Part shown: positions 1 to 64,000 of the stretch, piece by piece | Layout: each line of letters starts with the position of its first letter | Position numbering within the stretch: position 1 is the stretch's first letter | Source of the DNA: Sphingobacteriaceae bacterium | Lineage (GTDB): Bacteria; Bacteroidota; Bacteroidia; UBA7662 | Length of the DNA: 64,000 nt | Reading direction: 5' to 3' | NCBI GenBank assembly: GCA_013824115.1 | Contig: PNNG01000005.1 | Location: forward strand, 3,075-67,074 | Translations under genes and position numbers: made by a program | The notes under the pieces: generated by a model | Databases searched by the model: none | The model's input: only the letters and a program-made list of their open reading frames with translations | Told to the model about the DNA's origin: nothing

Positions 1-10
1 TTCCAACAGC

Positions 11-1684
11 ATGTCCGATCACAAAATCATATTCTCCATGGCGGGGTTGAGTAAAACCATCCCCAGCGGCAAAACCATCCTCAAAGACATTTACCTCTCC
101 TTCTTCTACGGTGCTAAAATTGGCGTTTTGGGTTTGAACGGTGCAGGTAAGTCAACCTTGCTCAAAATCATCGCCGGGCTCGACAAATCGTACCAAGGCG
201 AAGTGGTGTTTTCGCCGGGTTATACGGTGGGTTATTTGTCGCAAGAGCCGCAACTCGATCCCGACAAAACCGTGAAGGAAATTGTGCAGGAAGGGGTGCA
301 GGAGGTGATGGACCTGTTGAAAGAATTCGACCAAATCAACGAAGCCTTTGGCGATGCGGATGCCGATTACGACAAGCTGTTGGCCCGCCAGGCCGAGGTG
401 CAAGAAAAACTCGATGCCGCCAATGCCTGGACCATCGACCACCGCCTCGAACTGGCCATGGAAGCCCTGATGTGTCCGCCTGCCGATACCAAAATTGGCG
501 TACTCTCGGGTGGTGAACGCCGCCGCGTGGCCCTTTGCCGCCTCTTGCTGCAAGAACCCGATGTGCTGTTGCTCGACGAACCTACCAACCACCTCGACGC
601 CGAGAGCATCGACTGGCTCGAGCAGCACCTGCAGCGCTACAAAGGCACCGTGATTGCCGTAACGCACGACCGTTACTTCCTCGACAATGTGGCCGGCTGG
701 ATCCTTGAACTCGACCGCGGCGAAGGCATTCCCTTTGAGGGCAACTACAGCAGCTGGCTCGACCAAAAGAGTAAGCGCCTTGCCCAGGAAGAAAAGAGCG
801 AAAGCAAGCGCCAAAAGACCTTGCAGCGTGAATTGGAATGGGTGCGCATGGCACCCAAGGCCCGCCACGCCAAGTCGAAAGCCCGTATCAACGCTTACAA
901 CAATCTGTTCAACGAAGACGCCAAAGAAAAAGAGCAGAAGCTCGAACTCTTTATTCCACCCGGACCCCGTTTGGGCAATGTGGTGATTGAAGCCTCCGCG
1001 GTGAACAAATCGTTTGGCGACCGCCAGCTCATCAATAACCTCAACTTTTCGCTGCCGCCAGCCGGGGTAGTAGGCATTATAGGTCCGAACGGAGTGGGCA
1101 AAACCACCTTGTTTAAGATGATCATGGGCCTTGAACAAGCCGATGCTGGCGATTTTAAAGTGGGCGAAACCGTGGAAATGGCCTATGTAGATCAGAGCCA
1201 CGATGGCTTGGAGCCTGACAAATCGGTTTTTGAAGTGATTTCGGGCGGTACCGAAAACATGATGCTGGCCGGCCGTTCGGTGAATTCGCGGGCTTACATT
1301 GGCAAGTTCAACTTTACGGGCAACGACCAAAGCAAGAAGCTGAAGGAACTCTCGGGCGGTGAGCGCAACCGGGTGCACCTGGCCATGACCCTCAAGCAAG
1401 GCGCCAACGTGCTGTTGCTCGACGAACCGACGAACGACATCGACGTAAACACCCTGCGTGCCCTGGAAGAAGCCATCGAAAATTTTGCGGGCTGTGCCGT
1501 TATCATTTCGCACGACCGCTGGTTCCTCGACCGCGTATGTACCCACATGCTGGCCTACGAGGGCAACGGCGAATTCTATTTCTTCGACGGCAACTACAGC
1601 GAGTACGAAGAAAACCTGCGCAAACGCAAGGGCGATGGTGCCATTCGCAAAAATAAATACCGCGATTTGAGCGGCAGGGCTTAA
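11..1684 (+). CDS. ettA: ABC-F ATPase, energy-dependent translational throttle protein EttA
   Basis: 557-aa ORF with two ABC cassettes (Walker A GLNGAGKST and GPNGVGKTT, two LSGGE signatures) and no TM domain. Length and layout match EttA/YjjK. Confidence 0.9.
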   Translation: MSDHKIIFSMAGLSKTIPSGKTILKDIYLSFFYGAKIGVLGLNGAGKSTLLKIIAGLDKSYQGEVVFSPGYTVGYLSQEPQLDPDKTVKEIVQEGVQEVMDLLKEFDQINEAFGDADADYDKLLARQAEVQEKLDAANAWTIDHRLELAMEALMCPPADTKIGVLSGGERRRVALCRLLLQEPDVLLLDEPTNHLDAESIDWLEQHLQRYKGTVIAVTHDRYFLDNVAGWILELDRGEGIPFEGNYSSWLDQKSKRLAQEEKSESKRQKTLQRELEWVRMAPKARHAKSKARINAYNNLFNEDAKEKEQKLELFIPPGPRLGNVVIEASAVNKSFGDRQLINNLNFSLPPAGVVGIIGPNGVGKTTLFKMIMGLEQADAGDFKVGETVEMAYVDQSHDGLEPDKSVFEVISGGTENMMLAGRSVNSRAYIGKFNFTGNDQSKKLKELSGGERNRVHLAMTLKQGANVLLLDEPTNDIDVNTLRALEEAIENFAGCAVIISHDRWFLDRVCTHMLAYEGNGEFYFFDGNYSEYEENLRKRKGDGAIRKNKYRDLSGRA

Positions 1685-1693
1685 TTTGCAGTC

Positions 1694-2188
1694 ATGAATC
1701 AGATCCTCGGTCCGGAACAGGTTAGCCAAAAAATCCGCCGTTTGGCTTACCAGATATGGGAGTCGAACTACGACGAGCCGCGCATCCTTTTGGCCGGGGT
1801 GAAAAACCGCGGCTTAGATTTGGCCGAACTGCTGGCTGCTGAGCTGCGTCGCATTTCGCCTTTGCAAGTAGAGGTTACCTACATTCGTCTGAACAAAGAC
1901 AACCCGGTGCACGACGAAATTACCACAGGTGTAAACACGGCCGATTGGCAAGATGGCACCGTGGTAGTGGTAGACGATGTTGCGCATACCGGTCGCACGC
2001 TGCTTTACGCCTTGAAGCCTTTCATGGGCCATTTGTACAAGCGCCTGCAAATTGCGGTGTTGGTGGATAGGGCGCATAAAACCTATCCCGTGCATGCCGA
2101 TTTCAAGGGCTTGCAACTGGCTACCACCTTACAAGACCGGGTGCAAATTGCCTTTGAAGCCGACGGGGTGCACGTTTATTTAGATTGA
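1694..2188 (+). CDS. pyrR: PyrR-like phosphoribosyltransferase (pyr regulator / uracil PRTase family)
   Basis: 164-aa ORF. The PRPP loop VVVVDDVAHTGRTL and the ...LVDRAHKTYPVHADF segment align by eye with B. subtilis PyrR. No pyr genes are adjacent. Confidence 0.65.
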   Translation: MNQILGPEQVSQKIRRLAYQIWESNYDEPRILLAGVKNRGLDLAELLAAELRRISPLQVEVTYIRLNKDNPVHDEITTGVNTADWQDGTVVVVDDVAHTGRTLLYALKPFMGHLYKRLQIAVLVDRAHKTYPVHADFKGLQLATTLQDRVQIAFEADGVHVYLD

Positions 2189-2520
2189 GCGTTTCTTTTG
2201 GAAGCCCCAGCGGGTAATGGCTGTATTCCAAGAAAGTTTCGGTAGAAAACCGCACCATTCCATTGTGGAGGCAAGTGGCCCTCCTGCAAAGCGGTGTCTA
2301 TCGCTTGCTGATTACAAGTGAAAAAAGGCCTCATATACCCTATTTTACGGCAAATGGAAAGGTCAACAAACCGACACCCACCTCTCCTTTCCTCCTTTTC
2401 CTCTGTTGTGACGCACCACAGCCGCAGGCCCTGTACCCCCTGCACTTGCATTTAACGTTTGCCAAAGCCCCCAAAATTGCCCAAATTTGAAGGCTAACCT
2501 TCCGTCTCTTATCGCCTACC

Positions 2521-4980
2521 ATGCGTCAATCCTATTACCTCATTCCCCTGCTGGCCCTCAGCATGGCCTGTGCTTCTAAAAAAACAACTGAAACAGCGCC
2601 TGCGCCAATAGCAGCCGCCGAAAAGCCGGCTTTTCAACCCGTTGAAGATTACCGCGCCACACGTCCACTCGACATGAAGATGGTGCACACCAAGCTCTAC
2701 CTCAAGCCCGATTTCAGCAAGGCATGGATGTATGGCACCGCCTATTTAACCGTAACACCGCATTTTTATCCCTCCAAAACCTTGGTGCTCGATGCCAAAG
2801 GTTTTGAAATCAAACGCGTGGAATGGGTGGGAGAAGATTTTTTTAAGCCCTTGGTGTACACCTACAATGGCTTGCAATTGACCATCGATTTGGGCCGGAT
2901 GGTAGAAGCCGGCACCAAGGTGCAGCTATTGGTCGACTACATCGCCAAGCCCAATGAGCTGAAAAACACCACTGGCAGTTCGGCCATTCAGGGCGCCAAA
3001 GGCCTCTATTTCATCAATCACGATGGTAAAGACCCGCACAAACCCATCCAAATGTGGACGCAAGGCGAAACCGAAAGCAATTCGTGCTGGTACCCTACCA
3101 TCGATGCGCCCAACCAAAAGACTTCGCAGGAAGTGTATTTGACAGTTGACACCACTTTTGTGACGCTCTCCAATGGCGAGCTGGTATATAGTACCGACAA
3201 TGGTGACGGCACACGTACCGATTATTGGTCGCAAAAGAAGGTGCATGCCCCCTACCTCACCATGTTGGCCGTGGGCAAGTTTGCGGTTCAGAAAGAAAGC
3301 TGGCGCGGCAAAGAGGTATCGTACTATGTAGAACCTGAGTTCGGTGCTTTTGCCCGCGACATTTATCCCAATACCGTGGAAATGCTGGAATTTTACAGCA
3401 ACCAATTGGGCGTGGAATATCCTTGGGACAAATACGCCCAGATAGCCGTGCGCGATTATGTTTCGGGCGCCATGGAAAATACCGGCGCGGTCATTTTTGG
3501 TGAATGGGCCCAGCGAACTCCCCGTGAAATGATCGACCGTACTGCTGAAAGCACCGTAGCCCACGAGTTGTATCACCATTGGTTTGGCGATTTGGTAACC
3601 TGCGAAAGCTGGAGCAACCTGCCCGTGAACGAGAGTTTTGCAACCTATGGCTCATACCTGTGGGACGAGCACAAATACGGCCGCATGGAAGCCGATTATG
3701 GCCTTTACGGAAATTTGCAGGGCTATTTGGCCGAATCGAAGCGCAAGCAAGTAGACATGGTGCGCTTTTATTACGACGACAAAGAAGACATGTTCGACAG
3801 CCACTCCTATGCCAAAGGCAGCCGGGTATTGCACATGCTCCGCACCGAGGTGGGCGATCAAGCTTTTTTCAAGTCGTTGCAATTGTTCCTCACCCGCCAT
3901 GCCCACCAAGCCGTAGAAATTCAGCAATTGCGCTTGGCCTTTGAAGAGGTAACTGGTCGCGATATGAACTGGTTCTTCAACCAGTGGTTCTACAGCAAGG
4001 GCCACCCCGTGCTCGACATCCGTTACGATTACGATGCCGAAACGGGCGAAGTGGTGGTACGCATGTCTCAGAAGCCTTCAGCTACAGATGGTCCGGTTTA
4101 CCGCCTGCCTATGCACATCGACATATACACTGCCGACAGCAAAACCACCCAGCGCGTGGTGCTCAGCCGCGATTCGCAGGAGTTCCGTTTCAAAAGCGAA
4201 CGGCCACTGTTGGTCAATGCCGATGCGCAGAAAGTGTTGCTGGGCGAAAAGAAGGAAAACAAAGACAAAGCCGCCTATGTGATGCAATTCCGTCGGGCAC
4301 CGCTCTTCTTGGATCATTTGGAAGCCCTTTTGTTTCTCCGCAATTTGAAATCAGATGCCGAAGCACGCGCTGTTTTTGTGGATGCTCTGGGACACGAGCT
4401 TTGGTTCATTCGCCAGTTTGCCATCCAAAACTTCGGTTTCGATAATTGGAAAAGCGACGCTGCTTTCCTCGCTGCATTGGAAAAACTGGCCAAAGAAGAC
4501 CCCAAATCGGCTGTTCGTGCGGCGGCCATCAGCAAATTGGGAGAAGCCAACGCCGCCGCTTATGTTGCGGTTTTTGAAGCTGCCGCCAAAAACGACAGCT
4601 CGTTCACGGTAGCTGCCGCTGCTTTGCGCCAATTGTCAACCAGTGAGCCCGAAAAGGCCTTGGCCTTGGCTGCCGGTTTTGAGAGCTTCCGCTCTATGAA
4701 CATGGCGGTAGCCGATTTATACGCCCGTGTAGGAGGGGCCAATAAGGCAGAGTATTTTGAATCGGCCTATGCCAAGCCCGCACAAGCCTTTGTGCGCGCC
4801 AACCTCTTGCAGAAATACAGCGAGTTAGCCCTGCGCCTCAAAGAGCCCGCTTTACTGCAACGGAGTTTAGATTTCATGCAAAAGGCAGGAAAGGAAGCCG
4901 GAACGGGCATTTTGGCCAGGGTGGCCGGACAGGAAGCGGCCAAGTTGCAGCAGGCCCTCGCACCGCCGGCGGGAAAATAA
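2521..4980 (+). CDS. M1-family zinc aminopeptidase, lipoprotein
   Basis: 819-aa ORF with a GAMEN motif (SGAMENTG) and a HELYHHWFGD zinc site followed by NESFATY. N-terminal lipobox LSMAC. Confidence 0.85.
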   Translation: MRQSYYLIPLLALSMACASKKTTETAPAPIAAAEKPAFQPVEDYRATRPLDMKMVHTKLYLKPDFSKAWMYGTAYLTVTPHFYPSKTLVLDAKGFEIKRVEWVGEDFFKPLVYTYNGLQLTIDLGRMVEAGTKVQLLVDYIAKPNELKNTTGSSAIQGAKGLYFINHDGKDPHKPIQMWTQGETESNSCWYPTIDAPNQKTSQEVYLTVDTTFVTLSNGELVYSTDNGDGTRTDYWSQKKVHAPYLTMLAVGKFAVQKESWRGKEVSYYVEPEFGAFARDIYPNTVEMLEFYSNQLGVEYPWDKYAQIAVRDYVSGAMENTGAVIFGEWAQRTPREMIDRTAESTVAHELYHHWFGDLVTCESWSNLPVNESFATYGSYLWDEHKYGRMEADYGLYGNLQGYLAESKRKQVDMVRFYYDDKEDMFDSHSYAKGSRVLHMLRTEVGDQAFFKSLQLFLTRHAHQAVEIQQLRLAFEEVTGRDMNWFFNQWFYSKGHPVLDIRYDYDAETGEVVVRMSQKPSATDGPVYRLPMHIDIYTADSKTTQRVVLSRDSQEFRFKSERPLLVNADAQKVLLGEKKENKDKAAYVMQFRRAPLFLDHLEALLFLRNLKSDAEARAVFVDALGHELWFIRQFAIQNFGFDNWKSDAAFLAALEKLAKEDPKSAVRAAAISKLGEANAAAYVAVFEAAAKNDSSFTVAAAALRQLSTSEPEKALALAAGFESFRSMNMAVADLYARVGGANKAEYFESAYAKPAQAFVRANLLQKYSELALRLKEPALLQRSLDFMQKAGKEAGTGILARVAGQEAAKLQQALAPPAGK

Positions 4981-5010
4981 TCCACCACCTTCAATTCATC
5001 TTGTGGATAA

Positions 5011-5042
5011 TTTGCACGAGAAGCGGATTTATACTACTTTTG
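5011..5042 (+). promoter_or_regulatory. Putative Bacteroidota promoter (-33 TTTG, -7 TACTTTTG) for rimP-nusA-infB
   Basis: TTTG at 5011-5014 and tacttttg at 5035-5042, 20 nt apart. This matches the TTTG / TAnnTTTG consensus and lies about 50 nt upstream of the rimP ATG. Confidence 0.4.
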
Positions 5043-5090
5043 CAATCGAAAACGCGTGAGGGGACCAAAAGTCCCCTCTTTCATTTGCGT

Positions 5091-5558
5091 ATGCTGAACA
5101 AGGTAAAGAACAAAGTTGCTAATGCCCTAGACCAGATTCTGGCCAACGGCGATCATTTTGTGGTGGAAGTGAAAATCACCGCCGACTTGCGCAAAATTTG
5201 GGTGGCCCTCGACGGCGACAACGGTGTAGACATTGACTATTGCGCCGAAGTAAGCCGGAAGTTGGGTGCCGAACTCGACGAGCTTGAAGATTTGGGTGCT
5301 TATGTACTCGAAGTAAGTTCGCCGGGTGCCGATGCGCCTTTGCGTTTTATCCGCCAGTATCCCAAACATGTGGGTCGCGAAATGAAGGTGAAGCTCACCG
5401 ATGGCAGTGAATTCAAAGGCGTGCTCGAAGCGGTTGGTACAGGTACGCTCAGCTTTGCCTATACGCACAAAGAAAAAGGCAAAAAGGCCGAGCAGCGCAC
5501 GCGCACTCTGCCTTTTGAAGAAGTAGAAACAGCAAAAGTTATCATATCCTTTAAATAA
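5091..5558 (+). CDS. rimP: Ribosome maturation factor RimP
   Basis: The ORF 5001-5558 is trimmed to the internal ATG (MLNKVKNK...). It sits immediately upstream of nusA-infB in the conserved rimP-nusA-infB order. The EVSSPGADAPL motif is typical of RimP. Confidence 0.8.
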   Translation: MLNKVKNKVANALDQILANGDHFVVEVKITADLRKIWVALDGDNGVDIDYCAEVSRKLGAELDELEDLGAYVLEVSSPGADAPLRFIRQYPKHVGREMKVKLTDGSEFKGVLEAVGTGTLSFAYTHKEKGKKAEQRTRTLPFEEVETAKVIISFK

Positions 5559-5564
5559 GAAAGC

Positions 5565-6803
5565 ATGAACAGCAGCGAACTGATCGAATCCTTTTCGGAG
5601 TTTAAAGAACTCAAGAATATCGATCGCGCTACCATGATGCGCGTCCTCGAAGACGTTTTCCGCAGCATGGTTCGCCGCAAATTCGGTACCGACGAAAATT
5701 TCGACATCATCCTCAACACAGAAAAGGGTGATTTGGAAATTTGGCGTAACCGCGAGGTAGTAGAAGACGCTTCAGAAGAAGCCGGTCAGACCGACAAAAT
5801 CACCTTGAGCGAAGCCCGCCAAATTGAGCCCGATTTCGAAGTAGGTGAAGAAGTGTCGGACGAAATCAAGCTCGAGCATTTTGGTCGCCGTTCGATTTTG
5901 GCAGCCCGCCAAACCCTGGTGCAGCGCATCCTGGAGCTCGAAAAAGACAACATCTACCAGAAATACAAAGACCGTGTAGGCGAAATCGTTACCGGCGAAG
6001 TGTATCAAATCTGGAAGAAGGAAATGTTGGTGCTCGACGATGAGGGCAACGAGCTCATCCTGCCCAAAAACGAGCAAATTCCTGCCGATTTCTACAAAAA
6101 AGGCGATGCCGTTCGCGGCGTGGTTTTGCGTGTAGAAACGCAGAATACCAGTCCCCGCATCATCATGAGTCGCACCGCACCGGCCTTCCTGGCGCGTTTG
6201 CTTGAGTTAGAAGTGCCCGAAATTTTCGACGGGCTCATCACTATCAAGAACATCGTGCGTGAGCCCGGCGAGCGTGCGAAAGTAGCCGTTGAAAGCTACG
6301 ACGACCGCATCGACCCAGTGGGTGCCTGCGTGGGCATGAAAGGCTCGCGTATCCACGGCATCGTGCGTGAATTGCGCAACGAGAGCATCGACGTGATCAA
6401 TTTCACCAACAATATGCAGCTGTTTATTACCCGTGCTTTGAGTCCGGCCAAAATCAGCAGCATGGAGCTCGACACCGACCGCAATAAAGCCAGCGTATAC
6501 CTCAAGCCCGACCAAGTGTCGTTGGCCATTGGTAAGGGCGGTCACAATATCCGCTTGGCTGCCAAGCTCACCGGTTTCGAAATCGACGTATTCCGCGATG
6601 TGGTAGAAGACGATAGCGATGTGGATCTGGACGAATTTGCAGACGAAATCGATAGCTGGATCATCGATGAACTAAAAGGCATTGGCCTCGATACCGCGAA
6701 AGCCGTTTTGGCTGTAGGTGCCGAAGAGCTGGTGCGCCGCACCGAACTCGAAGAAGAAACTGCCGCTCAGGTGTTGGCCATTCTTCGTGCCGAATTTGAA
6801 TAA
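5565..6803 (+). CDS. nusA: Transcription termination/antitermination factor NusA
   Basis: 412-aa ORF with an S1 domain and KH domains (VGACVGMKGSRI, AIGKGGHNIRLA) in the conserved operon context. Confidence 0.95.
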   Translation: MNSSELIESFSEFKELKNIDRATMMRVLEDVFRSMVRRKFGTDENFDIILNTEKGDLEIWRNREVVEDASEEAGQTDKITLSEARQIEPDFEVGEEVSDEIKLEHFGRRSILAARQTLVQRILELEKDNIYQKYKDRVGEIVTGEVYQIWKKEMLVLDDEGNELILPKNEQIPADFYKKGDAVRGVVLRVETQNTSPRIIMSRTAPAFLARLLELEVPEIFDGLITIKNIVREPGERAKVAVESYDDRIDPVGACVGMKGSRIHGIVRELRNESIDVINFTNNMQLFITRALSPAKISSMELDTDRNKASVYLKPDQVSLAIGKGGHNIRLAAKLTGFEIDVFRDVVEDDSDVDLDEFADEIDSWIIDELKGIGLDTAKAVLAVGAEELVRRTELEEETAAQVLAILRAEFE

Positions 6804-6851
6804 GCCTGCGTCGGTGAGAAGAGACGCACAATAAAACAACAACAAGAGGGA

Positions 6852-9800
6852 ATGTCAGAAGGAAGTATCAGGATAAAAAAAGCAGCCACTGAGTTTAACA
6901 TCAGTGTGGCGCACGTTGCCGATCACCTGGCCGCTAAAGGCTTTACGGTGGACAGCAACCCCAACGCCAAGATCACCGATGAAATGTATTCGGTGCTGCT
7001 GCGCGACTTTGGTCAAGATAAAAAGATCAAAGAGCAGGCCGCCGCCATCAGCATTGGCAGGCAGGGCAAGGAGGATGTGGTGCTCGACAAAAAAGATTTT
7101 GCCGCGCCTGCTCCCAGCGAGCCCGAAGCCGATGAGGTGCTCATCAAGGGCCTCAACAAACCCGCCGCAGCCCCTGCTCCGGCCCCTGCCGCACCCGCCC
7201 CGCGCGAAACGGCAACCGAAGGCGATAAGTCGGGCCTGAAAGTGCTCGGCAAAATCGATTTGGCCAGCTTGAACAAGCCCAAACCGAAGCCGGCTCCTGA
7301 GCCCACTCCTGAGCCAGCTCCCGCACCGGCCCCCATAGCAGAGGCTCCCAAGCCCGAAGCGCCCAAAGTAGAGGCCCCAAAAGTGGAAGCACCTCAGCCG
7401 GTGGCACCCGCCCCTAAGCCAGAGCCAATTGCTGAAAAGCCTGCTCCAGCGCCCGTGGTTGAGAAGCCCGTGATTGAGAAGCCCGCAGCACCTGCCCCGG
7501 CTCCTGTAGAAACACCCCGTGCCGAACAGTCTGTTCCCACTGCAGCTCCTGCCGCCCCTGTGCTCCCTCCACAGGAAAAAGCAGCAACTGAGACACCAGC
7601 CGCTCCGGCAGCACCAGTGGCTCCTGCCGCAGCAGCCAAATCCGAAGAAAACGAAGAGGCCGATGTGATTCGTGCCAAAGCCGACAAGCTGCAAGGCACC
7701 ACGGTTTTGCGTACCATCGACCTCAGTCAATTTGAAAAGCGCAAGCCTGTGGCCAGCTCGAGCGATAGTTCGGTAGGCCGCCGCAAGCGCAAGCGCAAAG
7801 AAGGTCCTGGTGGCCCTCCTGCAGCCGGTGGTACCCAACAGCCCCAAGGCCAACAAGGCGGCGGAGGTGGCGGTGGACAGCGTCCGGGTGGTGGCCAAGG
7901 TGGACAAAACCGTGGCCCTGGTGGTCCCGGCCAGCATAACCGCAACAACCAAGGCGGCCCTGGACAAGGACGCCGCAACCAACCTGCGCAAACGCTGGGT
8001 CCGAAGGCCGAGCCTACCGAAAAGGAAATTCAAGACCAAATCAAGGCCACCATGGCCCGTTTGCAAGGCGGCGTGAAAACCGCCAGCCGGGCGAAATACC
8101 GCAAGCAGCGCCGCGACCTCAACGATATTCGTGAAGGCATGGAGCTTGACGAGGCAGGCAAAATGAAGCTGCAGGTAACTGAGTTTGTTACTACTGGCGA
8201 GTTGGCTGGCTTGATGGAAGTGCCCGTGGGTGAAGTTATCATGAACTGCTTTTCGCTCGGTTTGGTGGTAACCATCAACCAGCGCCTCGATGCCGAAACC
8301 ATTACGGTGGTGGCCGACGAGTTTGGTTACGATGTGGAGTTCATCTCTGCAGATGCCAATGAGCCCATGATTGAAGAGGAAGACAGCGAAGAAAACATGG
8401 TTCCGCGTTCACCCATTGTAACCATCATGGGTCACGTCGACCACGGTAAAACCTCGTTGCTCGACTTCATTCGCAAAGAAAACGTAATTGCCGGTGAGGC
8501 CGGGGGCATTACCCAGCACATTGGCGCATATGCAGTACAATTGTCGAACGGCAAGGCCATTACCTTCCTCGATACACCCGGTCACGAAGCCTTTACGGCC
8601 ATGCGTGCCCGTGGTGCCAAGGTAACCGACATTGTGGTGATTGTAGTTTCTGCCGATGACAACGTAATGCCACAAACCAAAGAGGCCATCAGCCACGCAC
8701 AAGCGGCGGGTGTGCCTTTGATTTTTGCCATCAACAAAATCGACCGTCCCGACGCCAATCCGGAGCGCATCCGCGAGCAGCTGTCGGCCATGAATATTTT
8801 GGTGGAAAGCTGGGGTGGTAAATACCAAGACCAGGAAATTTCAGCCAAAAAGGGGATCAACATCGACCAGTTATTGGAGAAGATCTTGCTAGAAGCAGAA
8901 CTGCTTGAATTGAAAGCAGATCCGAAAAAGCGCGCCATTGGTACGGTAATCGAAGCCTCCTTGGATAAAGGTCGCGGTGTAATTACCACCGTACTGATTG
9001 AAAGCGGTACGCTGAGCATGGGTGATCCCATTTTGGCGGGCTCTAATTTCGGTAAGGTAAAGGCCTTGATGAACGAGCGCGGACAGCGCATTATTAAGGT
9101 AGGTCCTTCACAGCCGGTGCAAATTCTGGGCTTCAACTCGGCGCCTACCGCCGGTGATCGTTTTTACGTAACTGAGTCGGATGCCGTGGCCAAAGACATT
9201 GGTACCAAGCGCATGCAGTTGGTGCGTGAGCAGGGCATGCGTACGAAGAAACACATTACCCTCGACGAAATCGGTCGTCGTTTGGCTATTGGCAACTTCA
9301 AAGAGCTCAACCTCGTAGTAAAAGGCGACGTGGATGGTTCGGTAGAGGCCTTGGCCGACAGCTTGATGAAGCTGAGCACCGACCAAATCCAGGTGAACGT
9401 AATCCACAAGGGCGTGGGACAAATCAGCGAATCGGACGTAATGCTCGCCTCGGCTTCCGACGCCATCATTGTAGGCTTCCAGGTACGTCCGCTCGCCTCT
9501 GTGCGTAAGCTGGCCGAGCAGGAAGAAATCGATATCCGCACCTACAGCATCATCTACGACGCGATTGATGAGATCAAGTCGGCGATGGAAGGCATGTTGG
9601 CGCCCACCTACGAAGAAAAGGTGGTTTGTACGGTGGAAATCCGCGAGGTGTTTAAAATCTCGAAAGTGGGTACCATTGCAGGTTGTATGGTTACCGATGG
9701 CAAAATCAATCGCAACACCAAAGTACGGGTACTGCGCGATGGCATCGTGATCCACACCGGCGAACTCGAATCATTGAAGCGCTTCAAAGACGACGTGAAA

Positions 9801-9911
9801 GAAGTGGCCAAGGGTTACGAGTGCGGTTTGAACATTGCCAACTTCAACGACATCAAAGAAGGCGACATCATCGAAGGTTACGAACGTGTAGAGGTGAAAG
9901 CCAAGTTGTAA
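6852..9911 (+). CDS. infB: Translation initiation factor IF-2
   Basis: 1019-aa ORF. GTPase motifs [16 protein letters not shown] and NKID. Long Pro/Ala-rich and Gly/Gln-rich low-complexity N-terminus. Confidence 0.95.
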
Positions 9912-9937
9912 GGGCCAATCGGCTCATAAAAGAAAAG

Positions 9938-9964
9938 CCGCTTCCGAAAGGGGGCGGTTTTTTT
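9938..9964 (+). terminator. Rho-independent terminator of infB
   Basis: Hairpin ccgcttcc-GAAA-gggggcgg (8 bp including G-U pairs) followed by a T-run at 9958-9964. Confidence 0.7.
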
Positions 9965-10031
9965 GTTGGGAAGAGATGAAAATCTGCTGCTGTTGGCTGT
10001 TTAGCCCCTTTGGCCATCCAAAACCGAAATG

Positions 10032-11063
10032 CTATTTCCTTTTCTTAAGCTGTGTTTCAAGCAATTGGAGGTCCTCTAAATCGGCCTGTTTAGCTTCAAA
10101 CTGCTTTCGGGCAGCATCAAATTTTTCATATTCGTGTCGCACGCGCTCTTCCATCATCGCGTGAGAAATAGAACCAGAATTTTGTAGAACCTCCTTATCA
10201 TTAAACTGCAGAATTCGGTCTACATTTTCTTTCCAAAACGACAAGGTAATGTCTTTGCGTTCCTTCACCCTAAGTTCTGCGGTTTCTAGAAAAATCACCG
10301 TCAAACGGTTGAGCGTGTCCAACTCATCTGCAGTTAGGTAGTTTTTGGCAATTACGATGTCGTGCTTTCGCACCTTACTTCCTTTCCAAGTGGTGAGACC
10401 CATATTAGGTGCCATTGCATCGGCCCTGTTAACAATAATTTCTGCTGCGGTTTGATTTACTACAGCATAAAGCAGCTTATTCTGGGTTTCTGCAAAAAAC
10501 ATTTGTGTTGCTTTGTCCGTGGCGTCATAATCGCTGCTCAAAGCGAGTAAATCGCGTATTTTTTGATAAAAGCGTTTTTCCGAAGTGCGTATTTCTCGAA
10601 TCCGCTCTAAGAATTCATCGAAATAATCGGGACGGCCATCGGGGTTTTTCAAGCGCTCGTCATCCATTACAAAACCCTTGATCATGTATTCGCGCAAGTT
10701 CTGATTGGCCCAAATTCTAAACTGGGTGCCACGCTTACTTCGAACCCTGAATCCAATGGCTAAGATCATGGCCAACGAATAAAAAGTAACCTCGTATTGT
10801 TTACCATCAGTCGCAGTTGTTAAGTAATTCTTAATAACTGAATTTTGATTTAACTCTTTCTCTTTCAGTATGTTTGAGATATGCATGCTGATGTTCGGAA
10901 TAGAGGTGTCAAAAAGTTCGGCCAGCTGCTGTTGGTTCATCCAAACGTCGCCATCGCGGGCGTACAAAGCCACACTGGTCGTGCCATCGGCGGTATTGTA
11001 AATGATAAGCTCAGAACCCACAGGCGAAATTTTTATAAAGTTAGCATCAAATGCGCAATTCAT
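10032..11063 (-). CDS. RhuM-family protein
   Basis: The N-terminus ...SELIIYNTADGTTSVALYARDGDVWMNQQQLAELFDTSIPNISMHISNILKEKEL matches the RhuM-family pattern from memory. Start uncertain: ATG 11063 or GTG 11021. Visibly AT-richer than its flanks. Confidence 0.75.
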   Translation of the reverse strand: MNCAFDANFIKISPVGSELIIYNTADGTTSVALYARDGDVWMNQQQLAELFDTSIPNISMHISNILKEKELNQNSVIKNYLTTATDGKQYEVTFYSLAMILAIGFRVRSKRGTQFRIWANQNLREYMIKGFVMDDERLKNPDGRPDYFDEFLERIREIRTSEKRFYQKIRDLLALSSDYDATDKATQMFFAETQNKLLYAVVNQTAAEIIVNRADAMAPNMGLTTWKGSKVRKHDIVIAKNYLTADELDTLNRLTVIFLETAELRVKERKDITLSFWKENVDRILQFNDKEVLQNSGSISHAMMEERVRHEYEKFDAARKQFEAKQADLEDLQLLETQLKKRK

Positions 11064-11108
11064 GATGAGCAATTCAATTCCGCTGGATGGCAAGAACCGT
11101 ATAATCAA

Positions 11109-11200
11109 TATGACTTCGAACGCGTGGTGAAGGCCAAGCTATAAGGGCCTATTGGCTCATGAATAAAGAAGCCGCTTCCGAAAGGGGGCGGCTTTGTTGT
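11109..11200 (+). repeat. Displaced, diverged second copy of the infB 3' end plus terminator hairpin
   Basis: It reads ...DFERVVKAKL* followed by gccgcttccgaaagggggcggc. The infB end reads ...[11 protein letters not shown] followed by the same hairpin at 9870-9964. Roughly 80% identity by eye, with a one-codon indel. Confidence 0.85.
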
Positions 11201-11246
11201 TTGCAGGGAGTGTATGTGATTGATGCTTATTATTCGCTGTGCCACG

Positions 11247-11254
11247 TACTTTTG
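11247..11254 (+). promoter_or_regulatory. -7 box TACTTTTG of pnuC (leaderless geometry)
   Basis: tacttttgTGCCatg: the TAnnTTTG box ends 4 nt before the pnuC ATG at 11259. Confidence 0.4.
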
Positions 11255-11258
11255 TGCC

Positions 11259-11822
11259 ATGTCAATCATCTCGCTTCTTGAAACCGTTGCCGCTATTTTT
11301 GGTGTGCTAAGCGTGGTGATGGCCCGTTTTGCACACATTGGGGTGTTTCCTACCGGTTTGGTGAGCACCCTTCTGTACATTTACATTTGCTGGGGTGCTG
11401 GTTTGTATGCCGATATGGGTATCAATGTTTGGTATAGCCTGCTAAGTGTTTATGGCTGGTGGCGCTGGTTGCAACCCAAAGCAGGCTTGGAGGAGCGTGC
11501 AGTAAGTTGGTCAAGCCCCCAACTGCGCCGAGCCAGTTTGCTTTTGACGCTGGCTGCCTGGGCAGTGCTTTACTTCGTTTTGCGAGCGTTTACCGACAGC
11601 ACGGTTCCCGTAGCCGATGCTTTTACCACCGCGGTAGCTATTGTGGGCATGTACCTCATGGCCGAAAAAAAGGTGGAGAACTGGTTGGCTTGGTTGGTGG
11701 TAGATGTGGTGTCGGTAGGCTTGTATGCATACAAAGGGCTCTATATATCGTCACTGCAGTTTGTGGTTTTTACGGCTTTGGCTTGGTGGGGATGGACAAG
11801 TTGGAAAAAGCTAGCGAAGTAG
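11259..11822 (+). CDS. pnuC: Nicotinamide riboside transporter PnuC
   Basis: Polytopic membrane ORF. The segments ...GVLSVVMARFAHIGVFPTGLVSTLLY... and ...YGWWRW... are typical of PnuC. The ORF is trimmed to the ATG at 11259. Confidence 0.8.
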   Translation: MSIISLLETVAAIFGVLSVVMARFAHIGVFPTGLVSTLLYIYICWGAGLYADMGINVWYSLLSVYGWWRWLQPKAGLEERAVSWSSPQLRRASLLLTLAAWAVLYFVLRAFTDSTVPVADAFTTAVAIVGMYLMAEKKVENWLAWLVVDVVSVGLYAYKGLYISSLQFVVFTALAWWGWTSWKKLAK

Positions 11823-11911
11823 GATCAAGCGATTTCCCGGACTCCGCTTCACCATGGACCTAAACCCACCACTCAAATCATCATTTCCGCCCCAATGCTC
11901 CACCATCTCCG

Positions 11912-11919
11912 CTATATTT
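11912..11919 (+). promoter_or_regulatory. -7 box TATATTTG upstream of the 2OG-oxygenase gene
   Basis: Exact TAnnTTTG match about 47 nt upstream of the ATG at 11966. Confidence 0.35.
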
Positions 11920-11965
11920 GCAGTTTGCTGAAAAATTAACGTATTTGAACCCTAGAAATTCACTT

Positions 11966-12919
11966 ATGTCACACGCCAATATTCCATCTATCGATCTCCA
12001 TCATTTTACCCAAGGCACCCCCGAGCAACGCGCTGCCTTTGTGAAAGATTTGGGTGAAGCCTACGAAAACGTGGGTTTTGTAGCGGTTAAAAACCACGGG
12101 TTGAGCGATGGGCTCAGCGCCGATTTGTATGCACAGGTAAAAGCCTTCTTTGCCCTGCCGCAAGAGGTGAAAGACCAATATGAAATTGCCGGCTTGGCCG
12201 GACAACGCGGCTATACGGGTTTCGGAAAAGAGCACGCCAAGGGCCGCAGTACAGGCGATTTGAAGGAGTTTTTTCAATTTGGCCAAACGGTTACCGATGG
12301 TGACCCTGTGAAAAGCGAATACCCCGACAATGTGCAGGTGAACGAGTTGCCGTATTTTAATCCCAAAGCCATAGAAGCCTACCGAACGCTGGAAGAAGCC
12401 GGTAGGCAAATGCTGAGGGCCATTGCTTTGTTTTTAGAAGTCGGTGAAAACTATTTCGACGACAAAATCCACAACGGCAATAGCATTTTGAGAGCCATCC
12501 ATTACGGGCCCATTACCCACGAACCGAAAGACGCGGTGCGTGCGGCAGAACACGAAGACATCAACCTCATTACTTTGTTGATGGGCGCATCGGCCGACGG
12601 ACTTCAGATTTTGAATAAAAACAACGAATGGGTATCGGTAACCGCCTTACCCGAGCAAGTAGTGGTAAACGTAGGCGATATGCTGCAGCGTTTGACCAAT
12701 AACCGACTCAAGTCGACTACCCACCGCGTAGTGAATCCACCCCGCGAGCAGTGGGGAAGTTCTCGTTATTCGATTCCCTTCTTCCTCCACCCCCGTTCGG
12801 CCATGCGTCTCGATTGTTTGCCGCAATGTATCACGGCCGAAAACCCCTTGCATTATGCCCCTATCAGTGCAGGCGAGTACCTCGATGAGCGCTTGCGTGA
12901 AATTGGATTGAAAAAGTAA
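11966..12919 (+). CDS. 2-oxoglutarate/Fe(II)-dependent oxygenase (isopenicillin N synthase-like family)
   Basis: The DIOX_N-like N-terminus (IPSIDLHHF...FVAVKNHG) and the HxD...H core (AEHEDINLITLL ... STTHRVVNP) fit the family. Confidence 0.8.
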   Translation: MSHANIPSIDLHHFTQGTPEQRAAFVKDLGEAYENVGFVAVKNHGLSDGLSADLYAQVKAFFALPQEVKDQYEIAGLAGQRGYTGFGKEHAKGRSTGDLKEFFQFGQTVTDGDPVKSEYPDNVQVNELPYFNPKAIEAYRTLEEAGRQMLRAIALFLEVGENYFDDKIHNGNSILRAIHYGPITHEPKDAVRAAEHEDINLITLLMGASADGLQILNKNNEWVSVTALPEQVVVNVGDMLQRLTNNRLKSTTHRVVNPPREQWGSSRYSIPFFLHPRSAMRLDCLPQCITAENPLHYAPISAGEYLDERLREIGLKK

Positions 12920-12923
12920 ATCC

Positions 12924-14108
12924 ATGACCCGCATCGAAACAGAACGCGAGCGGGTTTTTCTCCGCGATGTGATGAGTCTGTCGATTTCCGCTTTTGGCGG
13001 TCCGCAGGCACACATCGCGGTTTTTCATGATTTGTTAGTAGAACGGCGCAAATACCTCAGCGAACAAGAGCTGATAGAACTCAATGCGCTTTGCCAGTTT
13101 TTGCCCGGACCTACCAGCACCCAAACCATTACGGCGGTGGGCATGAAACTCGGTGGACCGCGTTTGGCGTGGCTCACCCTTCTTATTTGGGCACTGCCTG
13201 CCTGTTTGCTCATGACCATGATTGCTTTGCTCATCACCTATTTCGCCAAAGAAGGTTTTGAGCTCCACTTATTGCGGTTTGTGCGACCCATTGCCATTGG
13301 GTTTATCAGCGTGGCGGCCTACCGCCTCACCAAAAGCCTGGTGAAAACCCGTTTAGAATGGTTCATTTTGCTTGCTTCGATAGCGGCGGTATTGTTGCTA
13401 ACCAGTGCATTCACCTTCCCGGCGGTGTTGTTGGCTGGTGCCTTGCTTTCTAATTTCATCAACCGCCAACCATTAGAAAAGGAATCGTATAACCTTAAAA
13501 AAATCCGCTGGGGCAATCTGTATCTCTACGCTGCCATTTTGGTTGGGGCGGCCCTCATTGGAAACCTCATGCAGAACAAGCCGGTGCTGCTGTTTGAAAA
13601 TATGTATCGTTTTGGCAGCTTGGTGTTTGGGGGTGGACAAGTGCTCATTCCCATGATGTTCGACCAGTTGGTGCGGGTAAAAGGCTTCCTCACTGCCGAT
13701 CAGTTTTTGTCGGGATATGGCCTGGCCCAAGCCATCCCAGGGCCTGTTTTTTCCTTTGCCTCCTTTTTGGGTGCTATGTCGTTTCAGCAAGCAGGTTATG
13801 CCAGCATGCTCATGGGCGCGGTCATTGGGGGTGTTGGTATCTTTTTGCCCGGAACGCTGCTCATCTTCTTCATTTATCCAGCTTGGGAAGAAATGAAAAA
13901 AATACGCGGGGTGAAGCGGGCATTGTCGGGCGTGAATGCCGCGGCATGCGGATTGGTAATTGCAGCTGCTATTTTGTTGACCAAGCCTATTGGTTTCGAT
14001 GCAGTGAATTTGGGCATTGTGGGCTTGACGTTTGTCGCCTTGAATAATTTTCGCATTCCACCCATTCTTTTGGTGACTTTGGGCATTATTGCAGGGGTAA
14101 TAGTATGA
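12924..14108 (+). CDS. chrA: Chromate transporter (CHR family)
   Basis: 394-aa polytopic ORF with two CHR halves. The motif FGGPQAHIAV...LPGPTSTQ recurs as FGGGQVLIPM...AQAIPGPVFSFA. Confidence 0.85.
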   Translation: MTRIETERERVFLRDVMSLSISAFGGPQAHIAVFHDLLVERRKYLSEQELIELNALCQFLPGPTSTQTITAVGMKLGGPRLAWLTLLIWALPACLLMTMIALLITYFAKEGFELHLLRFVRPIAIGFISVAAYRLTKSLVKTRLEWFILLASIAAVLLLTSAFTFPAVLLAGALLSNFINRQPLEKESYNLKKIRWGNLYLYAAILVGAALIGNLMQNKPVLLFENMYRFGSLVFGGGQVLIPMMFDQLVRVKGFLTADQFLSGYGLAQAIPGPVFSFASFLGAMSFQQAGYASMLMGAVIGGVGIFLPGTLLIFFIYPAWEEMKKIRGVKRALSGVNAAACGLVIAAAILLTKPIGFDAVNLGIVGLTFVALNNFRIPPILLVTLGIIAGVIV

Positions 14109-14188
14109 TGCTGTTTCAGGGCGAACGGTGCTCTGACGGCAGCTGCATATTTACGTAATAACTGTACATTTGAATACATTCTATCGCC

Positions 14189-14719
14189 ATGCAAACCAAC
14201 CGTATTTTTGCCCTGGTAGTCATTGTATTGGGCAGCATTTTGTTGCTCAACAATCTTTTCGACTTTGATGTAAACGCATTTAAACTCGTATTTGCGCTAT
14301 CGCTGGTGGTGGCAGGTGTGCTACTGCTCAGTGGAAGGGCACGTTTCGATGGCTTTGGCGAGGTGCAACAAAGTGCCAATGTGCTTTTTGGCAAAGGGCG
14401 TTCGGTGGCCAATCCAGCCCTGAGCAAACAACGATTTTCTACCGTTTTTGGTGAGCAAGAGGTGAGTTTGGAGCACATGGCCGAAGGAGGTCGGCAAGTT
14501 TTGGTAGATACGGTATTCGGACAAACCCATGTGGCTATCCCCCGCGACCTTCCGGTGGTTGTACAGACACAAGCTTATTTTGGCGAAATAATAACGCCCG
14601 ACGGCAAGGAGACCAATTTTGGAGAAGGCCGGTTTGAGTCGCTGCAGGGCCTGTCGGAACCTGCTGTTACCCTGCATTTGCACGTGGTTTTTGGCAGCAT
14701 TAAAGTACAATGGCTCTAA
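14189..14719 (+). CDS. LiaF-like membrane protein (hypothetical)
   Basis: Two N-terminal TM helices followed by a beta-rich C-terminal domain resembling the LiaF/YvqF C-terminus. Assignment from memory only. Confidence 0.45.
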   Translation: MQTNRIFALVVIVLGSILLLNNLFDFDVNAFKLVFALSLVVAGVLLLSGRARFDGFGEVQQSANVLFGKGRSVANPALSKQRFSTVFGEQEVSLEHMAEGGRQVLVDTVFGQTHVAIPRDLPVVVQTQAYFGEIITPDGKETNFGEGRFESLQGLSEPAVTLHLHVVFGSIKVQWL

Positions 14720-15153
14720 ATCCTACCTTCAAAAGCATTCATCACGGCTCGGTGGAGTATGCGCTTTGCATCGCCCTGCGCGATCGCATTTTGCGTCACC
14801 CCTTGGGGCTTTATTTTACCACGGAGCAACTCGAGGCCGAAACCGACGAATTTCACCTGACGGCTTGGGACGACAACCAACTGCTGGCCTGTTTGATACT
14901 GAAGCCTGTAGATGTTTTTACGGTAAAAATGCGACAAGTGGCGGTTCACGAAAACCTACAAGGCCAAGGCATTGGAAAAAAACTGGTGGCCTTTGCCGAA
15001 ACCTTTGCGCGCGAGCACTTGTTCAAAAACATGGTGCTGCACGCCCGCGAAAGTGCCATTCCGTTCTACCTGGCCCAAGGTTATGAGCTGTTTGGCGAGC
15101 CTTTCACCGAAGTAAGCATTCCGCACCGGTCGATGCGGAAAAAACTCGACTGA
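14710..15153 (+). CDS. GNAT-family N-acetyltransferase
   Basis: 147-aa ORF with the acetyl-CoA loop VAVHENLQGQGIGKKLV. It overlaps the upstream gene by 10 nt. Confidence 0.8.
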   Translation: MALNPTFKSIHHGSVEYALCIALRDRILRHPLGLYFTTEQLEAETDEFHLTAWDDNQLLACLILKPVDVFTVKMRQVAVHENLQGQGIGKKLVAFAETFAREHLFKNMVLHARESAIPFYLAQGYELFGEPFTEVSIPHRSMRKKLD

Positions 15154-15162
15154 ACCCATTCC

Positions 15163-17196
15163 ATGTTTCAACTCGTATCAGAATACATCCCTACGGGCGA
15201 CCAGCCCGAAGCCATCCGCCAGTTGGTAGAAGGCATCAACAATGGTGAACCGGCACAAGTACTGCTAGGGGTTACCGGTTCGGGCAAGACCTTTACCATG
15301 GCCAATGTGGTGGCCCAAGTACAGCGCCCTACCCTGGTGCTCACCCACAACAAAACCTTGGTGGCCCAATTGTATGGCGAGTTCAAGCAGTTTTTTCCGA
15401 ACAATGCGGTAGAATATTTTGTGAGCTATTACGACTACTACCAACCCGAAGCCTTTATTCCCACCACCAATACCTACATCGAAAAAGACCTGGCCATCAA
15501 CGAAGAAATTGAGAAGCTGCGCTTGCGTACCACTTCCTCGCTCATGAGTGGGCGACGTGATGTGCTGGTGGTAGCCTCTGTGAGCTGCATCTACGGCATG
15601 GGCAACCCGCGCGATTATACCGAAAAAGTCATCCGCCTGTCGGTAGGCAACAAGGTGCCGCGCAGTTCGCTGCTTTATGCCTTGGTCGACAACCTGTACA
15701 GCCGCAGCACCGCCGAATTCAAACGCGGCACCTTTAGGGTAAAGGGCGATACGGTAGACATTTTTTTGGCTTATGCCGATTTTGCCTGCCGCATCGAGTT
15801 TTTTGGCGACGAAATCGATCATATGTCGGCCATCGACCCGGTGAGCGGTGCAACCATCGACAAGCTGAACGATATCGCCATTTTTCCGGCCAACAACTAC
15901 GTCACCCCGCGCGACCGACTAACCGATACGCTTTTCACCATACAAGACGATATGGTGAAACAGGTGGAATACTTCAAGAGTCAGGGACGCTTTTTGGAGG
16001 CCAAGCGCCTCGAAGAAAGGGTGACTTTTGATTTGGAGATGATACGCGAGCTGGGTTATTGCTCAGGTATTGAGAATTATTCGCGCTACCTCGACCAGCG
16101 AAATCCGGGTGAAAGGCCCTTCTGTCTGCTCGATTATTTTCCGCAAGATTATCTGCTCATCCTCGACGAAAGCCACCAAACCATGCCCCAGCTGCGGGCC
16201 ATGTACGGGGGCGACCGCAGCCGCAAGGTGAACCTGGTAGAGCACGGCTTCCGCTTGCCCGCCGCCCTCGACAACCGGCCGCTGAAATTCGACGAGTTCG
16301 AAGGCCTTATGCACCAGGTGGTGTATGTGAGTGCCACGCCTGGCGATTATGAATTGATGAAAAGCGAAGGGGTAGTGGTAGAACAGCTGATTCGTCCAAC
16401 CGGTCTGCTCGACCCCCCCATAGAAGTACGTCCGGTTGCTACCCAGGTGGACGACCTACTCAACGAAACCCAAAAGCGCATCGAAAGCGGCGACCGTGTG
16501 CTGGTGACTACCCTTACCAAACGCATGGCTGAAGAACTTGCCAAATACATGGCCAATTTGGGCATCAAGTGCCGTTACATCCACAGTGAGGTGGATACGC
16601 TCGATCGCGTGGAGATTTTACGAGACCTTCGCCTCGGCAAGTTCGACGTGCTTATTGGTGTAAACCTATTGCGCGAAGGCCTCGATCTACCCGAGGTATC
16701 GCTGGTGGCGGTGCTCGATGCCGACAAAGAGGGTTTCCTGCGCAGCGATCGTTCGTTGACCCAAACGGCTGGTCGCGCAGCCCGTAATGTGAATGGCAAG
16801 GTGATTTTTTACGCCGATAAAATCACTGCCTCCATGCGCATGACCATGGATGAAACGGCTCGCAGGCGTGAAAAGCAGCTGGCCTACAACGAAGCCCATG
16901 GTATCACTCCGCGCGGCATCATCAAAACCAAGGAAGAAATCATGGGTCAAACGGCCGTGCTCGATATACGTGGCAAAAAAGACAGCAAGCCAAAATATTA
17001 CGTAGAGCCTGAGGATGTAAGCATGGTAGCCGACCCGGTGGTGGAATATTTGTCGGCCGACAAATTGCAAAAGCTCATTCAAGAGACCAAAAAGAAAATG
17101 GAGAAATCGGCCCGCGAGCTCGACTTCATGGAAGCTGCCCGCCTGCGCGACGAGATGTTCTTGTACGAAGAGCGGTTGAAAGACCTGAATCCGTAA
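15163..17196 (+). CDS. uvrB: Excinuclease ABC subunit B
   Basis: 677-aa ORF with Walker A GVTGSGKTFT, DESH helicase motifs and the C-terminal UVR motif (EAARLRDE). Confidence 0.95.
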   Translation: MFQLVSEYIPTGDQPEAIRQLVEGINNGEPAQVLLGVTGSGKTFTMANVVAQVQRPTLVLTHNKTLVAQLYGEFKQFFPNNAVEYFVSYYDYYQPEAFIPTTNTYIEKDLAINEEIEKLRLRTTSSLMSGRRDVLVVASVSCIYGMGNPRDYTEKVIRLSVGNKVPRSSLLYALVDNLYSRSTAEFKRGTFRVKGDTVDIFLAYADFACRIEFFGDEIDHMSAIDPVSGATIDKLNDIAIFPANNYVTPRDRLTDTLFTIQDDMVKQVEYFKSQGRFLEAKRLEERVTFDLEMIRELGYCSGIENYSRYLDQRNPGERPFCLLDYFPQDYLLILDESHQTMPQLRAMYGGDRSRKVNLVEHGFRLPAALDNRPLKFDEFEGLMHQVVYVSATPGDYELMKSEGVVVEQLIRPTGLLDPPIEVRPVATQVDDLLNETQKRIESGDRVLVTTLTKRMAEELAKYMANLGIKCRYIHSEVDTLDRVEILRDLRLGKFDVLIGVNLLREGLDLPEVSLVAVLDADKEGFLRSDRSLTQTAGRAARNVNGKVIFYADKITASMRMTMDETARRREKQLAYNEAHGITPRGIIKTKEEIMGQTAVLDIRGKKDSKPKYYVEPEDVSMVADPVVEYLSADKLQKLIQETKKKMEKSARELDFMEAARLRDEMFLYEERLKDLNP

Positions 17197-17203
17197 CATT
17201 TGT

Positions 17204-17722
17204 AATTTGAGATTCGGGATTTGGTATTCAGGGGGTTATGGGGTAAACAACACGTTCGTTTTCAACATATCCTAGTCGCGTCGTCGCGGTTCCCTTGGCC
17301 GCAGGCCATTCTATTTGAAATTTGCAATTGGGTGATCATTGGCCGCACGACAATCATGGGTTCACTATAATGAAAGCCCGAGCGGGGCGACCTCTGGGTA
17401 GCTCCCAGCGGGGCGATATGATTATAGCTAAATCAAAGAAAGAAACACCCCCAGCCCTGTAGGGGCAACATAGTTAATCGAGGATTATTGGGTGGAGAAT
17501 GCACATGGGTCTACAAAAATGAAAGCCCCGGAGGGGTGGCATCTGGGTAGAAATAACGTACGATAAATAATCCAAAGCCCTGTAGGGGCGACATATGGGT
17601 CTGGGAATCATTTATTGAACGAAAATCACGGGTTGACCCAATTTTTCGTCGCTCCCGTCGAGTCGTCTGGGTTCGCTCGCCACCGGATGGCAATTGCAAA
17701 TTGAAATCTCAAATCTCAAATT
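17204..17722. repeat. MITE-like composite repeat filling the uvrB / murF-alr convergent gap
   Basis: Terminal inverted repeats match 17/19: aatttgagattcgggattt (17204-17222) against the reverse complement of 17704-17722 (aatttgagatttgagattt). A second inner inverted pair lies around gcaattgc (17313-17332 and 17689-17707). No ORF of credible composition. Confidence 0.6.
17373..17601. repeat. Five short GC-hairpin repeat units (consensus about aAGCCCnnnnGGGGCGACATaTGGGT)
   Basis: Units lie at about 17373-17400, 17402-17426, 17448-17478, 17522-17549 and 17572-17601. Each has a 4-5 bp CCCC/GGGG stem with a 3-4 nt loop, then cgaCAT..TGGGT. A related copy sits at about 2207-2230. Confidence 0.7.
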
Positions 17723-17724
17723 CC

Positions 17725-20232
17725 TCAATCCTTCAAATACACCCTTTTCACCCGTTGCGAAACGTTGGTGAGTATTTCGTAAGGAATGGTACCAATGGCT
17801 TCGGCTAGCTTGTTGATGGGCTGTTCTTTTCCAAATACAATCACCGGGTCGCCCTCGCGGCAATCGATGCCGGTGACGTCGATCATGCACATGTCCATAC
17901 AAATGCTGCCGATGGTAGGTGCCAATTTGCCATTGACCCAAAATTGAGCAGCCCCATTGCCAAAGGCACGTACCAGGCCGTCGGCATAACCAATGGGCAG
18001 GGTAGCGATTTTGGCCGCCGCCTGTGTTTTACCGCGGCGACTGTAACCCACCGTTTCGCCGGCTTCGAGTTGGTGGATTTGAGAGATAACCGTTTTGAGG
18101 GTGCTTACGGGCTGTAGCAGGGTTTGTTGCTGGCTTTTGGCCGGACTATTTGCCTGGCTCGACGGATCGCTGCCGTACAATCCAATGCCCAGGCGCACCA
18201 TATCGAACTGGGCCTGGGGATAATGTAAAATACCTGCGGTATTCAAAACATGCTGAAGTGGTCGGTAGCCCAAACCCGCTGCCAATTGTTGGTAAGCCCC
18301 ATCAAAGCGGTTGATTTGCTGCAGGGTAAAGGCCTGGTGTTCGGGCGCATCGGAGGCCACCAGGTGCGAGTAAACCGAAGCTACCCGAATGCGGGGACTG
18401 GCCTGCAAGCGGCGCAAAAGGGCCGGTACTTCGCTGGTTTCGAAGCCCAGGCGCTTCATGCCCGTATCGATGTTGAGGTGGATGTTTAACGGCTCCTCTC
18501 CGCCCGTGGCTTTGAGGTAGGTTTCAAGTTCTTCGAGCAGGCGAAAGCTGTAAACCTCTGGCTCCAATTGGTATTGCAGCAATTTTTCGAGTCCGCTGGG
18601 CTCAACATTCATCACCATAATGGGCAAGCGTATGCCTGCTTCGCGCAGCACCACCCCTTCGTCGGCAAAGGCCACAGCCAAATAATCGGCCCGTTGGTGC
18701 TGGAGCAAGCTGGCCACTTCGATGCTTCCGCTGCCATACGAAAAAGCTTTTACCATGACCATGATTTTGGTTTGCGGTCGCACCAAACCACGGAAAAAGC
18801 GATAGTTGTGTAAAAGGGCATCCAAATCGACCTCCAATACGGTTTGGTGCAGCTTGAGGGCCAGCAGTCGCTCTATGCGCTCGAAGCTGAATTTGCGAGC
18901 ACCTTTCAACAAAATGGCAGTATTCACCAATTCTTTCACCGGCAAATCGGCCAGCAATTGTTCGGTATTTTCGTAAAAACGGGCGCTTCCTGTTTTGAAC
19001 AGGCGCTGAAACTGCTTCATTTCGGGTCCTACTGCCAACAGCTGGTCAACCCCATATTCCTGCAACAGCTGGGCGGCTTCGCGGTAATGTGCTTCGCGTG
19101 GACCTTGTTGGCGGTCGAAATCCGATAAAATCACCAAGCGCCTGGGGTGCTGGGTGAGGCTGCTGAGTTGCTGTAAGGCCAGGCGAAGCGAATCGAGGTC
19201 GAGGCTGTAACTGTCGTTAATGAGGGTGCTGCCTTGCAAAGCGGCCTTCATTTCCATGCGCATTTGCAGGCGGGGCAAGCGCGCAAAACGCGGCACAAGC
19301 ACTTCCGCTGCATAGCCAAAGTCCCTCAAAAAGACCCAGCAATGGACGGCATTTTCGAGGCTGGCGGCATCGGTAAAGGGAATACTGAAACTTTCTTGCG
19401 TGCCATTACGGGCTTGCAGCTGGATGTACAGGCCTTCGTGCTGTTCTTGCGTCGCTATGAGTTGCCAAGCGGCACCTTCGCTACTGCTCCAATCGAGCAG
19501 CACCTTGTTGGGGTGGCTTTTTTGCCAGGCTTTGGCCGCTTGTTGCAGCAAAGGATGGTCGGTACGGAGCACCAGGCTTTCAACCGACTCAAAGAGCTGC
19601 ATTTTTTCGGCCACCTTTAAAGCCGGTTCGCTGAAATTTTCGGAATGGGCGTCGCCTAAGTGGGTAAAAATGCCGTGGGTGGGCGCAATGACGCGCATCA
19701 AAGCCGCCATTTCGCCGGGCTGACTGATGCCCGCTTCAAAAATGGCCACCTCATCACTGTCGTCGAGCTGCCAAACCGAAATGGGCACGCCTATTTGTGA
19801 ATTGTAACTTTTGGGGGAGCGGCACACCTGTTTATTGGCCTCGAGCAACCAGCTCAGCCAATCTTTCACCACGGTTTTGCCATTGCTGCCGGTGATGCCC
19901 ACCACAGGAATAGAAAACTGCTTTCGGTGCCAAGCCGCTGCCGCTTGTAACGCTTTGATGGGGGCATCTACGGCAATAAAACTGCCTTCGTACCAGCGCT
20001 TATCGGGAAAAAAATTATTACCTACCACAAAGGTGCGCACGCCGGCGCGGTAAGCGGCATCAATGTAATCGGCCCCATCGGCCCCGGCCGTTTTAAGCGC
20101 AAAAAAGGCCGTTCGCTCGGGCATGGCCAATCGGCGCGTATCGTAAGCCAGCTCGCTGATGTCGTTGCTCAAGCCCTCGCGCAGCAATTTGCCACCCACT
20201 ATTTTAACCAGTTGAGAGAGCTTAATGGGCAT
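17725..20232 (-). CDS. Bifunctional MurF (UDP-MurNAc-tripeptide--D-Ala-D-Ala ligase) / alanine racemase fusion
   Basis: 835-aa ORF. The N-terminal half has the Mur ligase P-loop (VVGITGSNGKTVVKD). The C-terminal half has the alanine racemase PLP site (VMVKAFSYGSG) and the GYADG motif. Confidence 0.9.
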   Translation of the reverse strand: MPIKLSQLVKIVGGKLLREGLSNDISELAYDTRRLAMPERTAFFALKTAGADGADYIDAAYRAGVRTFVVGNNFFPDKRWYEGSFIAVDAPIKALQAAAAWHRKQFSIPVVGITGSNGKTVVKDWLSWLLEANKQVCRSPKSYNSQIGVPISVWQLDDSDEVAIFEAGISQPGEMAALMRVIAPTHGIFTHLGDAHSENFSEPALKVAEKMQLFESVESLVLRTDHPLLQQAAKAWQKSHPNKVLLDWSSSEGAAWQLIATQEQHEGLYIQLQARNGTQESFSIPFTDAASLENAVHCWVFLRDFGYAAEVLVPRFARLPRLQMRMEMKAALQGSTLINDSYSLDLDSLRLALQQLSSLTQHPRRLVILSDFDRQQGPREAHYREAAQLLQEYGVDQLLAVGPEMKQFQRLFKTGSARFYENTEQLLADLPVKELVNTAILLKGARKFSFERIERLLALKLHQTVLEVDLDALLHNYRFFRGLVRPQTKIMVMVKAFSYGSGSIEVASLLQHQRADYLAVAFADEGVVLREAGIRLPIMVMNVEPSGLEKLLQYQLEPEVYSFRLLEELETYLKATGGEEPLNIHLNIDTGMKRLGFETSEVPALLRRLQASPRIRVASVYSHLVASDAPEHQAFTLQQINRFDGAYQQLAAGLGYRPLQHVLNTAGILHYPQAQFDMVRLGIGLYGSDPSSQANSPAKSQQQTLLQPVSTLKTVISQIHQLEAGETVGYSRRGKTQAAAKIATLPIGYADGLVRAFGNGAAQFWVNGKLAPTIGSICMDMCMIDVTGIDCREGDPVIVFGKEQPINKLAEAIGTIPYEILTNVSQRVKRVYLKD

Positions 20233-21526
20233 CGGATTCGTTCATTTTTTGGGTGAGCGACTTCACCACCGGAAGGATGGCCAAGCCGCACAAGAGTATA
20301 AAAATACCAAAGACAAGGTAACCAAAGCGAATATTCGTGCCTTCGTGAAAAAACGGCAGGGTAAACACCCCAATAAAGGCGGCACGCATGGCTGTATCGG
20401 CCACTTTGAAAAAGCTGAGCAAGCGTCCAATGATGTGGTTGGGCACGGTATGAAACAGGTAGGTGACCCGCAAAATGCGTACGCCGGTGTTCACATAGCC
20501 ATAAATGAAACTGAAAATAAAGAGGTAGCGCAGGCTGTGGTTGAAAGCCATGCTCACGTAAAGCACCGACAAACCGATCATTAAAATGCTTACCCCCGCA
20601 ATGGGACTCATTTTGCCAAACAAGCGCCGGGTGATGACGCCCGAAACCAAAGCACCTAGGGCAAAAAGCATATCGCTGCTAGCAAAAACATCGGCTGCCG
20701 ACTGCAGCTGCACCCGCACATATTCGGGCAGTAAAATGCGGTCTTGCACCAAAACGCTCACAAAAACCCCATAGCTAAACACGCCAAACCACAACAATTG
20801 TGGTCGCTTTTTCAAAAAATCGAAACCCTGCCTGATGCGCAGCAAGGCATTGCCAGTTTCGGGTTGGTAGTGCGTTTGAGGCACATAACGAATGAACGCA
20901 ATGAGCCCGAATGCCACTACATAGGTAAGCGCGTCGAGCAGAAAAATTTCGTGCATTTCCCAGGCCTTAATGGAAAAAGGCAAAGCCACTTCGACCCCTA
21001 GCAAATAAAAGCCCTTGTTTGCCTCTATGCCGCCTAGCAGCAAAGCGGCCATGGCGCCGGCCAGTACATTGGTGGCCTGCCCCTGAATTTCGAGGTAGCT
21101 TACAATGCGGGCATAGCGTGTTTTATCGGCCAACTCTTGGGCAAAAGCATACAAACTGGGGTAATGCAGGTTGAAATTCAGCAGGGTCACCGACATCACC
21201 AGTAAGGTGGGCACCACGCCCAAAGGTCCGCTGGCAAAACCAAACAGCGCCGTTGCCAGCACTACCAATCCACACACCGCCGTGAGGCCCATAAAAATGT
21301 GCTTGCGCTTGAACCGATCGATCAGCGAGCCGGCATAAATCACCCAAACCATGCTTACCAGCGTGATGGCAGCATAGAATCGGGTAAAAAGTACGGGTTC
21401 GTGCAGCTGGTCGATAAAGTACCAGGGAATGGCAATGAGGCTGATGCCCTGCGCTGCCCCCGAAATGGTATTGGCCAAAATGAGTAACCAAAGGGCTCGG
21501 GTGTTGGGGAAGGCAGCGGCTTTCAC
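20222..21526 (-). CDS. MFS transporter
   Basis: 434-aa ORF with about 12 predicted TM segments and an MFS-like loop (GSLIDRFKRKH). It overlaps the murF/alr start by 11 nt. Confidence 0.75.
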   Translation of the reverse strand: MKAAAFPNTRALWLLILANTISGAAQGISLIAIPWYFIDQLHEPVLFTRFYAAITLVSMVWVIYAGSLIDRFKRKHIFMGLTAVCGLVVLATALFGFASGPLGVVPTLLVMSVTLLNFNLHYPSLYAFAQELADKTRYARIVSYLEIQGQATNVLAGAMAALLLGGIEANKGFYLLGVEVALPFSIKAWEMHEIFLLDALTYVVAFGLIAFIRYVPQTHYQPETGNALLRIRQGFDFLKKRPQLLWFGVFSYGVFVSVLVQDRILLPEYVRVQLQSAADVFASSDMLFALGALVSGVITRRLFGKMSPIAGVSILMIGLSVLYVSMAFNHSLRYLFIFSFIYGYVNTGVRILRVTYLFHTVPNHIIGRLLSFFKVADTAMRAAFIGVFTLPFFHEGTNIRFGYLVFGIFILLCGLAILPVVKSLTQKMNESDAH

Positions 21527-21733
21527 GGGGTGAAATTAGTTCATTTCCTACAAGCAAGTCCAGGCTTTCAGTTTTAAATCGACGAATCGTGTTCATGCAG
21601 GAGCAATTGGGGGCACACGGATCCATTTGAATTTTTCGAAGAGGTATATCAACAGGTGAGTGCCAAAAAAATGCGGGATTTAGGGTATTTTATTTTGTCT
21701 GACAATCCTGAGTTTAGCAACAAAATATACAAT

Positions 21734-22525
21734 ATGTTGCGTTTTGGGATTTTCATCACCTTGCTAGGATTTCCGTTAGGGGCTTTCAGCCAAGTCAGCT
21801 TGCAATTCAACTTGCCAACATACGTAGGTAATTTGGGCGGATATAGCAAGCACTTGCGTTATTACAGCGATGCCCTTGAAAAATATTATAACCAGCCAAA
21901 GGGGCCTAAATTCAGCTCAGTAACTCCGGGCTGGGGACTTGGTGCCGGGATGTTCAAAGAAGGCTACTACTTCGGTTTTTACTACCAAAGCCACAATTAC
22001 CAAACGGATACTTTTGCCACGCCCCATATTTTTAATGCCAATACCCATCAATACCGGCTTGAAATGCGACATGTGGGCGTTGAAACAGGCAAAAAAGTAG
22101 CCTCAGCTAACGGAATCGACTGGTATGTACTGGGCGGTTTGGAAGCGGGGGCCATTCGCCACCGGTTTAAAGATGAATTGGCCACAGAATGGCTGAGTCA
22201 GCGACGTACGGGCCTTTCAGCCATCAACAACCACAGTAGCATTCAGTTGAATTTGGGTCTTATGGCTGATTATCGATTTCATCCCCACTGGCATTTGATG
22301 CTGCGGGCGGGCTGGCAAACCGGACAAAAACTAAGCACCAAGAGAGGCTCTTCGGGTTTTTGGGCCATGGCGCCCTTGCCCAGTCAGCCGGGTGTTCCAC
22401 CAGTGACCGAAGACCTGTACCGACAGCAATATGGAGTTACCCTTGAGGAAATGAAGGAAGAGTTCAGAACGCCCATGCAGCGGGTGTTTATCGACTTTCG
22501 CTTGGGCTATTTAATCGGCAAATAG
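21734..22525 (+). CDS. Hypothetical secreted / outer-membrane protein
   Basis: The ORF is trimmed to MLRFGIFITLLGFPLGAFSQ (signal peptide). It is aromatic- and Gly-rich with alternating-pattern segments. No family recognised. Confidence 0.5.
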   Translation: MLRFGIFITLLGFPLGAFSQVSLQFNLPTYVGNLGGYSKHLRYYSDALEKYYNQPKGPKFSSVTPGWGLGAGMFKEGYYFGFYYQSHNYQTDTFATPHIFNANTHQYRLEMRHVGVETGKKVASANGIDWYVLGGLEAGAIRHRFKDELATEWLSQRRTGLSAINNHSSIQLNLGLMADYRFHPHWHLMLRAGWQTGQKLSTKRGSSGFWAMAPLPSQPGVPPVTEDLYRQQYGVTLEEMKEEFRTPMQRVFIDFRLGYLIGK

Positions 22526-22624
22526 GCCCCGTTTTGGTGAAATAAGGCCTATTTGCCGCGTTACTTTTACAATCTAGAGAAGTAGAGGCATGCCATGTAC
22601 GGGCCATCCTGTCAGATCAGATAG

Positions 22625-24640
22625 CTATTTACTGCGAATCACCACTTTTTCCGACAGGCTTAGGCTGCCTTGCGCAGGCAAGTTGAATTGCCAAGTAAGC
22701 AAGCCCCTGCGGGCGTCGAGATCGGCTTTGGGAAGAGTGGTGACTTCCACGCTTACCTCCTCGTATTCCGAAATGGGCACCTGGTCTTCCACCACCACTT
22801 TTACCGCCACTTCCTTGCTGCTGCGGATGGCGAGGGTAGAGTTGATTTCTTGCTTATTGCTACCAAGGATGCGTTTGCTCAGTCGGTCGGCATCTTGTAC
22901 GCGTACGGCTTGTACCGAAGGATCGCGGCCCAGGCCCAAGAGCAAAGTATCGCTCAGTTGTTGCGGCTGAATGGGCGTTCTGCCAATGAAGGTGCCCTGG
23001 TAGTACACCGAAGCCTCGCCAGCCAGCAAGCCCAATTGCTGAAATTGGGGAATGCGGGCAACCAAAAAGGCATCGCGACTCACACGTGGTACCAAATGAT
23101 AAACGTATTCGGCTGAAACTTCGGCCTTGCGCACAAAAAGTTGGCGTTTTTCGCCATCGCTGGGCAGACTCTGTTTGCCTTCGATGAGGTATTCGGGCAA
23201 TTCGTCGTTGGCGGCAAGGACGTCCTGAAGCAGGGAGTTAAGCTGAATGAATGAGCCACTACCGAGAGAGGAACTGCTTCCTCCAACTCTTATTCCATCT
23301 ACTAAATAGTCTTGTTGCGTACCGAAAACCCCACCTGCCACGCCACTAATACTATTCACGTCCCTCGTTGGCAATGCGGCAATTTCTTCTCTGGTAACCA
23401 CTCCTCCCCTGCGGGTTTCATCTTTCGAAATGAGCGGCACTTCATAATCTACAATGACCACTTCCGACAAAGAGGTACCAGCCTTTAACCGAACATCCAC
23501 AATGGAAGCACGTTCCGCCACCATGCTCACATTGGTTATTAAAGAGGGATTGTAGCCAACGTAGCTTACCTGAATGTCGTAAAGCCCAACAGGTAGCTTT
23601 GCGGTTTTGTATCGGCCGTCAATGTCGGTAGTGGTGCCTGCCACCACCTTTCCGTTTTGTTTGATAACCACGTTGGCAAATGGAATTCCTTCCTTTGGCC
23701 GTTGTTCATCGGTTACCTTTCCTTGGAAATGACTCAACCGTCGGGTGTTGTGTAAGGGTGTCTTTTCGGGCGTGGCTGGCTGAGTTTGGCCCAGGACCCA
23801 AGGCAGTAGCTCGGGTTTTTCGCTGGTTAAAAGCGGATTAGCGGTGCTCAACTTGAGGCTGACTTGCTCCCAATTTTCACCACCGAATTGGTACACCTCT
23901 GCCATATAGCTGAGCTCGGCCGGAGCACCAATTTGTTTCACGCGAAATTCGTAATTAGGTGCCCAACCGGCGGCTTCATCGAAATAGCTCACCACCAAAT
24001 TGATTTTGTGGGCTTTGGGCGCCCGCAAGCTGAGCAGCAAGGCATGGCGCACTGGCTCGGCCACAGCAGCAGCACGACTCATGGCTTGGTACACCAATTT
24101 CAATTCTTCTTGCAAGGCTTCAATGTCGCGGGCAATACGTGCCCGGGTTTTACGCAACTCCATCAAGCGCTGCCGGTAAAAGTCGGCCGCCTCGCGCAGG
24201 GTTTGCACGGCGGCATTGCGATTCTGCTCGATTTGGCTGTTGGCCAGCAAAATTTTTTCTTCCTGTTCATACACACTCAACTCATGTTTCAGGTCGGCTA
24301 TTTGTCGGCCGATGGCTTTTTGTTTGGTTTCAAGTCGTTCTTGCGCGGCGGTATCGGCAGGCTTAAAGCTTTCGAGGGTAATAGTTTGCAGGCTCAACAA
24401 CTGCACTTCGTCTAAACCCGAAACCTGTACGCTGCCCGCACGCAAGAATTGCGACAGGCCCTTGATCATTACAAACTGTTCGCCGGGGCGCAAATTCACC
24501 TCGCCAGAACGGGTAATTTGGGCGCCAGTGAAGAACAAAGTCACCTGTTTTATTTTGCTGCGGAGCAGTAGGGTGTCGGTGGCTTGCGCCAGGCTTGCTG
24601 AAAAGAGCAAGACCAGCAGTGCAGGTAGTAGCTTTTTCAT
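22625..24640 (-). CDS. DUF4139/DUF4140 (MuiA-like) protein with coiled coil and an inserted CarboxypepD_reg-like segment
   Basis: Starts at MKKLLPALLVLLFSASLAQA (ATG 24640). N-terminal DUF4140-like beta region, a coiled coil of about 110 aa, and a DUF4139-like C-terminus. The insert GKVTDEQ...FANVVIKQNGKVVAGTTTDIDGRYK...YVGYNP... then VVTREEIAALPTRDVNSISGVAGGV resembles a TonB-receptor N-terminus. Confidence 0.7.
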   Translation of the reverse strand: MKKLLPALLVLLFSASLAQATDTLLLRSKIKQVTLFFTGAQITRSGEVNLRPGEQFVMIKGLSQFLRAGSVQVSGLDEVQLLSLQTITLESFKPADTAAQERLETKQKAIGRQIADLKHELSVYEQEEKILLANSQIEQNRNAAVQTLREAADFYRQRLMELRKTRARIARDIEALQEELKLVYQAMSRAAAVAEPVRHALLLSLRAPKAHKINLVVSYFDEAAGWAPNYEFRVKQIGAPAELSYMAEVYQFGGENWEQVSLKLSTANPLLTSEKPELLPWVLGQTQPATPEKTPLHNTRRLSHFQGKVTDEQRPKEGIPFANVVIKQNGKVVAGTTTDIDGRYKTAKLPVGLYDIQVSYVGYNPSLITNVSMVAERASIVDVRLKAGTSLSEVVIVDYEVPLISKDETRRGGVVTREEIAALPTRDVNSISGVAGGVFGTQQDYLVDGIRVGGSSSSLGSGSFIQLNSLLQDVLAANDELPEYLIEGKQSLPSDGEKRQLFVRKAEVSAEYVYHLVPRVSRDAFLVARIPQFQQLGLLAGEASVYYQGTFIGRTPIQPQQLSDTLLLGLGRDPSVQAVRVQDADRLSKRILGSNKQEINSTLAIRSSKEVAVKVVVEDQVPISEYEEVSVEVTTLPKADLDARRGLLTWQFNLPAQGSLSLSEKVVIRSK

Positions 24641-24769
24641 GGCTTTTGGTTTTAGAGGTGAAACTTGGTTCAAGGTAGTTTCGCCACAAGGCCATGACAA
24701 TAGCGTTTGGTGGATGTGACGGTAGGCTGACCAAATGCTGACGCAGAACCGACAATGCAGCCTCAACAA

Positions 24770-25198
24770 CTATTGTTCCCCCGCCATCGTGCCCCAAACT
24801 ACACTTTGATGTTGCCGGGCCAGCAGTTCTAACCACTGCCACTGAACCAACCGCTCGTTGAACTGCATGTGATAGTCGAATCTTCGGAGCAGGAGACCCT
24901 TCTCTTCCGTTTTTTCGATGCAGAACAGGCTCCCCCTGGCAGGTGGTGTCGACATTTCAGTACAGTGGATGTACCAAACCGAAGGCGTTTGCCAAGCGAC
25001 TTCTGCCAGCCAATCTGCTTCCAATAGGTTCGCTGGTCCGGCTTGCCAAATGAAAGCAGAGCTAGAGATTTCGGCTTGAATTTGCTGAAAGCTGGCTGAA
25101 TTGGGAGCGGCCAAGGGGCTAAGTGCGTTTAGCCAGAGTCGGGTTTGGGCCAAAACCAAGTCTTCGGCAGCCGTTGGAGGTAGTATAAAAGTTTGCAT
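24770..25198 (-). CDS. Hypothetical protein
   Basis: ORF of about 142 aa from ATG 25198 (MQTFILPP...), co-directional with and upstream of the DUF4139 gene. No recognisable motif. Confidence 0.4.
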   Translation of the reverse strand: MQTFILPPTAAEDLVLAQTRLWLNALSPLAAPNSASFQQIQAEISSSAFIWQAGPANLLEADWLAEVAWQTPSVWYIHCTEMSTPPARGSLFCIEKTEEKGLLLRRFDYHMQFNERLVQWQWLELLARQHQSVVWGTMAGEQ

Positions 25199-25254
25199 GC
25201 GAGCCTTTCTGCAATAATCATTCAAAATAGTTAACCTAAATCAGGCATCATCAA

Positions 25255-25463
25255 ACTTTGAATCCCGAATTGCCCCCGGCTCTCGGGATGTCGCTTCGCT
25301 CCACTTTGAATCCCGAATCCCCGAATCGCTTTTGGCTCTCGGGGCAGGCGCCCCCGGCTCTCGGGATGTCGCTTCGCTCCACCTTGAATCCCGAATCCCC
25401 GAATCGCTTTTGACTCTCGGGGCAGGCGCTTTTGGCTTTCGGGATTTCGCTTCGCTCAACCTT
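25255..25463. repeat. 78-bp tandem repeat, about 2.5 copies
   Basis: Copy 1 (25273-25350) and copy 2 (25351-25428) are nearly identical: cccccggctctcgggatgtcgcttcgctccacYttgaatcccgaatccccgaatcgcttttgRctctcggggcaggcg. Partial diverged copies lie on both sides. Confidence 0.85.
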
Positions 25464-25472
25464 AAGCCCATA

Positions 25473-25502
25473 TTGCGTATGTCATTTTCCCCCTTACCTT
25501 TG
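25473..25502 (+). promoter_or_regulatory. Putative promoter (-33 TTG, -7 TACCTTTG) for the TPP riboswitch / receptor transcript
   Basis: TTG at 25473-25475 and tacctttg at 25495-25502, 19 nt apart. The predicted TSS falls at the start of riboswitch P1. Confidence 0.45.
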
Positions 25503-25505
25503 CCC

Positions 25506-25588
25506 CATCTTTAGGGGTGCTGCATTTCGGTGCGGCTGAGATCATACCCATTGAACCTGCACAGGGTAATTCCTGCGAAGGGAAGATG
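25506..25588 (+). promoter_or_regulatory. TPP (THI-box) riboswitch
   Basis: catctt-tAGGGGTGC-...-GGCTGAGA-tcat-ACCC-att-GAACCTG-cacaGGGTAATtCCTGCGAAGGGA-agatg. All conserved THI-element blocks are present, P1 is catctt/aagatg, and a U-run follows. Confidence 0.85.
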
Positions 25589-25657
25589 TTTTTTTTAAGT
25601 CAGTTCCTGCTTACTTGCCCCTGGTGAGCATTTGTAAAACCTTTAACTGTTTCGCAA

Positions 25658-28084
25658 ATGCGTACATTCACCCTCCTCACGCTCCTGCTGCTGCAACTGG
25701 CAGCCGGTGCACAAACCACCCAACACCAGCTTTCGGGTAAAATCACCGATGCCGCTACCGGACAACCACTGGCCGGCGCATCCATCCTGCTCGAAAACAC
25801 CTTCCGCGGTACCGCCACCGGTGCCGATGGCAGCTTCCGCCTGGCCCAACTGCCGGCGGGCACCTACCAGCTCAGGGTACAATACCTGGGTTACGAAATG
25901 CAAAGCCAGCGTATTGATCTGCGGGCCGACCGCGAAATCAATATCGCCCTGCAAGCCAAACGCATGCTTACCGATGAGGTGGTGGTGGAAGCTACCCGCG
26001 CCAGCAATATCACGCCCATGGCAGTGACCAATGTGACCAAGGAGGAGCTGGCCAAGCAGAACCTGGGGCAAGATTTGCCATTCCTGTTGCAATTCACGCC
26101 CTCGGTGGTGGTGACCAGCGATGCCGGAGCAGGTGTTGGTTATACCGGTATCCGCATCCGGGGCAGCGACGCCACCCGCATCAACGTTACCATGAACGGC
26201 ATTCCGGTGAACGATGCCGAATCGCACGGGGTGTTTTGGGTGAATATGCCCGACTTCGCCAGCTCGGTCGACAACATCCAAATCCAGCGCGGCGTGGGCA
26301 CCAGCACCAATGGCGCCGCAGCTTTCGGGGCCAGCCTCAACATCCAAACGAACCAGCTCATCGATACGGCCTATGCCAACCTGGGCTTGAGCGTGGGTTC
26401 GTTCAACACCTGGCGGCAAAACGCCACCTTCGGCACCGGCTTGCTCAAAAGTGGCTGGGCTTTCGACGGACGTTTGAGCCGTATTACCAGCGACGGCTAC
26501 ATCGACCGGGCCAGCAGCGACCTCAGCAGCTATGCCCTCAGCGGAGCACGGTATGGGAAGAAAAGCATCCTGCGTTTCAATATCTTCAGTGGTAGAGAAA
26601 AGACCTACCAGGCCTGGTACGGGGTGCCGCAAGATTCGCTGGCTACGAACCGTACTTTTAATCCGGCCGGACAATACACCGATCCGCAAGGCAATACCCG
26701 CTTTTACGAAAACGAAACCGACAATTACCAGCAAGACCACTACCAGCTGTTTTACACCTATACCCCCAACAGCCGCTGGACTTTGAACAGCACCTGGTTT
26801 TACACTTACGGTCGGGGTTATTACGAGCAATTCCGCAACAACGAGCGTTTTTCGCGCTACGGACTGCCCAATGTGGTCATTGGCGGTGACACCGTAACCC
26901 GCACCGACTTTATTCGCCAGCGCTGGCTCGACAACCATTTTTACGGCACCTTGCTCACCGCCAATTACAAATCGGGTAAGCTCAATGCCACTTTCGGCGG
27001 CGGCCTTTATCAATACAATGGCGACCATTTTGGCGATGTGGTGTGGGCACGTTTGCTAGGGCCTACGAGCGAATTACGTCCGCGTTACTACGAAAACAAC
27101 GCGCTCAAAACCGACTACAATTTCTATGTGCGGGGTGAGTACAGCCTGCTTGACAACCTGTTTTTATATGGCGATTTGCAATACCGCGGCATCAACTACC
27201 GCTTCGAAGGCTTCAACAACCAGCTGGTAAATGTGGATCAGAACGTGCGTTTCGACTTTTTCAATCCCAAGGCCGGTGCCTTGTACCGCATCGATGCCGC
27301 GAGTCAGGTTTTTGCTTCGGTGGCTGTGGGCAACCGCGAGCCGGTGCGCGCCGATTTGGTGGAATCGAGTCCGGTGAGTCGCCCCCAGGCTGAGCGCATG
27401 ATCGACTACGAATTGGGTTACAAGCGCCAGGGCAAACGCAGTCTCTTTCAGGCCAATGTGTACTACATGGACTACTACAATCAACTGGTATTGAACGGCC
27501 AAATCAACGATGTGGGCGGCTACATCCGCACCAATGTGGACCGGAGTTTCCGTGCGGGCATTGAGCTGGAGTATGGGGTAAATGTGACCAAATGGTTCCA
27601 GTGGGGCGCCAACCTCACGCTCAGCCGCAACCGCATCCTCAATTACGATGAATACGTTGACTTGTACGACGCCAATTTCGACTTCATTGGCAATGCCCGC
27701 AGCCGCAGCTTCAACAACACCCCCATTGCCTTTTCGCCCGACGTGATTGCCACCAGCATCCTTGGTTTTCGTCCGGCCAAAGGCTTGCAGGTGGATGTAC
27801 TCAGCAAATACGTTGGCAAGCAGTTCCTCGACAACAGCGGCGACGATGCCCGTTCGTTGCCTGCCTACATGGTGCACGATTTACGCGTGAACTACCAAAT
27901 GCCCGGTTATGGTTTCGCCAAGCAGTTTGTTTTTGGCTTGTTGGTGAACAACTTCACCAATTTGATGTACAGCGCCAACGGCTATACTTATCCCTTCATT
28001 TTCGATGGTACACTGGTGGCATCCAACTTCTTCTATCCCCAGGCCGGAACGAATTTCCTGGCCAATGTGCAGTTGCGGTTTTAA
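25658..28084 (+). CDS. TonB-dependent outer-membrane receptor (CarboxypepD_reg N-terminus), TPP-riboswitch controlled
   Basis: 808-aa ORF with a signal peptide, a CarboxypepD_reg-like domain (LSGKITDAATGQPLAGASILLENT...GADGSFRL), a plug, a beta-barrel and a terminal ...NVQLRF. Confidence 0.9.
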   Translation: MRTFTLLTLLLLQLAAGAQTTQHQLSGKITDAATGQPLAGASILLENTFRGTATGADGSFRLAQLPAGTYQLRVQYLGYEMQSQRIDLRADREINIALQAKRMLTDEVVVEATRASNITPMAVTNVTKEELAKQNLGQDLPFLLQFTPSVVVTSDAGAGVGYTGIRIRGSDATRINVTMNGIPVNDAESHGVFWVNMPDFASSVDNIQIQRGVGTSTNGAAAFGASLNIQTNQLIDTAYANLGLSVGSFNTWRQNATFGTGLLKSGWAFDGRLSRITSDGYIDRASSDLSSYALSGARYGKKSILRFNIFSGREKTYQAWYGVPQDSLATNRTFNPAGQYTDPQGNTRFYENETDNYQQDHYQLFYTYTPNSRWTLNSTWFYTYGRGYYEQFRNNERFSRYGLPNVVIGGDTVTRTDFIRQRWLDNHFYGTLLTANYKSGKLNATFGGGLYQYNGDHFGDVVWARLLGPTSELRPRYYENNALKTDYNFYVRGEYSLLDNLFLYGDLQYRGINYRFEGFNNQLVNVDQNVRFDFFNPKAGALYRIDAASQVFASVAVGNREPVRADLVESSPVSRPQAERMIDYELGYKRQGKRSLFQANVYYMDYYNQLVLNGQINDVGGYIRTNVDRSFRAGIELEYGVNVTKWFQWGANLTLSRNRILNYDEYVDLYDANFDFIGNARSRSFNNTPIAFSPDVIATSILGFRPAKGLQVDVLSKYVGKQFLDNSGDDARSLPAYMVHDLRVNYQMPGYGFAKQFVFGLLVNNFTNLMYSANGYTYPFIFDGTLVASNFFYPQAGTNFLANVQLRF

Positions 28085-28091
28085 ATGGAAA

Positions 28092-28120
28092 GGGCGGGAT
28101 ATGCATCCCGCCCTTTTTTT
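28092..28120. terminator. Hairpin terminator between convergent receptor and NTase genes
   Basis: gggcggga-tatgca-tcccgccc followed by a run of 7 T. Confidence 0.6.
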
Positions 28121-28131
28121 CTAAGTATCCT

Positions 28132-28743
28132 TTATAAGAATGGAGAAAAGGCTTGCTCAACTTTAAGCCGCATCTGATTCCAAGTTAATGGCTTTATCAT
28201 TTGAGGCATCGTTTGTTTCTCAGCATCTTCAAAGTACAAGAGGCTTTTCACTGCCAAAAAGAGGCTACTACTCGGGTATTTTTGTTGATACAACTCAAGG
28301 AGTTTATTTGGGCTAAACACTTCCAGTAAAAAATACAAATCCACAAAGTCTTTGATATTTCCCCTATTGGTGATTGCATGAATTTTCATGGCTGCAATGT
28401 CATCTACCGAGGCAATCCAAAATCCTTCGGCCTCTTCTGGGGCTTTTAACCACCCATTCGGGTAATTAACAAAATCAACTTTAACCCCTTTTACTGAAAA
28501 TACTTTGATGCTCTTGGAAGTATAAGTCAGTTGACTTTTTTCAATCTTGTTCAAATACAAATCAACAGCGTCAAAATTAATATGCTGCACTGAAAACAAA
28601 TCGAGGTCAATGGATAATCTATGGCCAAAGTGCATCGCCAAGGCTGTTCCCCCAACCAAGATAAATTCGTCGAAAAAACGAATTTGTCGAATTTCCTTCA
28701 ACACTTCTAAAGTGTCTGTTCGAACTGCGTGAATTTGGTACAT
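28132..28743 (-). CDS. AbiEii/DUF1814-like pol-beta-fold nucleotidyltransferase (putative toxin)
   Basis: 203-aa ORF with the NTase signature LVGGTALAMHFGHRLSIDLDLF (GG...DxD). AT-rich. Confidence 0.65.
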   Translation of the reverse strand: MYQIHAVRTDTLEVLKEIRQIRFFDEFILVGGTALAMHFGHRLSIDLDLFSVQHINFDAVDLYLNKIEKSQLTYTSKSIKVFSVKGVKVDFVNYPNGWLKAPEEAEGFWIASVDDIAAMKIHAITNRGNIKDFVDLYFLLEVFSPNKLLELYQQKYPSSSLFLAVKSLLYFEDAEKQTMPQMIKPLTWNQMRLKVEQAFSPFL

Positions 28744-29000
28744 CTGAACGTCGACTTATCCCTTTTGGTAAGTGTAACCAATAAATTCAAGCTCAGGTCT
28801 GTTAAGCTTCGTAGCGTAGCAGCATAATCAGCAATTTCGTCAATACTAAAATATCTCCGCAACAACCGCCAATCCTCCATGATACCATAGTCTAACACAC
28901 GGCCAACAATAAAAGCTGTATTCTTCTCCCAGCTCAACTGTTTGAGGTCAACATCCCAAAACAAATGGGGCGAAAATTCGGAAAAGGCCGGGCGTTCCAT
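28707..29000 (-). CDS. Small partner protein of the NTase (putative antitoxin; possibly DUF6922-like, unverified)
   Basis: 97-aa ORF (MERPAFSEFSPHLFWDVD...). It overlaps the NTase start by 37 nt, and its ATG abuts the stop codon of the upstream DUF4139 gene. Confidence 0.5.
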   Translation of the reverse strand: MERPAFSEFSPHLFWDVDLKQLSWEKNTAFIVGRVLDYGIMEDWRLLRRYFSIDEIADYAATLRSLTDLSLNLLVTLTKRDKSTFRCTKFTQFEQTL

Positions 29001-30362
29001 TTAGTTGTCGCTGGGAATCAATAATTCGTAGCGGTACGAATAAAAGGCTACATCGTTGGCCTCCACCTTCACTTCGTACTCCAATTTTTGCACTTCTTGC
29101 TTGGTTTTGGCTTTCAAATCGAGGTACTGATTAGCAAACCAATAGTTGCGGCGGGTGTCGGGAACACACTGTTTCACCACCCGAACCCGACCCGCTTCGA
29201 GACTGGTATTCCTGATTTCAATGCGGCCAACGTACAGATAGCTATCGTAACGCATGCCATTTAAGTCTACCGCACGCTTTTTTACCTTCACAAGTCGGGC
29301 ATTGTCGGTGAGGATGTAAGGCGAAGGTCCATACTCCATGCGCACGGTGGTTTTTTTAGGAATTTCGGGCAAATTGGCCGGAATATGCCCCAGACTCATG
29401 CCTTTGCGCTCATATATTGCCGACGAAAACCAATCCATATTACTGCCATTGGTCAGGCTCAGATAGCGTTTTCCGGTGGTTTTGCTGGTAAGGGTTTGGT
29501 CGCCGGGTTCCCATGCCGGAACAGCTACTTCATCGCTCAAAGCCAGGGGTACTTCGGCAGATAAAACCTGGAAATTGGTGCGTGTATTGGCCGGAATACT
29601 CACTCCTGTGAATCGGAAAGCAGCTTGACTGCTAAAGGCCGATACTTCACTCACTTCGTATGGGTGATTATAGTACAGTACCTCCATGTCTTCGAGTGCA
29701 AATGGGGCCGTTATGCTCAAGTCGAGACTCATTTCGGTTTTTTCCTTGTCAAAATCAAGCAAGTAACGCGCATCACTTGAGAAGTCGCTTGCAGGAATAA
29801 GAATGGTGGTGTTTAAATCAGCAAAATCGCCCGTGAGGTATACGGTAAGCACCCTGTCGAAATGCTTTACCATCGCTCCCGTTTGCAAGGCTTTTCCCCC
29901 GGCAAGATGTTGGATAGATTTAACGGGAATGGCTTCGACAGCTGTGCCTGTACGTAAAAAAACCATTTCGGCTGCTGGATGAACGGACAACAATTCGCCA
30001 GAATAACCCACGCTTTCGCGGCCTTCAAAAGCCTCAATGGTCACATTTTGTCCCACATTGGCCTTCAATAAATCGAGTAGGCTACCCAGGGCCTCCAACT
30101 TTTCTTTTTCCAATTGGTGTACTTGATAGTTCACCAGTTTTTCGCGTTCGGTCAAACGCACCTGGATGCCAGCCGCCACCGCTTGTGCTGGCAAGGTCAT
30201 TTGGTAGCGTGCCTGCCTGGTCGACATCAGGCCGCTGTATTCTAAAATCGCTGCACCATCGCGATACATGTGCAAGCGACGCAATTTGAGTTCGTTCTGC
30301 GCAAAACCGGCCGAGCTGCTCAGCAGCAAGGCCAACATCAACATCATGGGCTTTTTCATCAT
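29001..30362 (-). CDS. DUF4139-family protein (second paralogue, no coiled coil)
   Basis: Starts at the ATG at 30362 (MMKKPMMLMLALLLSSSAGFAQ, signal peptide), 1 nt after the manC stop. Beta-rich with a C-terminal region like DUF4139. Family assignment from memory. Confidence 0.65.
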   Translation of the reverse strand: MMKKPMMLMLALLLSSSAGFAQNELKLRRLHMYRDGAAILEYSGLMSTRQARYQMTLPAQAVAAGIQVRLTEREKLVNYQVHQLEKEKLEALGSLLDLLKANVGQNVTIEAFEGRESVGYSGELLSVHPAAEMVFLRTGTAVEAIPVKSIQHLAGGKALQTGAMVKHFDRVLTVYLTGDFADLNTTILIPASDFSSDARYLLDFDKEKTEMSLDLSITAPFALEDMEVLYYNHPYEVSEVSAFSSQAAFRFTGVSIPANTRTNFQVLSAEVPLALSDEVAVPAWEPGDQTLTSKTTGKRYLSLTNGSNMDWFSSAIYERKGMSLGHIPANLPEIPKKTTVRMEYGPSPYILTDNARLVKVKKRAVDLNGMRYDSYLYVGRIEIRNTSLEAGRVRVVKQCVPDTRRNYWFANQYLDLKAKTKQEVQKLEYEVKVEANDVAFYSYRYELLIPSDN

Positions 30363-30363
30363 C

Positions 30364-31446
30364 TCACAAGTATTTATCACCTACCTGCCGCTTGATTTCG
30401 AGCAGCATGTTCTTTATTTCGTTTTCTTGGTCACGCGGACAAATCAACAGGCCCTTGGGAGAATCGGCAACAATGTAATCTTCCAGTCCGCTAATGATTA
30501 CCAGTTTATCGCCTGCCACTTCAACAAGGCAGTTGCTGGCATCGTACATCACCACTTGTGCCCCCGTTACGGCATTTCCCAAGTAGTCTTTTTCGTGGGT
30601 GGCATACACCTCGCCCCACAGGGTAATGTCGGTCCAGCCAAAATCACCCAATAATACCTTCACCTTATCTTCTGCCTTGTAAATAATGGCTTGTCGGAAG
30701 GCGATGGTCTCGCACTGGGGATAAATTTTTTCGATGAAGCGTTCTTCTTCTTCTTCGTTGAGGTATGGCCGCATTTCTTCGAAAAGCTGTGCGGTATCGG
30801 GCAGGTGCTCGGCATACAAATCGAGCAAAGTGCCCACGCTTACCACCTTAATGCCCGAGTACCATAAAAAATCGCCCGATCGGTGAAAGGCATTGGCAAT
30901 TTCTTTGGTGGGTTTTTCGGTGAAGGTTTTGATGTTGTAAACCTGGTTGTCGATGGCTTCGGGTAGGTATTGAATATAGCCGTAATTCACCTCGGGCCTG
31001 CTCACCTTGATGCCTACTGTAAGCAAAACCGCATTTTTAAGTATGTACTTAAGGCCCGCTTTGATCACTTTACCAAACCTATTTACATCGGTAATCACAT
31101 GATCGCAAGGCATAATCACTACATCGGCCTGTGGGTCGCGGTTGGCAATTTTGTTGATGGCATACAAAGTGGCTGTAGCCGTGTTCTTGCGCATGGGTTC
31201 TACCACCATTTGTGATGGCAAAATGCCCGGAAGTTGCTCTTGTACCAAATGCACCCATTGCTTGTTGGTTACCACCAGCACTTGTTCGGCCGGGGTAAGG
31301 TGCAAGGCGCGTTGGTAAGTCGATTGTAGCAATGTTTCGCCGGTGCCCAACAAGTCGACAAACTGTTTGGGCTTTTGATGGGTACTCATGGGCCACAACC
31401 TGCTTCCCACCCCTCCGGCCATGATAATCACGTAAAGCTTATTCAT
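30364..31446 (-). CDS. manC: Mannose-1-phosphate guanylyltransferase
   Basis: 360-aa ORF. The N-terminus MNKLYVIIMAGGVGSRLWPMSTHQKPKQF is the classic NTP-transferase/ManC signature. Confidence 0.85.
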   Translation of the reverse strand: MNKLYVIIMAGGVGSRLWPMSTHQKPKQFVDLLGTGETLLQSTYQRALHLTPAEQVLVVTNKQWVHLVQEQLPGILPSQMVVEPMRKNTATATLYAINKIANRDPQADVVIMPCDHVITDVNRFGKVIKAGLKYILKNAVLLTVGIKVSRPEVNYGYIQYLPEAIDNQVYNIKTFTEKPTKEIANAFHRSGDFLWYSGIKVVSVGTLLDLYAEHLPDTAQLFEEMRPYLNEEEEERFIEKIYPQCETIAFRQAIIYKAEDKVKVLLGDFGWTDITLWGEVYATHEKDYLGNAVTGAQVVMYDASNCLVEVAGDKLVIISGLEDYIVADSPKGLLICPRDQENEIKNMLLEIKRQVGDKYL

Positions 31447-31486
31447 GCTACTCCTCCGTTGCCAAGATACACAATAGATGTGAAGC

Positions 31487-32485
31487 CTAGATGATGCCTT
31501 CTTTCAAGAGGTCGTGTACGTGTACTACCCCCAAATATTTTTCATGCTCATCTACCACCAATAACTGGGTGATATTGTTGGCCTTAATGGTTTGTAAAGC
31601 CTCTGCCGCATAGCTTCCCGAAGCAATGGTACGCGGCTTGGGCGTCATAATATCGGCTGCCAGTAAGGCCCCCAAATCGGTATGCTTATCAAGCATGCGC
31701 CGCACATCGCCATCGGTAATGATACCTACTAGCTTTTCGCCTTCGAGTACGGCCGTAACGCCCAAGCGACCTTTGCTGATGGCCAACAAAGCCTCCTTTA
31801 CTGGGGCTTGGTGTTGCACCGCCGGGGCTTGGTTGTTCACTAATAGGTCATCGACCCGCAAATACAACCTTTTGCCCAAGGCACCCCCCGGATGGTAACG
31901 GGCAAAGTCTTTTTCGGTAAAGCCGCGCTGTTCGAGCAGGCAAACCGCGAGAGCATCGCCTAAAGCTAGCTGCACGGCAGTGGAGGTGGTGGGGGCGAGT
32001 TTGAGTGGACAAGCCTCTTCCGTAATGGATGATAAGAGCAGGATGTCGCTCTGTTGGGCCAAATAGCTATCGGCCGTGCCAGTCATGCCCAGCAACACAT
32101 TGCCGCCATTTTTAATCATAGGCACCAGCAATTTGATTTCGGGCGTATTGCCGCTTTGCGAGATGCACAAAACCAGATCATTGCGTTGCACCATGCCTAA
32201 ATCGCCATGCACGGCATCGGCAGCATGCATGAACAAGGCGGGTGTACCCGTGCTGTTGAAGGTAGCTACCAACTTCTGCGCTATAAGGGCGCTTTTGCCA
32301 ATCCCGGTCACTACCAAGCGGCCCTCGGCCCTTAAAATAGCTTCCACAGCAGCCACAAAATCATCGCTTATACTTTCTCCAAGGGCCAGAATGGCATTTC
32401 CTTCGATTTTTAACGACCTTTGTGCAGCTTTTTTTATTTCGAGTTTGTTAATCAAGTCGGGATTTTTATATATCTTGACATACAA
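31487..32485 (-). CDS. KpsF/GutQ-family sugar-phosphate (arabinose-5-P) isomerase
   Basis: SIS domain (VVTGIGKSALIAQKLVATFNSTGTPALFMH) plus tandem CBS domains. There is no ATG near the N-terminus. Candidate starts are TTG 32485 (best length fit), GTG 32506 and TTG 32536. Confidence 0.85.
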   Translation of the reverse strand: MYVKIYKNPDLINKLEIKKAAQRSLKIEGNAILALGESISDDFVAAVEAILRAEGRLVVTGIGKSALIAQKLVATFNSTGTPALFMHAADAVHGDLGMVQRNDLVLCISQSGNTPEIKLLVPMIKNGGNVLLGMTGTADSYLAQQSDILLLSSITEEACPLKLAPTTSTAVQLALGDALAVCLLEQRGFTEKDFARYHPGGALGKRLYLRVDDLLVNNQAPAVQHQAPVKEALLAISKGRLGVTAVLEGEKLVGIITDGDVRRMLDKHTDLGALLAADIMTPKPRTIASGSYAAEALQTIKANNITQLLVVDEHEKYLGVVHVHDLLKEGII

Positions 32486-32521
32486 AAGTATTGAATTTAG
32501 GTGCACGAGGCGATTATTAGT

Positions 32522-34702
32522 ATGGATTCCAAACAAAGACTGCGGGAGGCGTTAAAATCGTTTTTCGGTTTCGACCATTTCAAAGGGCAGCAGGAAGACA
32601 TCATTCAGAACATTTACGAGGGCAAAAATACCTTCGTTATTATGCCCACAGGAGCCGGCAAATCGCTGTGCTATCAACTCCCAGCCATCGCGCAGGAGGG
32701 TACGGCCATTGTCATTTCTCCACTCATCGCTTTGATGAAAAATCAGGTCGACGCCATCCGGGCTTTCTCGGGAGCCGAAGGCATTGCGGAGTTCCTAAAC
32801 TCATCGCTCAACAAAGCAGAAATCAAGCGGGTAAAAGAGAATGTTACCAACGGCACTACCAAGCTGCTGTATGTGGCCCCTGAATCGCTGGGCAAGCTCG
32901 AGAACATTGAGTTTCTGCAAACCGTCAAAATCAGCTTTGTAGCGGTAGATGAGGCACACTGTATCTCTGAATGGGGGCACGATTTCCGTCCCGAATACCG
33001 CAAAATCAAACAAATGGTGCAGCTCATTGGCGATGTGCCTTTGATTGCCCTTACTGCCACGGCCACGCCCAAGGTGCAGCTCGACATCATGAAAAACCTG
33101 CAGATGTCGGAAGCCACCATTTTCAAGTCAAGCTTCAACCGGCCCAATCTCTATTATGAGGTGCGTCCGAAGATCAATGCCCTCAAAAGCATTATCAAAT
33201 ACATCAAAGATCACCAGGGGAAATCGGGTATCATTTACACCCTCAGCCGCAAAAAAGCCGAGGAAATTGCCGAAACCCTGGTAGCCAATGGCTTCAAGGC
33301 GGCACCCTATCATGCGGGGCTCGATTCGGCGGTGCGCATGAAAAACCAGGATGCCTTCCTCATGGAAGAAGTAGACGTGATTGTAGCTACCATCGCTTTT
33401 GGCATGGGTATCGACAAGCCCGATGTGCGTTTTGTAATCCATTACGACATCCCCAAATCGATCGAAAGCTACTACCAAGAGACGGGTCGCGCCGGTCGCG
33501 ATGGCCTCGAAGGCGTTTGCATAGCCTATTACAGCGATAAAGACATCCTCAAGCTGCAGAAATTCATGAAAGACAAACCCGTTTCCGAAAAGGAAATTGG
33601 GCATTTGTTGCTCCATGAAGTGGTGTCGTATGCCGAATCGGCCGTGTGTCGTCGCCGACAAATTCTGCACTACTTTGGTGAGGTATACTCCGAAACCAAC
33701 TGCAACAATATGTGCGACGCTTGTCGGCATCCGCAACCCCGCGAAACCGTGCAAGCCGAAATGCTCATGTTGCTTGAAACGGTGAAAGAGTTGGTGAAAA
33801 AATTCGACTTCTTCCACGTATTGGCCTATTTAATGGGCGAGGTAAGTCCGCCCATTGAAGCATATGGTCACCACCGCATGCCTGGCTTTGGCAAGGGCAA
33901 AGAAAAGGGCGAGCGCTTTTGGAAGTCGGCCATCAAAGTGGCGCTGTTCAACAACTTCCTCCTCAAAGACATTGAAAATTACGGTTTGCTCAAATTGGGG
34001 CCAGCCGGCGAGAAGTATTTGTTAGACCCCTATCCGCTCGATGTTCCCATGGACCACGATTACGAAGAAGCGGGGCGCGACGAAGAAATAGAAAGCCAAC
34101 AAACCGATACGCTTGACAGCAAGTTGTTTGAATTGCTGCGCGACCTGAGGAAAAAATTGGCCAAAGAGCGCAATTTGCCGCCATACGTCATTTTCCAGGA
34201 TCCTTCTTTGGAAGAAATGGCCACCAACTATCCCACCAACCTGAGCGAATTGCAACAAATCAGCGGCGTGGGTCCGGGCAAAGCCATGAAATTCGGCAAA
34301 GCCTTCATCGAACTCATCACCAAATACGTTGAGGAAAATGAGATCGACCGACCAGCCGACTTTGTGGTGAAGAGCACCGTCAACAAATCGGGCGTAAAAG
34401 TCTTCATCATTGGGGGCATCGACCGCAAGATTCCTTTGCAGGAATTGGCAAGGAGCAAAGGCTTGAGCTATGACGAGATTCTCGAGGAAATCAAAACCAT
34501 TGTCGATTCGGGCACCAAGGTAAATATCGATTACCACCTCAATGAGGTGATGGACGAAGAATTGCAAGACGAGGTGTACGACTATTTCCGTACCGCCGAA
34601 ACCGATGATTTGAACGCAGCTTTGAAGCATTTTGGCGAAGATTTTTCGGAAGAGGAAATCAAGCTGGTGCGCATCAAATTTTTAAGCGAACAAGCAAACT
34701 AA
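32522..34702 (+). CDS. recQ: ATP-dependent DNA helicase RecQ
   Basis: Motifs FGFDHFKGQQEDII, MPTGAGKSLCYQ and DEAHCISEWGHDFRP, a Zn-binding Cys cluster, and a C-terminal HRDC-like region. ATG at 32522 preferred. Confidence 0.9.
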   Translation: MDSKQRLREALKSFFGFDHFKGQQEDIIQNIYEGKNTFVIMPTGAGKSLCYQLPAIAQEGTAIVISPLIALMKNQVDAIRAFSGAEGIAEFLNSSLNKAEIKRVKENVTNGTTKLLYVAPESLGKLENIEFLQTVKISFVAVDEAHCISEWGHDFRPEYRKIKQMVQLIGDVPLIALTATATPKVQLDIMKNLQMSEATIFKSSFNRPNLYYEVRPKINALKSIIKYIKDHQGKSGIIYTLSRKKAEEIAETLVANGFKAAPYHAGLDSAVRMKNQDAFLMEEVDVIVATIAFGMGIDKPDVRFVIHYDIPKSIESYYQETGRAGRDGLEGVCIAYYSDKDILKLQKFMKDKPVSEKEIGHLLLHEVVSYAESAVCRRRQILHYFGEVYSETNCNNMCDACRHPQPRETVQAEMLMLLETVKELVKKFDFFHVLAYLMGEVSPPIEAYGHHRMPGFGKGKEKGERFWKSAIKVALFNNFLLKDIENYGLLKLGPAGEKYLLDPYPLDVPMDHDYEEAGRDEEIESQQTDTLDSKLFELLRDLRKKLAKERNLPPYVIFQDPSLEEMATNYPTNLSELQQISGVGPGKAMKFGKAFIELITKYVEENEIDRPADFVVKSTVNKSGVKVFIIGGIDRKIPLQELARSKGLSYDEILEEIKTIVDSGTKVNIDYHLNEVMDEELQDEVYDYFRTAETDDLNAALKHFGEDFSEEEIKLVRIKFLSEQAN

Positions 34703-34728
34703 TTGGCAGCAAGCGGGGTTGTGAGGGC

Positions 34729-35511
34729 ATGGAAAATGCAATTTCGGCCCTGCGTGCACGCATCGCCCCCGAGCGAGAGGCCATACTCAACCATCCGCTC
34801 TATCTGCAACTCAATGATTTGGAGGCCCTACGCACTTTCAGCGAATGGCATGTGTATGCTGTTTGGGATTTTATGTCCTTGCTGAAAGGCCTACAGCGCC
34901 AACTTACCTGTGTAGAACTCCCCTGGTTGCCCGTAGGTTCGGCCAACAGTCGCTTCCTGATCAACGAAATTGTGGTGGGCGAAGAGTCGGATGTTGACCG
35001 GAATGGCATACGGATGAGCCATTTCGAAATGTACCTCAACGCCATGGAAAACTTAGGGGCCAATACAACGGGTATTCGCACTTTCATAGGGGCTTTGCGC
35101 CAGGGAGCAAGCCTAGAACAAGCCTTCGAACAGGCACAAACACCGGAGGCGGCGCGCAGCTTTGTGCGTTTTACTTTTGAATTGCTCAAAGAGAATCAGG
35201 TTGGCGTACTGGCCGCGGTTTTTACATTTGGCCGCGAAGACCTCATTCCCGATATGTTTTATGCCTTGGTTCAAAAGCTGGGGGCCCAACACCCCGAACA
35301 GCTGGCCGATTTTATATATTACCTCGAGCGTCACATTGAAGTAGATGGAGGCCATCACAGCCATTTGGCCCTTGAAATGACCCGCGAATGCTGCGGTGAA
35401 AATCGCAGCGTCTGGGAAGTTGCCAGCGACAAGGTAGCCCAGGCGTTGATGCAGCGCAGGGCCTTGTGGGATGGTGTTTTGGAGGCCCTGCAACTCGAAA
35501 AAGTAAGCTAG
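34729..35511 (+). CDS. DUF3050-family (haem-oxygenase-like fold) protein
   Basis: 260-aa ORF. The N-terminus ...[32 protein letters not shown] matches my recollection of DUF3050. Confidence 0.6.
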
Positions 35512-35566
35512 CCGCAAAACTGCTGAGGCAGTTTTTATTGCTATCTTTACTTCCCAAACATTTCCT

Positions 35567-36547
35567 ATGCCACGCGTATTAATTACCGGCGCAGCCGGCT
35601 TTTTAGGCTCACACCTGAGCGATCGATTCATCAAAGAAGGCTACCAAGTGGTAGGCATGGATAACCTCATCACTGGCGATATGCGCAACATAGAGCACCT
35701 GATGAAGTTGCCCAACTTTGAGTTTTACCACCACGATGTGAGCAAATACGTGCACGTATCAGGCCCTATCGATGAGATTTTGCATTTTGCTTCGCCAGCC
35801 AGCCCCATCGACTACTTGAAAATCCCTATCCAAACCCTCAAAGTGGGTTCGTTGGGCACGCACAATTTGCTGGGTTTGGCCAAAGAAAAAGGCGCCCGCA
35901 TTTTGGTGGCAAGCACTTCGGAAGTATATGGTGACCCTATGGTGCACCCACAAACCGAAGAATATTGGGGAAATGTGAATCCGGTTGGTCCACGCGGCGT
36001 TTACGACGAAGCCAAGCGATTCCAAGAGGCCATTACCATGGCCTATCACACCTATCATGGAGTTGAAACACGCATTGTTCGCATATTCAATACCTACGGC
36101 CCGCGCATGCGACTGAACGACGGTCGGGCCCTGCCTGCCTTTATTGGCCAGGCTTTGCGCGGCGAAGACCTCACTGTATTTGGCGATGGCTCTCAAACCC
36201 GTTCCTTCTGTTACGTCGACGATTTGGTGGAAGGAATTTTCCGTTTATTGAAAAGTGACTATGCCGGACCGGTGAATATTGGTAACCCAGTAGAGATTAC
36301 CATCAAGCAATTTGCCGAAGAAATCATCAAGCTTACCGGAACTGATCAGAAGATCATTTACAAAGACCTGCCGAAAGACGATCCGAAGCAACGTCAACCC
36401 GACATTTCGCTGGCCAAAAAGCTTCTTGGTTGGGAGCCTCGCGTGAGTCGCGAAGAAGGCTTACGTATCACCTACGAGTATTTTAAATCGTTACCCGAAG
36501 AGGATTTGTACCGCGAAGCACACGGCAGAAGCTTTCCACGTAAATAA
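35567..36547 (+). CDS. UDP-glucuronate decarboxylase (UDP-xylose synthase), SDR family
   Basis: The motifs [19 protein letters not shown] and YDEAKR, and strong overall UXS-like sequence. Confidence 0.85.
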
Positions 36548-36554
36548 GACCGTT

Positions 36555-37061
36555 TTGAGCGATTACCATTGGTACGCTGCTTACACCTTGCCGCGGTATG
36601 AAAAAAGGGCAAAGCTGCAGCTCGACAAACAGGGCATAACCAATTGGCTGCCCTTACAACGACTACGCAAACGCTGGAGCGACCGTTGGAAGTGGGTGGA
36701 AGAGCCGGTATTCAGGTCGTATTTGTTTGTGCATATCAGTGAGCGCGAGTATTTCCAAACCCTCAATTCCTATGGCATTGTGCGTTTTGTAGCATTCAAC
36801 GGTCAGGCAGTGCGCATACCCGACAGCCAAATGGATTTTCTACGCCGCATGCTCGATACGGGTTACGAATTGGAAGCTACGGAGCTCGATTTGTCGCCCG
36901 GCGACCGCGTAGAAGTGCTTACTGGCCCATTGGCTGGCCGACAAGGCATATTGATTCAAAGGGCCGGCGATAAGAAATTCAGAATTGATCTCGATTTTAT
37001 GGGACAGTCGGTTTTTGTAACCGTACCTATTGAAAATCTCACCAAGGAATTAACGGCTTAA
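36555..37061 (+). CDS. UpxY-family NusG-like transcription antiterminator
   Basis: NGN domain (WYAAYTLPRYEKRAKLQL...PVFRSYLFV) plus a KOW motif (GDRVEVLTGPLAGRQGIL). Confidence 0.75.
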   Translation: MSDYHWYAAYTLPRYEKRAKLQLDKQGITNWLPLQRLRKRWSDRWKWVEEPVFRSYLFVHISEREYFQTLNSYGIVRFVAFNGQAVRIPDSQMDFLRRMLDTGYELEATELDLSPGDRVEVLTGPLAGRQGILIQRAGDKKFRIDLDFMGQSVFVTVPIENLTKELTA

Positions 37062-37693
37062 AGTAGTCCGGCTTTTTGAAGACTGGGCAACAAAGGTGCG
37101 TTTTGCGGATGCAGCAAGGTCTGTAGGCCTTTGGCTTGTGCTCCTAGGAGGTGGCCAGCAGAGTCGTCGATGAAAAGTGTATGGGCCGGATTAAACGCTC
37201 CCTGTTCAACCACATAGGCAAATACGGGAGGCTCTGGTTTTCTTAAACCCATTTGCTGAGAGTAATAAATGCGATCGAAGAACTTGCTCAGTTTTTCACC
37301 TGGATGGCTCTGTTCGAATTCCGCCTCCAGCGCTTCTACGTGCAAGCTGTTGGTATTGCTGAGCAGTACCACATCGCAGTGATTGCGTAGCGGTTGAATC
37401 AATGCGAGTTGATCTAATTGTACGCGGCCTAAAATCGCATTCCAGCAAGCGGCATATTGCTCGTGGCTAAAGTGCCTTCCAAAAGTGGTGGCAAGGGTAT
37501 CTAAAAATTGAGCGGTATGAATGTGCCCGGTTTCGTAGGCATCAAAGAACTTTTCGTTCTGAAGTTTTTCGAGGGTGGGTGCCACCTCTTTGCCTACCAA
37601 TTGCTGCAAACTGTACGCAAAGCGGTCCATATAAACATCTATGAACAAGCCTCCGAGGTCGAAGATGAGGTGGTGAATGGGTGGCTGCATGGC
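37058..37693 (-). CDS. HAD-superfamily hydrolase
   Basis: Motif I is HLIFDLGGLFIDV; later motifs are LLSNTN and FIDDS. The ORF is trimmed to the ATG at 37693. Confidence 0.75.
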   Translation of the reverse strand, partial: AMQPPIHHLIFDLGGLFIDVYMDRFAYSLQQLVGKEVAPTLEKLQNEKFFDAYETGHIHTAQFLDTLATTFGRHFSHEQYAACWNAILGRVQLDQLALIQPLRNHCDVVLLSNTNSLHVEALEAEFEQSHPGEKLSKFFDRIYYSQQMGLRKPEPPVFAYVVEQGAFNPAHTLFIDDSAGHLLGAQAKGLQTLLHPQNAPLLPSLQKAGLL

Positions 37694-37734
37694 GTAACAA
37701 TTAAAAGGCCGCACCTAAGTGCGGCCTTTGCCCG

Positions 37735-37808
37735 TGGGCCCTGCTGGGCTCGAACCAGCGACCCTCTGATTATGAGTCAGATGCTCTAACCTGCTGAGCT
37801 AAGAGCCC
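37735..37808 (-). tRNA. tRNA-Met (anticodon CAT; an Ile2/lysidine identity cannot be excluded)
   Basis: The reverse complement GGGCTCT-TA-GCTC-AGCAGGTTA-GAGC-A-TCTGA-CTCATAA-TCAGA-GGGTC-GCTGG-TTCGAGC-CCAGC-AGGGCCC-A folds as a cloverleaf. CCA is not encoded. It is not initiator-like, because the anticodon stem lacks the 3 GC pairs. Confidence 0.85.
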
Positions 37809-37819
37809 CAATGGGAGAG

Positions 37820-37827
37820 CAAAAGTA
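37820..37827 (-). promoter_or_regulatory. -7 box TACTTTTG for tRNA-Met
   Basis: On the minus strand, tacttttg lies 11 nt upstream of the tRNA 5' end. Confidence 0.4.
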
Positions 37828-37883
37828 ACCAAAATGTATCTATCCGCTAATGTTCGCCCCAAAAAAACTGAACTTTTACCATT

Positions 37884-37908
37884 AAAAAAGCCCCAATGAA
37901 GGGGCCTT
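37884..37908 (-). terminator. Rho-independent terminator of the small secreted-peptide gene
   Basis: The minus strand reads aggcccc-ttcat-tggggct followed by tttttt. Confidence 0.5.
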
Positions 37909-37932
37909 TAATCGGTTAGAAAAGACTGCTTA

Positions 37933-38118
37933 TTAAGCGTCCTTCTTTTTACTGCAGCAAGCCTTGCCTTCACCTTCGGCAGGAGCGCAAGACTTTTTTT
38001 CTTCCGTTTGCTCGGTTTTGGTGGCTTCTTTTTTCTTCTTCTTTTTATCGCCATCGCCGGCATAGCTGATTACGGCTACAGCCGAAACGAGCAGGAGGGT
38101 CATTAAAATCTTTTTCAT
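37933..38118 (-). CDS. Small secreted Lys/Glu-rich, Cys-containing protein (hypothetical)
   Basis: 61-aa ORF. A signal peptide (MKKILMTLLLVSAVAVISYA) is followed by GDGDKKKKKKEATKTEQTEEKKSCAPAEGEGKACCSKKKDA. It has its own terminator. Confidence 0.45.
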   Translation of the reverse strand: MKKILMTLLLVSAVAVISYAGDGDKKKKKKEATKTEQTEEKKSCAPAEGEGKACCSKKKDA

Positions 38119-38198
38119 CGGAGTGTGATTTTTATCAATAGAGGAAACGAATATACGTAATTATCAGAACTTTGTTGTGCCCTAGGGGTTTTTTTCGC

Positions 38199-39791
38199 AT
38201 GCAGGAACAGTTCGATTTTATAGTAGTGGGCTCGGGCATAGCCGGACTCAGTTTTGGTTTGAAAGCCGCACGTTTGGGCAAAGTGTGCATCATCACCAAA
38301 AGCGACGAAGACGAATCGAACACCAAATATGCCCAGGGGGGTGTGGCGGTAGTGACCGATTTGCTTAAAGACAGCTTCGACAAACACGTGGCCGATACCC
38401 TCGATGCCGGCGATGGTGCCTGCAAATTGCCAATTGTGGAAATGGTGGTGCAAGAAGGTCCGGCCCGCATACAGGAAGTGATTGACATGGGCGCTCAATT
38501 CGACCGCGACGAGCACGGCAGCTACGACCTCGCCCGAGAAGGGGGCCACAGCGTAGGTCGCGTGCTGCACCACAAAGACATGACGGGCTTCGAAATTGAG
38601 CGCACCCTGCTGAGCCAGGTATACGAACACCCCAACATCACCCTTTACAGCCACAAATTCGCGGTTGACCTCATTACCCAACACCATTTGGGCGAGGAGG
38701 TGACCAAAAAGCGAACCGACATTTGCTGCTATGGCATCTACGCCCTCAATACGGCCAGCAGGGAAATTGAGACCATCCTTGGCAGGGTAGTAGTATTGGC
38801 TACAGGCGGGGCCGGACAGGTGTACAGCACCACTACTAATCCGCTCATTGCCACTGGCGACGGCATTGCCATGGCTTACCGGGCCAAAGCGCGCCTCGAG
38901 AACATGGAATTCATCCAGTTTCACCCCACGGCCTTGTACAATCCGGGTGAGCACCCTGCTTTCCTCATTTCGGAGGCGGTTCGTGGTTATGGCGGGGTGC
39001 TCAAAGACATCCATGGGAATGCCTTCATGGACAGATACGACAAGCGCAAATCATTGGCCCCACGCGATATCGTTGCTAGGGCCATTGACAGCGAGCTGAA
39101 AAAATCGGGTGCCGATTATGTGCTGCTTGATGCCACGCACATTCCCAAAGCCACCATGCTGTCGCATTTCCCCAACATCTACCAAAAATGCCTCGATATC
39201 GGTATCGACATGGCCAAGGAGCCGGTTCCGGTGGTGCCTGCCATGCACTATTTGGTAGGCGGCATCAAGGTAGATGAGCAGGGCCGTACCAGCATTCAAA
39301 ACCTGTATGCTTGTGGCGAATGTGCGAGTACAGGATTACATGGGGCCAATCGATTGGCGTCGAACTCACTGCTCGAAGCTGTGGTATTTGCCGACCGCAT
39401 TTTCCGCGATGTAGAGGGCCGCTGGCAGCAGATTGATTTCCGCAGCGACATTCCGGCCTGGAACGATGAAGGAACTTCGGTGCCCGACGAGCAGATCCTC
39501 ATCAGCCAGAATTTGCGCGAAACCCAGGCCATCATGAGTGCGTACGTAGGCATTGTGCGCAACGATTTGCGTTTAGAGCGGGCCTTTAACCGCCTGCATA
39601 TCTTGCATCAGGAAACCGAGTGGTTGTATGCCAAAAGTAAGTTGTCGGTGCCTTTGCTGGAGCAGCGTAACATCCTCAAAGTGGCTTACTGCATCATCAA
39701 ATCGGCCCGGCAGCGCACCGAAAGCCGCGGATTGCACTACACCACCGACTACCCCGGCAAACAAGCGCCTTTTGTGGGGACGGTGATATGA
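38199..39791 (+). CDS. nadB: L-aspartate oxidase
   Basis: FAD-binding N-terminus FDFIVVGSGIAGLS, the motif RSLAPRDIVARAI, and a C-terminal ...ESRGLHYTTDYP. The ORF is trimmed to the ATG at 38199. Confidence 0.9.
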   Translation: MQEQFDFIVVGSGIAGLSFGLKAARLGKVCIITKSDEDESNTKYAQGGVAVVTDLLKDSFDKHVADTLDAGDGACKLPIVEMVVQEGPARIQEVIDMGAQFDRDEHGSYDLAREGGHSVGRVLHHKDMTGFEIERTLLSQVYEHPNITLYSHKFAVDLITQHHLGEEVTKKRTDICCYGIYALNTASREIETILGRVVVLATGGAGQVYSTTTNPLIATGDGIAMAYRAKARLENMEFIQFHPTALYNPGEHPAFLISEAVRGYGGVLKDIHGNAFMDRYDKRKSLAPRDIVARAIDSELKKSGADYVLLDATHIPKATMLSHFPNIYQKCLDIGIDMAKEPVPVVPAMHYLVGGIKVDEQGRTSIQNLYACGECASTGLHGANRLASNSLLEAVVFADRIFRDVEGRWQQIDFRSDIPAWNDEGTSVPDEQILISQNLRETQAIMSAYVGIVRNDLRLERAFNRLHILHQETEWLYAKSKLSVPLLEQRNILKVAYCIIKSARQRTESRGLHYTTDYPGKQAPFVGTVI

Positions 39792-39819
39792 TTGATTTTT
39801 GTTAGATTTGTATAAAGAG

Positions 39820-40038
39820 ATGGATATGAGCAAGGTAGTTGTTGAACTTAAGCACAAAAATGCATTAGCACTGCTTCAACAGCTGGAGGCATTGAAGGTC
39901 ATCATGCTCGACGCTTCCCAAACTGCTAAGCAAACAAGTAAACTCTCTGATAAGTACAAAGGCACGTTTTCAAAGGAAGACGCGGACAGCTTTGATGCCA
40001 ACACCTACCAATCGAGAAACGAATGGAGCGGTTCCTAA
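39820..40038 (+). CDS. Putative antitoxin of the PIN module (hypothetical small protein)
   Basis: Intact ORF of about 72 aa (MDMSKVVVELKHKNALALLQQLEAL...). It overlaps the start of the downstream PIN reading frame by 16 nt, which is a classic TA layout. Confidence 0.5.
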   Translation: MDMSKVVVELKHKNALALLQQLEALKVIMLDASQTAKQTSKLSDKYKGTFSKEDADSFDANTYQSRNEWSGS

Positions 40039-40400
40039 TTGACAACAATGTGCTTTCTCGCTTCCTATCAGAAGAATTAACTCATGCCGGTTTAATCCTT
40101 GTAGAGTAAGCATTTAATCAAGTACCCATCATTTCGGTCATCACCCAAATAGAAGCTTTATCATGGGTTCATTCGGACAAAGAGAAGGAAAGAATCATAT
40201 CCGAATTGGTGCAGGACTCCATTGTAATTCCCCTTTCTGATGAAATTGTTAGCCATTGTATCCGACTTAGGCGAGGTAGAAAAATGAAGACACCTGATGC
40301 CATTATCGCTGCCACCGCCATTGCACATGATTTAACACTTTTATCGTTCGACCAAGGATTTGAGGGGATTGGTGGCTTAAAATGGAAACAACCCATTTAG
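40023..40400 (+). pseudogene. PIN-domain (VapC-like) toxin gene interrupted by an in-frame TAA
   Basis: A single frame reads MERFLIDNNVLSRFLSEELTHAGLILVE-TAA(40107-40109)-AFNQVPIISVITQIEALSW...TPDAIIAATAIAHDLTLLSFDQGFEGI. It shows PIN-like acidic positions (D7, E in QIE, D in TPDAIIAATA). Confidence 0.7.
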
Positions 40401-40500
40401 AGCAATAAACGTCATTCCGCCAAACACCCCCAGTACATCATTTTGTAATCAAAATGGGTGAAAAAGCCCGTATGTGCAGCACAAACACATCAAACCATTC

Positions 40501-40592
40501 AATCGGCCCGGCAGCGCACCGAAAGCCGTGGATTACACTTCACCACCGACTACCCCGGCAAACGAGCGCCTTTTGTGGGGACGGTGATATGA
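40501..40592 (+). repeat. Second copy of the last 92 bp of nadB (direct repeat)
   Basis: Segment 40501-40592 matches 39700-39791 with 4 mismatches in 92 (my alignment), including the stop codon. Confidence 0.9.
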
Positions 40593-40600
40593 ATAAAGGG

Positions 40601-40917
40601 TTATTGCCCCTTCGATTGTAAAATTTCAAGCAGTTGCTTTGGGTCCTGTCTGCTGTCCCAAAAGGACATGATGACAATGTCCTCCTCAGAAGCCATATCG
40701 CATATTGAAAAATGCCCAATGTAGCAATCTGAATATCGGGAAACTTGGTCGATTTGAAGATTTTTGGTTTCTCTGCAATCAAAGCGGTTTTCTGCGCTAT
40801 CAGTCCTAATAGGTGTTTTGGATATGTATTTGACTTGTTCCGATGAAGCCAATACTCAAGGACCGCTGTTAATTGTTTATCGGCCGTTTGCGACCAAATT
40901 ATTTGCCGTTGAGCCAT
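40601..40917 (-). pseudogene. RelE/ParE-family toxin gene with a frameshift
   Basis: The N-terminal part (MAQRQIIWSQTADKQLTAVLEYW...KIFKSTKFPDIQIA) is in one frame. The family-typical C-terminus (YIGHFSICDMASEEDIVIMSFWDSRQDPKQLLEILQ*) is in another frame and ends at 40601. The junction is near 40714-40745. Confidence 0.65.
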
Positions 40918-41141
40918 TCCAAGTTCCTTTGCATCAAGGCCTCTTGCGTTATGGTTCGTCCTTCTTGTAAGTCCTCAAGACTCATTTCAAGCATAATTCG
41001 CTGCTCTGGTGTCAAATCAGTAATTGCCTTCTGCTGGCCATTTGCAGCTACCAATTCATCAAGAACCATGAGAAACTCTTTGTCTTGAATAAATTGAATT
41101 TTTTGAATCAACCCTGTTTTAAGCGCTTTTACTGTGCTCAT
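40899..41141 (-). CDS. Putative antitoxin of the ParE module
   Basis: Intact 80-aa ORF that overlaps the toxin start by 19 nt. Typical addiction-module-component layout. Confidence 0.5.
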   Translation of the reverse strand: MSTVKALKTGLIQKIQFIQDKEFLMVLDELVAANGQQKAITDLTPEQRIMLEMSLEDLQEGRTITQEALMQRNLEWLNGK

Positions 41142-41242
41142 TTGGCAATCATTACGGTTGATTCAAATATACAAAAAGACGCATCAACCTGCTTCGTGAA
41201 AAGACTCATCTTCGTCGCCAAGCTGCCTATACCATCTACGAA

Positions 41243-42052
41243 TTAATCAAAGGTAATTTTTCCCACCTTCCCCCGGTAATACTCAAAAGCGCCTTCCTCG
41301 GGCAACTGCCACAAGGCACGCATGGCATAGGGCAGACGCAAGCCATTTTTCTCTTTGTAGCTATCGATGAATATGTAAAAAGGCTGTTTTTGGTAAACGC
41401 CCTTTCCTGCATCGTAAAAGCGGTCGAAGCTTTCGAACTTGCGGCAAAGACCCTCTTCATCGAAATAGAAACGGCCTTTTACCGTAAACCCACCATCGGT
41501 AAGGGTGCCTTCTACCACCTGCTCATTGATTTGCTCCCAGCGCACACTCGGATGAAAAAGCGCCCCGGGTACCAACACCATTTCTGCAAAGGCAGTAACG
41601 AGCGCCGATTGTCCAACAGCTCGGTTATTCGCATGGATCAGTCGCAGCCGGTGGAACAATTTGCCATTCATTTCGCCATATCCGTTGAGGTATAAATCGC
41701 GGCCCGAAAGCGGCATGCTTTGAAACTGCATCCAGCTACTCCGTGCCAAAGGCAGTACGTTATTGTATTGTTCGGTTTTGAGCTCACCCCATTCGCGGTT
41801 CATGCCCAATTTCAAATAGCTCTGCTCCCACGAAATCACAGCTCCTCCGTGCATGGGTTGATTCTCAAATCCCGTTGCACGCAAATATTGCTGCCAAAGC
41901 GGAGGCAGGCTTGCGATGCCAACGGAATCAAAACGGTCGGGCCCCGTTTTGGTACGTTCGGTTTGAAACGCAGTCTTTTCTTCGAGGTACATTTGTTCGG
42001 GTGTAGAACAGGCGGCAAAAGCAGCAAAAAGCAAAAGGAAGATGCGTTTCAT
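41243..42052 (-). CDS. Hypothetical lipoprotein (possibly DUF6544-like, unverified)
   Basis: 269-aa ORF with the lipobox FAAFAAC. Confidence 0.55.
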   Translation of the reverse strand: MKRIFLLLFAAFAACSTPEQMYLEEKTAFQTERTKTGPDRFDSVGIASLPPLWQQYLRATGFENQPMHGGAVISWEQSYLKLGMNREWGELKTEQYNNVLPLARSSWMQFQSMPLSGRDLYLNGYGEMNGKLFHRLRLIHANNRAVGQSALVTAFAEMVLVPGALFHPSVRWEQINEQVVEGTLTDGGFTVKGRFYFDEEGLCRKFESFDRFYDAGKGVYQKQPFYIFIDSYKEKNGLRLPYAMRALWQLPEEGAFEYYRGKVGKITFD

Positions 42053-42061
42053 GTAGCAAAA

Positions 42062-44008
42062 TTACCGGTTTAAGAGCGATATCTTCTGCACCTGCCTGTC
42101 GTTTTCATTTTGCCAGGCAAGTACGTACAAACCGGGCTTCCAGGCCGCTTCCCACGGCAAAATGACGCTGCGTTCTTTAGCCATGGGTCGGTATTGCCAT
42201 AACAGGCGGCCCTGCATATCAAAAAGCTGCAAAGTTTCATTGCCTGAAGCATCGAGGGGCAGCTCGAGCTGCCACAAGCCATCGCCCGTAAGCACTTTCA
42301 AAGCGCGGCCAACATCGGCCGACTGGCGCTGCACCACAGGCGGTAGCATGAGGATGTTGATATCGGGATCAAAAACCAAGCTGTCAATTGTACTCGGCAT
42401 CTCAAATGTATAAACTTGTTGACTGCCATCGAAGGGCAGACGCAAATCAAGGCTATCGCCCCCGAGGTACAAACGCACGGGCAGGTCGAGCTTGAAAGGG
42501 AAAAGGCGCGCATCGGGACTCAACTGCTGAACGTGAAGCCGCAATCGCTCCCCCTCTTGTGACCAGCGCAGTCGATACCTCGGATAACCTTCGCCATAAA
42601 TGTAGCGTTCGAAATAATTGCGCAAGTCTTTGCCGCTTGCCCGCTCCAAGTGGTAGCGAATATGCTCGGTAGTAGCGAACGACCACTGCAAGGCGGGGTT
42701 GTTGAGGTAGTTACGCAATCCAGCAAAAACCGCCGAATCGCCCAGCTGATACCGCAAGGCATGCAACACAAAACTGGCTTTGTGGTAAGTGAGGCGTTGG
42801 AAAAAAATGGTGGTGGTTAATGCCGTATCGCGCACATAAATACTTCCTTGAGGCACTTGCCATGCCGACTCCAAACTGGTTTGCTTCCAGCGTGGCCACC
42901 AATAACCATCGTCGAGTAAATCTTCGAGGCACAAACTTACCATCCAGGTAGCAAAGCCTTCGTTTACCCAAATGTCGCGCCAGCTGGCGCAGGTCACCAT
43001 ATTGCCAAACCATTGGTGGGCGAGTTCATGGGCCATCAAGCTGTAATCCCAACCGCCCATGCTGCTCATGGTGCTGTGCTCCATGCCTCCCGAAAATATG
43101 CTGATTTGCATGTGTCCGTATTTTTCGCGCAGGTAGGGGTATGGCCCAAAGCGCTCACTGAAACGCTGCACCATGGGTGGAAAAAGTTCACGCAAACGTG
43201 GATAGGCATAAGCGGTATCGTGGTCGTACACGTAATTGAGCACATATACGGTATCGCTGGTGCCATTTACTGGAATGCGCTGCTCGAGCACTTCGTACTT
43301 ACTCACCGCCAAGCCAAGCAAATAAGGGGGCATGGAGTAGCTGTGCTCCCAGTAATAAACCACCCTGTTCCCAAGGGTGTCGATGCGCTGCAAATTACCC
43401 GGACCGCCAACCCGCATGCCCAGCGGAATATTGGCCACCAAACGCGTGGTATCGGCGCGGATGCCCAAGGGCTGAAAGGACGGCCACCAATCGCGACAAC
43501 CGTAAGGCTGCGAAAGGGTCCACAAAACGGGAACGCTGTCGGGGCCATGTTTGGCAATCATAAACGAGCCAAAACCGTTGGGATTTACTGGCGGTACACC
43601 CGCATAGCGGATCGTAAAGCGGAAAATACTGTCGGCAGGCCAACCGGCCGGACCTCGGTTGAGCCAGAGCTGCAGGGCGGTTTGACGAAAGGTTAGCGGG
43701 CCTTGGGGCGTCCAAGCTGAATCAACGCGCAGGGCTTGGTCCAGGTCGACTGCCAGTTCGGACCGTGCCGATGAAAGGCTGAGCACATATTCCACCTCAC
43801 CGGCAATGTAGCGTTGGTCGGGGTTGAGCGTAATGCGCAACTCTTGGCTTTGGATCCGTACGGGCATATAATCGGCACTCACCTGGCTGCGTGCATGCGG
43901 GCGGAGGTGGTGCTGCTCCAAGTGCTTACATCCGGCATGGTTGAGCGGACTTTGCCCCCGCGACGAAAGTGATGTAAAGAGAAAAGCGATGAATATAAAC
44001 CGACGCAT
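42062..44008 (-). CDS. M1-family metallopeptidase with T9SS C-terminal sorting domain
   Basis: A GGMEHSTM motif, the HELAHQWFGN zinc site with WVNEGFATW, a signal peptide from MRRFIFIAF, and a C-terminal segment of about 80 aa (TLQLFDMQGRLL...PGLYVLAWQNENDRQVQKISLLNR) typical of a Por/T9SS CTD. Confidence 0.85.
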   Translation of the reverse strand: MRRFIFIAFLFTSLSSRGQSPLNHAGCKHLEQHHLRPHARSQVSADYMPVRIQSQELRITLNPDQRYIAGEVEYVLSLSSARSELAVDLDQALRVDSAWTPQGPLTFRQTALQLWLNRGPAGWPADSIFRFTIRYAGVPPVNPNGFGSFMIAKHGPDSVPVLWTLSQPYGCRDWWPSFQPLGIRADTTRLVANIPLGMRVGGPGNLQRIDTLGNRVVYYWEHSYSMPPYLLGLAVSKYEVLEQRIPVNGTSDTVYVLNYVYDHDTAYAYPRLRELFPPMVQRFSERFGPYPYLREKYGHMQISIFSGGMEHSTMSSMGGWDYSLMAHELAHQWFGNMVTCASWRDIWVNEGFATWMVSLCLEDLLDDGYWWPRWKQTSLESAWQVPQGSIYVRDTALTTTIFFQRLTYHKASFVLHALRYQLGDSAVFAGLRNYLNNPALQWSFATTEHIRYHLERASGKDLRNYFERYIYGEGYPRYRLRWSQEGERLRLHVQQLSPDARLFPFKLDLPVRLYLGGDSLDLRLPFDGSQQVYTFEMPSTIDSLVFDPDINILMLPPVVQRQSADVGRALKVLTGDGLWQLELPLDASGNETLQLFDMQGRLLWQYRPMAKERSVILPWEAAWKPGLYVLAWQNENDRQVQKISLLNR

Positions 44009-44070
44009 AATTGCGAAAATAACAGCCATCCTTCACAAATGTTGCAAGTTTGCCCTGCAATTAAAGACAT

Positions 44071-44104
44071 AAAAAAGCCGGAGAAGTGCTTTGACTGCTC
44101 CGGC
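44071..44104 (-). terminator. Rho-independent terminator
   Basis: The minus strand reads gccggag-cagtcaaagcactt-ctccggc followed by tttttt. Confidence 0.55.
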
Positions 44105-44121
44105 TGTGTATAACCTCGATT

Positions 44122-44217
44122 TTACTGCTTGTTCTTCTTCGAGCGCTGGGCTGCGTAAAAAGGCAGTGCCAACAGCGCAAGCATGATTACGGTAACAATG
44201 ATGGTTCCAGAATCCAT
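44122..44217 (-). CDS. Candidate 31-aa single-TM micro-protein (below ORF-track cutoff)
   Basis: My own translation gives MDSGTIIVTVIMLALLALPFYAAQRSKKNKQ*: a hydrophobic helix with a basic tail. The terminator follows about 18 nt downstream. Confidence 0.3.
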   Translation of the reverse strand: MDSGTIIVTVIMLALLALPFYAAQRSKKNKQ

Positions 44218-44283
44218 GGTTGAAATTGTTAAATTGAAACGAAAGAATGGGTTGCCCAATGGGCATTACAATCTCCGATTCAC

Positions 44284-44634
44284 TCAACCAAATTCATGGA
44301 AGGGATATAATCTTACGCGGTGAAGTTGTTGCAGCTGGCCATGCAGACAAAGCTGTAGCTTGTTGGCGGTGTAAGCACCAAGCTGCACCAAAGGCCAATC
44401 TGCCGTACGTAGCTGTGATGGCGAACGCAAGTGCGAAAAACCGGGCAATTGCTGCAGCCATTGAACCGCGGGCTTTTGCTCCAGCACTGCATCGGGGAAA
44501 GGAGGCATTACCCACTGAGCAGAAGTCAAGGTGCCGTTTTCTACTTGCGAGAGCGTGGTTTGTGGTTCTGCACCAAGCCACAACAGGCCCAACAATACCA
44601 CCAACAAAGAACCCAAATCGCGCAAAGCTTTCAC
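44284..44634 (-). CDS. Hypothetical protein with N-terminal TM/signal anchor
   Basis: 116-aa ORF (MKALRDLGSLLVVLLGLLWLG...) lying 26 nt downstream of the ATPase gene on the same strand. No family recognised. Confidence 0.35.
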   Translation of the reverse strand: MKALRDLGSLLVVLLGLLWLGAEPQTTLSQVENGTLTSAQWVMPPFPDAVLEQKPAVQWLQQLPGFSHLRSPSQLRTADWPLVQLGAYTANKLQLCLHGQLQQLHRVRLYPFHEFG

Positions 44635-44660
44635 GCTACAAAGCTAACTGCTTGATCGGC

Positions 44661-45824
44661 TCAAACACCATTCATTTCGACGGGCTCATCGAAATAATCG
44701 AAGAAGTTGGCACTATCTACCATGTTCAGCGTGGCATGGGCATAGGCGGTGCGAAACGCAGCCGGAAAACGGGCGGGTTTGTCCCACTTCCATTTGATTT
44801 CGTAGGCCTTCATGCCTCCCTTTTCGTGCACTTCCACCAAATCTACCTCCTGCTGGTTGTAGGTGCGCCAAAAATAGAACTGGGTTTCTTTGTCGCCCGC
44901 TGTTTCTTGACGCTTCTTGAATTCGCTTACCACAAAATTCTCCCAAAGTGCCCCCAAATCGTTGCGCAAACCCGGCTGCCTGAAATCGCCAATCAGGGCA
45001 TTGCGGACCCCCGTATCATAGAAATACCACTTGGCACCTTTAGAAATTTCTTTCCGCGGATTGCTGCTGTAGGCAGGCAGTTTGAAAAGGATGAATACCT
45101 TGCTCAGCAAATCGAGGTAGCTTTCTACGGTAATGCGTGACAGGCCCAGTTGGCTTCCCAGTTCTTGATACGACACTTCGGAACCCACTTGAAAGGCAAT
45201 GAGACGCAATAATGATGATAGTTTGCTCGCGTTTTTAATACCTTCATAAGCCAAAATGTCTTTCAGCAGGTAGTCTTGCACCAGATTTTTGAGGTACATC
45301 TCCTTTTCGGCATAATCGGGTGCCGTTACCACTTCGGGATAGCAGCCATACAGCATGCGGTCGCGCAAGGCGGCGTATTCGGTGGCATAGCCGTAATGAT
45401 TGCGTAATTCGTTGTTGGTAAAGGGATGTAGCTGAAAACGCAAACTGCGGCCGGTGAGTGGTTCGCCTGTTTGGTTGCCCAAATCGAAAGCCGAAGAACC
45501 CGAAGCAATGATAGTAATGTTGGGCAGGCTGTCGATCATGAGCTTGAGTATGCGGCCAATGTCAGGCACCGCTTGTGCTTCATCGATGACCACCAGCGTT
45601 CGGTTACCGATAATTTGGCGGTAATTGGCGGCCGAACGACGGGCGAGGAGCTCCTGCACGTCCATGTCCTCTCCATTAAGCACCAATGCTTCGTCGCCTC
45701 TTTGTGCAGCCAACTCGTGGATGAGCACGGTTTTGCCTACTCTTCGGGTACCAAAAATGACCAATACTTTGTTGCGATGCAACCAGCGCTGCAAGGTCTT
45801 TTCCAAAAGTCGGTGTACAGCCAT
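44661..45824 (-). CDS. AAA-type ATP-binding protein with DUF4143 C-terminal domain
   Basis: 387-aa ORF with Walker A GTRRVGKT and Walker B LVVIDEAQ. The C-terminal half resembles DUF4143 (ENFVVSEFKKR...). Confidence 0.8.
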   Translation of the reverse strand: MAVHRLLEKTLQRWLHRNKVLVIFGTRRVGKTVLIHELAAQRGDEALVLNGEDMDVQELLARRSAANYRQIIGNRTLVVIDEAQAVPDIGRILKLMIDSLPNITIIASGSSAFDLGNQTGEPLTGRSLRFQLHPFTNNELRNHYGYATEYAALRDRMLYGCYPEVVTAPDYAEKEMYLKNLVQDYLLKDILAYEGIKNASKLSSLLRLIAFQVGSEVSYQELGSQLGLSRITVESYLDLLSKVFILFKLPAYSSNPRKEISKGAKWYFYDTGVRNALIGDFRQPGLRNDLGALWENFVVSEFKKRQETAGDKETQFYFWRTYNQQEVDLVEVHEKGGMKAYEIKWKWDKPARFPAAFRTAYAHATLNMVDSANFFDYFDEPVEMNGV

Positions 45825-45834
45825 TTTACGATTT

Positions 45835-45941
45835 TCATTTCAAAGATAACCCGCTTTTTTCATTTTTCATAAGAATTTTGAAAACCTATTTTCATTTTTC
45901 ATAAGAATTTTGAAATCTCGTTTTCATTTTTCATAGAAATC
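45835..45941. repeat. 32-nt tandem repeat, 3 copies (plus-strand unit ttttcatttttcataagaattttgaaa)
   Basis: Plus-strand units begin at 45857, 45889 and 45921, giving an exact 32-nt period. A degenerate copy lies at about 45831. Confidence 0.8.
45841..45848 (-). promoter_or_regulatory. -7 box TATCTTTG upstream of the ATPase gene
   Basis: The minus strand reads gggtTATCTTTGaaatgaaaatcgtaaaATG. The box ends 16 nt before the ATG. Confidence 0.4.
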
Positions 45942-46029
45942 AAACGAATAGGGCTGTCTTCACCTGATGAAGTTTCTGTAAAGTCTGCCTCAAAATCAGT
46001 CTGTTCAAACCATTATGCCCAAAAAAGGT

Positions 46030-46037
46030 TATCTTTG
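46030..46037 (+). promoter_or_regulatory. -7 box TATCTTTG upstream of ahcY
   Basis: Exact TAnnTTTG match 40 nt upstream of the ATG at 46078. Confidence 0.4.
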
Positions 46038-46077
46038 CAATCCATTTGCATTTGCAAATTGCAGAAAGTAATCAACC

Positions 46078-47385
46078 ATGATTGAAACCACACAGAAGTA
46101 CAAAGTAAAAGACATTTCGTTGGCCGAGTGGGGCCGCAAAGAAATCAAATTGGCGGAAGCCGAAATGCCCGGTCTCATGGCCCTGCGCGAAGAGTTTGGC
46201 CCTTCTAAGCCCCTCAAAGGCGCACGCATTGCAGGTTGCCTGCACATGACCATCCAAACCGCCGTGTTGATTGAAACACTGGTAGAGTTGGGCGCCGAAG
46301 TAAGCTGGTCGAGCTGCAACATTTTTTCTACTCAAGACCATGCCGCCGCTGCCATTGCAGCTGCCGGTATTCCGGTTTATGCTTGGAAAGGCATGACCGA
46401 GGAAGAATACGAATGGTGCATTGAGCAAACCCTCTACGCTTTCGAAGGCGGTCAGCCCCTCAACATGATCCTCGACGACGGTGGTGACCTCACCAACGTA
46501 GTACTCGATACCAATCCCGAGCTTGCCAAAGGCATCCGTGGTATTTCTGAAGAAACCACCACCGGTGTAGCTCGTTTGTACAAGCGCGTGCGTGAAGGCA
46601 GCCTTCCCATGCCTGCTATCAACGTAAACGACTCGGTAACCAAATCGAAATTCGACAACAAATACGGCTGTCGCGAATCGGCAGTAGATGCGATCCGTCG
46701 CGCTACCGACGTAATGATGGCTGGTAAAGTGGTAGTGGTTTGTGGCTACGGCGACGTAGGTAAAGGAACTGCAGAATCTTTCCGCGGTGCTGGCGCCCGT
46801 GTCATTGTTACCGAAATCGACCCTATTTGCGCCCTACAGGCTGCCATGGACGGCTACGAAGTACGTCGCCTCGATAGCGTGATCGACCGCGTTGACATTG
46901 TGGTAACTGCCACTGGTAACTACAACATCGTGAACGAGAAGCACTTCTTGCGCATGAAAGACAAGACCATCGTTTGTAATATTGGCCACTTCGACAACGA
47001 AATCGATATGGCTTGGTTGAACAAAAACTACAAGCACACCAAATACACGGTGAAGCCACAAGTGGATGTATACGAAATCAATGGCAACGAAATCATCGTA
47101 TTGGCTGAAGGCCGTTTGGTGAACCTCGGTTGCGCCATGGGTCACCCCAGCTTCGTAATGTCGAACTCATTCACCAACCAAACCTTGGCCCAAATTGAAT
47201 TGTGGACCAATGGCAGCAATTATGGAAACGATGTGTACGTACTTCCTAAGCACCTCGACGAAAAAGTAGCCATGTTGCACCTCGCCAAAATTGGTGTGGA
47301 GCTCGAAACCCTTACCAACGTACAAGCCGATTATATCGGAGTAGCCGTAAGCGGACCGTTCAAAACCGATATGTATCGCTACTAA
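46078..47385 (+). CDS. ahcY: Adenosylhomocysteinase
   Basis: 435-aa ORF with [16 protein letters not shown] at the N-terminus, the NAD site CGYGDVGKG, and a highly conserved family sequence throughout. Confidence 0.95.
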
Positions 47386-47406
47386 GCCATATCATTTCAA
47401 AGAAAA

Positions 47407-47433
47407 CCTCGACTGAGCAGTCGGGGTTTTTTT
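47407..47433 (+). terminator. Rho-independent terminator of ahcY
   Basis: cctcgact-GAGC-agtcgggg (8-bp stem) followed by ttttttt. Confidence 0.7.
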
Positions 47434-47531
47434 ATGGATTCACATATATGAACTTTGCTATATGTTAAATTTTTGAATCTACCCAACCAATGGTGTCAAC
47501 CGGCTGTATACTAGCACATAAATTCATAGGA

Positions 47532-49850
47532 ATGAAAAAGCTTTTGACACTGTTCGTTTTATGGGCACTGTGCTTTACCGCTGTAGGGCAATCATACACC
47601 ACCATATTGCAAGGGCAAATCTTCCCAGCCAATCCGAACCTCTCGGTGGCCAATCTTACGGTGAGGGTTTACCCCGACAGTCTGGCCAATCCAGGGTTTC
47701 AACCTTTTACCGTGCAAAGTGACGCTGCAGGCATGGTGCTCGATACGCTTAGCCTTACTGGATCGGGTATTGTAAAAGTAGACCTCATCGGTTGCAACGG
47801 TTTGCCTGGCAATGCTTTCGCATTCCCTGTTTCGCCAAATTTGCCCCTGATCCCTTTTGCCTTCTTTTACTTTTGTCAAACCAACCCGGCCAATTGCGTA
47901 GCCTCATTTACCGTAACGCCCGACACTATATTTAACCTGCCGGGGGTATTTCACTTCCAAAGCACGAGCACCCAAGTGGGTCCAAACACCCAATATTTTT
48001 GGGACTTTGGCGATGGCAATCTGGGCAACGGGCCAACCCAAACCCATGTATACCACCTCTCTGGTACCTATCTGGTGCATTTATACTTGACAGATCCGGC
48101 TGGATGCTCCAGCACGGTTTCACAATCCGTGGTGGTGAATAATGCCCCTGGAACCGGATTTTGCCATGCATTTTTCACTTATACGGGCGCGCCTGCCAGC
48201 ACAGCACCCTCCACCGTTACGTTCCAAAATCACTCGGCTTTTAATCCCCAAAGCACTTTCCAATGGAGCTTTGGCGATGGAAGCAGTTCTACCCTCGAAA
48301 ACCCTGTGCACACCTACAATGCTGCGGGCGTTTTTGTGGTAAGCCTCACACAGTCTGACACAGCATCCAATTGTACTTCCACCACGACCGATACGGTATT
48401 CATTGGTCAACCTGTTGGATTGTGCTCAGTAAGCTTCACCGCTACGGCCGATCCTTTTTCGCCCAACATCATTGATTTCAGGAGCCTTCCTATCACTTCC
48501 GGTGGCGGCATCCAATACAACTGGGATTTCGGCACAGGTGGCTCTGTAAACCAAGACAACCCCAACATCTACTTACCCAACGGCATTTATAACGTATGCC
48601 TTACCATAACCACCGCGCGAGGATGTGTAGCCACGTTCTGCGATACAGTGGTGGTCAATGGTGGTGGAGGTCCTGGCTGCGATGCCCAGTTTTTCTATCA
48701 GGCATCAGCCAATAACCAGCCTTTAGATATTGACTTTTTCAATGCCTCGCCATTCATTCCTGGACAATTCGGCATAGATTCTATTGTTTGGGACTTCGGA
48801 GATGGCTCACCAGTAGTAACACAAAATTCTTTTCCCACACACAGCTTCCCGGCTTTTGGCACGTACAATGTGTGCATGACCATTTTTACTGCCAATTGCA
48901 GCGATATACAATGCGAAACAGTTACCCTATTGCCCAGCATCAATACCCCTACCAACAAATTGCTCGGTACCGTATTGGGCATTCCACCAACACCCGGCAA
49001 CCAGGTAAGTGTGGTGCTTTTCGAATTAGTGAATCAGAATTGGCAAGTACGCGACTCGCTCTTAACGGTGGTGCCTGGCTTGTATCTATATGCCTTTGAT
49101 AGTTTGCCGGCAGGAGTGTATAGTGTGCGTGCCGAATTGAGCCCCTCTTCGCCCGACTTCCTCAATTTCTTCCCCACCTATTTGGGCAATACCACGTCGT
49201 GGAACAATGCCACTGGTATCGTGCTCGGACCACAAAATCCGCTTGCACTGACAGCTATTTTGATGGTGCCCAACAACAACCCAGGCAATGGAGGTGGTAA
49301 CATTATTGGCAATGTAGGCATGGCCAATGGCTTTAGAACCAGCCAGGTAGGCAGCTTAGACGCCATGCGTGTGCAATTGCTCGACGTTGCCGGACAACCG
49401 CTCATCACCGCTCAAGTAGCCGCAAATGGCAATTACAGCTTCCGAAACCTGCCCTTTGGAACCTACTTGGTGCATGTAGATTGGCCCGGTATGCCCTGTA
49501 CGCCGTATAGCGTAACCTTGTCGCCCGAGCGGCCTAGCTTGAACGGCCTCAACTTCCGTATGTCGGCGAACGGCATTCAAGCGCAAATATCAAAAAATTC
49601 AGGCAAAACGCTGGTGTATCCCAACCCCATGGCAGAGCGCTTGACCATTGAAAAACAAATCGATGAGGCAGGCACATACGAGCTCCTTATAACTGATCTG
49701 GCAGGACGTGTAGTCATGAAACAAAGCCAAGAACTTGTTGTAGGCAATCAAAAGATTGATTTGCAAACAGGCACGCTCTCTTCGGGCAGCTACCTCTTGT
49801 ACGTAAATGGTCCGAACCAGCAAACCGAGTACTTCAAACTCATCAAGTAA
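47532..49850 (+). CDS. PKD-repeat protein with T9SS C-terminal sorting domain
   Basis: A signal peptide from MKKLLTLFVLWALCFTAVGQ. At least four PKD units (FWDFGDGN..., FQWSFGDGS..., YNWDFGTGG..., IVWDFGDGS...). The C-terminus reads VYPNPMAERLTIEK...GSYLLYVNG...EYFKLIK. Confidence 0.85.
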   Translation: MKKLLTLFVLWALCFTAVGQSYTTILQGQIFPANPNLSVANLTVRVYPDSLANPGFQPFTVQSDAAGMVLDTLSLTGSGIVKVDLIGCNGLPGNAFAFPVSPNLPLIPFAFFYFCQTNPANCVASFTVTPDTIFNLPGVFHFQSTSTQVGPNTQYFWDFGDGNLGNGPTQTHVYHLSGTYLVHLYLTDPAGCSSTVSQSVVVNNAPGTGFCHAFFTYTGAPASTAPSTVTFQNHSAFNPQSTFQWSFGDGSSSTLENPVHTYNAAGVFVVSLTQSDTASNCTSTTTDTVFIGQPVGLCSVSFTATADPFSPNIIDFRSLPITSGGGIQYNWDFGTGGSVNQDNPNIYLPNGIYNVCLTITTARGCVATFCDTVVVNGGGGPGCDAQFFYQASANNQPLDIDFFNASPFIPGQFGIDSIVWDFGDGSPVVTQNSFPTHSFPAFGTYNVCMTIFTANCSDIQCETVTLLPSINTPTNKLLGTVLGIPPTPGNQVSVVLFELVNQNWQVRDSLLTVVPGLYLYAFDSLPAGVYSVRAELSPSSPDFLNFFPTYLGNTTSWNNATGIVLGPQNPLALTAILMVPNNNPGNGGGNIIGNVGMANGFRTSQVGSLDAMRVQLLDVAGQPLITAQVAANGNYSFRNLPFGTYLVHVDWPGMPCTPYSVTLSPERPSLNGLNFRMSANGIQAQISKNSGKTLVYPNPMAERLTIEKQIDEAGTYELLITDLAGRVVMKQSQELVVGNQKIDLQTGTLSSGSYLLYVNGPNQQTEYFKLIK

Positions 49851-49941
49851 CGTTTAGGTTTTTTGAAGAAGTCCCTGCCCAACAGCAGGGGCTTTTGTTT
49901 GACAGGCCGGAACAATTGCGCTACTTTTGTGTTCCCTCAAC

Positions 49942-50451
49942 ATGCAATCAATGAAAAAATTCCTCCTTATTCCTGCTTTGGCCTTGGTCATTGCCTGCGG
50001 AAACGAAAAAACCGAAGAACATGCCGGTCACGATATGTCGGGCCACGACCATGCCGCTATGGGGCACAGTGCCGATGCCGTAGATACCACTGGATTGGGT
50101 GTAGGTTATCCTGCAGGTGCCAAAGTGTTTTTCGCGAATCTGACCGATGGACAAGAAATCAGCCTGCCTTTTCAATTGCAAATGGGCGTTGAAGGCATGG
50201 AAGTAGAACCCGCTGGCCAAATCAATTACGGCAAGGGTCACCACCACCTCATCATCGATGGTGGATTTATGAATCCGGGTACCAGTGTGCCCTTCGACGG
50301 CCAGCACCTTCATTTTGGAAAAGGACAAACCGAAATGACCCTCGACAGCCTGAAGAGCGGGGAGCATACACTCACCTTACAGTTTGCCAATGGCGCGCAC
50401 CTCAGCTACGGCGAAGGCATGAGCACCACTATCAAAATAAAGGTGAAATAA
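49942..50451 (+). CDS. DUF4399-family lipoprotein with His-rich N-terminal stretch
   Basis: Lipobox LVIAC, the His-rich stretch HAGHDMSGHDHAAMGH, and then GKGHHHLIIDG ... HLHFGKGQTE, characteristic of DUF4399 (from memory). Confidence 0.7.
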   Translation: MQSMKKFLLIPALALVIACGNEKTEEHAGHDMSGHDHAAMGHSADAVDTTGLGVGYPAGAKVFFANLTDGQEISLPFQLQMGVEGMEVEPAGQINYGKGHHHLIIDGGFMNPGTSVPFDGQHLHFGKGQTEMTLDSLKSGEHTLTLQFANGAHLSYGEGMSTTIKIKVK

Positions 50452-50491
50452 GATTTTTTAGCGAAAGGCTTGACATAAAAAACGGGACTGC

Positions 50492-50499
50492 TATATTTG
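50492..50499 (+). promoter_or_regulatory. -7 box TATATTTG for tRNA-Gln
   Basis: The TAnnTTTG box ends 10 nt before the tRNA 5' end. Confidence 0.45.
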
Positions 50500-50509
50500 C
50501 AGTCCATTT

Positions 50510-50585
50510 TGGCCGATGGTGTAATTGGCAACACGTCTGATTTTGGTTCAGAAGAGTCTAGGTTCGAGACCTAGTCGGCCAACCA
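50510..50585 (+). tRNA. tRNA-Gln (anticodon TTG), CCA encoded
   Basis: TGGCCGA-TG-GTGT-AATTGGCA-ACAC-G-TCTGA-TTTTGGT-TCAGA-AGAG-TCTAGG-TTCGAGA-CCTAG-TCGGCCA-A-CCA. All 7 acceptor-stem pairs are Watson-Crick and U1 is typical of tRNA-Gln. Confidence 0.9.
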
Positions 50586-50588
50586 AAG

Positions 50589-50611
50589 CCCTCCCTCGCG
50601 GAGGGTTTTTT
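50589..50611 (+). terminator. Rho-independent terminator after tRNA-Gln
   Basis: ccctcc-ctcgc-ggaggg followed by tttttt. Confidence 0.65.
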
Positions 50612-50906
50612 GTTTTGAGCCCTTTCGAAGTATAAAAGCCGCAGGCATTTCACTGCGTGCTCAGCTGGTAATGCGTAGCATAACCAGCAACGGCTCCGTT
50701 ACCTCAAGCAGTGCGCTCTGCTGTTTGTTGCACCTAAAAAAGCCGTTCTTAGGCAATCAGCTTCCAAACCCCCGCATCGCTGTCATCCTTCTGACACTTA
50801 ATGCTCTGCGCCTCTGCGGTATCCCCAAGTGTCACCGCGCTGCTTCATTATTTAGGTTTTGCGCCTTGCACTTCTGCCCTTGGTTGGCAGTTCCTTTTGA
50901 AAAGGC

Positions 50907-50914
50907 TATTTTTG
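50907..50914 (+). promoter_or_regulatory. -7 box TATTTTTG upstream of the GDH-family gene
   Basis: Exact TAnnTTTG match 19 nt upstream of the ATG at 50934. Confidence 0.4.
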
Positions 50915-50933
50915 CGCCAACTTATTAAAACCC

Positions 50934-52160
50934 ATGGAAGAGTTACTCAAACGCTTTGAGCACAAGGCCCCCGAAATTGTTTTTGAATGGAAAGATGCCG
51001 AAACTGATGCAGAAGGCTGGGTAGTAATCAATTCATTGCGGGGCGGAGCAGCTGGTGGCGGCACGCGCATGCGTAAGGGTCTCGACAAGCGTGAAGTAGA
51101 ATCGCTCGCCAAAACCATGGAAATTAAGTTTACGGTGAGCGGTCCTGCCATCGGCGGTGCTAAGTCGGGCATCAACTTCGATCCGGCCGACCCACGCAAA
51201 AAAGACGTCCTCCGTCGCTGGTACAAAGCCGTGATGCCCTTGCTCAAAAACTACTATGGTACCGGTGGCGACCTCAATGTAGACGAAATCCACGAAGTAA
51301 TTCCCATTACCGAAGAATACGGCTTGTGGCACCCACAAGAAGGAGTGGTGAACGGGCACTTTCAAGCGCCCGAAGGCGATAAAATCCGCCGTGTAGGTCA
51401 ATTGCGTTTGGGCGTGAGCAAGGTCGTAGAAGACCCGCATTATTCGCCCGATCCTGCCAAAAAATACGTGGTGGCCGATATGATTACCGGTTATGGCGTG
51501 GCTGAAGCGGTGATTCACTACTACAAAATGCGTGGTGAATCGGCCCTAGGTAAAAAAGCCATCATCCAAGGATGGGGCAATGTAGCTGCAGCTGCTGCTT
51601 ATTATTTGGCCCAGCAAGGCGTTTTGGTTACGGGCATCATCGACCGTGAAGGGGGTTTGATTAACCCATCGGGCTATACCTACGAAGACATCAAATCGCT
51701 TTTCCTTTCCAAAAGCGGCAATAAGCTGAACGCTTTTAACATGCTCTCGTTCGAAGAAGTGAATGCCCGCATTTGGGACCAAGCTGCCGATATTTTTGTG
51801 CCTGCTGCCGCCTCACGCTTGGTAACCCGCGAGCAGATGGAGCGCTTGATTGCTTCGGGTCTTGAAGTAGTGAGCAGCGGCGCCAATGTTCCTTTTGCCG
51901 ATCAGGAGATTTTCTTTGGGCCCATTGCCAAATACGTTGACGAAAACGTGGCCCTTTTGCCCGACTTCATTGCCAACTGCGGCATGGCGCGGGTATTCGG
52001 CTACCTCATGCAAAAAGAAGTGGAAATAAGCGATGATGCCATTTTCAGTGATGTATCGAACATCATTGGCGATGCTTTGAAGAAGGTGTATGCGCTCAAT
52101 CCCGAAAAGACCAACATCACCCGCACCGCATTTGAAATAGCACTCAACCAATTGGTATGA
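50934..52160 (+). CDS. Glu/Leu/Phe/Val-family amino-acid dehydrogenase
   Basis: 408-aa ORF with GGAAGGGTRMRKG...IGGAKSGINFDP (catalytic Lys region) and the Rossmann motif IQGWGNVAAAAA. Confidence 0.8.
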   Translation: MEELLKRFEHKAPEIVFEWKDAETDAEGWVVINSLRGGAAGGGTRMRKGLDKREVESLAKTMEIKFTVSGPAIGGAKSGINFDPADPRKKDVLRRWYKAVMPLLKNYYGTGGDLNVDEIHEVIPITEEYGLWHPQEGVVNGHFQAPEGDKIRRVGQLRLGVSKVVEDPHYSPDPAKKYVVADMITGYGVAEAVIHYYKMRGESALGKKAIIQGWGNVAAAAAYYLAQQGVLVTGIIDREGGLINPSGYTYEDIKSLFLSKSGNKLNAFNMLSFEEVNARIWDQAADIFVPAAASRLVTREQMERLIASGLEVVSSGANVPFADQEIFFGPIAKYVDENVALLPDFIANCGMARVFGYLMQKEVEISDDAIFSDVSNIIGDALKKVYALNPEKTNITRTAFEIALNQLV

Positions 52161-53257
52161 CCTGGCAGCAACTGATGAACACCACTATACTCGGACAAAC
52201 TGTTCACCAGTTGCTGGTGGTGAGCATCTTGCTTCTGGTGGTTTTCACCCTCAAAGTTTGGGGTGCCAAACTGGCCAACCGCTTGCTATACCGGCTTTTT
52301 AGCAAAAAAGGGCGCATAGACCGCAGCGAGCGGTTCAACGAATTGGTAGGCAAGCCGATGCAGTTTTTTGGACTGATGGTTGCTCTCTACATCAGCTTTA
52401 CCCTGCTTAATGTTCCCCAACACCTAGAATTGTTCGAAGAAAAAATCAGGGTGCATTTTTACCTGAACATTTTGCTCAAATTGTTGCTGACCATTGGCAT
52501 CACCCGCATATTAATCAAGGTGACGGAATATGTCGGCGAACGTTGGTTAGAGAAGGCGGCCGAGAGCGAATCGAAGCTCGATGATCAACTGGTGCCTTTT
52601 GCCATCGATGGCATCAAGGTGTTGCTCATTATTTTTGCCTTCATGTTTGTTTTAGGCGCCATTTTCAAGGCCAATGTGACCGCCTTGGTGGGTGGCTTGG
52701 GCATTGGTGGTTTGGCTGTAGCCTTGGCCGCACAAGAAAGCCTGGCCAACTTGCTGGGGTCTTTCACCATATTTCTCGACAAGCCTTTTACCGTGGGCGA
52801 CATTGTTGATTTTAATGGCATTGTAGGCACCATCGAAAAAGTGGGTTTCCGCAGCACGCGCATCCGAACACTCGACAAAAGCTATGTGACGGTACCCAAC
52901 AAAGCGCTGGTGGGTGCGCCCTTGAACAACATCACCGAAAGCACCCACCGCCGGGCACGCTTTTTTATTGGCCTCACCTATGATACGCAGCCCGATGTAA
53001 TGAAAAACATCATTGCCGAAATCCACGACGTACTGTTGCGCCACGAAAACACCAACGACAATCCCGTGGTGCGGTTTTTCGAATATACCGACTCTTCATT
53101 AAGCATACTCATAACCTACCTCGTCAACAGCAATGATTACGATTTGTATGTGCAAGTTCGAGAAGAGATCAATTTCAAAATTTACGAAATCGTACAACGC
53201 AACGGAACAAGCTTTGCCTTCCCCACAAGGGTAGTTAGGATAGAAAAAGGCGAATAA
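52157..53257 (+). CDS. MscS-family mechanosensitive channel
   Basis: TM helices followed by the conserved segment ...AAQESLANLLGSFTIFLDKPFTVGDIV...GTIEKVGFRSTRIRT. ATGA start/stop overlap with the upstream gene. Confidence 0.85.
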   Translation: MTWQQLMNTTILGQTVHQLLVVSILLLVVFTLKVWGAKLANRLLYRLFSKKGRIDRSERFNELVGKPMQFFGLMVALYISFTLLNVPQHLELFEEKIRVHFYLNILLKLLLTIGITRILIKVTEYVGERWLEKAAESESKLDDQLVPFAIDGIKVLLIIFAFMFVLGAIFKANVTALVGGLGIGGLAVALAAQESLANLLGSFTIFLDKPFTVGDIVDFNGIVGTIEKVGFRSTRIRTLDKSYVTVPNKALVGAPLNNITESTHRRARFFIGLTYDTQPDVMKNIIAEIHDVLLRHENTNDNPVVRFFEYTDSSLSILITYLVNSNDYDLYVQVREEINFKIYEIVQRNGTSFAFPTRVVRIEKGE

Positions 53258-53306
53258 ACAGCCAAGAGGCCAATGGTTTAAGCCTGCCGCATGTGGGTGC
53301 ATTTCT

Positions 53307-53314
53307 TATCTTTG
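53307..53314 (+). promoter_or_regulatory. -7 box TATCTTTG of glyQS (leaderless geometry)
   Basis: tatctttgCGCCatg: the box ends 4 nt before the ATG at 53319. Confidence 0.4.
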
Positions 53315-53318
53315 CGCC

Positions 53319-54887
53319 ATGATTCCCGAAGAACAATTTAAAAACGTCATCTCCCACGCCAAGGAGTATGGCTTTGTTTTCCCCTCCAGCGAAATTTACG
53401 ACGGACTTTCAGCGGTTTACGACTACGGCCAGATGGGCGCCGAGCTCAAAAAGAACCTCCGCGATTATTGGTGGAAGTCGATGACTCAGCTGCATGAAAA
53501 CATCGTAGGCATCGACGCTGCCATCTTCATGCACCCCACTACTTGGAAGGCTTCGGGACACGTGGATGCTTTCAACGATCCACTCATCGATAACAAAGAC
53601 TCGAAAAAGCGCTACCGTGCCGATGTGTTGCTCGAAGAGCACATCGCCAAAATAGAGGCAAAAATTGAAAAGGAAGTAGAGAAGGGCCGCACCCGCTTTG
53701 GGGAATCCTTCGACGAAGCACAATTCCGCGCAACCAATCCCAATGTGCAGCGCAACCAAGTAAAAATCGACGAAATCAATAGCCGCATGAAGTCGGCTTT
53801 GGAGGCAGGCGACCTGGAGGCTTTGCGCCAGCTCATCTTGGATTTGGAGATTGTTTGTCCGATCAGCGGCACCCGCAACTGGACCGAAGTGCGCCAGTTC
53901 AACCTCATGTTCAGCACCGAAATGGGCGCTGTAAGTGGCGAATCGGGCAAAATCTACCTCCGTCCCGAAACGGCCCAGGGCATTTTTGTGAACTTCTTGA
54001 ATGTGCAGAAAAGTGGTCGCATGAAAATTCCATTTGGCATTGCCCAAACCGGCAAGGCTTTTAGGAATGAAATTGTGGCCCGTCAGTTCATTTTCCGCAT
54101 GCGAGAGTTTGAGCAAATGGAGATGCAGTTTTTTGTGCGTCCCGGCACCGAAATGTCTTGGTACAACTACTGGAAGCAGGCCCGTATGCGTTGGCACCAA
54201 GGCTTGGGCTTTCCAGAAAGCAAATACCGCTTCCACGATCACCTCAAGCTGGCGCACTACGCGAATGCGGCAGCCGATATTGAGTTTGAATTCCCTTTTG
54301 GTTTCAAAGAGCTCGAAGGCATTCACTCCCGTACCGATTTCGACTTAGGAGCACACGAGCAATACAGCGGCAAAAAACTCCGCTATTTCGATCCCGAAAC
54401 CAACGAGTCGTACGTGCCCTATGTGGTAGAAACGTCGATTGGTCTCGACCGCCTCTTCCTCGCTACCCTCTCGCATGCCTATGCTGAAGAAAAGTTGGAA
54501 GACGGCAGTGAGCGTGTGGTTTTGCGCCTGCCTTATTTCCTTGCTCCGGTGAAAGCCGCCATTTTGCCCTTGGTAAAAAAAGACGGTTTGCCCGAAAAGG
54601 CCCGTGAAATCATGCAGTTGCTGAAGTTCCGTTTTGCCTGTCAGTACGACGAAAAAGACAGCATTGGCAAACGTTATCGCCGACAGGATGCTCTGGGAAC
54701 CCCCATTTGTATCACCGTTGACCACCAAAGCCTCGAAGACGGTGCCGTTACCCTCCGCCACCGCGACAGCATGCAGCAGGAACGTGTAGCTATTGCCGAA
54801 TTACCTGCATTGCTCGATAAACTGGTGAGCATGGAAGCCGTATTGGCCCAGCTGAGTGCGCGCCAGGAGGAGGGTTTGCCCCAATGA
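53319..54887 (+). CDS. glyQS: Glycine--tRNA ligase (dimeric class II type)
   Basis: 522-aa ORF. The segments FVFPSSEIYDG...YDYGQMG, LRPETAQGIFVNF and FRNEI...RMREFEQME match the GlyQS family. Confidence 0.9.
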   Translation: MIPEEQFKNVISHAKEYGFVFPSSEIYDGLSAVYDYGQMGAELKKNLRDYWWKSMTQLHENIVGIDAAIFMHPTTWKASGHVDAFNDPLIDNKDSKKRYRADVLLEEHIAKIEAKIEKEVEKGRTRFGESFDEAQFRATNPNVQRNQVKIDEINSRMKSALEAGDLEALRQLILDLEIVCPISGTRNWTEVRQFNLMFSTEMGAVSGESGKIYLRPETAQGIFVNFLNVQKSGRMKIPFGIAQTGKAFRNEIVARQFIFRMREFEQMEMQFFVRPGTEMSWYNYWKQARMRWHQGLGFPESKYRFHDHLKLAHYANAAADIEFEFPFGFKELEGIHSRTDFDLGAHEQYSGKKLRYFDPETNESYVPYVVETSIGLDRLFLATLSHAYAEEKLEDGSERVVLRLPYFLAPVKAAILPLVKKDGLPEKAREIMQLLKFRFACQYDEKDSIGKRYRRQDALGTPICITVDHQSLEDGAVTLRHRDSMQQERVAIAELPALLDKLVSMEAVLAQLSARQEEGLPQ

Positions 54888-56977
54888 AAAAACGACATTT
54901 GATTACGGCAGCGTTGCCCTATGCCAACGGCCCTATCCACATCGGCCATTTGGCGGGATGCTACTTGCCTGCCGATATCTATACCCGCTTTTTGAAAGCC
55001 ACCGGCGAAGAAGTGCTGTTCATTTGCGGCACCGACGAGCATGGTGTGGCCATTGAGCTCAAAGCCCGCAAAGAAAACACCACGCCACAAGCGGTGGTAG
55101 ACAAATATTACGAAGTCATCCGTGACTCTTTCAAAGATTTTGGCATCGACTTCAGCCATTTTTCGCGCACGAGCAGACCCATTCACCACGAAACGGCACA
55201 GGCTTTTTTCAAAAAGCTTTACGACGAAGGTCGGTTCAAGGAAATTGAGACCGAGCAGTATTTCGACGAAGAAGCTGGTCAGTTTTTGGCCGACCGCTAC
55301 ATCATCGGCACTTGTCCGAAATGCGGTCACGACCACGCATATGGCGACCAGTGCGAAAAATGTGGCAGCAGTTTGAGTCCCGACGAGCTTATCAAACCCC
55401 ACTCGGCACTCAGCGGCAAAGCTCCTGTCAAGCGCAAAACCAAAAATTGGTTTTTGCCCATGGACGAGATGGCCGAAGCGCCCGGATTTAAGGAATACGC
55501 CAAGCGCGTAGAGCTTTGGAAAACCAATGTCAAGGGTCAGTTCAACTCGTGGATTCAGCAGGGTTTGCAGCCCCGCAGCATGACACGCGACCTCAAGTGG
55601 GGCATTCCGGTTCCTGTAGCAGGTGCCGAAGGCAAGGTGTTGTATGTGTGGTTCGATGCACCCATCGGATACATCAGCGCTACCCGCGAGTATTTCGAAG
55701 GTCTGGGCCAGCCCGAAGCGTGGAAAACCTGGTGGCAGGACCCGTCGAGCAGCTTGGTGCACTTTATTGGCAAAGACAATATTGTGTTCCACACCATCAT
55801 CTTCCCCATGATTTTGAACGAGCATGGCGGCTACAACCTACCTGATCAGGTGCCCGCCAACGAGTTTTTAAATCTGGAAGGCGACAAGCTCAGCACCTCG
55901 CGCAATTGGGCCATTTGGTTGCACGAATACCTCATCGATTTTCCCGATAAGCAGGATGAGCTGCGTTATACCCTCACCAGCATTGCCCCCGAGACCAAAG
56001 ACAGTGACTTCACTTGGAAAGATTACCAAAGTCGGGTGAATAGCGAGTTGGTGGCCATTTTGGGCAATTTTGTGAACCGTGTGATGGTGCTCACCCACAA
56101 ATTTTTTGAAGGGATGGTGCCTGGCAACAAGCTCAAGCCCGATACGGCCGCCCGCGCAGCCGTGCTCGACGCCATTCGTGCCAACCAGGACGAGGTGGCG
56201 GGTTACCAGCACGAAATGATCCGCTCGCTCAACGATTTCCGTTTCCGCGAGGCCCAGGCCACCATGATGAACATGGCCCGTGCCGGCAATCGTTTTTTGG
56301 CCGAAACCGAGCCCTGGAAGTTGCACAAAACCGATGCGGCTGCTACGGCAGTAATCCTTGATTACGCCTTGCAGTTATGCGCGCAATTGGCTTTGGCTTG
56401 CGAGCCTTTCTTGCCCTTCACCAAGGGAAAGCTGTTACAGCAATTACAATGGGAGCCTGATACGGCAACTCGACGTCAGTGGTGGCGCGAACAGGATGCA
56501 GTTTTTCCACTAGAAGCCGGTCATCAACTGGGACAACCCTTCCTTTTATTCCAAAATATTGAAGACGCCGCCATGGACGCCCAGCGCGCCAGGCTTGTAA
56601 AACCAACGCCCGTGGAAGAAAATACAAAACCCGAATACACCCCACTGAAACCCGAAATCACCTACGACGATTTTGTCAAGCTCGATTTGCGCGTAGGTCA
56701 GGTGATTGCTGCCGAAAAAGTAGTTGGCGCCGATAAACTGCTTCAACTTACTATCGACTTGGGTTTTGAGCAACGTACGGTGGTGAGCGGCATCGCCATG
56801 CATTTTGCCCCAGAGGAGATTGTGGGTGGCAAAGTGACTTTGCTTGCCAATTTGGCTCCCCGGAAGCTGCGTGGCATTATGTCGCAAGGCATGATTCTGA
56901 TGGCCGAAAACAAAGACGGTAAGCTGCTTTTTGTGGCCCCCAATGGATCGGCGGACAATGGTGGCACCATCAGTTGA
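54884..56977 (+). CDS. metG: Methionine--tRNA ligase with C-terminal tRNA-binding domain
   Basis: 697-aa ORF with HIGH (PYANGPIHIGHL), a Zn knuckle (CPKCGHDHAYGDQCEKCG), KMSKS (KLSTSR) and a Trbp111-like C-terminus. ATGA overlap with glyQS. Confidence 0.95.
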   Translation: MKKRHLITAALPYANGPIHIGHLAGCYLPADIYTRFLKATGEEVLFICGTDEHGVAIELKARKENTTPQAVVDKYYEVIRDSFKDFGIDFSHFSRTSRPIHHETAQAFFKKLYDEGRFKEIETEQYFDEEAGQFLADRYIIGTCPKCGHDHAYGDQCEKCGSSLSPDELIKPHSALSGKAPVKRKTKNWFLPMDEMAEAPGFKEYAKRVELWKTNVKGQFNSWIQQGLQPRSMTRDLKWGIPVPVAGAEGKVLYVWFDAPIGYISATREYFEGLGQPEAWKTWWQDPSSSLVHFIGKDNIVFHTIIFPMILNEHGGYNLPDQVPANEFLNLEGDKLSTSRNWAIWLHEYLIDFPDKQDELRYTLTSIAPETKDSDFTWKDYQSRVNSELVAILGNFVNRVMVLTHKFFEGMVPGNKLKPDTAARAAVLDAIRANQDEVAGYQHEMIRSLNDFRFREAQATMMNMARAGNRFLAETEPWKLHKTDAAATAVILDYALQLCAQLALACEPFLPFTKGKLLQQLQWEPDTATRRQWWREQDAVFPLEAGHQLGQPFLLFQNIEDAAMDAQRARLVKPTPVEENTKPEYTPLKPEITYDDFVKLDLRVGQVIAAEKVVGADKLLQLTIDLGFEQRTVVSGIAMHFAPEEIVGGKVTLLANLAPRKLRGIMSQGMILMAENKDGKLLFVAPNGSADNGGTIS

Positions 56978-57035
56978 AGCACTGATTGTCTAAGGGGATG
57001 GTGATTTGTAAAAAAAACTTAATTTGCACCCCTGC

Positions 57036-57818
57036 ATGAAACGCGATGTGTTTGGGTACTATGTATGGGTCAAGCGGTTGATGTATACCGTGGCTGGGCT
57101 CATTTCGTACATTGGGCTCAATGTGCGCAACAAAATGCAGGTGCGAGGCAGCAGGGTTTTGGCCGGCTTGCCCGAGCACAATGTGCTTTTTGTTTCTAAT
57201 CACCAGACGTATTACCGTGATGTAGCTGCCATTCTGCATGTGATATGTGCCGCCAAATGGAAAATTTACGATCGATTACCGCACCCATTTTACCTATTTG
57301 CCCCCGAAACCCGGGTGTATTATGTGGCTGCCGAAGAAACCATGAAAGAAAGCGGCTGGTTGCCAAAGCTGTTCATGTTGGCCGGAGCTATCACTGTAAA
57401 ACGCACTTGGCGCAGCAAAGGGCAAGAAGTAGATAGGGAGGTGGATAGGGCCGATACTGAAAAAATAGATATGGCCTTGTCGAGCGGTTGGGTAATCACC
57501 TTTCCGCAAGGCACTACTAAACCCTTTGCCGAAGGACGCAAAGGCACAGCCCACATCATCAAACAAAACCGCCCGGTGGTTGTGCCGGTGGTTATCAATG
57601 GCTTTCGCAGGGCCTTTAACAAGCAAGGACTGAAGCTGAAAAAGAAGGGAACGCACTTGTCGGTAGAAATTAAAGCTCCCTTAGACATCAATTACGACGC
57701 CTCGGCTGATGAAATTTTGACCCAAATTATGGATGGGATTGAGCAAAGTGAGCGCTACCGTTTTAGGCGGTACACCCGCGAGCAATTGCCTTCTACATCA
57801 GCTTTGCGAAGTAACTAA
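57036..57818 (+). CDS. PlsC-family (lysophospholipid) acyltransferase
   Basis: Acyltransferase motif FVSNHQTYYRDV (HX4D-type) and later FPQGTT. ATG at 57036 preferred over TTG at 57024. Confidence 0.7.
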   Translation: MKRDVFGYYVWVKRLMYTVAGLISYIGLNVRNKMQVRGSRVLAGLPEHNVLFVSNHQTYYRDVAAILHVICAAKWKIYDRLPHPFYLFAPETRVYYVAAEETMKESGWLPKLFMLAGAITVKRTWRSKGQEVDREVDRADTEKIDMALSSGWVITFPQGTTKPFAEGRKGTAHIIKQNRPVVVPVVINGFRRAFNKQGLKLKKKGTHLSVEIKAPLDINYDASADEILTQIMDGIEQSERYRFRRYTREQLPSTSALRSN

Positions 57819-57884
57819 CACAAATAATGCTGTGTTTATGCTTTGTGGCTTATATTTGGAGTTCCACAACTTTAATCAACCTGC

Positions 57885-58592
57885 ATGAAATTGAGATTTA
57901 CTTTACTGTTTAGTGCCCTTTTATATGCGCACTTTGTACAAGCCCAAAGCTTTAGCGAGCGCCTGATTTTACATCGCGGTTTTAGCTTCGGTATGTTTAC
58001 CAGTCCGGCGGCGAAATTTACCGAAACCCCTACACCTGGCCAACAATTCACCAATTCGTACGAATATCCAGCCAGCACATCGCTGTTCTACGGCTTGAAT
58101 TGGGGTGGCCGATTCAATGTCTATGAACTTTCCGCCGAAAAGACCATCAGTATTCACGCGAGCGTTATTGGTTTGGGTTACATTTCCTCGGCCTTTCTAC
58201 AATCAGATCCAGGCGATGTGATGGGTGATTTTGGATATGCGCTTCAAATTCCAATCACGGTTAACTACAATATCGGTCATTTGGCCAGCAGAAGTTCAAG
58301 TGCTGAGCGGGGTTTTGTGATTGGAGCTGGCTTGGAGATAAACCGCTTATTCTCAGCTTGGGAGCGTGAAGTATCCTATAAGAATTATAGTTCTTACAGT
58401 GGTGTTGCCGAAGAGGGTGCTTGGAACTATATGCAGCCCGTACTTAATGTCGGCTATCGCTACTGGAACAGCAACGATAGTCCCCGCGAATTGAACCTTC
58501 AAATTGGCTTTGGTGCCCGCGATCAGCTTTCGTTTGGCACCTTTGCGCGTCCTTCTGCCCGTTTGAGCTTGCTGAAGTACATCAACTACTGA
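57885..58592 (+). CDS. Hypothetical outer-membrane beta-barrel-like protein, paralogue A
   Basis: Signal peptide MKLRFTLLFSALLYAHFVQAQ. Shares blocks with the next gene (LNWGGRFNVYEL, ALQIPITVNYN.GH.A.R.SSAERGF, QPVLN.GYRYWN). Ends in KYINY. Confidence 0.6.
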   Translation: MKLRFTLLFSALLYAHFVQAQSFSERLILHRGFSFGMFTSPAAKFTETPTPGQQFTNSYEYPASTSLFYGLNWGGRFNVYELSAEKTISIHASVIGLGYISSAFLQSDPGDVMGDFGYALQIPITVNYNIGHLASRSSSAERGFVIGAGLEINRLFSAWEREVSYKNYSSYSGVAEEGAWNYMQPVLNVGYRYWNSNDSPRELNLQIGFGARDQLSFGTFARPSARLSLLKYINY

Positions 58593-59275
58593 TGTTTAGG
58601 GCGTTTTTGCTATCCGTCGGCTTGTGGATAGGGGCTTTTTTTGCGCACGGACAAAGCCCAATTGTATTTCACCGAGGCTGGGTTATTGGTAATTATACTA
58701 CGGCACCCTTCTATTTTGCACCCAGTCAGGCCTGGCAATCTACCGAAGACACCCTATCGTACAAGAATAACCGCGGGCTTCAGCTGGGCCTGAATTGGGG
58801 CGCAAGGATAAACCTGTATGAACTCAACAGCCTGCAATCGGTGAGTTTACATCTCGATTTGGTTGGTACAGGATTTATCAGCAACGGATTTATTCGCAAC
58901 GACCGCTTGCCGGATCTGGGTTTGGCGCTACAAATTCCGGTAGTAGTAAACTACAATTGGGGCCATATGGCTACCCGAGAATCATCGGCAGAGCGTGGGT
59001 TTGCCGTGGGTTTGGGGGTTGAAATTAATCGGGTTTTCAGCTTGCTCGAAGCCAGCTCGTTTTATGAAGTGGCAAATCAACGCGGTTTTGCACAAACAGC
59101 AGCGGCTTCCTTTGTTCAGCCCGTGCTCAATTTGGGCTACCGTTATTGGAATAGAAAGGACCGCCCTCGTGAGATAAATCTGCAATTGGGCTTTGGCAAA
59201 ATGTATCGTTTTGAACATGGCAATTCATTCAGGCCTAACCTGCGCATCAGTATGCACAAATACATCAATTACTAA
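58592..59275 (+). CDS. Hypothetical outer-membrane beta-barrel-like protein, paralogue B
   Basis: Signal peptide MFRAFLLSVGLWIGAFFAHGQ. Same conserved blocks and the same KYINY terminus. Its start overlaps the paralogue A stop (cTGATG). Confidence 0.6.
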   Translation: MFRAFLLSVGLWIGAFFAHGQSPIVFHRGWVIGNYTTAPFYFAPSQAWQSTEDTLSYKNNRGLQLGLNWGARINLYELNSLQSVSLHLDLVGTGFISNGFIRNDRLPDLGLALQIPVVVNYNWGHMATRESSAERGFAVGLGVEINRVFSLLEASSFYEVANQRGFAQTAAASFVQPVLNLGYRYWNRKDRPREINLQLGFGKMYRFEHGNSFRPNLRISMHKYINY

Positions 59276-59295
59276 AATGGAGGCATAAAAAAAGA

Positions 59296-59318
59296 GCCGC
59301 TAGCGAAAACTAGCGGCC
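59296..59318. terminator. Bidirectional hairpin terminator within an extended palindrome
   Basis: gccgctag-cgaaaa-ctagcggc, flanked by an A-run upstream and a T-run downstream. The palindrome extends to ggcataaaaaaa...ttttttatgcc (59282-59329). Confidence 0.65.
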
Positions 59319-59322
59319 TTTT

Positions 59323-61749
59323 TTATGCCTTTTTCTTTAGAAAAGGAGCGGCCAGCGCTCCCAAGCAAATCAGCAATAAGAGGATGCTTGCAGCCAAGCT
59401 AATTTTTTCGCCTCTATAGTAGGTATCGGGCTCGAAGCGGAATTCAATTTGGTGTTGGCCGGCTGGAATTACCATCGCACGGAAAAGATAATCTGCCCTG
59501 AAATGTGGTGCCTCTTGCCCATCTACAAAGGCCTTCCAACCCTTTTCATAGTACACTTCCGAAAACACTGCCAATTGCTCGCTGGCAGCAGTAAAATCAT
59601 ACACCAACTTTTCGGGGTGATAAGAAATAAGACGAATACTGGCCGTGCTATCGGGCGTAAAGGATTTGCCCTCTACAAAAGAGGCGAAGCGCTGATCAAC
59701 CACTGCGGTTTGGCGCAATGAAATAGCCGGATTGCCCATGGTGTCGATTTCGGCGCGCGCATTGGGCACCATCAACACATTGCTCACCAGCCAGGCATTT
59801 CCATACGCATCGGGATTAAACTGCGGGATAAGACCCACCCCCTCTTGGTTGGTAATGAAGTAGCGGGTGTTGAAGGCGTTCAGGACCCCCATATTGCCTG
59901 TTTCGAGCCATTGAACTTTTACGTCTTCGTAACGGCTCAACTTAGCAGCGTGGTAACCTCCCAACGATTTGTGGAAGTAGCCTGCACGGTTTTCATTGAA
60001 TGGATTGCGGTTACCGAGGTCATAAACGCGATAGTGCAGGGTGGTATCTTGCAAAATTTGTAAATCGGCGGGGGTAGCTTCAAAGGGCTGCTCCACTTGG
60101 CGCTTGTTTACAAAATCTTCTTCGTTGAGGTAGCGTTTGTTGGTGGCCCATAAGTCGACCGTATTGGCAACCAAAAACACCACTACCATCCGCTGAACAC
60201 TCAGTTTTCCTTGCAAATGATACCAAATGGCACCAAAGCCCAAGGCCACCAAAAGCAATGACTTAATGGCATCGCTGCGTAACATGCTGGCACGGTCTGC
60301 CATCAGGGCATCGGCCAAACCAGGGAAATTGCTAAAGTTGGCATCTACAGGCGCCGTGAAGTCGAAAAATAGCCCGGGAGCCAGCACAAAAAGGGCGCAA
60401 AAACCGCCCACCAAAGCACCGGCGTACATGAGGCCCTTTTTCAACTTTTCCTTCGCAAGCTCACCCGCCTCCATGCGCTTGAGTAAAATCATGGCAAGTA
60501 GGGGAAACGCCAGGCTGGCAATGACCAAACTCATGGCCACGGCCCTGAACTTGTTGTAATAAGGCACATGGTTGAAAAAGATATCGGTAAGCAGTTCAAA
60601 GTTTTTGCCCCAACTCAATACAATCGACAATAAGGCCACACTTCCGAGCCACCATTTAGCTGGACCATCGAGTACAAACAACGCGAGTACAAACAAAAAC
60701 ACAATCAACGCACCGAAATAAGTGGGTCCGGCTACCCCTGGTTGATCACCGAAGTACGTGGGTGCTTGTTTTACGAACGATTGTGCCTGCGCACGCGGTA
60801 CACCTCCCCGTGTAAGTACCTCATAAGTTTCGCTGTTTTCGCCAATACTGCTTCCCGAGGCTCCACCATGAAAGTTAGGGATGAGTATGGTAAAGCTTTC
60901 GGCAATGCCATTGCTCCAGCGCAGGGCATATTCTTTATCGAGCCCGGTAGCACCGCTCTCACCAGCTGCGCGTAATTCAGAGCCGCCGCGCATGGTTTCT
61001 TTACTGTATTCGTTGGTAATGCTGAAGGAGGTGAAATTGGCGGCAACAGCCAATACCAAGGCGGCAACCGATAATCCGCTGGCAGTAGCAAAAAGTGCCA
61101 GTTGCTTTTTGCGCACGAGGTCAATGCCTTTTACCAGCACGTACAAGGCAATCATCATCCCCAAATAGTAGGTGATTTGATAATGGTAAGCATACAGCTG
61201 CAAAGCCAACATGAAAGAAAGCAGCGCAAAACCACTCAAAAACTTGCCTCTGAACAATAAAATTAACGCACCCAATACAGGTGGCATAAAGCCAATGGCA
61301 ATGGCCTTGGTGATGTGCCCCGCATCAATAATAATGAGGTTGTATGTAGAAAACCCAAAAGCAAATGCTCCTAATAATCCTTGCCAAGGCGAAAATCCCA
61401 GCAGCACCATTAACAGGTAAAAGCCCAAGAAATAGAGCAAAAGCAGATTCGCGGGATTGGGAAGCCACTTATACACAATGCCCCCCACTTGGGCAATCCA
61501 CATATTGGGCACATCCATCGCAATTTGATAGGCTGGCATGCCTCCAAACAATGCGTTTGTCCATAACGGATATCGTCCTTCTTTTTCCTTGTAGTCGTTC
61601 AGCTCTTTCGACATGCCCGCAACCTGCGTCATATCTTCCATGCGTAAGCTTTTACCCGTGAGCACCGGGCTGTTGTAAATGATGGCAGCCGCCAACATGA
61701 TTAAGATGACCCACAGGTGTGGCAACCAGTTTTTAAAGTTAATTCCCAT
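59323..61749 (-). CDS. YfhO-family polytopic membrane protein (putative glycosyltransferase)
   Basis: 808-aa ORF with many TM helices in the first two thirds, a large soluble C-terminal domain and a final TM. N-terminus as in Bacteroidota YfhO-like proteins (from memory). Confidence 0.7.
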   Translation of the reverse strand: MGINFKNWLPHLWVILIMLAAAIIYNSPVLTGKSLRMEDMTQVAGMSKELNDYKEKEGRYPLWTNALFGGMPAYQIAMDVPNMWIAQVGGIVYKWLPNPANLLLLYFLGFYLLMVLLGFSPWQGLLGAFAFGFSTYNLIIIDAGHITKAIAIGFMPPVLGALILLFRGKFLSGFALLSFMLALQLYAYHYQITYYLGMMIALYVLVKGIDLVRKKQLALFATASGLSVAALVLAVAANFTSFSITNEYSKETMRGGSELRAAGESGATGLDKEYALRWSNGIAESFTILIPNFHGGASGSSIGENSETYEVLTRGGVPRAQAQSFVKQAPTYFGDQPGVAGPTYFGALIVFLFVLALFVLDGPAKWWLGSVALLSIVLSWGKNFELLTDIFFNHVPYYNKFRAVAMSLVIASLAFPLLAMILLKRMEAGELAKEKLKKGLMYAGALVGGFCALFVLAPGLFFDFTAPVDANFSNFPGLADALMADRASMLRSDAIKSLLLVALGFGAIWYHLQGKLSVQRMVVVFLVANTVDLWATNKRYLNEEDFVNKRQVEQPFEATPADLQILQDTTLHYRVYDLGNRNPFNENRAGYFHKSLGGYHAAKLSRYEDVKVQWLETGNMGVLNAFNTRYFITNQEGVGLIPQFNPDAYGNAWLVSNVLMVPNARAEIDTMGNPAISLRQTAVVDQRFASFVEGKSFTPDSTASIRLISYHPEKLVYDFTAASEQLAVFSEVYYEKGWKAFVDGQEAPHFRADYLFRAMVIPAGQHQIEFRFEPDTYYRGEKISLAASILLLLICLGALAAPFLKKKA

Positions 61750-61761
61750 GTTTATAATGGT

Positions 61762-61998
61762 TTAGCGGATTTCTTCGTAGTCAACATACTCTCCATCTTC
61801 GGTAGAAGCGGGCTTATTTTTTGGGGGTTTGCCCGAAACAAAGACCGAGCCTTCGGGCCTGCGTGGGCCTTCGTGCCGCCTGGCCTGTTGCTCTTGCAGA
61901 CTTTTAAAAATGCTTTTAACAATGGTGGGCAAAAACAGACGCAACAACAAGCGCACTGCCATTACCACCAGGATAAAAATGAGAATGAATTTGAGCAT
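61762..61998 (-). CDS. DUF4834-family small membrane protein
   Basis: N-terminal TM (MLKFILIFILVVMAVRLLL) and a C-terminal ...GEYVDYEEI motif typical of DUF4834 (from memory). Confidence 0.65.
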   Translation of the reverse strand: MLKFILIFILVVMAVRLLLRLFLPTIVKSIFKSLQEQQARRHEGPRRPEGSVFVSGKPPKNKPASTEDGEYVDYEEIR

Positions 61999-62032
61999 GG
62001 CCAAAAATAGGCATTTCAGACCGCAGGCGGTA

Positions 62033-62932
62033 TCAATTTAACCTGATTTGTGTACTTCCTACAAAAGCTGAACTGGAATAAATTTCCAAAGTGTACACAC
62101 CACTTGATAAGTCTAAATCATTAATTTCAAGGGCTATGCGATTGATTTTATCGGCATGAGGGGCAGCCTCTAGAATGAAAGAAGGTATAATGTCGACCTG
62201 ATTTCCTTGCAAACTGATGTCCGACTTTTGATTTTTGAGCAAATTATAAATAGCACCAGCGTCATCAGAGAGCACTACATAATAGGTTTCTGATTTTAGC
62301 TTCAAATATTCATTCCGATCGAGGGGTTCAAAACTAACCACCAATCTTTTGGTTCTACGTGCCTGAGAGGTGATTCTGTCGCCCCTCAAAGCATCCACCC
62401 GGAATGCCCGTCCAACACCTTTATGAATTATAAGGCGGTCGTACTCTTGACGCATTTGTTGCCGCTCCTCCTGCAAATTTTCAAGGTATTGGGCAACCTG
62501 CTGATTTCTTTTGATCAATTCTTCAATGCTCTTGCTCAGGCTTTTGACTTGTTCATCCAGCTGTTTGTTATTTGTTCTCAGCCCACCAAGTTCATCCTTC
62601 ACCTTTCCCAACTCTTCGTTATCGCGGGCGAGGTTGTCGATGGTTAGGTCTTTATCGCGAATTTGTAATTCAGCGCGGTCGAGATAGGTGTTTAGTTTTT
62701 CATTGGCGGCATCAATGCGACTGAACTCTTTTTGCAAAAAGTGCAAATCACGGTCGGTTTCCAGCTTTTCGGCCACCGTTCTTTCTTTCTCTAATTTGGT
62801 TTTTTCCAGGTTCTGTCGCAACTGCTCTCGGTTGAGAAAGAGCATAAAAAAGCCTAAGATGGATGAAACCGAAAATACCACCACACCTGCAACAAGGCCT
62901 GCGAAAATTTTAGAACGTTTGGAATAGTTCAT
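62033..62932 (-). CDS. Hypothetical membrane-anchored coiled-coil protein
   Basis: 299-aa ORF with one N-terminal TM, a heptad-rich Glu/Lys/Leu/Gln region of about 140 aa, and a beta-rich C-terminal domain. AT-richer than its neighbours. Confidence 0.55.
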   Translation of the reverse strand: MNYSKRSKIFAGLVAGVVVFSVSSILGFFMLFLNREQLRQNLEKTKLEKERTVAEKLETDRDLHFLQKEFSRIDAANEKLNTYLDRAELQIRDKDLTIDNLARDNEELGKVKDELGGLRTNNKQLDEQVKSLSKSIEELIKRNQQVAQYLENLQEERQQMRQEYDRLIIHKGVGRAFRVDALRGDRITSQARRTKRLVVSFEPLDRNEYLKLKSETYYVVLSDDAGAIYNLLKNQKSDISLQGNQVDIIPSFILEAAPHADKINRIALEINDLDLSSGVYTLEIYSSSAFVGSTQIRLN

Positions 62933-63029
62933 TACAGCTTTATAGAGTTGTTAAAGAAACAGACTATCTCGCTTATTTACAAGCGGATGACGCCTCTTGC
63001 TCATAATTTTATGAAATCTATGGGCATTT

Positions 63030-64000
63030 TCAAGCGGCCCTCAAAAATACCGTAAATGTGGTGCCCTTTCGAACCACCGACTGTACATGTACTTCGCCCC
63101 CATGCAAGCGTACAATGCGCTCTACCAACGACAAACCTATACCATGACCAGTTATTTCCTGGGCATTACTACTGCGGTAAAAGGGTTGAAATACCTGCTC
63201 CAATTCTGCGGGAGGTATTCCGATGCCATAATCGCGCACTTTCACTTCAATGCCTCCTTCACGCAAGCGCAAATCGGCGAATACTTCATGTTTGGGGCTA
63301 TACTTTACGCCATTGTCTAGTAAATTCTGAAATACCGTGATGAGTAGTTGTTCATTTCCCAGCACTTGTAAGGCTTCGGCATTTTCTATGACCTCGTCGA
63401 TGGTAATATGCACCAAGGCCGTAGCATTACGCGCTTGAATGGCTGCCTGGCTTTGCCATAAAACATCTACCAGCGATACCGGCCTGAACAATCGGGCAGT
63501 GTATGCCGAGTCGGCCTGCGCCAGCATCAATAGCCGATTTGAAATGTGAGTTAACCTCCTGATATCTTCGAGCACGCTTTGTACACCGTCTTTATAGGCG
63601 TTTAAATCGCGTTTTTTCAAGAGCAACACCTCCAGTTGACCCTGCATGGCCGTGAGGGGCGTGCGTAATTCGTGCGAGGCATTGGCCACAAAATTCCGCT
63701 GCATGGCCAAGCTCGATTCAATGCGGTCGAGCATACTGTTGAAGGTAGCTGCCAACTGACTGAGTTCATCTTGGCTTCCTCGGTCCTCCAAGCGCTCGTG
63801 CAAATTCACGAAGGTGATTTTCGACACTTTTTGCATGATGTTGCTGATGGGACGGAGGGCTTGTCCGGCATACACCCAGGCCAACAGCAACACCGCCAAC
63901 AAGCTCATCAGAAACACCGCAATCAATACCCTGCGGAGGTATTGCAGTTGCATGAAACCTGCTTCGTCACGTGCGGCACAAAAAACGACCAAACGATTGT
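63030..64000 (-). CDS. Sensor histidine kinase (N-terminus beyond window edge)
   Basis: HisKA H-box ANASHELRTPLT and HATPase_c N/G boxes (NLLDNGVKYS, DYGIGIP, GHGIGLSLV). The frame is still open at position 64000. Confidence 0.85.
   Translation of the reverse strand, partial: NRLVVFCAARDEAGFMQLQYLRRVLIAVFLMSLLAVLLLAWVYAGQALRPISNIMQKVSKITFVNLHERLEDRGSQDELSQLAATFNSMLDRIESSLAMQRNFVANASHELRTPLTAMQGQLEVLLLKKRDLNAYKDGVQSVLEDIRRLTHISNRLLMLAQADSAYTARLFRPVSLVDVLWQSQAAIQARNATALVHITIDEVIENAEALQVLGNEQLLITVFQNLLDNGVKYSPKHEVFADLRLREGGIEVKVRDYGIGIPPAELEQVFQPFYRSSNAQEITGHGIGLSLVERIVRLHGGEVHVQSVVRKGTTFTVFLRAA

Follow-up and report, generated by a model that had tools for sequence, protein, structure and literature searches.

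How a few selfish or defence genes come to lie directly behind a housekeeping gene, between two copies of that gene's own end, is the question raised by two sites in a 64-kb stretch of Sphingobacteriaceae DNA (the window, i.e., the whole 64,000 nucleotides analyzed). At infB and at nadB an intact core gene is followed by a short cargo and then by a displaced second copy of the gene end (Table 1). An earlier note had read this layout as suggesting a trans-acting cassette system or a very regular decay product; its observation was partly confirmed and its interpretation partly supported by the comparisons with related contigs (designated L081 etc.) reported here.

Table 1. Features at the infB and nadB sites and at a third putative cassette (window coordinates)
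Feature	Position	Strand	Basis
infB (translation initiation factor IF-2), intact	6852-9911	+	exact protein MBA4302821.1; Pfam domains of orthologues
infB copy 1: last ~33 nt, TAA stop, 3' UTR, intrinsic terminator hairpin	9881-9967	+	local alignment
infB cargo, 1149 bp, GC 0.426	9968-11116		absent from L098, L120-L125
RhuM-family gene	10032-11066	-	Pfam PF13310 1.6e-108; PADLOC PDC-S05 4e-145
infB copy 2: displaced, decaying gene end, UTR and terminator	11117-11201	+	joins native pnuC upstream region
pnuC (NMN transporter), conserved right flank of infB hotspot	11259-11822	+	Pfam PF04973
DUF6922 and AbiEii pair, outside duplication pattern	28132-29000	-	Pfam and PADLOC
nadB (L-aspartate oxidase), intact, start codon uncertain	38172-39791	+	Pfam FAD_binding_2, Succ_DH_flav_C
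nadB copy 1: last 32 codons and TGA, within functional gene	39695-39791	+	repeat alignment
nadB cargo, 704 bp, GC 0.413	39792-40495		absent from L086
Putative antitoxin gene, 70 aa, 16-nt overlap with PIN start	39826-40038	+	ORF and translation
PIN-domain (VapC-like) toxin pseudogene	40023-40400	+	Pfam PIN 1.9e-13, translation
nadB copy 2: displaced gene end, runs into native downstream DNA	40496-40592	+	alignment, relatives
ParE-like toxin gene of resident convergent pair, frameshifted near 3' end	40540-40917	-	L086 orthologue
ParE-like partner (antitoxin), 80 aa, intact	40899-41141	-	exact protein MBA4302848.1; conserved L083-L086

A sensitive repeat scan of the 49 gene 3' ends in the window gave scores of 164 for nadB and 99 for infB, with all others at 29 or less, and apart from these two gene-end duplications the window has no non-tandem direct repeats. 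The nadB repeat (97 nt, 94% identity) is entirely coding and terminates on the TGA stop codon, much as the copies of ~92-95 bp of gene end first described; the infB repeat (~85% identity with two indels in a local alignment) does not fit that description, as it comprises ~33 nt of infB coding sequence with the stop codon, followed by ~53 nt of 3' UTR and intrinsic terminator. Scar lengths are 92-97 nt at nadB and 87-90 nt at infB, each at a gene 3' end with the gene restored. As had been noted, the bracketed cargo is AT-richer than its surroundings (GC 0.41-0.43 vs. 0.504 window-wide, with GC as low as this in just 3.6% of 700-bp windows), and the units are small (0.7-1.15 kb), with no recombinase close by. 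The same structures occur in independent assemblies (L081, L082, L083 and L117) and are therefore not assembly artefacts. A scan of 1.58 Mb of other Bacteroidota loci yielded no case of the gene end-cargo-gene end layout, a result that counts against a cassette-style insertion system, and in none of 80 species representatives was the nadB end duplicated within 10 kb.

The RhuM gene reported in the infB cargo was recovered with both Pfam and PADLOC, its PADLOC match (PDC-S05) being a candidate defence family. RhuM genes occur on plasmids and phages, and among distant Bacteroidota the RhuM identity is 77-83% (77.6% on Haliscomenobacter plasmid pHALHY01). Homologues span residues ~17-344 only; the first ~16 codons are unique to the window allele, and the L099 RhuM has a different N-terminus. 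The nadB cargo is a VapBC-like pair; the predicted PIN domain and small upstream gene are present, but the PIN gene is a pseudogene, broken by an in-frame TAA at codon 29 (40107-40109). It is intact in L117 and L115, and L083 carries a different nonsense codon (codon 16). The putative antitoxin has no match in Pfam or PADLOC and is 97% conserved in L083. Close PIN homologues (at least 90% identity) are confined to the nadB site in this genus, with just three in the protein collection. Beyond nadB copy 2, the ParE-like gene carries a 1-nt deletion relative to its L086 orthologue (81 aa, with a Pfam ParE_toxin match), from which its alignment diverges past residue 70; because of this frameshift near its 3' end, the ORF extends into nadB copy 2. 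Evolution of the cargo keeps pace with that of the flanks or is slower, and the toxins are decaying. The cargo genes are mobile in kind.

The DUF6922/AbiEii pair had been added as a third cassette, while it was conceded that no duplication could be seen. The repeat scan, which covered the 3' end of each of the 49 genes, indeed found none, and identical gene order is present in 10 related contigs (L087-L096, ~85% nucleotide identity); the pair is therefore simply resident, and the missing duplication and conserved context rule it out as a member of the pattern. Nor is its upstream neighbour (29001-30380) the DUF4139 gene it was said to be: it has no Pfam match, and the DUF4139 match in orthologous contigs falls on the counterpart of the window gene at 22625-24769.

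Relatives were checked for empty sites, as the earlier note had proposed, and these were found for both loci. In L086, nadB runs directly into sequence matching copy 2 and the right flank; in L098 and L120-L125, just 111-121 bp separate infB from pnuC, its neighbour in empty relatives, and the right flank of infB copy 2 matches the L098 empty-site sequence. Comparison with these sites shows that each cargo unit was genuinely inserted at a gene 3' end. The nadB junction is identical in the window, L083, L117 and L115/116 (the left junction of copy 2 in L083, L117 and L115), in flanks that are only 78-81% identical, and recurs in contigs down to ~76-81% identity; it therefore points to a single old event and subsequent inheritance. 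Window NadB and UBA7662 NadB share 78% identity. The RhuM junction is common to the window, L081, L082 and probably L099.

The spaces behind infB (before pnuC) and behind nadB (before a DUF6544 gene) are two polymorphic hotspots. The infB-pnuC site contains RhuM, a Bro-N gene, a 3.4-kb mix, a ParE-type pair or nothing, and alternatives at nadB are ParE/antitoxin or a second PIN pair. Other cargo lies here without duplication, i.e., a ParE/antitoxin pair directly 3' of nadB (L086), a second antitoxin and degraded PIN gene directly after nadB copy 2 (L117) and, behind infB, an antitoxin-like gene with a ParE/RelE-like pseudogene (L118/L119), a Bro-N gene (L097/L100) or RhuM, a Bro-N fragment, a methyltransferase and a RhuM fragment (L099). 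This cargo is also recombinase-less, and since it lies there without a duplication, cargo turnover at these sites needs no att-like repeats.

In agreement with the earlier note, no integrase, transposase, resolvase or HUH domain was found among the scanned ORFs of the 64-kb window, and the Pfam annotation of orthologous contigs showed none either. The related contigs examined had no integrase or integrase relic at either site, nor an excisionase, relaxase or pseudogene thereof; none of these was seen in the window, and no integrase is among the families shared by at least 2 of 69 nadB-downstream proteins from the 80 species representatives. The infB and nadB cassettes have no common end sequences, inverted repeats, dyad core or shared arm-like or core-like motifs, the nadB repeat has no dyad core, and no defined element ends mark the cargo boundaries.

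The repeats themselves have continued to change. Within the nadB block, sequences of the 5' half group by copy type and those of the 3' half by genome (45/46 within the window), and identity along the locus is mosaic, with the ParE region at 79% beside segments of 97-98%; this demonstrates active recombination within the nadB repeats, i.e., gene conversion. At infB, both copies share UTR features (GGGCC.AT.GGCTCAT) that L097 and L098 lack, and copy 2 has states (CGC, AAG and CTG) also present in outgroups L118 and L120. Copy-to-copy differences are biased towards synonymous changes. As ~53 nt of the infB repeat are lineage-specific and non-coding, the incoming copy would have come from a closely related, or the same, chromosome.

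Tentatively, and with somewhat less than even confidence, we favor the reading that homology-anchored recombination added incoming DNA with its own gene-end copy, and that this DNA then spread through ordinary recombination and decayed; the route by which the founding events took place is one that we infer. At each site, a single old event would have brought in a core gene end copy plus cargo, with a first crossover via homology in the gene end and an illegitimate second join, or with a circular fragment integrated by a single Campbell-type crossover. By either route new cargo would be stacked ahead of the resident gene end rather than replacing downstream content, and the displaced ~90-bp gene end would be the scar. 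The structure was then inherited and would also have been transferred between strains through ordinary flank recombination; the two copies swapped sequence by gene conversion, and cargo was later exchanged (RhuM/Bro-N) or degraded (PIN and ParE toxins).

Homology-anchored addition accords with the empty sites at both loci, the recombinase-less cargo at the same sites without duplication, the absence of an integrase or relic from these sites in the related contigs examined, the lineage-specific non-coding part of the infB repeat, the recombination within the nadB repeats, the cassettes' lack of common ends, inverted terminal repeats and, in the nadB repeat, a dyad core, and a cargo mobile in kind, RhuM being similar across distant Bacteroidota and a plasmid. 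The 7-nt sequence CATCAAA occurs both at the start of nadB copy 1 and beside the copy-2 junction, on its cargo side; such microhomology is typical of an illegitimate join. That linear DNA can integrate through a homologous join combined with an illegitimate one is well established (PMC3240628), and merodiploid duplications can arise by transformation (PMC3784515). Against homology-anchored addition, two near-equal gene-3'-end scars with the genes restored are what gene-end-targeting site-specific integrases produce, and no donor allele with nadB followed by antitoxin-PIN without copy 2 was found. Homology-facilitated illegitimate recombination, moreover, is reported mostly with deletions, not duplications. 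Given the age of the founding events, an integrase could have vanished without trace.

A possible, if doubtful, alternative is that these are relics of site-specific integrative elements that encoded a tyrosine or serine recombinase and had an attP resembling the nadB or infB 3' end, so that integration restored the gene; internal deletions would then have stripped them, recombinase included, down to attL, attR and one or two selfish or defence genes. A restored end, cargo and displaced end form the classical footprint of integration into a gene 3' end, both repeats are ~90 bp, toxin-antitoxin, RhuM, Bro-N and methyltransferase genes are usual mobile-element accessory genes, and the units in series at infB in L099 resemble accretion. 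Synonymous bias between copies is expected if one is a functional allele from elsewhere, but equally fits copy 2 as an ancestral-allele fossil, given its states in L118 and L120. The relic reading is opposed by the lack of integration or transfer genes, or pseudogenes thereof, at the sites in related contigs and in the window, by the species representatives (neither nadB-end duplication nor integrase among shared downstream families), by the host-lineage-specific non-coding sequence inside the infB repeat, by the lack of arm-like or core-like motifs common to the two cassettes and by other cargo at the same sites without repeats.

Several known elements bear on a relic origin. Pseudo-SCC elements behind rlmH are recombinase-less, att-flanked remnants. 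Phage 21 and e14 in E. coli icd carry an element-borne 3' end (at least 100 bp, with mainly synonymous differences) and displace the original icd end to the far side of the insert; there too incoming DNA brings an alternative housekeeping-gene 3' end, but these are complete or defective prophages with their own integrase, whereas the copies here enclose only one or two cargo genes. In tycheposons and tRNA/ssrA-targeting island arrays, cargo units are separated by partial 3'-end copies of the target gene, but these elements encode tyrosine recombinases and mostly target RNA genes, whereas no tyrosine recombinase was found here and the window's two tRNA genes have no islands attached. CIMEs (cis-mobilizable elements) lack integration and transfer genes and keep attL and attR (PMC5704250). 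CIMEs and pseudo-SCC elements are alike in forming a small unit behind a core gene, with direct repeats including the gene 3' end, no integration genes of their own and serial units possible, but their repeats are ~15-30 bp and their length several kb (here ~90 bp and 0.7-1.15 kb), and they are tied to a known integrase-bearing family at the site, whereas here no cognate element or integrase was found.

Duplication within the genome during insertion appears unlikely, taking together replication template switching or break repair (foreign DNA copied, with resumption ~90 nt upstream) and an insertion process that staggers its cuts in the target by ~90 nt; the copies would initially be identical, copy 2 being a fossil of the ancestral gene end. 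Alike repeat lengths at both loci, the derived UTR features common to both infB copies and missing in L097 and L098, the fossil-like outgroup states of infB copy 2 and the microhomology at the nadB junction are consistent with this. However, gene conversion, demonstrated for nadB, could explain the shared UTR features, the events number only two, the cargo lacks defined element ends, and we know of no prokaryotic insertion mechanism with ~90-bp target duplications.

An active trans-acting system, with small circles bearing a ~90-bp gene-end mimic and inserted or excised by a recombinase encoded elsewhere, might account for two such recombinase-less units per 64 kb vs. none in 1.58 Mb and for alternative cargo at infB, but it is unsupported and highly improbable, as each locus is one old junction inherited across lineages with 78-81% identical flanks, close PIN-cassette homologues are at no other site, the cassettes have no common ends or recombination site, the cargo evolves no faster than its flanks with its toxins decaying, and the supposed third cassette consists of two resident genes.

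As for homology-anchored addition, homology-facilitated illegitimate recombination likewise joins a homologous anchor in a conserved gene to an illegitimate join with no dedicated recombinase (PMC3240628), and a single Campbell-type crossover of a circle yields "copy - insert - copy"; both differ in being experimental, usually with deletions or laboratory plasmids. In the literature searched, no natural, fixed case of defence or toxin-antitoxin genes enclosed by ~90-bp gene-end scars was attributed to such recombination. Neisseria minimal mobile elements and core-gene-flanked defence or toxin-antitoxin hotspots hold alternative small gene sets between conserved genes, with no mobility genes and with cargo exchange via flank recombination (cf. 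PMC3787668 and PMC1797815); the infB and nadB sites both behave as such hotspots, but duplicated gene ends are not known from the latter. Overall, comparison with relatives shows the infB and nadB inserts to be no working cassette-insertion system but, in each case, the product of a single old insertion, since inherited, at a variable hotspot where strains of the genus carry different small toxin-antitoxin or defence genes.

Self-comparison of the 64-kb window (the earlier note had proposed one of the whole genome) returned two non-tandem direct repeats, one at the end of nadB and one at the end of infB (see table). In a more sensitive scan, the 3' end of every window gene was compared with the 6 kb downstream; the nadB and infB repeats scored 164 and 99, respectively, none of the remaining 47 genes exceeded a score of 29, and no further degenerate gene-end copies were found in the window. 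Chance or an assembly artefact can be ruled out, as these are the sole two such repeats in the window and as they recur in independent assemblies. The claim that the end of the coding gene, including the stop codon, had been duplicated applies fully to nadB; the infB repeat, however, is mostly 3' UTR and terminator, with approx. 33 coding nt followed by the TAA stop codon and approx. 53 nt of 3' UTR that includes a terminator hairpin.

The DNA between the repeat copies has a GC content of 0.41 - 0.43 as compared to 0.504 for the window, and an equally low GC content is found in just 3.6% of 700-bp windows, in agreement with the earlier description of both cassettes as AT-richer. The reported absence of recombinases also stands, i.e., no integrase, transposase, resolvase or HUH domain was found in the scanned ORFs of the window or in the annotated orthologous contigs. 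Integrative elements usually target tRNA genes, but neither the tRNA-Met nor the tRNA-Gln gene of the window is associated with an island or a partial duplicate. Two tandem repeats were also observed. In the first, a 78-nt unit is repeated approx. 2.5 times immediately upstream of a TPP riboswitch, behind which a TonB-dependent receptor gene is located; as computed from coordinates, the end of a related contig is close to this repeat. The second is short, with a 32-nt AT-rich unit, and is found just upstream of an AAA_14/DUF4143 ATPase gene.

Coordinates of repeats, cargo and neighboring features in the window and in related contigs (L-numbers)
Feature	Contig	Coordinates (strand)	Description
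infB repeat	window	9881-9967 and 11117-11201	approx. 87 nt, approx. 85% identity, two indels
infB cargo	window	9968-11116	RhuM gene
RhuM gene start	window	11020-11066	first approx. 16 codons
78-nt tandem repeat	window	25272-25469 and 25503-25600	approx. 2.5 copies
TonB-dependent receptor gene	window	25658-28084	
DUF6922 and AbiEii genes	window	28132-29000	
tRNA-Met	window	37734-37808 (-)	
nadB repeat	window	39695-39791 and 40496-40592	97 nt, 94% identity; all coding; TGA stop terminates each copy
nadB cargo	window	39792-40495	antitoxin and PIN genes
In-frame stop of PIN gene	window	40107-40109	TAA, codon 29
ParE-like gene	window	40540-40917 (-)	1-nt deletion near 3' end
ParE partner	window	40899-41141	80 aa, intact
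AAA_14/DUF4143 ATPase gene	window	44661-45824 (-)	
32-nt tandem repeat	window	45854-45938	AT-rich unit
tRNA-Gln	window	50510-50585 (+)	
Methyltransferase-like ORF	L099	6366-7493 (-)	375 aa
RhuM fragment	L099	7604-7806	degraded N-terminal fragment
Antitoxin-like gene, then ParE/RelE-like pseudogene	L118	13105-13905	antitoxin-like gene of 83 aa
MITE-like insert	L117	6434-6712	approx. 279 bp

The cargo gene at infB belongs to the RhuM family (PF13310 at 1.6e-108 over profile positions 1-250 of 252) and matches PADLOC PDC-S05 at 4e-145, a candidate defense family only. RhuM is an unusually mobile gene; proteins 77 - 83% identical are present in Flavobacteriia, Kapabacteria and Balneolales despite InfB identities < 70% in these organisms, and a protein 77.6% identical is encoded on the Haliscomenobacter plasmid pHALHY01. 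No close RhuM relatives were found in viral contigs. The first approx. 16 codons of the window RhuM gene have no counterpart in its homologues or in the RhuM of the related contig L099; the gene may have gained a new start where the insertion junction formed.

The nadB cargo has a VapBC-type layout, with a PIN domain (1.9e-13) and a 70-aa upstream ORF, a putative antitoxin without a family match, that overlaps the PIN gene by 16 nt. Both genes of the antitoxin and PIN toxin cassette described in the earlier note are thus present, but the PIN gene of the window is a pseudogene with an in-frame TAA. The gene was knocked out separately in L083 (nonsense mutation at codon 16), and it is intact in L117 and L115; where the PIN gene is broken, the upstream antitoxin gene stays intact. 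A search of 5.8 billion proteins yielded three PIN homologues with at least 90% identity, all from the nadB site, with the next match at 60%. The resident ParE-like toxin gene is frameshifted and, owing to its 1-nt deletion, extends in frame into the displaced nadB copy. Variability along the locus peaks in the ParE region (79% identity amid flanks with 97 - 98% identity). Exact protein matches were found for InfB (MBA4302821.1), AbiEii (MBA4302835.1), DUF6922 (MBA4302836.1) and the 80-aa protein (MBA4302848.1).

Closer relatives were found by a search of the protein collection, which provided contigs 98.5%, 94.5%, 90%, approx. 85% and approx. 76 - 81% identical to the window, and the proposed comparison with empty sites could be made for both loci. 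The infB-pnuC site carries alternative cargo or none across these relatives and, like the nadB-DUF6544 site, represents a variable hotspot between conserved genes, as is the case for minimal mobile elements. The gap contains the same RhuM insert and repeat as the window in L082 (98.7%) and L081 (94.5%), and is empty, with 111 - 121 bp, in L098 (InfB 90% identical) and in 17 contigs designated L120-L125 (InfB 69% identical). In L097 and L100, the gap is occupied, at an unchanged position and orientation, by a Bro-N gene (280 aa) whose N-terminal domain shows 23% identity to that of RhuM, with only a degenerate terminator-like remnant at the position of the displaced infB end (copy 2); a second infB-end copy in these alleles was rejected, as it is marginal in L097 (score matched by 123 of 2000 shuffles) and absent from L100. 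L118 and L119 (InfB approx. 85% identical) carry an antitoxin-like gene and, behind it, a ParE/RelE-like gene interrupted by a stop codon, and show no gene-end repeat at the infB-pnuC gap. In L099 (approx. 85%), the gap measures 3.4 kb and contains RhuM, a Bro-N fragment, a terminator-containing remnant, a methyltransferase-like gene and a RhuM fragment. The L099 RhuM is 94% identical to that of the window, with a different N-terminus, and the left part of the remnant matches the copy-2 junction of the window (score reached by 9 of 2000 shuffles). An inverted infB-end copy in L099 was also considered; its signal stems from the palindromic terminator hairpin, outside of which it is unconvincing. 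A GTTATCGACACGAAAAAGTATAAGAATACCC-like motif of approx. 40 nt recurs upstream of RhuM and Bro-N genes in several alleles and may represent a shared promoter region.

At the nadB site, L086 is empty, i.e., nadB is continuous with sequence that matches copy 2 and the right flank, followed by a convergent pair of ParE-like and 80-aa antitoxin genes. The insert is present in the window, L083, L117 and L115/116 with an identical left junction of copy 2 (...ACACATC[A/C]A[A/T]CCATT...). As this junction is shared with L115/116, in which the flanking genes are only 78 - 81% identical to those of the window, the nadB insertion represents one old event; as the cargo of L115/116 is 86% identical, it has evolved no faster than its surroundings. 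After copy 2, L117 contains a different antitoxin gene and a degraded PIN gene instead of the ParE pair; the region behind nadB thus varies as well, with three states observed between nadB and DUF6544 (the ParE pair alone, the PIN and ParE pairs, or the PIN pair and a second PIN pair). L117 also carries, in the spacer of the nadB cassette, a MITE-like insert that is absent from the window, with terminal inverted repeats TCATTGTCGTTTAGTTAAG and CTTAACTAAACGACATTGA (18/19 match) and an 8-bp target duplication, ATCAAAAT.

Within a 92-nt block of the nadB repeat, 5' halves from different genomes cluster by copy type and 3' halves cluster by genome; in the 3' half, the two copies of the window share 45 of 46 positions, as compared to 40 of 46 between the second copies of the window and L117. 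This genome-wise grouping indicates that the nadB copies exchange sequence. Identity along the nadB locus is mosaic, and both the mosaic and the genome-wise co-variation of the copies would fit homologous recombination in the flanks.

The third cassette, which the earlier note had grouped with these two units, does not belong to the duplication pattern. The 3'-end scan detected no gene-end repeat for the DUF6922 and AbiEii genes, and their order is kept in ten related contigs at approx. 85% identity; they are a resident gene pair. Because the gene upstream has no Pfam match, its identification as DUF4139 was also abandoned. The shared layout is thus real, with the corrections given here, at infB and nadB but not at the third locus.

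The infB and nadB units have nothing in common but this layout. Their ends share no sequence, neither unit has terminal inverted repeats, homology does not extend past the repeats in either unit, and the nadB repeat contains no dyad of the kind found in recombinase core sites. The units do not resemble integron cassettes, as the two have no imperfect inverted repeat or common end and the window contains no integrase, or transposons, insertion sequences or MITEs, as terminal inverted repeats are absent and the repeats are approx. 90 nt long and match gene ends. Within the genome collection, NadB of the closest species representative is only 78% identical, and synteny ends with nadB. Among 80 species representatives, neither a nadB-end repeat (10-kb flanks) nor a donor arrangement of nadB followed by the PIN pair was found, and no integrase occurred downstream of nadB among recurrent protein families, a comparison in which an integrase from a single-member family could be missed. 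A screen of direct repeats near gene ends in 1.58 Mb of other Bacteroidota loci yielded 19 direct repeats and no example of the layout; the likeliest candidate (L007), the only one inspected, was a tandem paralogue pair, and the other gene-end hits were judged by their coordinates to be paralogous or repeated genes.

Both units show a complete gene end at the left and a partial gene end, running into native DNA, at the right; three routes would give that result, one of them an in-place duplication during a replication or repair event. We tentatively favor an arrival route in which DNA from a related chromosome or plasmid would have been added through a homologous crossover within the gene end together with an illegitimate join or, alternatively, through Campbell-type integration of a circularised fragment in a single crossover. 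Integration of linear DNA through one homologous and one illegitimate join is established (PMC3240628), and merodiploid duplications can arise by transformation (PMC3784515). This route is favored because the same sites take other cargo without a repeat or recombinase, because the infB repeat holds lineage-specific non-coding sequence, because a 7-nt match (CATCAAA) is present at the nadB junction, because recombination in and around the repeats appears to be active, and because no integrase or integrase relic was found at either site in any of the related contigs examined. The last result also speaks against a second origin, only somewhat less probable, i.e., site-specific integration of an integrase-bearing element with an attP that mimicked the gene end and which subsequently lost all but a gene or two. 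Such a relic would be similar to cis-mobilizable elements (CIMEs), defined by loss of integration and transfer genes and retention of attL and attR (PMC5704250), and the direct repeats of both units agree with this. Integrases leave such scars, here two of approx. 90 nt at gene ends, and in view of the age of the events the enzyme could since have been lost. The copies differ by 8 synonymous and 6 non-synonymous changes (over 29 and 91 sites, respectively), and outgroup infB genes have the same codon states as copy 2. This synonymous bias was dropped as proof of a foreign allele; it does not discriminate between routes, because a fossil copy beside a gene that evolves under purifying selection yields the same bias.

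We consider it very improbable that in this lineage a recombinase encoded elsewhere, or an unrecognized process that duplicates targets of approx. 90 nt, inserts tiny cargo circles behind core genes through a mimic of the gene 3' end; if so, the two loci would be old products of an unrecognized cassette-like route for acquiring defense and toxin genes. The active trans-acting cassette system suggested in the earlier note is very improbable, given the single shared junctions, the confinement of the PIN cassette to one site and the lack of a common recombination site in the two units.

Overall, the infB and nadB units represent old, inherited scars of gene ends at two polymorphic hotspots for toxin-antitoxin and defense genes; their cargo is decaying, and the idea of a new insertion system finds no support. 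Small defense and toxin-antitoxin genes often stand alone between core genes with no visible route of arrival; here, the displaced gene-end copy is a scar that records how DNA was added, and in related contigs these sites are found empty, occupied or filled anew. The two loci, from a single genus of uncultured Bacteroidota, fit known processes as a further example, and offer a neat natural setting in which to ask if such islets come in through ordinary recombination or through integrases that have since been lost.

Follow-up and report, generated by a model that had tools for sequence, protein, structure and literature searches.

A diverged direct repeat of the 3′ end of infB and its terminator hairpin flanks a single reverse-oriented rhuM gene in the window, the 64-kb stretch of DNA analysed here as a whole. 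Comparison with related loci identifies the first copy (copy A) as the native, clade-typical infB end and the gap between infB and pnuC as a cargo-swapping hot spot. On one reading, to which we give an even chance, incoming DNA that carried a copy of the infB end recombined with the resident end through the homologous recombination system of the host, and the repeat is the scar left behind. The features of the region are:

6852–9911, + strand: infB (translation initiation factor IF-2, 1019 aa), an ORF and the last gene of rimP-nusA-infB
9881–9967, + strand: copy A, native infB end by alignments and profile match; 10 codons with stop (9881–9911), spacer (9912–9934), hairpin core (9935–9957), then T-run
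9931–9964, + strand: hairpin A, predicted intrinsic terminator; GC core GCCGCTTCC-GAAA-GGGGGCGG at 9937–9957, A/U extension, T-run
9968–10031, no strand: 64-nt segment from hairpin A to the rhuM stop, rhuM-specific by locus comparison
10032–11063, − strand: rhuM, 343 aa from ATG at 11063 (PF13310, PDC-S05)
11064–11116, no strand: rhuM upstream leader, common to loci L081 and L103
11117–11201, + strand: copy B, orphan infB end by alignments and profile match; pseudo-coding part (11117–11144, stop 11142–11144), spacer (11145–11168), hairpin core (11169–11191), T-rich tail
11161–11202, + strand: hairpin B, predicted terminator-like by its fold and flagged by a terminator scan
11202–11258, + strand: pnuC upstream region, kept in all clade loci (10-locus alignment)
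11259–11822, + strand: pnuC, nicotinamide riboside/mononucleotide transporter (PF04973, E = 8e-55)

The copy A unit consists of the last 10 infB codons and the stop (9909–9911), a spacer, the terminator hairpin and a T-run, and the whole unit recurs as copy B. An estimate by eye had put the identity at ~80% with a one-codon indel; formal alignment of 9881–9967 with 11117–11201 gave 73 matches in 88 columns (83.0%), with one 3-nt and one 1-nt gap. The repeat is statistically significant. The Smith–Waterman score of the two copies was 99, against 24 for the best of 100 shuffles, and an infB-end profile HMM, built on the alleles of nine loci including the window, matched copy B at E = 3.6e-20. 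The original prediction was to be dropped if the similarity outside the hairpin proved insignificant. The hairpin-free part (9881–9930 versus 11117–11163) scored 50, compared with a maximum of 28 over 500 dinucleotide shuffles; this part is therefore significant alone, and the prediction holds on this count. The expected 23-nt identical hairpin core, AAGCCGCTTCCGAAAGGGGGCGG, occurs exactly twice in the window, at 9935–9957 and 11169–11191, where no occurrence is expected by chance even with three mismatches allowed. The limits of the two copies needed correction: the repeat starts at ~9881 and ~11117, not at 9870 and 11109, and ends at ~9967 and ~11201.

Both hairpins are predicted to be intrinsic (rho-independent) terminators. 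Hairpin A folds at −21.5 kcal/mol (z = −4.95) on the + strand and at only −8.8 kcal/mol on the − strand; hairpin B reaches −24.8 kcal/mol (z = −5.55), with a much weaker − strand fold. Each is a GC-rich stem-loop followed by a T-run on the transcribed strand, hairpin A with TTTTTTTGTT and hairpin B with CTTTGTTGTTT. At present, hairpin B would act as a terminator that insulates pnuC, whose upstream region includes TACTTTTG (11247–11254), presumably akin to the Bacteroidota −7 promoter box. An Rfam search returned nothing at gathering score (best 23.5 and 18.7 bits, far under), so no pnuC riboswitch or known sRNA accounts for copy B. In the 1.4 Mb of DNA fetched, the hairpin is confined to infB terminators and cargo borders. 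A dispersed repeat of the REP or MITE kind was considered and rejected, as many scattered copies would be expected and the 64-kb window holds two.

The interval between the copies carries a lone, reverse-oriented, AT-richer RhuM gene, as predicted, with a GC content of 0.41–0.44 for rhuM versus 0.50–0.55 for infB. The match to PF13310 (Virulence_RhuM) has E = 1.6e-108 and 362 bits, above the curated cut-off of 33.7, and spans profile positions 1–250 of 252, as in a full-length family member. An alternative start, TTG at 11108, would give 358 aa. PADLOC PDC-S05 models match rhuM at E = 4e-145, and the gene is a candidate for single-gene phage defence of this type. Phage resistance has been shown for one PDC-S05 representative, that of a different organism, which protected E. 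coli B against T7, T5 and T4 (bioRxiv 10.1101/2024.09.26.614923). The picture of rhuM as a recent incomer was not borne out: across the genus, the gene diverges roughly in step with infB and is therefore not a recent arrival. An exact look-up of the window RhuM found no match on record, and BLAST searches of plasmids and phages returned distant rhuM coding matches only, with the flanks absent.

We regard copy A as the resident functional end because the last 100 residues of InfB are 100% identical in 13 related loci; infB homologues in relatives contain the domains IF2_N, GTP_EFTU and IF-2. Copy B, which reads ...DFERVVKAKL*, is a non-coding orphan and lies where the 1.15-kb rhuM cassette ends on its far side. 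In annotation it should stand as a non-coding relic and not be called a functionally significant gene fragment. It matches clade infB-end alleles at 58–68 of 78–79 columns, and copy A alleles match one another at 64–73; judged by these alignments, copy B falls within the allelic range of clade infB ends. Between the window and L081, copy B differs by only two substitutions and a single 3-nt indel over 84 nt (4-fold sites diverge by 0.15–0.24); it has been conserved rather than left to decay. One codon of its pseudo-coding part is deleted relative to L081, and both intergenic regions are conserved between these two copy-B genomes.

A purely local history, in which slippage or unequal crossing-over duplicated the infB end in tandem, an unrelated rhuM was later inserted and copy B decayed, is very improbable. 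It would fit the hairpin variant GGGGGCGG (with a T-G wobble pair), which is lineage-specific and occurs among the clade alleles in the window and L081 only, in both copies A and B. The conservation of copy B between these genomes argues against it, however, as do the lack of any locus with two copies and no intervening cargo and the presence of a copy-B-like sequence linked to rhuM at L103, away from infB. Moreover, three of the four coding differences between copies B and A of L081 are synonymous (a manual count in a tiny sample), as in a gene end that had been working elsewhere.

The synteny of infB and pnuC is kept in the clade and in one outgroup, in line with the proposed ancestral order infB–terminator–pnuC, but an empty allele of this kind appeared in none of about 20 loci, the gap being always filled with cargo. 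In related uncultured Bacteroidota the gap contains rhuM, rhuM with a truncated Bro-N gene, Bro-N alone, or either rhuM or Bro-N with a methyltransferase gene; in the outgroup it holds RelE-type pairs. Loci L081–L093 derive from samples in Logan runs such as SRR34066009, SRR24300481 and SRR34066021. Cargo-specific sequence begins directly after the T-run of hairpin A in all loci. The segment 9968–10031 is common to all rhuM loci at infB and missing from Bro-N loci and L103, and the rhuM leader has only its first ~15–25 nt in common with L082-type loci. In the rhuM-bearing L082, L084 and L088, rhuM is joined directly to a truncated Bro-N gene, at junctions that fall at arbitrary points, and for this reason copy B is absent. 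The Bro-N breakpoints of L082 (codon ~79) and L103 (~85) nearly coincide, and no consistent history was derived from them. Alignment by eye hinted that L082, L084, L087 and L088 might retain copy B in decayed form upstream of pnuC; neither Smith–Waterman nor nhmmer supported such relics, and we discarded them.

The duplication is not tied to rhuM. Methyltransferase loci, the rhuM-less L091 among them, have a different second infB-end copy, composed of GCCAAGTTGTAAGGGC, a spacer and the hairpin (nhmmer E = 2e-7 to 3e-6), and orphan infB ends in Pedobacter genomes adjoin other cargo. The second hairpin of the methyltransferase loci is inverted, which neither a homologous nor a site-specific model predicts. 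L084 resembles an allele without the methyltransferase module, with its border at GACAAGCTGT. At the module border, L091 and L092 have a third GCCAAGTTGT, an exact 10-mer of which ~0.003 occurrences would be expected; L086 and L093 have it in decayed form or not at all, and we treat it as tentative. L091 and L092 are 99.6% identical right of the cargo and only ~92% identical in infB, a contrast that shows mosaic homologous recombination. At 4-fold sites, the window and L081 hardly differ in the 2OG-oxygenase gene. Segment identities indicated no clear imported tract in infB.

All matches to the InfB C-terminus in a scan of genome contigs came from Sphingobacteriaceae, at ≤79% identity, and these loci were reused to screen for orphan ends; none had pnuC or rhuM near infB. 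Orphan infB ends or terminators were found in 3 of 80 Sphingobacteriaceae loci: L062, with 137 nt at 84.7% and a second terminator copy; L028, with 86 nt at 83.7%; and L076, with 55 nt at 89%. The cargo in these three loci is accessory DNA of an ordinary kind. On the left, the infB-end copies have variable borders, at −110 (L062), −85 (L028), −30 (window and L081), −9 (methyltransferase loci) and +4 (L076).

L103 is an unrelated locus between cdsA and gdh, in which a copy-B-like sequence lies upstream of rhuM: the leader is present, as are a pseudo-infB end, the spacer and the hairpin in its 5′ part; the left-hand copy is absent. It is 83.5% identical to window positions 10038–11189 over 1155 nt, and the homology stops inside the 3′ arm of the hairpin. 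The L103 rhuM is about equally distant (83.5–86.6%) from all clade rhuM genes, and its linkage to an infB-end copy therefore looks ancestral. Specific descent of the L103 copy from A or B was set aside, since identities of 58/80 and 56/79, respectively, do not discriminate between them. The suggestion that one copy came with the incoming DNA as a surrogate 3′ end was right in part: copy A is native and a copy-B-like sequence travels with rhuM at L103, but infB retains its own end and copy B is orphaned.

The hairpin had been put forward as a crossover or recognition site. As a crossover point it is plausible, with window–L103 homology ending in its 3′ arm and cargo starting after the hairpin A T-run. 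We do not favour it as the recognition site of a dedicated recombinase because no integrase was found anywhere checked: neither an integrase nor a transposase was present among the 47 window ORFs of ≥100 aa or among the called genes and ORFs checked in related and Pedobacter loci. The search covered the 64-kb window and the contigs, and a recombinase encoded in another part of the genome could act in trans.

Genomic islands, ICEs and IMEs integrate at gene 3′ ends by an attP that carries a replacement end, and CIMEs keep att sites without an integrase. The present feature resembles them in its diverged direct repeats of the target 3′ end around foreign, AT-richer DNA with the target intact. 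It differs in having no integrase, a single-gene insert, variable repeat borders and an element-linked copy that is an orphan and not fused to the gene. Site-specific integration of a small element, or of an island or prophage since reduced to a remnant, is the main rival, a possible but rather unlikely origin. An attP mimicking the infB end and terminator would have been used by a tyrosine or serine recombinase encoded elsewhere or lost since. Copy A would be attL and copy B attR, and the core would be either the 23-nt hairpin or GCCAAGTTGT, as in a cis-mobilizable element without an integrase. Direct target repeats with an identical core around one AT-richer gene would then be expected, as would the infB-end copy that accompanies rhuM to L103, with homology ending in the hairpin at an attP crossover, and the start of cargo just past hairpin A. 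The methyltransferase module, a presence/absence polymorphism bounded by GCCAAGTTGT, fits as well, and RhuM, Bro-N and orphan methyltransferases are typical mobile-element cargo. The missing integrase weighs against this origin, together with the widely differing left borders, three rhuM locus types without the right-hand repeat, the arbitrary rhuM–Bro-N joints and the lack of a left-hand copy at L103. In addition, searches of phage and IMG/VR contigs found none with the infB-end motif or a close rhuM.

The regular layout of the cargo raises the question of an integron-like platform, in which a reverse gene plus hairpin is the cassette, the folded hairpin is attC-like, a recombinase acts in trans and the infB terminator is the landing pad. 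Cargo genes are indeed single and uniformly oriented, with a copy of this hairpin after each; L091 and L092 have one more site than cassettes, and the hairpin occurs nowhere else in the 1.4 Mb. We nevertheless consider such a platform extremely unlikely. attC sites measure 57–141 bp, and the hairpin is a perfect terminator stem of 22–23 nt, far below that length and without R or L boxes by eye. No attC is seen after each ORF, as judged by eye, no IntI-like gene was found, the cargo genes appear to have their own upstream regions, and many junctions are illegitimate. Improbable, though less so, is a broader version in which integrase-less cassettes of one defence gene each (RhuM, Bro-N, methyltransferase) would land at the infB stop and terminator, carry their own infB-end and hairpin attachment sites and hop via the hairpin. 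L103 would then be a secondary site, and the gap a case of integron-like accretion in Bacteroidota, driven by host recombination or an unrecognised trans-acting recombinase.

In the reading we prefer, the agent would be the homologous recombination system of the host and not a dedicated integrase. Incoming DNA would have carried rhuM beside its own copy of the infB end and terminator; recombination of that copy with the resident end and terminator would leave one copy from each partner, both retained as direct repeats. This could occur by a single crossover of the Campbell type, in which a circularised fragment exchanges somewhere in the ~87-nt homology and most readily in the identical 23-nt hairpin core. 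Alternatively, infB itself, which is highly conserved, could anchor the recombination, and the far side would be joined illegitimately. We infer both the crossover position and the RecA dependence of the event. The conserved anchor and the homologous exchange expected of homology-anchored insertion are seen in the identical InfB C-terminus, the L091/L092 mosaic and the 2OG-oxygenase gene, and anchor fragments with variable borders lie as orphans downstream of the insert.

Several observations sit less easily with homologous recombination. At 83% identity, 87 nt is a poor RecA substrate, and neither an empty site nor a circular form was observed, which counts against this origin. The L103 border exactly in the hairpin and the 10-mer-bounded methyltransferase module fit a site-specific crossover more naturally.

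Features of this kind are familiar; here, recombination would have left its scar at a hot spot of gene swapping. Defence hot spots flanked by core genes occur in other bacteria, and like them the infB–pnuC gap is a fixed site with differing small defence-type genes (RhuM/PDC-S05, Bro-N, methyltransferase, toxin–antitoxin pairs). Unlike them, the site is the infB terminator of uncultured Sphingobacteriales-like Bacteroidota, and its borders carry copies of the flanking gene's end. A single-gene anti-phage candidate thus sits behind an essential, conserved gene with no visible mobility gene, in a gap reused genus-wide for small defence-type genes. The conserved 3′ end of infB may be a recurrent recombination anchor for accessory DNA, and the three further Sphingobacteriaceae genomes suggest a broader pattern. 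If the repeats permit excision and re-insertion, they would form a very simple cassette system.

In E. coli, circular molecules that contained part of a target gene integrated by single crossover, as the main product, and gave flanking duplications of 109–950 bp (PMC3240628). The window would share with that experiment its flanking direct repeats, independence of a dedicated recombinase and reversibility via the repeats, but the homology here is ~87 nt at 83%, whereas the experiment used 109–950 bp of identical DNA (PMC3240628). Homology-facilitated illegitimate recombination is rare experimentally (PMC3240628, PMC5361080). An anchored 'sequential displacement' model has been proposed for strings of orphaned 3′ regions at T6SS and Rhs loci (PMC5361080). 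The orphan 3′-end arrays of Rhs/CDI/T6SS effector–immunity loci (Kirchberger et al. 2017, PMC5361080) are similar in that new cargo adjoins a conserved upstream anchor, older material including anchor 3′ fragments is displaced downstream as orphans, and close strains vary in cargo by ordinary homologous replacement. Here, by contrast, the anchor is the essential housekeeping gene infB and not a variable-tip toxin gene, the orphans are short (10–137 nt) and include the terminator, and the cargo consists of independent reverse-oriented genes. The GGGGGCGG variant common to copies A and B requires gene conversion, or identity of donor and resident, at that position; a G also stands at the corresponding wobble position in the hairpin relic of L103.

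The 3′ end of infB and its terminator hairpin recur beyond a reverse-oriented RhuM-family gene, in the following layout.

Genes and repeat copies around the infB–pnuC gap of the window
5001–5558, rimP
5565–6803, nusA
6852–9911, infB
9881–9967, copy A: infB 3′ end and terminator hairpin
10032–11063, minus strand, reverse-oriented ORF of the RhuM family (rhuM)
11117–11201, copy B: second infB 3′ end and hairpin
11259–11822, pnuC
Downstream of pnuC, in order: 2OG-Fe(II) oxygenase gene, chrA, liaF-like gene, GNAT acetyltransferase gene, uvrB

Formal alignment of the copies matched 73 of 88 columns (83%), with one 3-nt and one 1-nt gap, and bore out the original prediction of a repeat around rhuM. 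The local alignment score of 99 compares with at most 24 in shuffles. Similarity beyond the hairpin is itself significant, the upstream segment alone scoring 50 against no more than 28 in 500 dinucleotide shuffles, and a profile of infB-end alleles built from nine loci, the window included, matched copy B at E = 3.6e-20. Copies A and B share an identical 23-nt hairpin core, of which the window has no third occurrence. When up to three errors were allowed, occurrences across 1.4 Mb of fetched DNA were confined to infB terminators and cargo borders, which rules out a dispersed repeat. Plus-strand RNA folds strongly at hairpins A and B (−21.5 and −24.8 kcal/mol, respectively); minus-strand folding is weak at both, as two T–G wobble pairs turn into C–A mismatches. 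An Rfam search of the repeat region returned no family match.

The species-representative genome collection yielded no close relative; those described here are metagenome contigs, reached via RhuM and PnuC homologues. All keep the order of infB and pnuC, and the C-terminal 100 residues of InfB are identical in 13 of 13 loci tested, which is why we regard copy A as the native, functional infB end. None of the close-relative loci has an empty gap, and the contents differ.

Contents of the infB–pnuC gap in the window and its clade relatives (L081–L093, L101, L102)
Window and L081: rhuM with copy B
L082/83, L088–90 and L084/85: rhuM fused to a truncated Bro-N gene
L087 and L101: intact Bro-N gene, nothing else
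L086, L092, L093 and L102: rhuM, Bro-N relic and methyltransferase gene
L091: Bro-N and methyltransferase genes

In an outgroup clade (PnuC 66–69% identical), the repeat is absent and the gap holds RelE-type or other small gene pairs. The same-strand pairs at L094 5391–5934, L096 5439–5690 and L098 3358–3883 include a RelE-family toxin, so that the outgroup gap likewise houses small addiction or defence genes. Between L091 and L092, identity is 99.6% rightwards of the Bro-N relic and only about 92% in infB; given this jump, homologous exchange evidently shuffles the locus.

A strong copy B is limited to the window and L081, which are about 95% identical overall. The L081 copy (score 114, profile E = 2.4e-24) is free of indels and reads ...ERVVVKAKL*; the window copy is one codon shorter by loss. 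Copy B is as similar to copy A alleles as these are to one another, and three of the four coding differences between the L081 copies are synonymous by our own count. On these grounds, and with small numbers, an origin of copy B as the working infB end of a related lineage fits the sequences; a purely local duplication is improbable. Neither alignment scores nor the profile revealed a significant second infB end in the loci with rhuM and a Bro-N relic. There, the rhuM 5′ end meets the Bro-N gene close to the Bro-N 3′ end, and further internal deletions are seen.

The methyltransferase loci carry a distinct second copy (E = 2e-7 to 3e-6), in which a spacer links GCCAAGTTGTAAGGGC (16/16 in L091/L092) to the same hairpin. 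The loop and bulge of this hairpin are inverted (L086, L091, L092, L093 and L102; for example, L092 interval 1642–1700), and it faces the methyltransferase gene as though it were that gene's terminator. L084 looks like an allele without the methyltransferase module, with its border at GACAAGCTGT. Tentatively, a third exact GCCAAGTTGT lies at the right edge of the module in L091/L092.

One further locus, L103, carries rhuM in a context unlike that of infB (cdsA, Bro-N fragment, rhuM, gdh). It is homologous to window 10038–11189 (83.5% over 1,155 nt), a stretch taking in rhuM, its leader, a pseudo-infB end with stop codon, the spacer and the hairpin as far as ...GGGGC, past which the two are unrelated. 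Because L103 rhuM is roughly equidistant from every clade rhuM, the linkage of rhuM to an infB-end copy is probably ancestral, and loci lacking the copy probably lost it via illegitimate joins to Bro-N. A 131-nt internal Bro-N fragment (codons about 85–128; L103, reverse-complemented, 1484–1614) abuts the L103 rhuM stop codon, and L082 retains Bro-N codons 1–79 on the opposite side of rhuM.

Divergence of rhuM roughly parallels that of infB (87–95% nucleotide identity). In two relatives it is decaying and broken into a pair of ORFs: L088 (4495–5483; 156 and 158 aa) and L093 (2705–3742; 169 and 163 aa). Both features mark rhuM as an old, dispensable resident of the genus and no recent newcomer to this genome. 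The InfB ends of the 13 loci and L103 thus uphold one part of the original prediction, that one copy is native and the other tied to an incoming gene. The insertion is not recent, given the divergence of rhuM in step with infB. Copy B is not in use as the surrogate 3′ end once proposed, since copy A is the functional one. A crossover point at the hairpin, inside which L103 homology stops, is plausible; a recombinase at the site is not evident.

The window ORF encodes a full-length RhuM-family protein (PF13310, E = 1.6e-108) that matches the PADLOC single-gene phage-defence candidate PDC-S05 (E = 4e-145); its GC content is 0.41–0.44, against 0.50–0.55 for infB. RhuM-like proteins have been proposed as toxin domains acting with restriction-modification systems (PMC3710099), and a PDC-S05 representative in E. 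coli B lowered T7 and T5 plating about 1,000-fold (bioRxiv 10.1101/2024.09.26.614923). Taken with the Bro-N, methyltransferase and toxin–antitoxin cargo of relatives, these findings identify the gap as a putative small defence-type hot spot. The N-terminal region of the 358-aa methyltransferase (Methyltransf_11/25) resembles RhuM residues 21–105 (29% identity, E = 2e-6; L102 about 11033–11248, and also in L086 and L091–L093), and Bro-N genes begin with a comparable small N-terminal domain. The three cargo types may share a DNA-binding head.

We also screened 80 Sphingobacteriaceae loci, each for a second copy of its own infB end. Three genomes carry an orphan infB 3′ end and/or terminator, 84–89% identical and 0.5–6 kb downstream of infB.

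Orphan infB ends and terminators (borders in nt relative to the infB stop)
L062 (Pedobacter africanus), 8295–8431: first orphan, 137 nt, 84.7%, −110 to +26, 0.5 kb downstream
L062, 13798–13841: second orphan, spacer and terminator, 6 kb downstream
L028 (metagenome chromosome OW818692.1), 9317–9401: 86 nt, 83.7%, frameshifted, −85 to 0, 1.6 kb
L076 (Pedobacter sp. ok626), 9914–9968: spacer and terminator, 55 nt, 89%, +4 to +55, 2.1 kb

Accessory proteins of ordinary kinds are encoded between the copies: a DUF4143 fragment, a peptidase S41, outer-membrane beta-barrel, DUF5648, MACPF and HTH proteins, and one unknown protein, with no recombinase among them. The infB/rhuM locus adds a fresh example to the recombination scars already known from cargo hot spots, and the presence of orphan infB ends in more than one genus somewhat raises its interest.

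We propose that rhuM arrived on DNA that bore, beside it, a copy of an infB end and terminator, and that the duplicate was left when this DNA recombined with the corresponding resident sequence. In this general form, the proposal is consistent with all the data. As the agent, host homologous recombination has about an even chance of being correct. It is favoured because no recombinase was found in any locus: the 64-kb window has 47 ORFs of 100 aa or more, and neither these nor the called genes and checked ORFs of related loci encode an integrase, transposase or relaxase. The left borders of the duplicated segments also vary (−110, −85, −30, −9 and +4), homologous mosaics and illegitimate joins occur together at the locus, and there are precedents: single crossover of a circular molecule with a partial target gene has been documented to leave exactly such flanking duplications (PMC3240628), and a model proposed for Rhs and T6SS loci attributes their strings of orphaned 3′ regions to recombination with a conserved upstream gene as anchor (PMC5361080). 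The main rival, integration by an integrase that would use the hairpin or GCCAAGTTGT as its core, draws on the L103 border within the hairpin, the identity of the 23-nt core in copies A and B, and the single 10-mer bounding the methyltransferase module; we consider it rather unlikely. An integron-like platform is very improbable. Searches of phage, IMG/VR and plasmid records did not find the flanks.

Three features are fitted by none of these models: the inverted hairpin of the methyltransferase loci; the sharing by copies A and B of hairpin variant GGGGGCGG, common to both only in the window and L081, with a G likewise at the variant position in the L103 relic; and the near-coincident Bro-N breakpoints of L082 and L103, no more than about 15 nt apart.

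Comparison of the window with L081 bears on the present role of copy B. At four-fold degenerate sites, 0.15–0.24 differ in infB, rhuM, pnuC, chrA and uvrB, compared with 1 change in 120 nt at 9912–10031 and 6 changes in 195 nt plus a 3-nt indel at 11064–11258. Judged by so few intergenic changes, copy B is kept like regulatory DNA rather than drifting freely; it may now be an insulating terminator before pnuC, part of the rhuM/pnuC control region, or both. In the 2OG-Fe(II) oxygenase gene (11918–12919), flanked by neighbours at 0.15–0.24, only 2 of 139 four-fold sites differ, which suggests that the gene passed recently between the two lineages by recombination.

The N-terminal third of InfB (6852–8100) is a long low-complexity linker, Pro/Ala/Glu-rich and Gly/Gln-rich; it is the fastest-evolving part of infB (74–82% nucleotide identity to relatives except L081, versus 90–96% in the 3′ third). 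Elsewhere in the window, an AbiEii-type nucleotidyltransferase toxin gene (type IV toxin–antitoxin/abortive infection; 28132–28743, minus strand) lies amid housekeeping genes, beside a 459-aa ORF (29001–30380) with no Pfam match. AAA_14/DUF4143 ATPase genes occur at window 44661–45824 (minus strand), at L084 3144–4373, where only L084/L085 have one among the genes that follow pnuC, and, as a fragment, at L062 7990–8148 within the infB insert of Pedobacter africanus; ATPases of this family seem to recur as cargo.

Follow-up and report, generated by a model that had tools for sequence, protein, structure and literature searches.

The last 92 nt of nadB occur twice in the 64-kb window, by which we mean the whole stretch of DNA analysed here, and the two copies bracket a 709-bp cassette with an antitoxin gene and a PIN-domain gene. 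We favour, with a confidence slightly above even, the reading that this is a VapBC toxin-antitoxin (TA) islet devoid of a recombinase, which would have been inserted Campbell-style into the nadB tail and may since have been spread, lost and homogenised by homologous recombination. The repeat would then mark the place where a 0.7-kb VapBC cassette entered the nadB 3' end and left the gene with a complete tail. The locus has the following features.

38199-39791, forward strand: intact nadB gene for L-aspartate oxidase (530 aa), ending in copy 1 of the repeat, 92 nt (Pfam and NCBIfam).
39700-39791, forward strand: attL-like copy 1 of the repeat, which is the working tail of nadB with its TGA (repeat search, pattern match, alignment).
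39803-39810, forward strand: candidate -7 promoter box TAGATTTG, 12 nt past the nadB stop.
39820-40038, forward strand: VapB1-like antitoxin, 72 aa, intact (ORF; overlaps the PIN start by 16 nt).
40023-40400, forward strand: VapC1 (PIN-domain toxin) pseudogene, CAA>TAA, Q29* at 40107-40109 (translation, PF01850, alignment).
40401-40500, forward strand: right end of the cassette, non-coding, where L081 carries a 291-bp MITE (alignment).
40501-40555, forward strand: repeat copy 2, left 55 nt, cassette-linked (strain alignment).
40556-40592, forward strand: right 37 nt of repeat copy 2, with the displaced TGA (strain alignment).
40601-40917, reverse strand: pseudogene of a ParE-like toxin, frameshifted by the loss of 1 nt between 40714 and 40715 (two-frame reading, alignment gap).
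40899-41141, reverse strand: antitoxin of the ParE module, 80 aa, intact (ORF; no family match in Pfam or NCBIfam).
41243-42052, reverse strand: DUF6544 gene, conserved right flank of the hotspot (Pfam PF20181/PF21900; in all related loci).

An earlier note on this DNA had described a 92-bp direct repeat of the nadB 3' end, with 4 mismatches, around an antitoxin/PIN cassette, and had proposed a pairwise alignment of the two 92-mers. That alignment, of 39700-39791 with 40501-40592, gave exactly 4 mismatches in 92 nt, and a repeat search of the window agrees with it, returning a single family with two members (39695-39791 and 40496-40592; 97 nt, 94% identity, spacing 801). In the nadB frame, two of the four mismatches leave the amino acid unchanged (CGC/CGT and TTG/TTA) and two cause conservative replacements (TAC/TTC, Y>F; CAA/CGA, Q>R); both states of the Y/F difference are common among relatives, so it does not tell which copy is native. 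When 45 nt of the repeat served as a search pattern with a tolerance of 3 mismatches, the two copies were the only matches in 64 kb, and 0 of 100 shuffles gave a match. Neither the repeat search nor this pattern found a third copy or a larger bracket in the 64-kb window, and a tandem-island model was rejected because the third copy is absent. A 3-nt microhomology (CAT) adjoins the repeat on its left.

With copy 1, nadB is complete and intact; copy 2 is the displaced tail. The NadB protein carries the Pfam domains FAD_binding_2 and Succ_DH_flav_C, passes the equivalog-level cut-off of NCBIfam NF006567 (631.2 bits against 629), scores 542.7 bits against TIGR00551 (cut-off 452.75), and is identical to P0255 (NCBI MBA4302845.1). 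Exact-protein look-ups had nothing on record for the window NadB, for either antitoxin or for P0003, and an Rfam search of 37000-43000 returned tRNA-Met only.

It is hardly credible that the structure is a fresh target duplication, or an assembly artefact in which strain variants of the nadB end were misjoined, and this explanation is effectively refuted already. The high identity of the copies in the window (4/92) and the derivation of the window from a metagenome-assembled genome speak for it; against it, the same architecture recurs in independent assemblies of other samples, with the 801-bp spacing in L172, with 801 bp plus the 291-bp MITE in L081, and in part in L082/L083. Both junctions are spanned in four independent assemblies, which disposes of the artefact that the earlier note had named as fatal to its reading, and its other proviso, relatives with a second copy and no insert, found 0 cases among L084-L091, L173 and L174. 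Moreover, the repeat is shorter than a normal read pair, and copy-specific substitutions are kept across strains. The four cassette-bearing lineages found are all metagenome assemblies, whose contigs could be strain chimeras.

Nor does the recent event that the earlier note had deduced from this identity fit the relatives. The duplication is not recent, because the cassette and second copy are common to two lineages whose cassettes have diverged by about 15%, nadB by 13% and DUF6544 by 20%. Between the window and L082 the cassettes are 84.6% identical and the DUF6544 genes 80%, while the window nadB is 87% identical to that of L085/L086, which represent the L082-type background, the nadB of L082 itself lying off its contig.

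The 709 bp between the copies have a GC content of 0.39-0.44, against 0.50-0.59 in nadB. The 72-aa antitoxin has no match in Pfam or NCBIfam; the same small gene precedes PIN homologues in L081, L097, L112 and L172. The read-through VapC1 protein matches PF01850 over residues 5-117 (E 1.9e-13, 51.5 bits), a family carried by more than 400 homologues. In an alignment of 34 sequences the PIN acidic catalytic residues D7, D92 and D110 are invariant and E44 nearly so, and all four codons are present in the window. At codon 29, relatives have CAA or AAA (Q in P0001, K in P0002) and the window has TAA; the gene is intact in L081 and L082. The PIN domain and the overlapping upstream antitoxin gene mark the cassette as a predicted type II VapBC module with a broken toxin frame. 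Of the earlier description, the AT-richer insert, the small intact ORF and the PIN gene with its domain all stand; the PIN gene is not intact, owing to the in-frame TAA. At the left end, TAGATTTG is probably a promoter of the cassette itself, the consensus of the Bacteroidota -7 promoter box being TAnnTTTG; no properly spaced -33 TTTG accompanies it, and the full Bacteroidota promoter pattern is unmatched at the cassette.

Beyond copy 2, the oppositely oriented antitoxin/ParE module that the note had reported is indeed there, although with a ParE reading frame interrupted by the 1-nt deletion, which is defined by alignment against five relatives. The frame-repaired window ParE scores 20.5 bits against PF05016, below the cut-off of 23; precomputed matches assign PF05016 to the intact alleles in L086/87/89/90, and intact alleles occur in L086 and L172. 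The same 80-aa antitoxin gene is called in L082, L085-L090 and L172. Both toxin genes are pseudogenes in the window and both antitoxin genes are intact.

Among 16 related metagenome assemblies the gap between nadB and the DUF6544 gene has six states: it is empty in L091, where the two genes lie 56 bp apart; it holds the ParE module alone (L085-L090), a second type of VapBC, VapBC2, alone (L084, L173) or a decayed VapBC2 (L174-176); or it holds VapBC1 and the second nadB tail (nadB') followed by VapBC2 (L081) or by ParE (the window and L172, partly L082/83). Across about 16 assemblies, seven different lesions are found in three toxin genes. As read from these loci, the gap is a polymorphic hotspot of gene swapping, well documented but fairly ordinary. 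The note's view of an accessory island was sound, the whole stretch up to about 41242 being accessory by comparison with L091; its view of one island was not, as the modules have separate histories, with ParE standing directly after nadB without VapBC1 or the repeat in L086/87/89/90, and VapBC1 with nadB' standing before a different module in L081.

The strain comparison also resolves copy 2 into two parts. Its left 55 nt show 0-1 differences among the window, L081 and L172, and read T/A/T at three sites where each strain's own copy 1 and the cassette-free L084 read C/G/A; the one exception is L172, whose copy 1 shares the T of the third site. Its right 37 nt differ at 6-11 positions among the same strains and are continuous with native downstream DNA. 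In L081, copy 2 with its downstream DNA resembles the L084 tail with its own; in L082, the corresponding stretch is 100% identical over 82 nt to the working nadB tail and downstream DNA of L086. Judged from these alignments, copy 2 is a chimera, its left 55 nt linked to the cassette and its right 37 nt and downstream DNA belonging to the local strain background. The junction lies within the same 15-nt interval, CACCACCGACTACCC, in 3/3 strains of the window's species, for which we estimate a probability of about 0.02-0.08 under random crossover points.

A cassette that entered by a single crossover, from a circle bearing a nadB-tail segment, would leave such an arrangement; a double crossover whose arms were the nadB body and the 92-bp nadB' copy would be equivalent. 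This reading is drawn from a comparison of assemblies, which showed no circle, deletion product or recombination event. RecA-type homologous recombination may now transfer the cassette among related strains and delete it, and the same process would keep the copies alike through gene conversion. When cassette-bearing strains are compared, the difference is 5.1-8.6% over the 408 nt of nadB that precede the repeat, 2.2-5.4% over copy 1 and 3.0-3.4% over the cassette, which gives no sign of hitch-hiking. Within one genome the copies show 4, 6 or 11 differences over 92 sites (88-96% alike), and they share strain-specific bases: at repeat positions 56 and 67 both window copies read C and C, and those of L081 and L172 read G and A; at positions 71 and 40 both L172 copies read G and T. 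The argument concerns 3-4 sites; gene conversion, which the earlier note had offered as the other source of the high identity, is on this basis reasonable. Where the toxin works, post-segregational killing should penalise repeat-mediated loss; with both toxins dead in this genome, the locus would be a decaying TA islet with two orphan antitoxins, free to be lost.

Two points bear on the weaker side of this interpretation. A circle that already carries a nadB tail needs a prior source, which leaves the first insertion as the weak point of the Campbell-style step; and the shared 15-nt junction interval is also what a site-specific core would predict. The latter belongs to the main rival explanation, possible if somewhat improbable, under which the locus is the remnant of a site-specific integrative element (prophage, ICE/IME or satellite) with an attP that imitated the 92-nt end of nadB; its integrase and remaining parts would later have been deleted, or the cassette mobilised in trans, leaving an edge VapBC between attL and attR. 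The direct repeats duplicate the 3' end of the target and restore nadB; the repeat stops exactly at the stop codon, here and in L097, as tail-restoring att sites typically do; copy 2 shows the P-O-B' hybrid that an attR should have; and the junction interval is identical in three strains, although the L082 junction is about 10 nt away from the other three. The nadB-tail segment that an attP would hold beside VapBC1 is AATCGGCCCGGCAGCGCACCGAAAGCCGTGGATTACACTTCACCACCGAC. Precedents are e14, where icd extends into the prophage and icdC, a C-terminal pseudogene, stands at its far end (PMC13626634), and the SGI1-type islands, which integrate at the trmE 3' end.

Against such a remnant, no integrase-type Pfam family was found within about 5-8 kb at any annotated related locus, no recombinase lies inside the element, where there are just two small genes between the repeats, and the window holds no third copy or larger bracket. 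Scans of viral contigs with nadB-tail DNA and peptide gave no match, nor did plasmid and phage searches with cassette DNA and VapC1. A second nadB tail within 6 kb was found in 0 of 80 species-representative relatives, a scan that bigger islands would escape; nadB is hence not a general site for small inserts. The minimal 709-bp content is identical in 4/4 cassette-bearing lineages, so that any reduction would predate their split. No conserved motif was seen downstream of the PIN gene across 80 family loci, which gives no evidence for a shared recombination site.

Other kinds of mobile element were considered and rejected. None of 13 inverted-repeat pairs in 37000-43000 places terminal inverted repeats at the cassette ends, and the duplication is 92 nt rather than short, unlike those of a transposon, IS or MITE; the 291-bp insert of L081 has 19-nt TIRs and an 8-9-nt duplication. 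An integron cassette was set aside for want of an attC-like fold or hairpin site and of a nearby intI; the DNA folds of both copies and of the cassette right end were no more stable than those of shuffled sequence (z-scores -0.54 to +0.42).

It is distinctly unlikely that one ancient insertion duplicated the tail, both copies being native at first, and was followed by vertical inheritance, repeated loss and gene conversion. Such an insertion could have arisen from a long staggered break that was filled in, from illegitimate recombination facilitated by homology, or from template switching in repair. Between species the divergence of the cassette (15%) resembles that of the backbone (13-20%); within the window's species, however, divergence is lower in the cassette (3%) than in the adjoining nadB (5-9%), which suggests later horizontal spread. 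The T/A/T of copy 2 are the states of the outgroup L001, such that copy 2 could be the fossil of an older nadB tail, yet copy 1 tails vary by strain and match local cassette-free alleles (L172 and L084 differ once). The CAT microhomology fits a repair origin, as does the length of the bracketing repeats in the cassette family, which runs from 22 to about 240 nt (299 nt at the uvrC tail around the second L097 cassette); this variability argues against an enzyme of fixed stagger and for recombination or repair. A random stagger would not, however, predict that the repeat stops precisely with the stop codon in each of two unrelated cases.

L097 provides an independent analogue: the 50-nt end of a 479-aa gene occurs twice, on either side of a homologous VapBC cassette, and a second, unrelated PIN cassette lies between two 299-nt copies of the uvrC tail. 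We rejected the generalisation that gene-tail duplications are common around TA cassettes, as they are clear just in the nadB lineage and L097 in the 1.4 Mb examined. Bracketing repeats occur at 9/60 loci, against 0.23% of control positions, an enrichment that is real but heterogeneous; the set includes REP-like repeats and promoter or terminator look-alikes, for which reason nothing is built on it.

It is doubtful that the cassette is a homology-guided mobile unit without a recombinase, the copied tail of its target gene serving as a built-in homing arm. Recombination of tail with tail would free a circle of cassette plus one tail, host RecA would re-insert it in the nadB of a naive related cell with the gene unharmed, and the TA pair would punish cells that lost the cassette through the same repeats. 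Were this true, the same cycle, operating more widely in Bacteroidota, would have left its footprints in the two tail duplications of L097 and in the hypervariable C-terminus of NadB.

Under the favoured Campbell-style reading, the locus would be a clean population-level case of TA pairs that enter chromosomes, move among them and decay there with no mobility gene of their own. The movement of the smallest selfish modules is a question left open by the recent literature. Literature searches found no paper that explicitly describes TA cassettes between duplicated tails of a host gene. Duplicated tails of core genes are an easily searchable footprint, the idea that short borrowed homology suffices for cassette spread is testable, and the locus offers a natural series of toxin inactivations. 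For annotation there is a warning that the nadB-like fragments and 'PIN/ParE genes' here are pseudogenes. Current views are not overturned by these findings, whose importance is moderate.

Among known systems, integrons collect small promoter-proximal cassettes, often TA, head-to-tail with 60-140-nt repeated sequences between them; at nadB, in contrast, the repeat is a coding gene tail, no attC-like fold or nearby intI was found, and the second module is inverted. SGI1 resembles the nadB locus in its gene-end site at trmE, in the direct repeats at its borders and in leaving the gene functional; islands of this type are large, bring an integrase of their own and move with the help of conjugative plasmids, and no such feature was seen at nadB. 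In Photorhabdus, Belot et al. (2026, Mol Biol Evol) describe type II TA islets without mobile-element genes, for which they propose spread via homologous recombination at flanking core genes, with the toxin pseudogenised before the antitoxin is lost; around one operon a 24-bp res-like palindrome, linked to Tn3, occurs in duplicate (PMC13617665). The nadB locus is like these in having modules alone between core genes, presence/absence polymorphism, several TA types per spot and toxins that decay ahead of their antitoxins; it differs in that the duplicate is 92 nt of neighbouring core-gene coding DNA, in a member of the Bacteroidota, with no transposon trace. Finally, e14 is a 15-kb cryptic prophage in icd of E. 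coli K-12 that excises by SOS-triggered site-specific recombination (PMC13626634), whereas the nadB insert is 709 bp, with an antitoxin and a PIN gene only and no integrase found nearby. As with e14 and phage 21 in icd, the insert sits in the 3' end of a housekeeping gene kept functional by a near-identical replacement tail, and the displaced tail survives downstream as a pseudogene fragment; recombination between the e14 tails, which deletes the insert and leaves a chimeric gene (PMC13626634), we count as a further likeness.

The repeat search returned the nadB tail as one two-copy family, at 39695–39791 and 40496–40592 (97 nt, 94% identical, spacing 801), and the direct repeat of the nadB tail that an earlier note saw bracketing an antitoxin/PIN cassette is present as described. 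Copy 1 (39700–39791) and copy 2 (40501–40592, a second nadB tail, here nadB') differ by 4 mismatches in the 92-nt comparison, two synonymous in the nadB frame (CGC/CGT and TTG/TTA) and two conservative (Y>F and Q>R). A 45-nt pattern derived from the repeat matched only these copies in the window and none of 100 shuffles. GC content falls from 0.50–0.59 within nadB to 0.39–0.44 over 39800–41300, and the encoded NadB has the same sequence as NCBI MBA4302845.1 of a 'Sphingobacteriaceae bacterium' MAG. The repeat search found no inverted repeats at the ends of the cassette (VapBC1), there was no Rfam match across the two-module region, and the DNA of the repeat does not fold in any unusual way. 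The features are:

38199–39791, nadB, copy 1 being the true gene end; two NCBIfam L-aspartate oxidase equivalogs passed, with the expected Pfam domains
39820–40038, 72-aa ORF (VapBC1 antitoxin), between the repeat copies
40023–40400, PIN-domain gene (VapC1; PF01850, E 1.9e-13), overlapping the 72-aa ORF by 16 nt
40601–40917, minus strand (opposite to VapBC1), ParE-like gene, lying 9 bases past copy 2
40899–41141, minus strand, intact 80-aa antitoxin of the ParE module
41243–42052, minus strand, conserved DUF6544 gene, beyond the ParE module

The genes had been taken to be intact, which holds for the antitoxins only. VapC1 contains an in-frame TAA at 40107–40109 where the closest homologues have Q (CAA) or K, so that the stop is a nonsense mutation (a 90-aa remnant is present in database annotation), and the ParE-like gene is split over two reading frames, with a 1-nt deletion between 40714 and 40715 when aligned with five relatives. 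Both antitoxin genes being intact, the window thus contains two toxin-antitoxin (TA) modules with both toxins dead. Among related metagenome-assembly loci (L-numbers), VapC1 is Q29* in the window, S16* in L172 and intact in L081 and L082; ParE is frameshifted in the window, W24* in L085 and L088, interrupted by a different nonsense mutation in L082 and L083, and intact in L086, L087, L089, L090 and L172; VapC2, of another VapBC type (VapBC2), is intact in L084 and L173, carries a stop and a frameshift in L081 and survives as fragments in L174–L176. By this comparison, the toxin lesions arose independently in each lineage; the antitoxin genes are called at full length in relatives carrying ParE or VapBC1 modules.

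All 80 species-representative relatives lack another nadB tail within 6 kb, and the closest (NadB 78% identical) has no insert. Closer relatives were gathered through protein searches and exact-protein look-ups; in them the nadB–DUF6544 gap takes six forms:

empty, 56 bp: L091
ParE module alone, the ParE stop 8 nt past the nadB stop: L085–L090
VapBC2 alone: L084, L173
decayed VapBC2: L174–L176
VapBC1, nadB' and VapBC2: L081
VapBC1, nadB' and ParE: the window, L172 and, partly, L082 and L083

Two nadB tails are found in every one of these relatives with VapBC1, and a single tail in each VapBC1-free relative checked (L084–L091, L173 and L174). The idea of one island gives way here, ParE occurring alone in L085–L090 and VapBC1 with nadB' standing before VapBC2 in L081. 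The non-coding right end of the L081 VapBC1 cassette also holds a 291-bp insert (L081:8435–8725), which resembles a MITE in its perfect 19-nt TIRs (TCATTGTCGTTTAGTTAAG / CTTAACTAAACGACATTGA) and duplicated target AATCAAAAT; the 64 kb of the window contain no copy of the TIR. Two separate ENA assemblies, L082 and L083, have contigs that stop (L082:1 and L083:1) at the identical base within the VapB1 antitoxin gene, which hints at strain-level polymorphism or a graph branch there.

In cassette-free L086, the functional nadB tail and the DNA that follows it match copy 2 of L082 and its continuation without a difference for 82 nt and further, which makes copy 2 the native tail in displaced form. 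Among strains of the window's species, copy 2 is a chimera. Its first 55 nt show 0–1 differences among the window, L081 and L172, and three sites there read T/A/T in all of them; the same sites read C/G/A in copy 1 of these strains and in cassette-free L084, except for a T at the third site of L172 copy 1. The last 37 nt differ at 6–11 sites between strains and run on into strain-specific downstream DNA. Such a hybrid would be expected if a unit with its own nadB-tail segment had recombined with the resident tail. The main rival, a site-specific element that was like e14 in icd (PMC13626634) and has since been reduced, is favoured by a repeat that ends exactly at the stop codon and a copy-2 junction lying within one 15-nt interval in three strains, but the L082 junction is displaced by ~10 nt, every relative lacks an integrase within about 5–8 kb, the search for a phage or plasmid bearing attP found none, and the same minimal content is common to all four lineages; we consider it a rather doubtful explanation.

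The event that placed cassette and repeat is not recent, contrary to what had been proposed, since the window and L082 are only 84.6% identical in their cassettes, 80% in DUF6544 and 75% in the ParE module. At nadB the window shares 87% identity with L085/L086, which have the background of L082; the L082 contig does not include that strain's own nadB. A recent event or an assembly artefact is extremely improbable. The copies differ at 4 of 92 sites in the window, 6 in L081 and 11 in L172, and several sites are concerted: each window copy has C at positions 56 and 67, each L081 and L172 copy has G at 56 and A at 67, and the L172 copies are alike at positions 71 (G) and 40 (T). What remains of the earlier interpretation, gene conversion in an accessory TA region, is plausible; a single old duplicative insertion with conversion afterwards is unlikely. 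Among cassette-bearing strains of one species, differences amount to 5.1–8.6% over the 408 nt of nadB that precede the repeat, 2.2–5.4% in copy 1 and 3.0–3.4% in the cassette; being less diverged than upstream nadB, the cassette has a more recent common ancestor than the flank on its left, and it brings no linked nadB haplotype along.

The nadB gene has a mosaic structure among strains. In L084, a nadB resembling the window's (92.7%) goes with a DUF6544 gene of just 80.6% identity. The C-terminal 13 residues of NadB (518–530; window 39750–39788) form the most variable 13-aa window among 24 close strains (rank 1 of 518; mean pairwise difference 0.22 versus 0.026), with at least 10 kinds of C-terminal tail (e.g. 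YPGKQAPFVGTVI, HPGKQVPFVETVI and YPAKRQSFTETVI). This variability is consistent with repeated recombination and may be the scar of repeated insertion and excision; relaxed constraint on the C-terminus is the alternative.

Other rearrangements and repeats were observed. A tRNA-Met (37734–37808, minus strand) and its upstream DNA mark a second rearrangement point: upstream of a 61-aa lysine-rich lipoprotein gene, relatives with near-identical nadB carry either NusG-HAD-tRNA-Met or a UPRTase block without the tRNA, and L081 has extra genes inserted on both sides. Tandem pairs occur at 25272–25427 (78-nt unit, 97% identical, intergenic) and 45854–45917 (32-nt AT-rich unit, 94%), and a 40-nt terminator-like hairpin element (AAAAGAAAAGCCGCTTCCGAAAGGGGGCGGTTTTTTTGTT) occurs at 9928–9967, 11162–11201 and 59287–59326 (70–88% identity). 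Two contigs (L046 and L071) whose Chitinophagales-type nadB shares 60% identity with that of the window belong to MAGs that carry the names Bordetella parapertussis and Hyphomicrobiales, and are probably mis-binned.

A metagenome scan with a PIN-family alignment yielded 80 unrelated loci, one of which, L097, holds a homologous antitoxin/PIN cassette between two tail copies (50 nt, 92%) of a 479-aa gene, this repeat also terminating at the stop codon. About 1 kb on, a second, unrelated antitoxin/PIN cassette (5213–5790) lies between uvrC and a copy of its tail (3' ends at 4590–4887 and 5932–6230, minus strand; 299 nt, 83%), so that L097 has two TA cassettes between convergent genes, and beside each the tail of the adjacent gene is duplicated. 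Elsewhere such duplications of a gene tail are rare: 966 kb of control loci contained none. Direct repeats that bracket members of the PIN cassette family, whatever their kind, are enriched (9 of 60 loci have a tight bracket, versus 0.23% of control positions); they are heterogeneous, and no common end motif was seen among the family's loci. In two further PIN-family loci (L112:3519–3709 and 4400–4652; L116, same positions), a ~110-nt non-coding unit with two small hairpins (GTAGTC-ACA-GACTAC and TCCGCAGAT-GGA-ATCTACGGA) and no Rfam match occurs in two copies upstream and 2–3 downstream of a homologous VapBC cassette.

From these sequence comparisons we lean, with some caution, towards a tail-preserving, Campbell-type insertion followed by ordinary homologous recombination. 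The cassette would have entered at the nadB tail with the nadB body and the 92-bp copy as recombination arms or, for a circle, the copy alone, and its later spread and loss and the homogenisation of the copies would have proceeded by homologous recombination. This reading would account for the chimeric copy 2, the three different downstream contexts, the presence/absence polymorphism in two species, the concerted sites, and the lack of a recombinase and of hitch-hiking sequence. The locus is a TA islet in a core-gene hotspot, an already known kind of feature. The mechanism favoured here agrees with the model proposed for the TA islets of Photorhabdus (PMC13617665), in which they spread through homologous recombination in the flanking core genes and the toxin decays first; what distinguishes the nadB locus from known TA islets is the duplication of a coding tail together with the absence of a recombinase.
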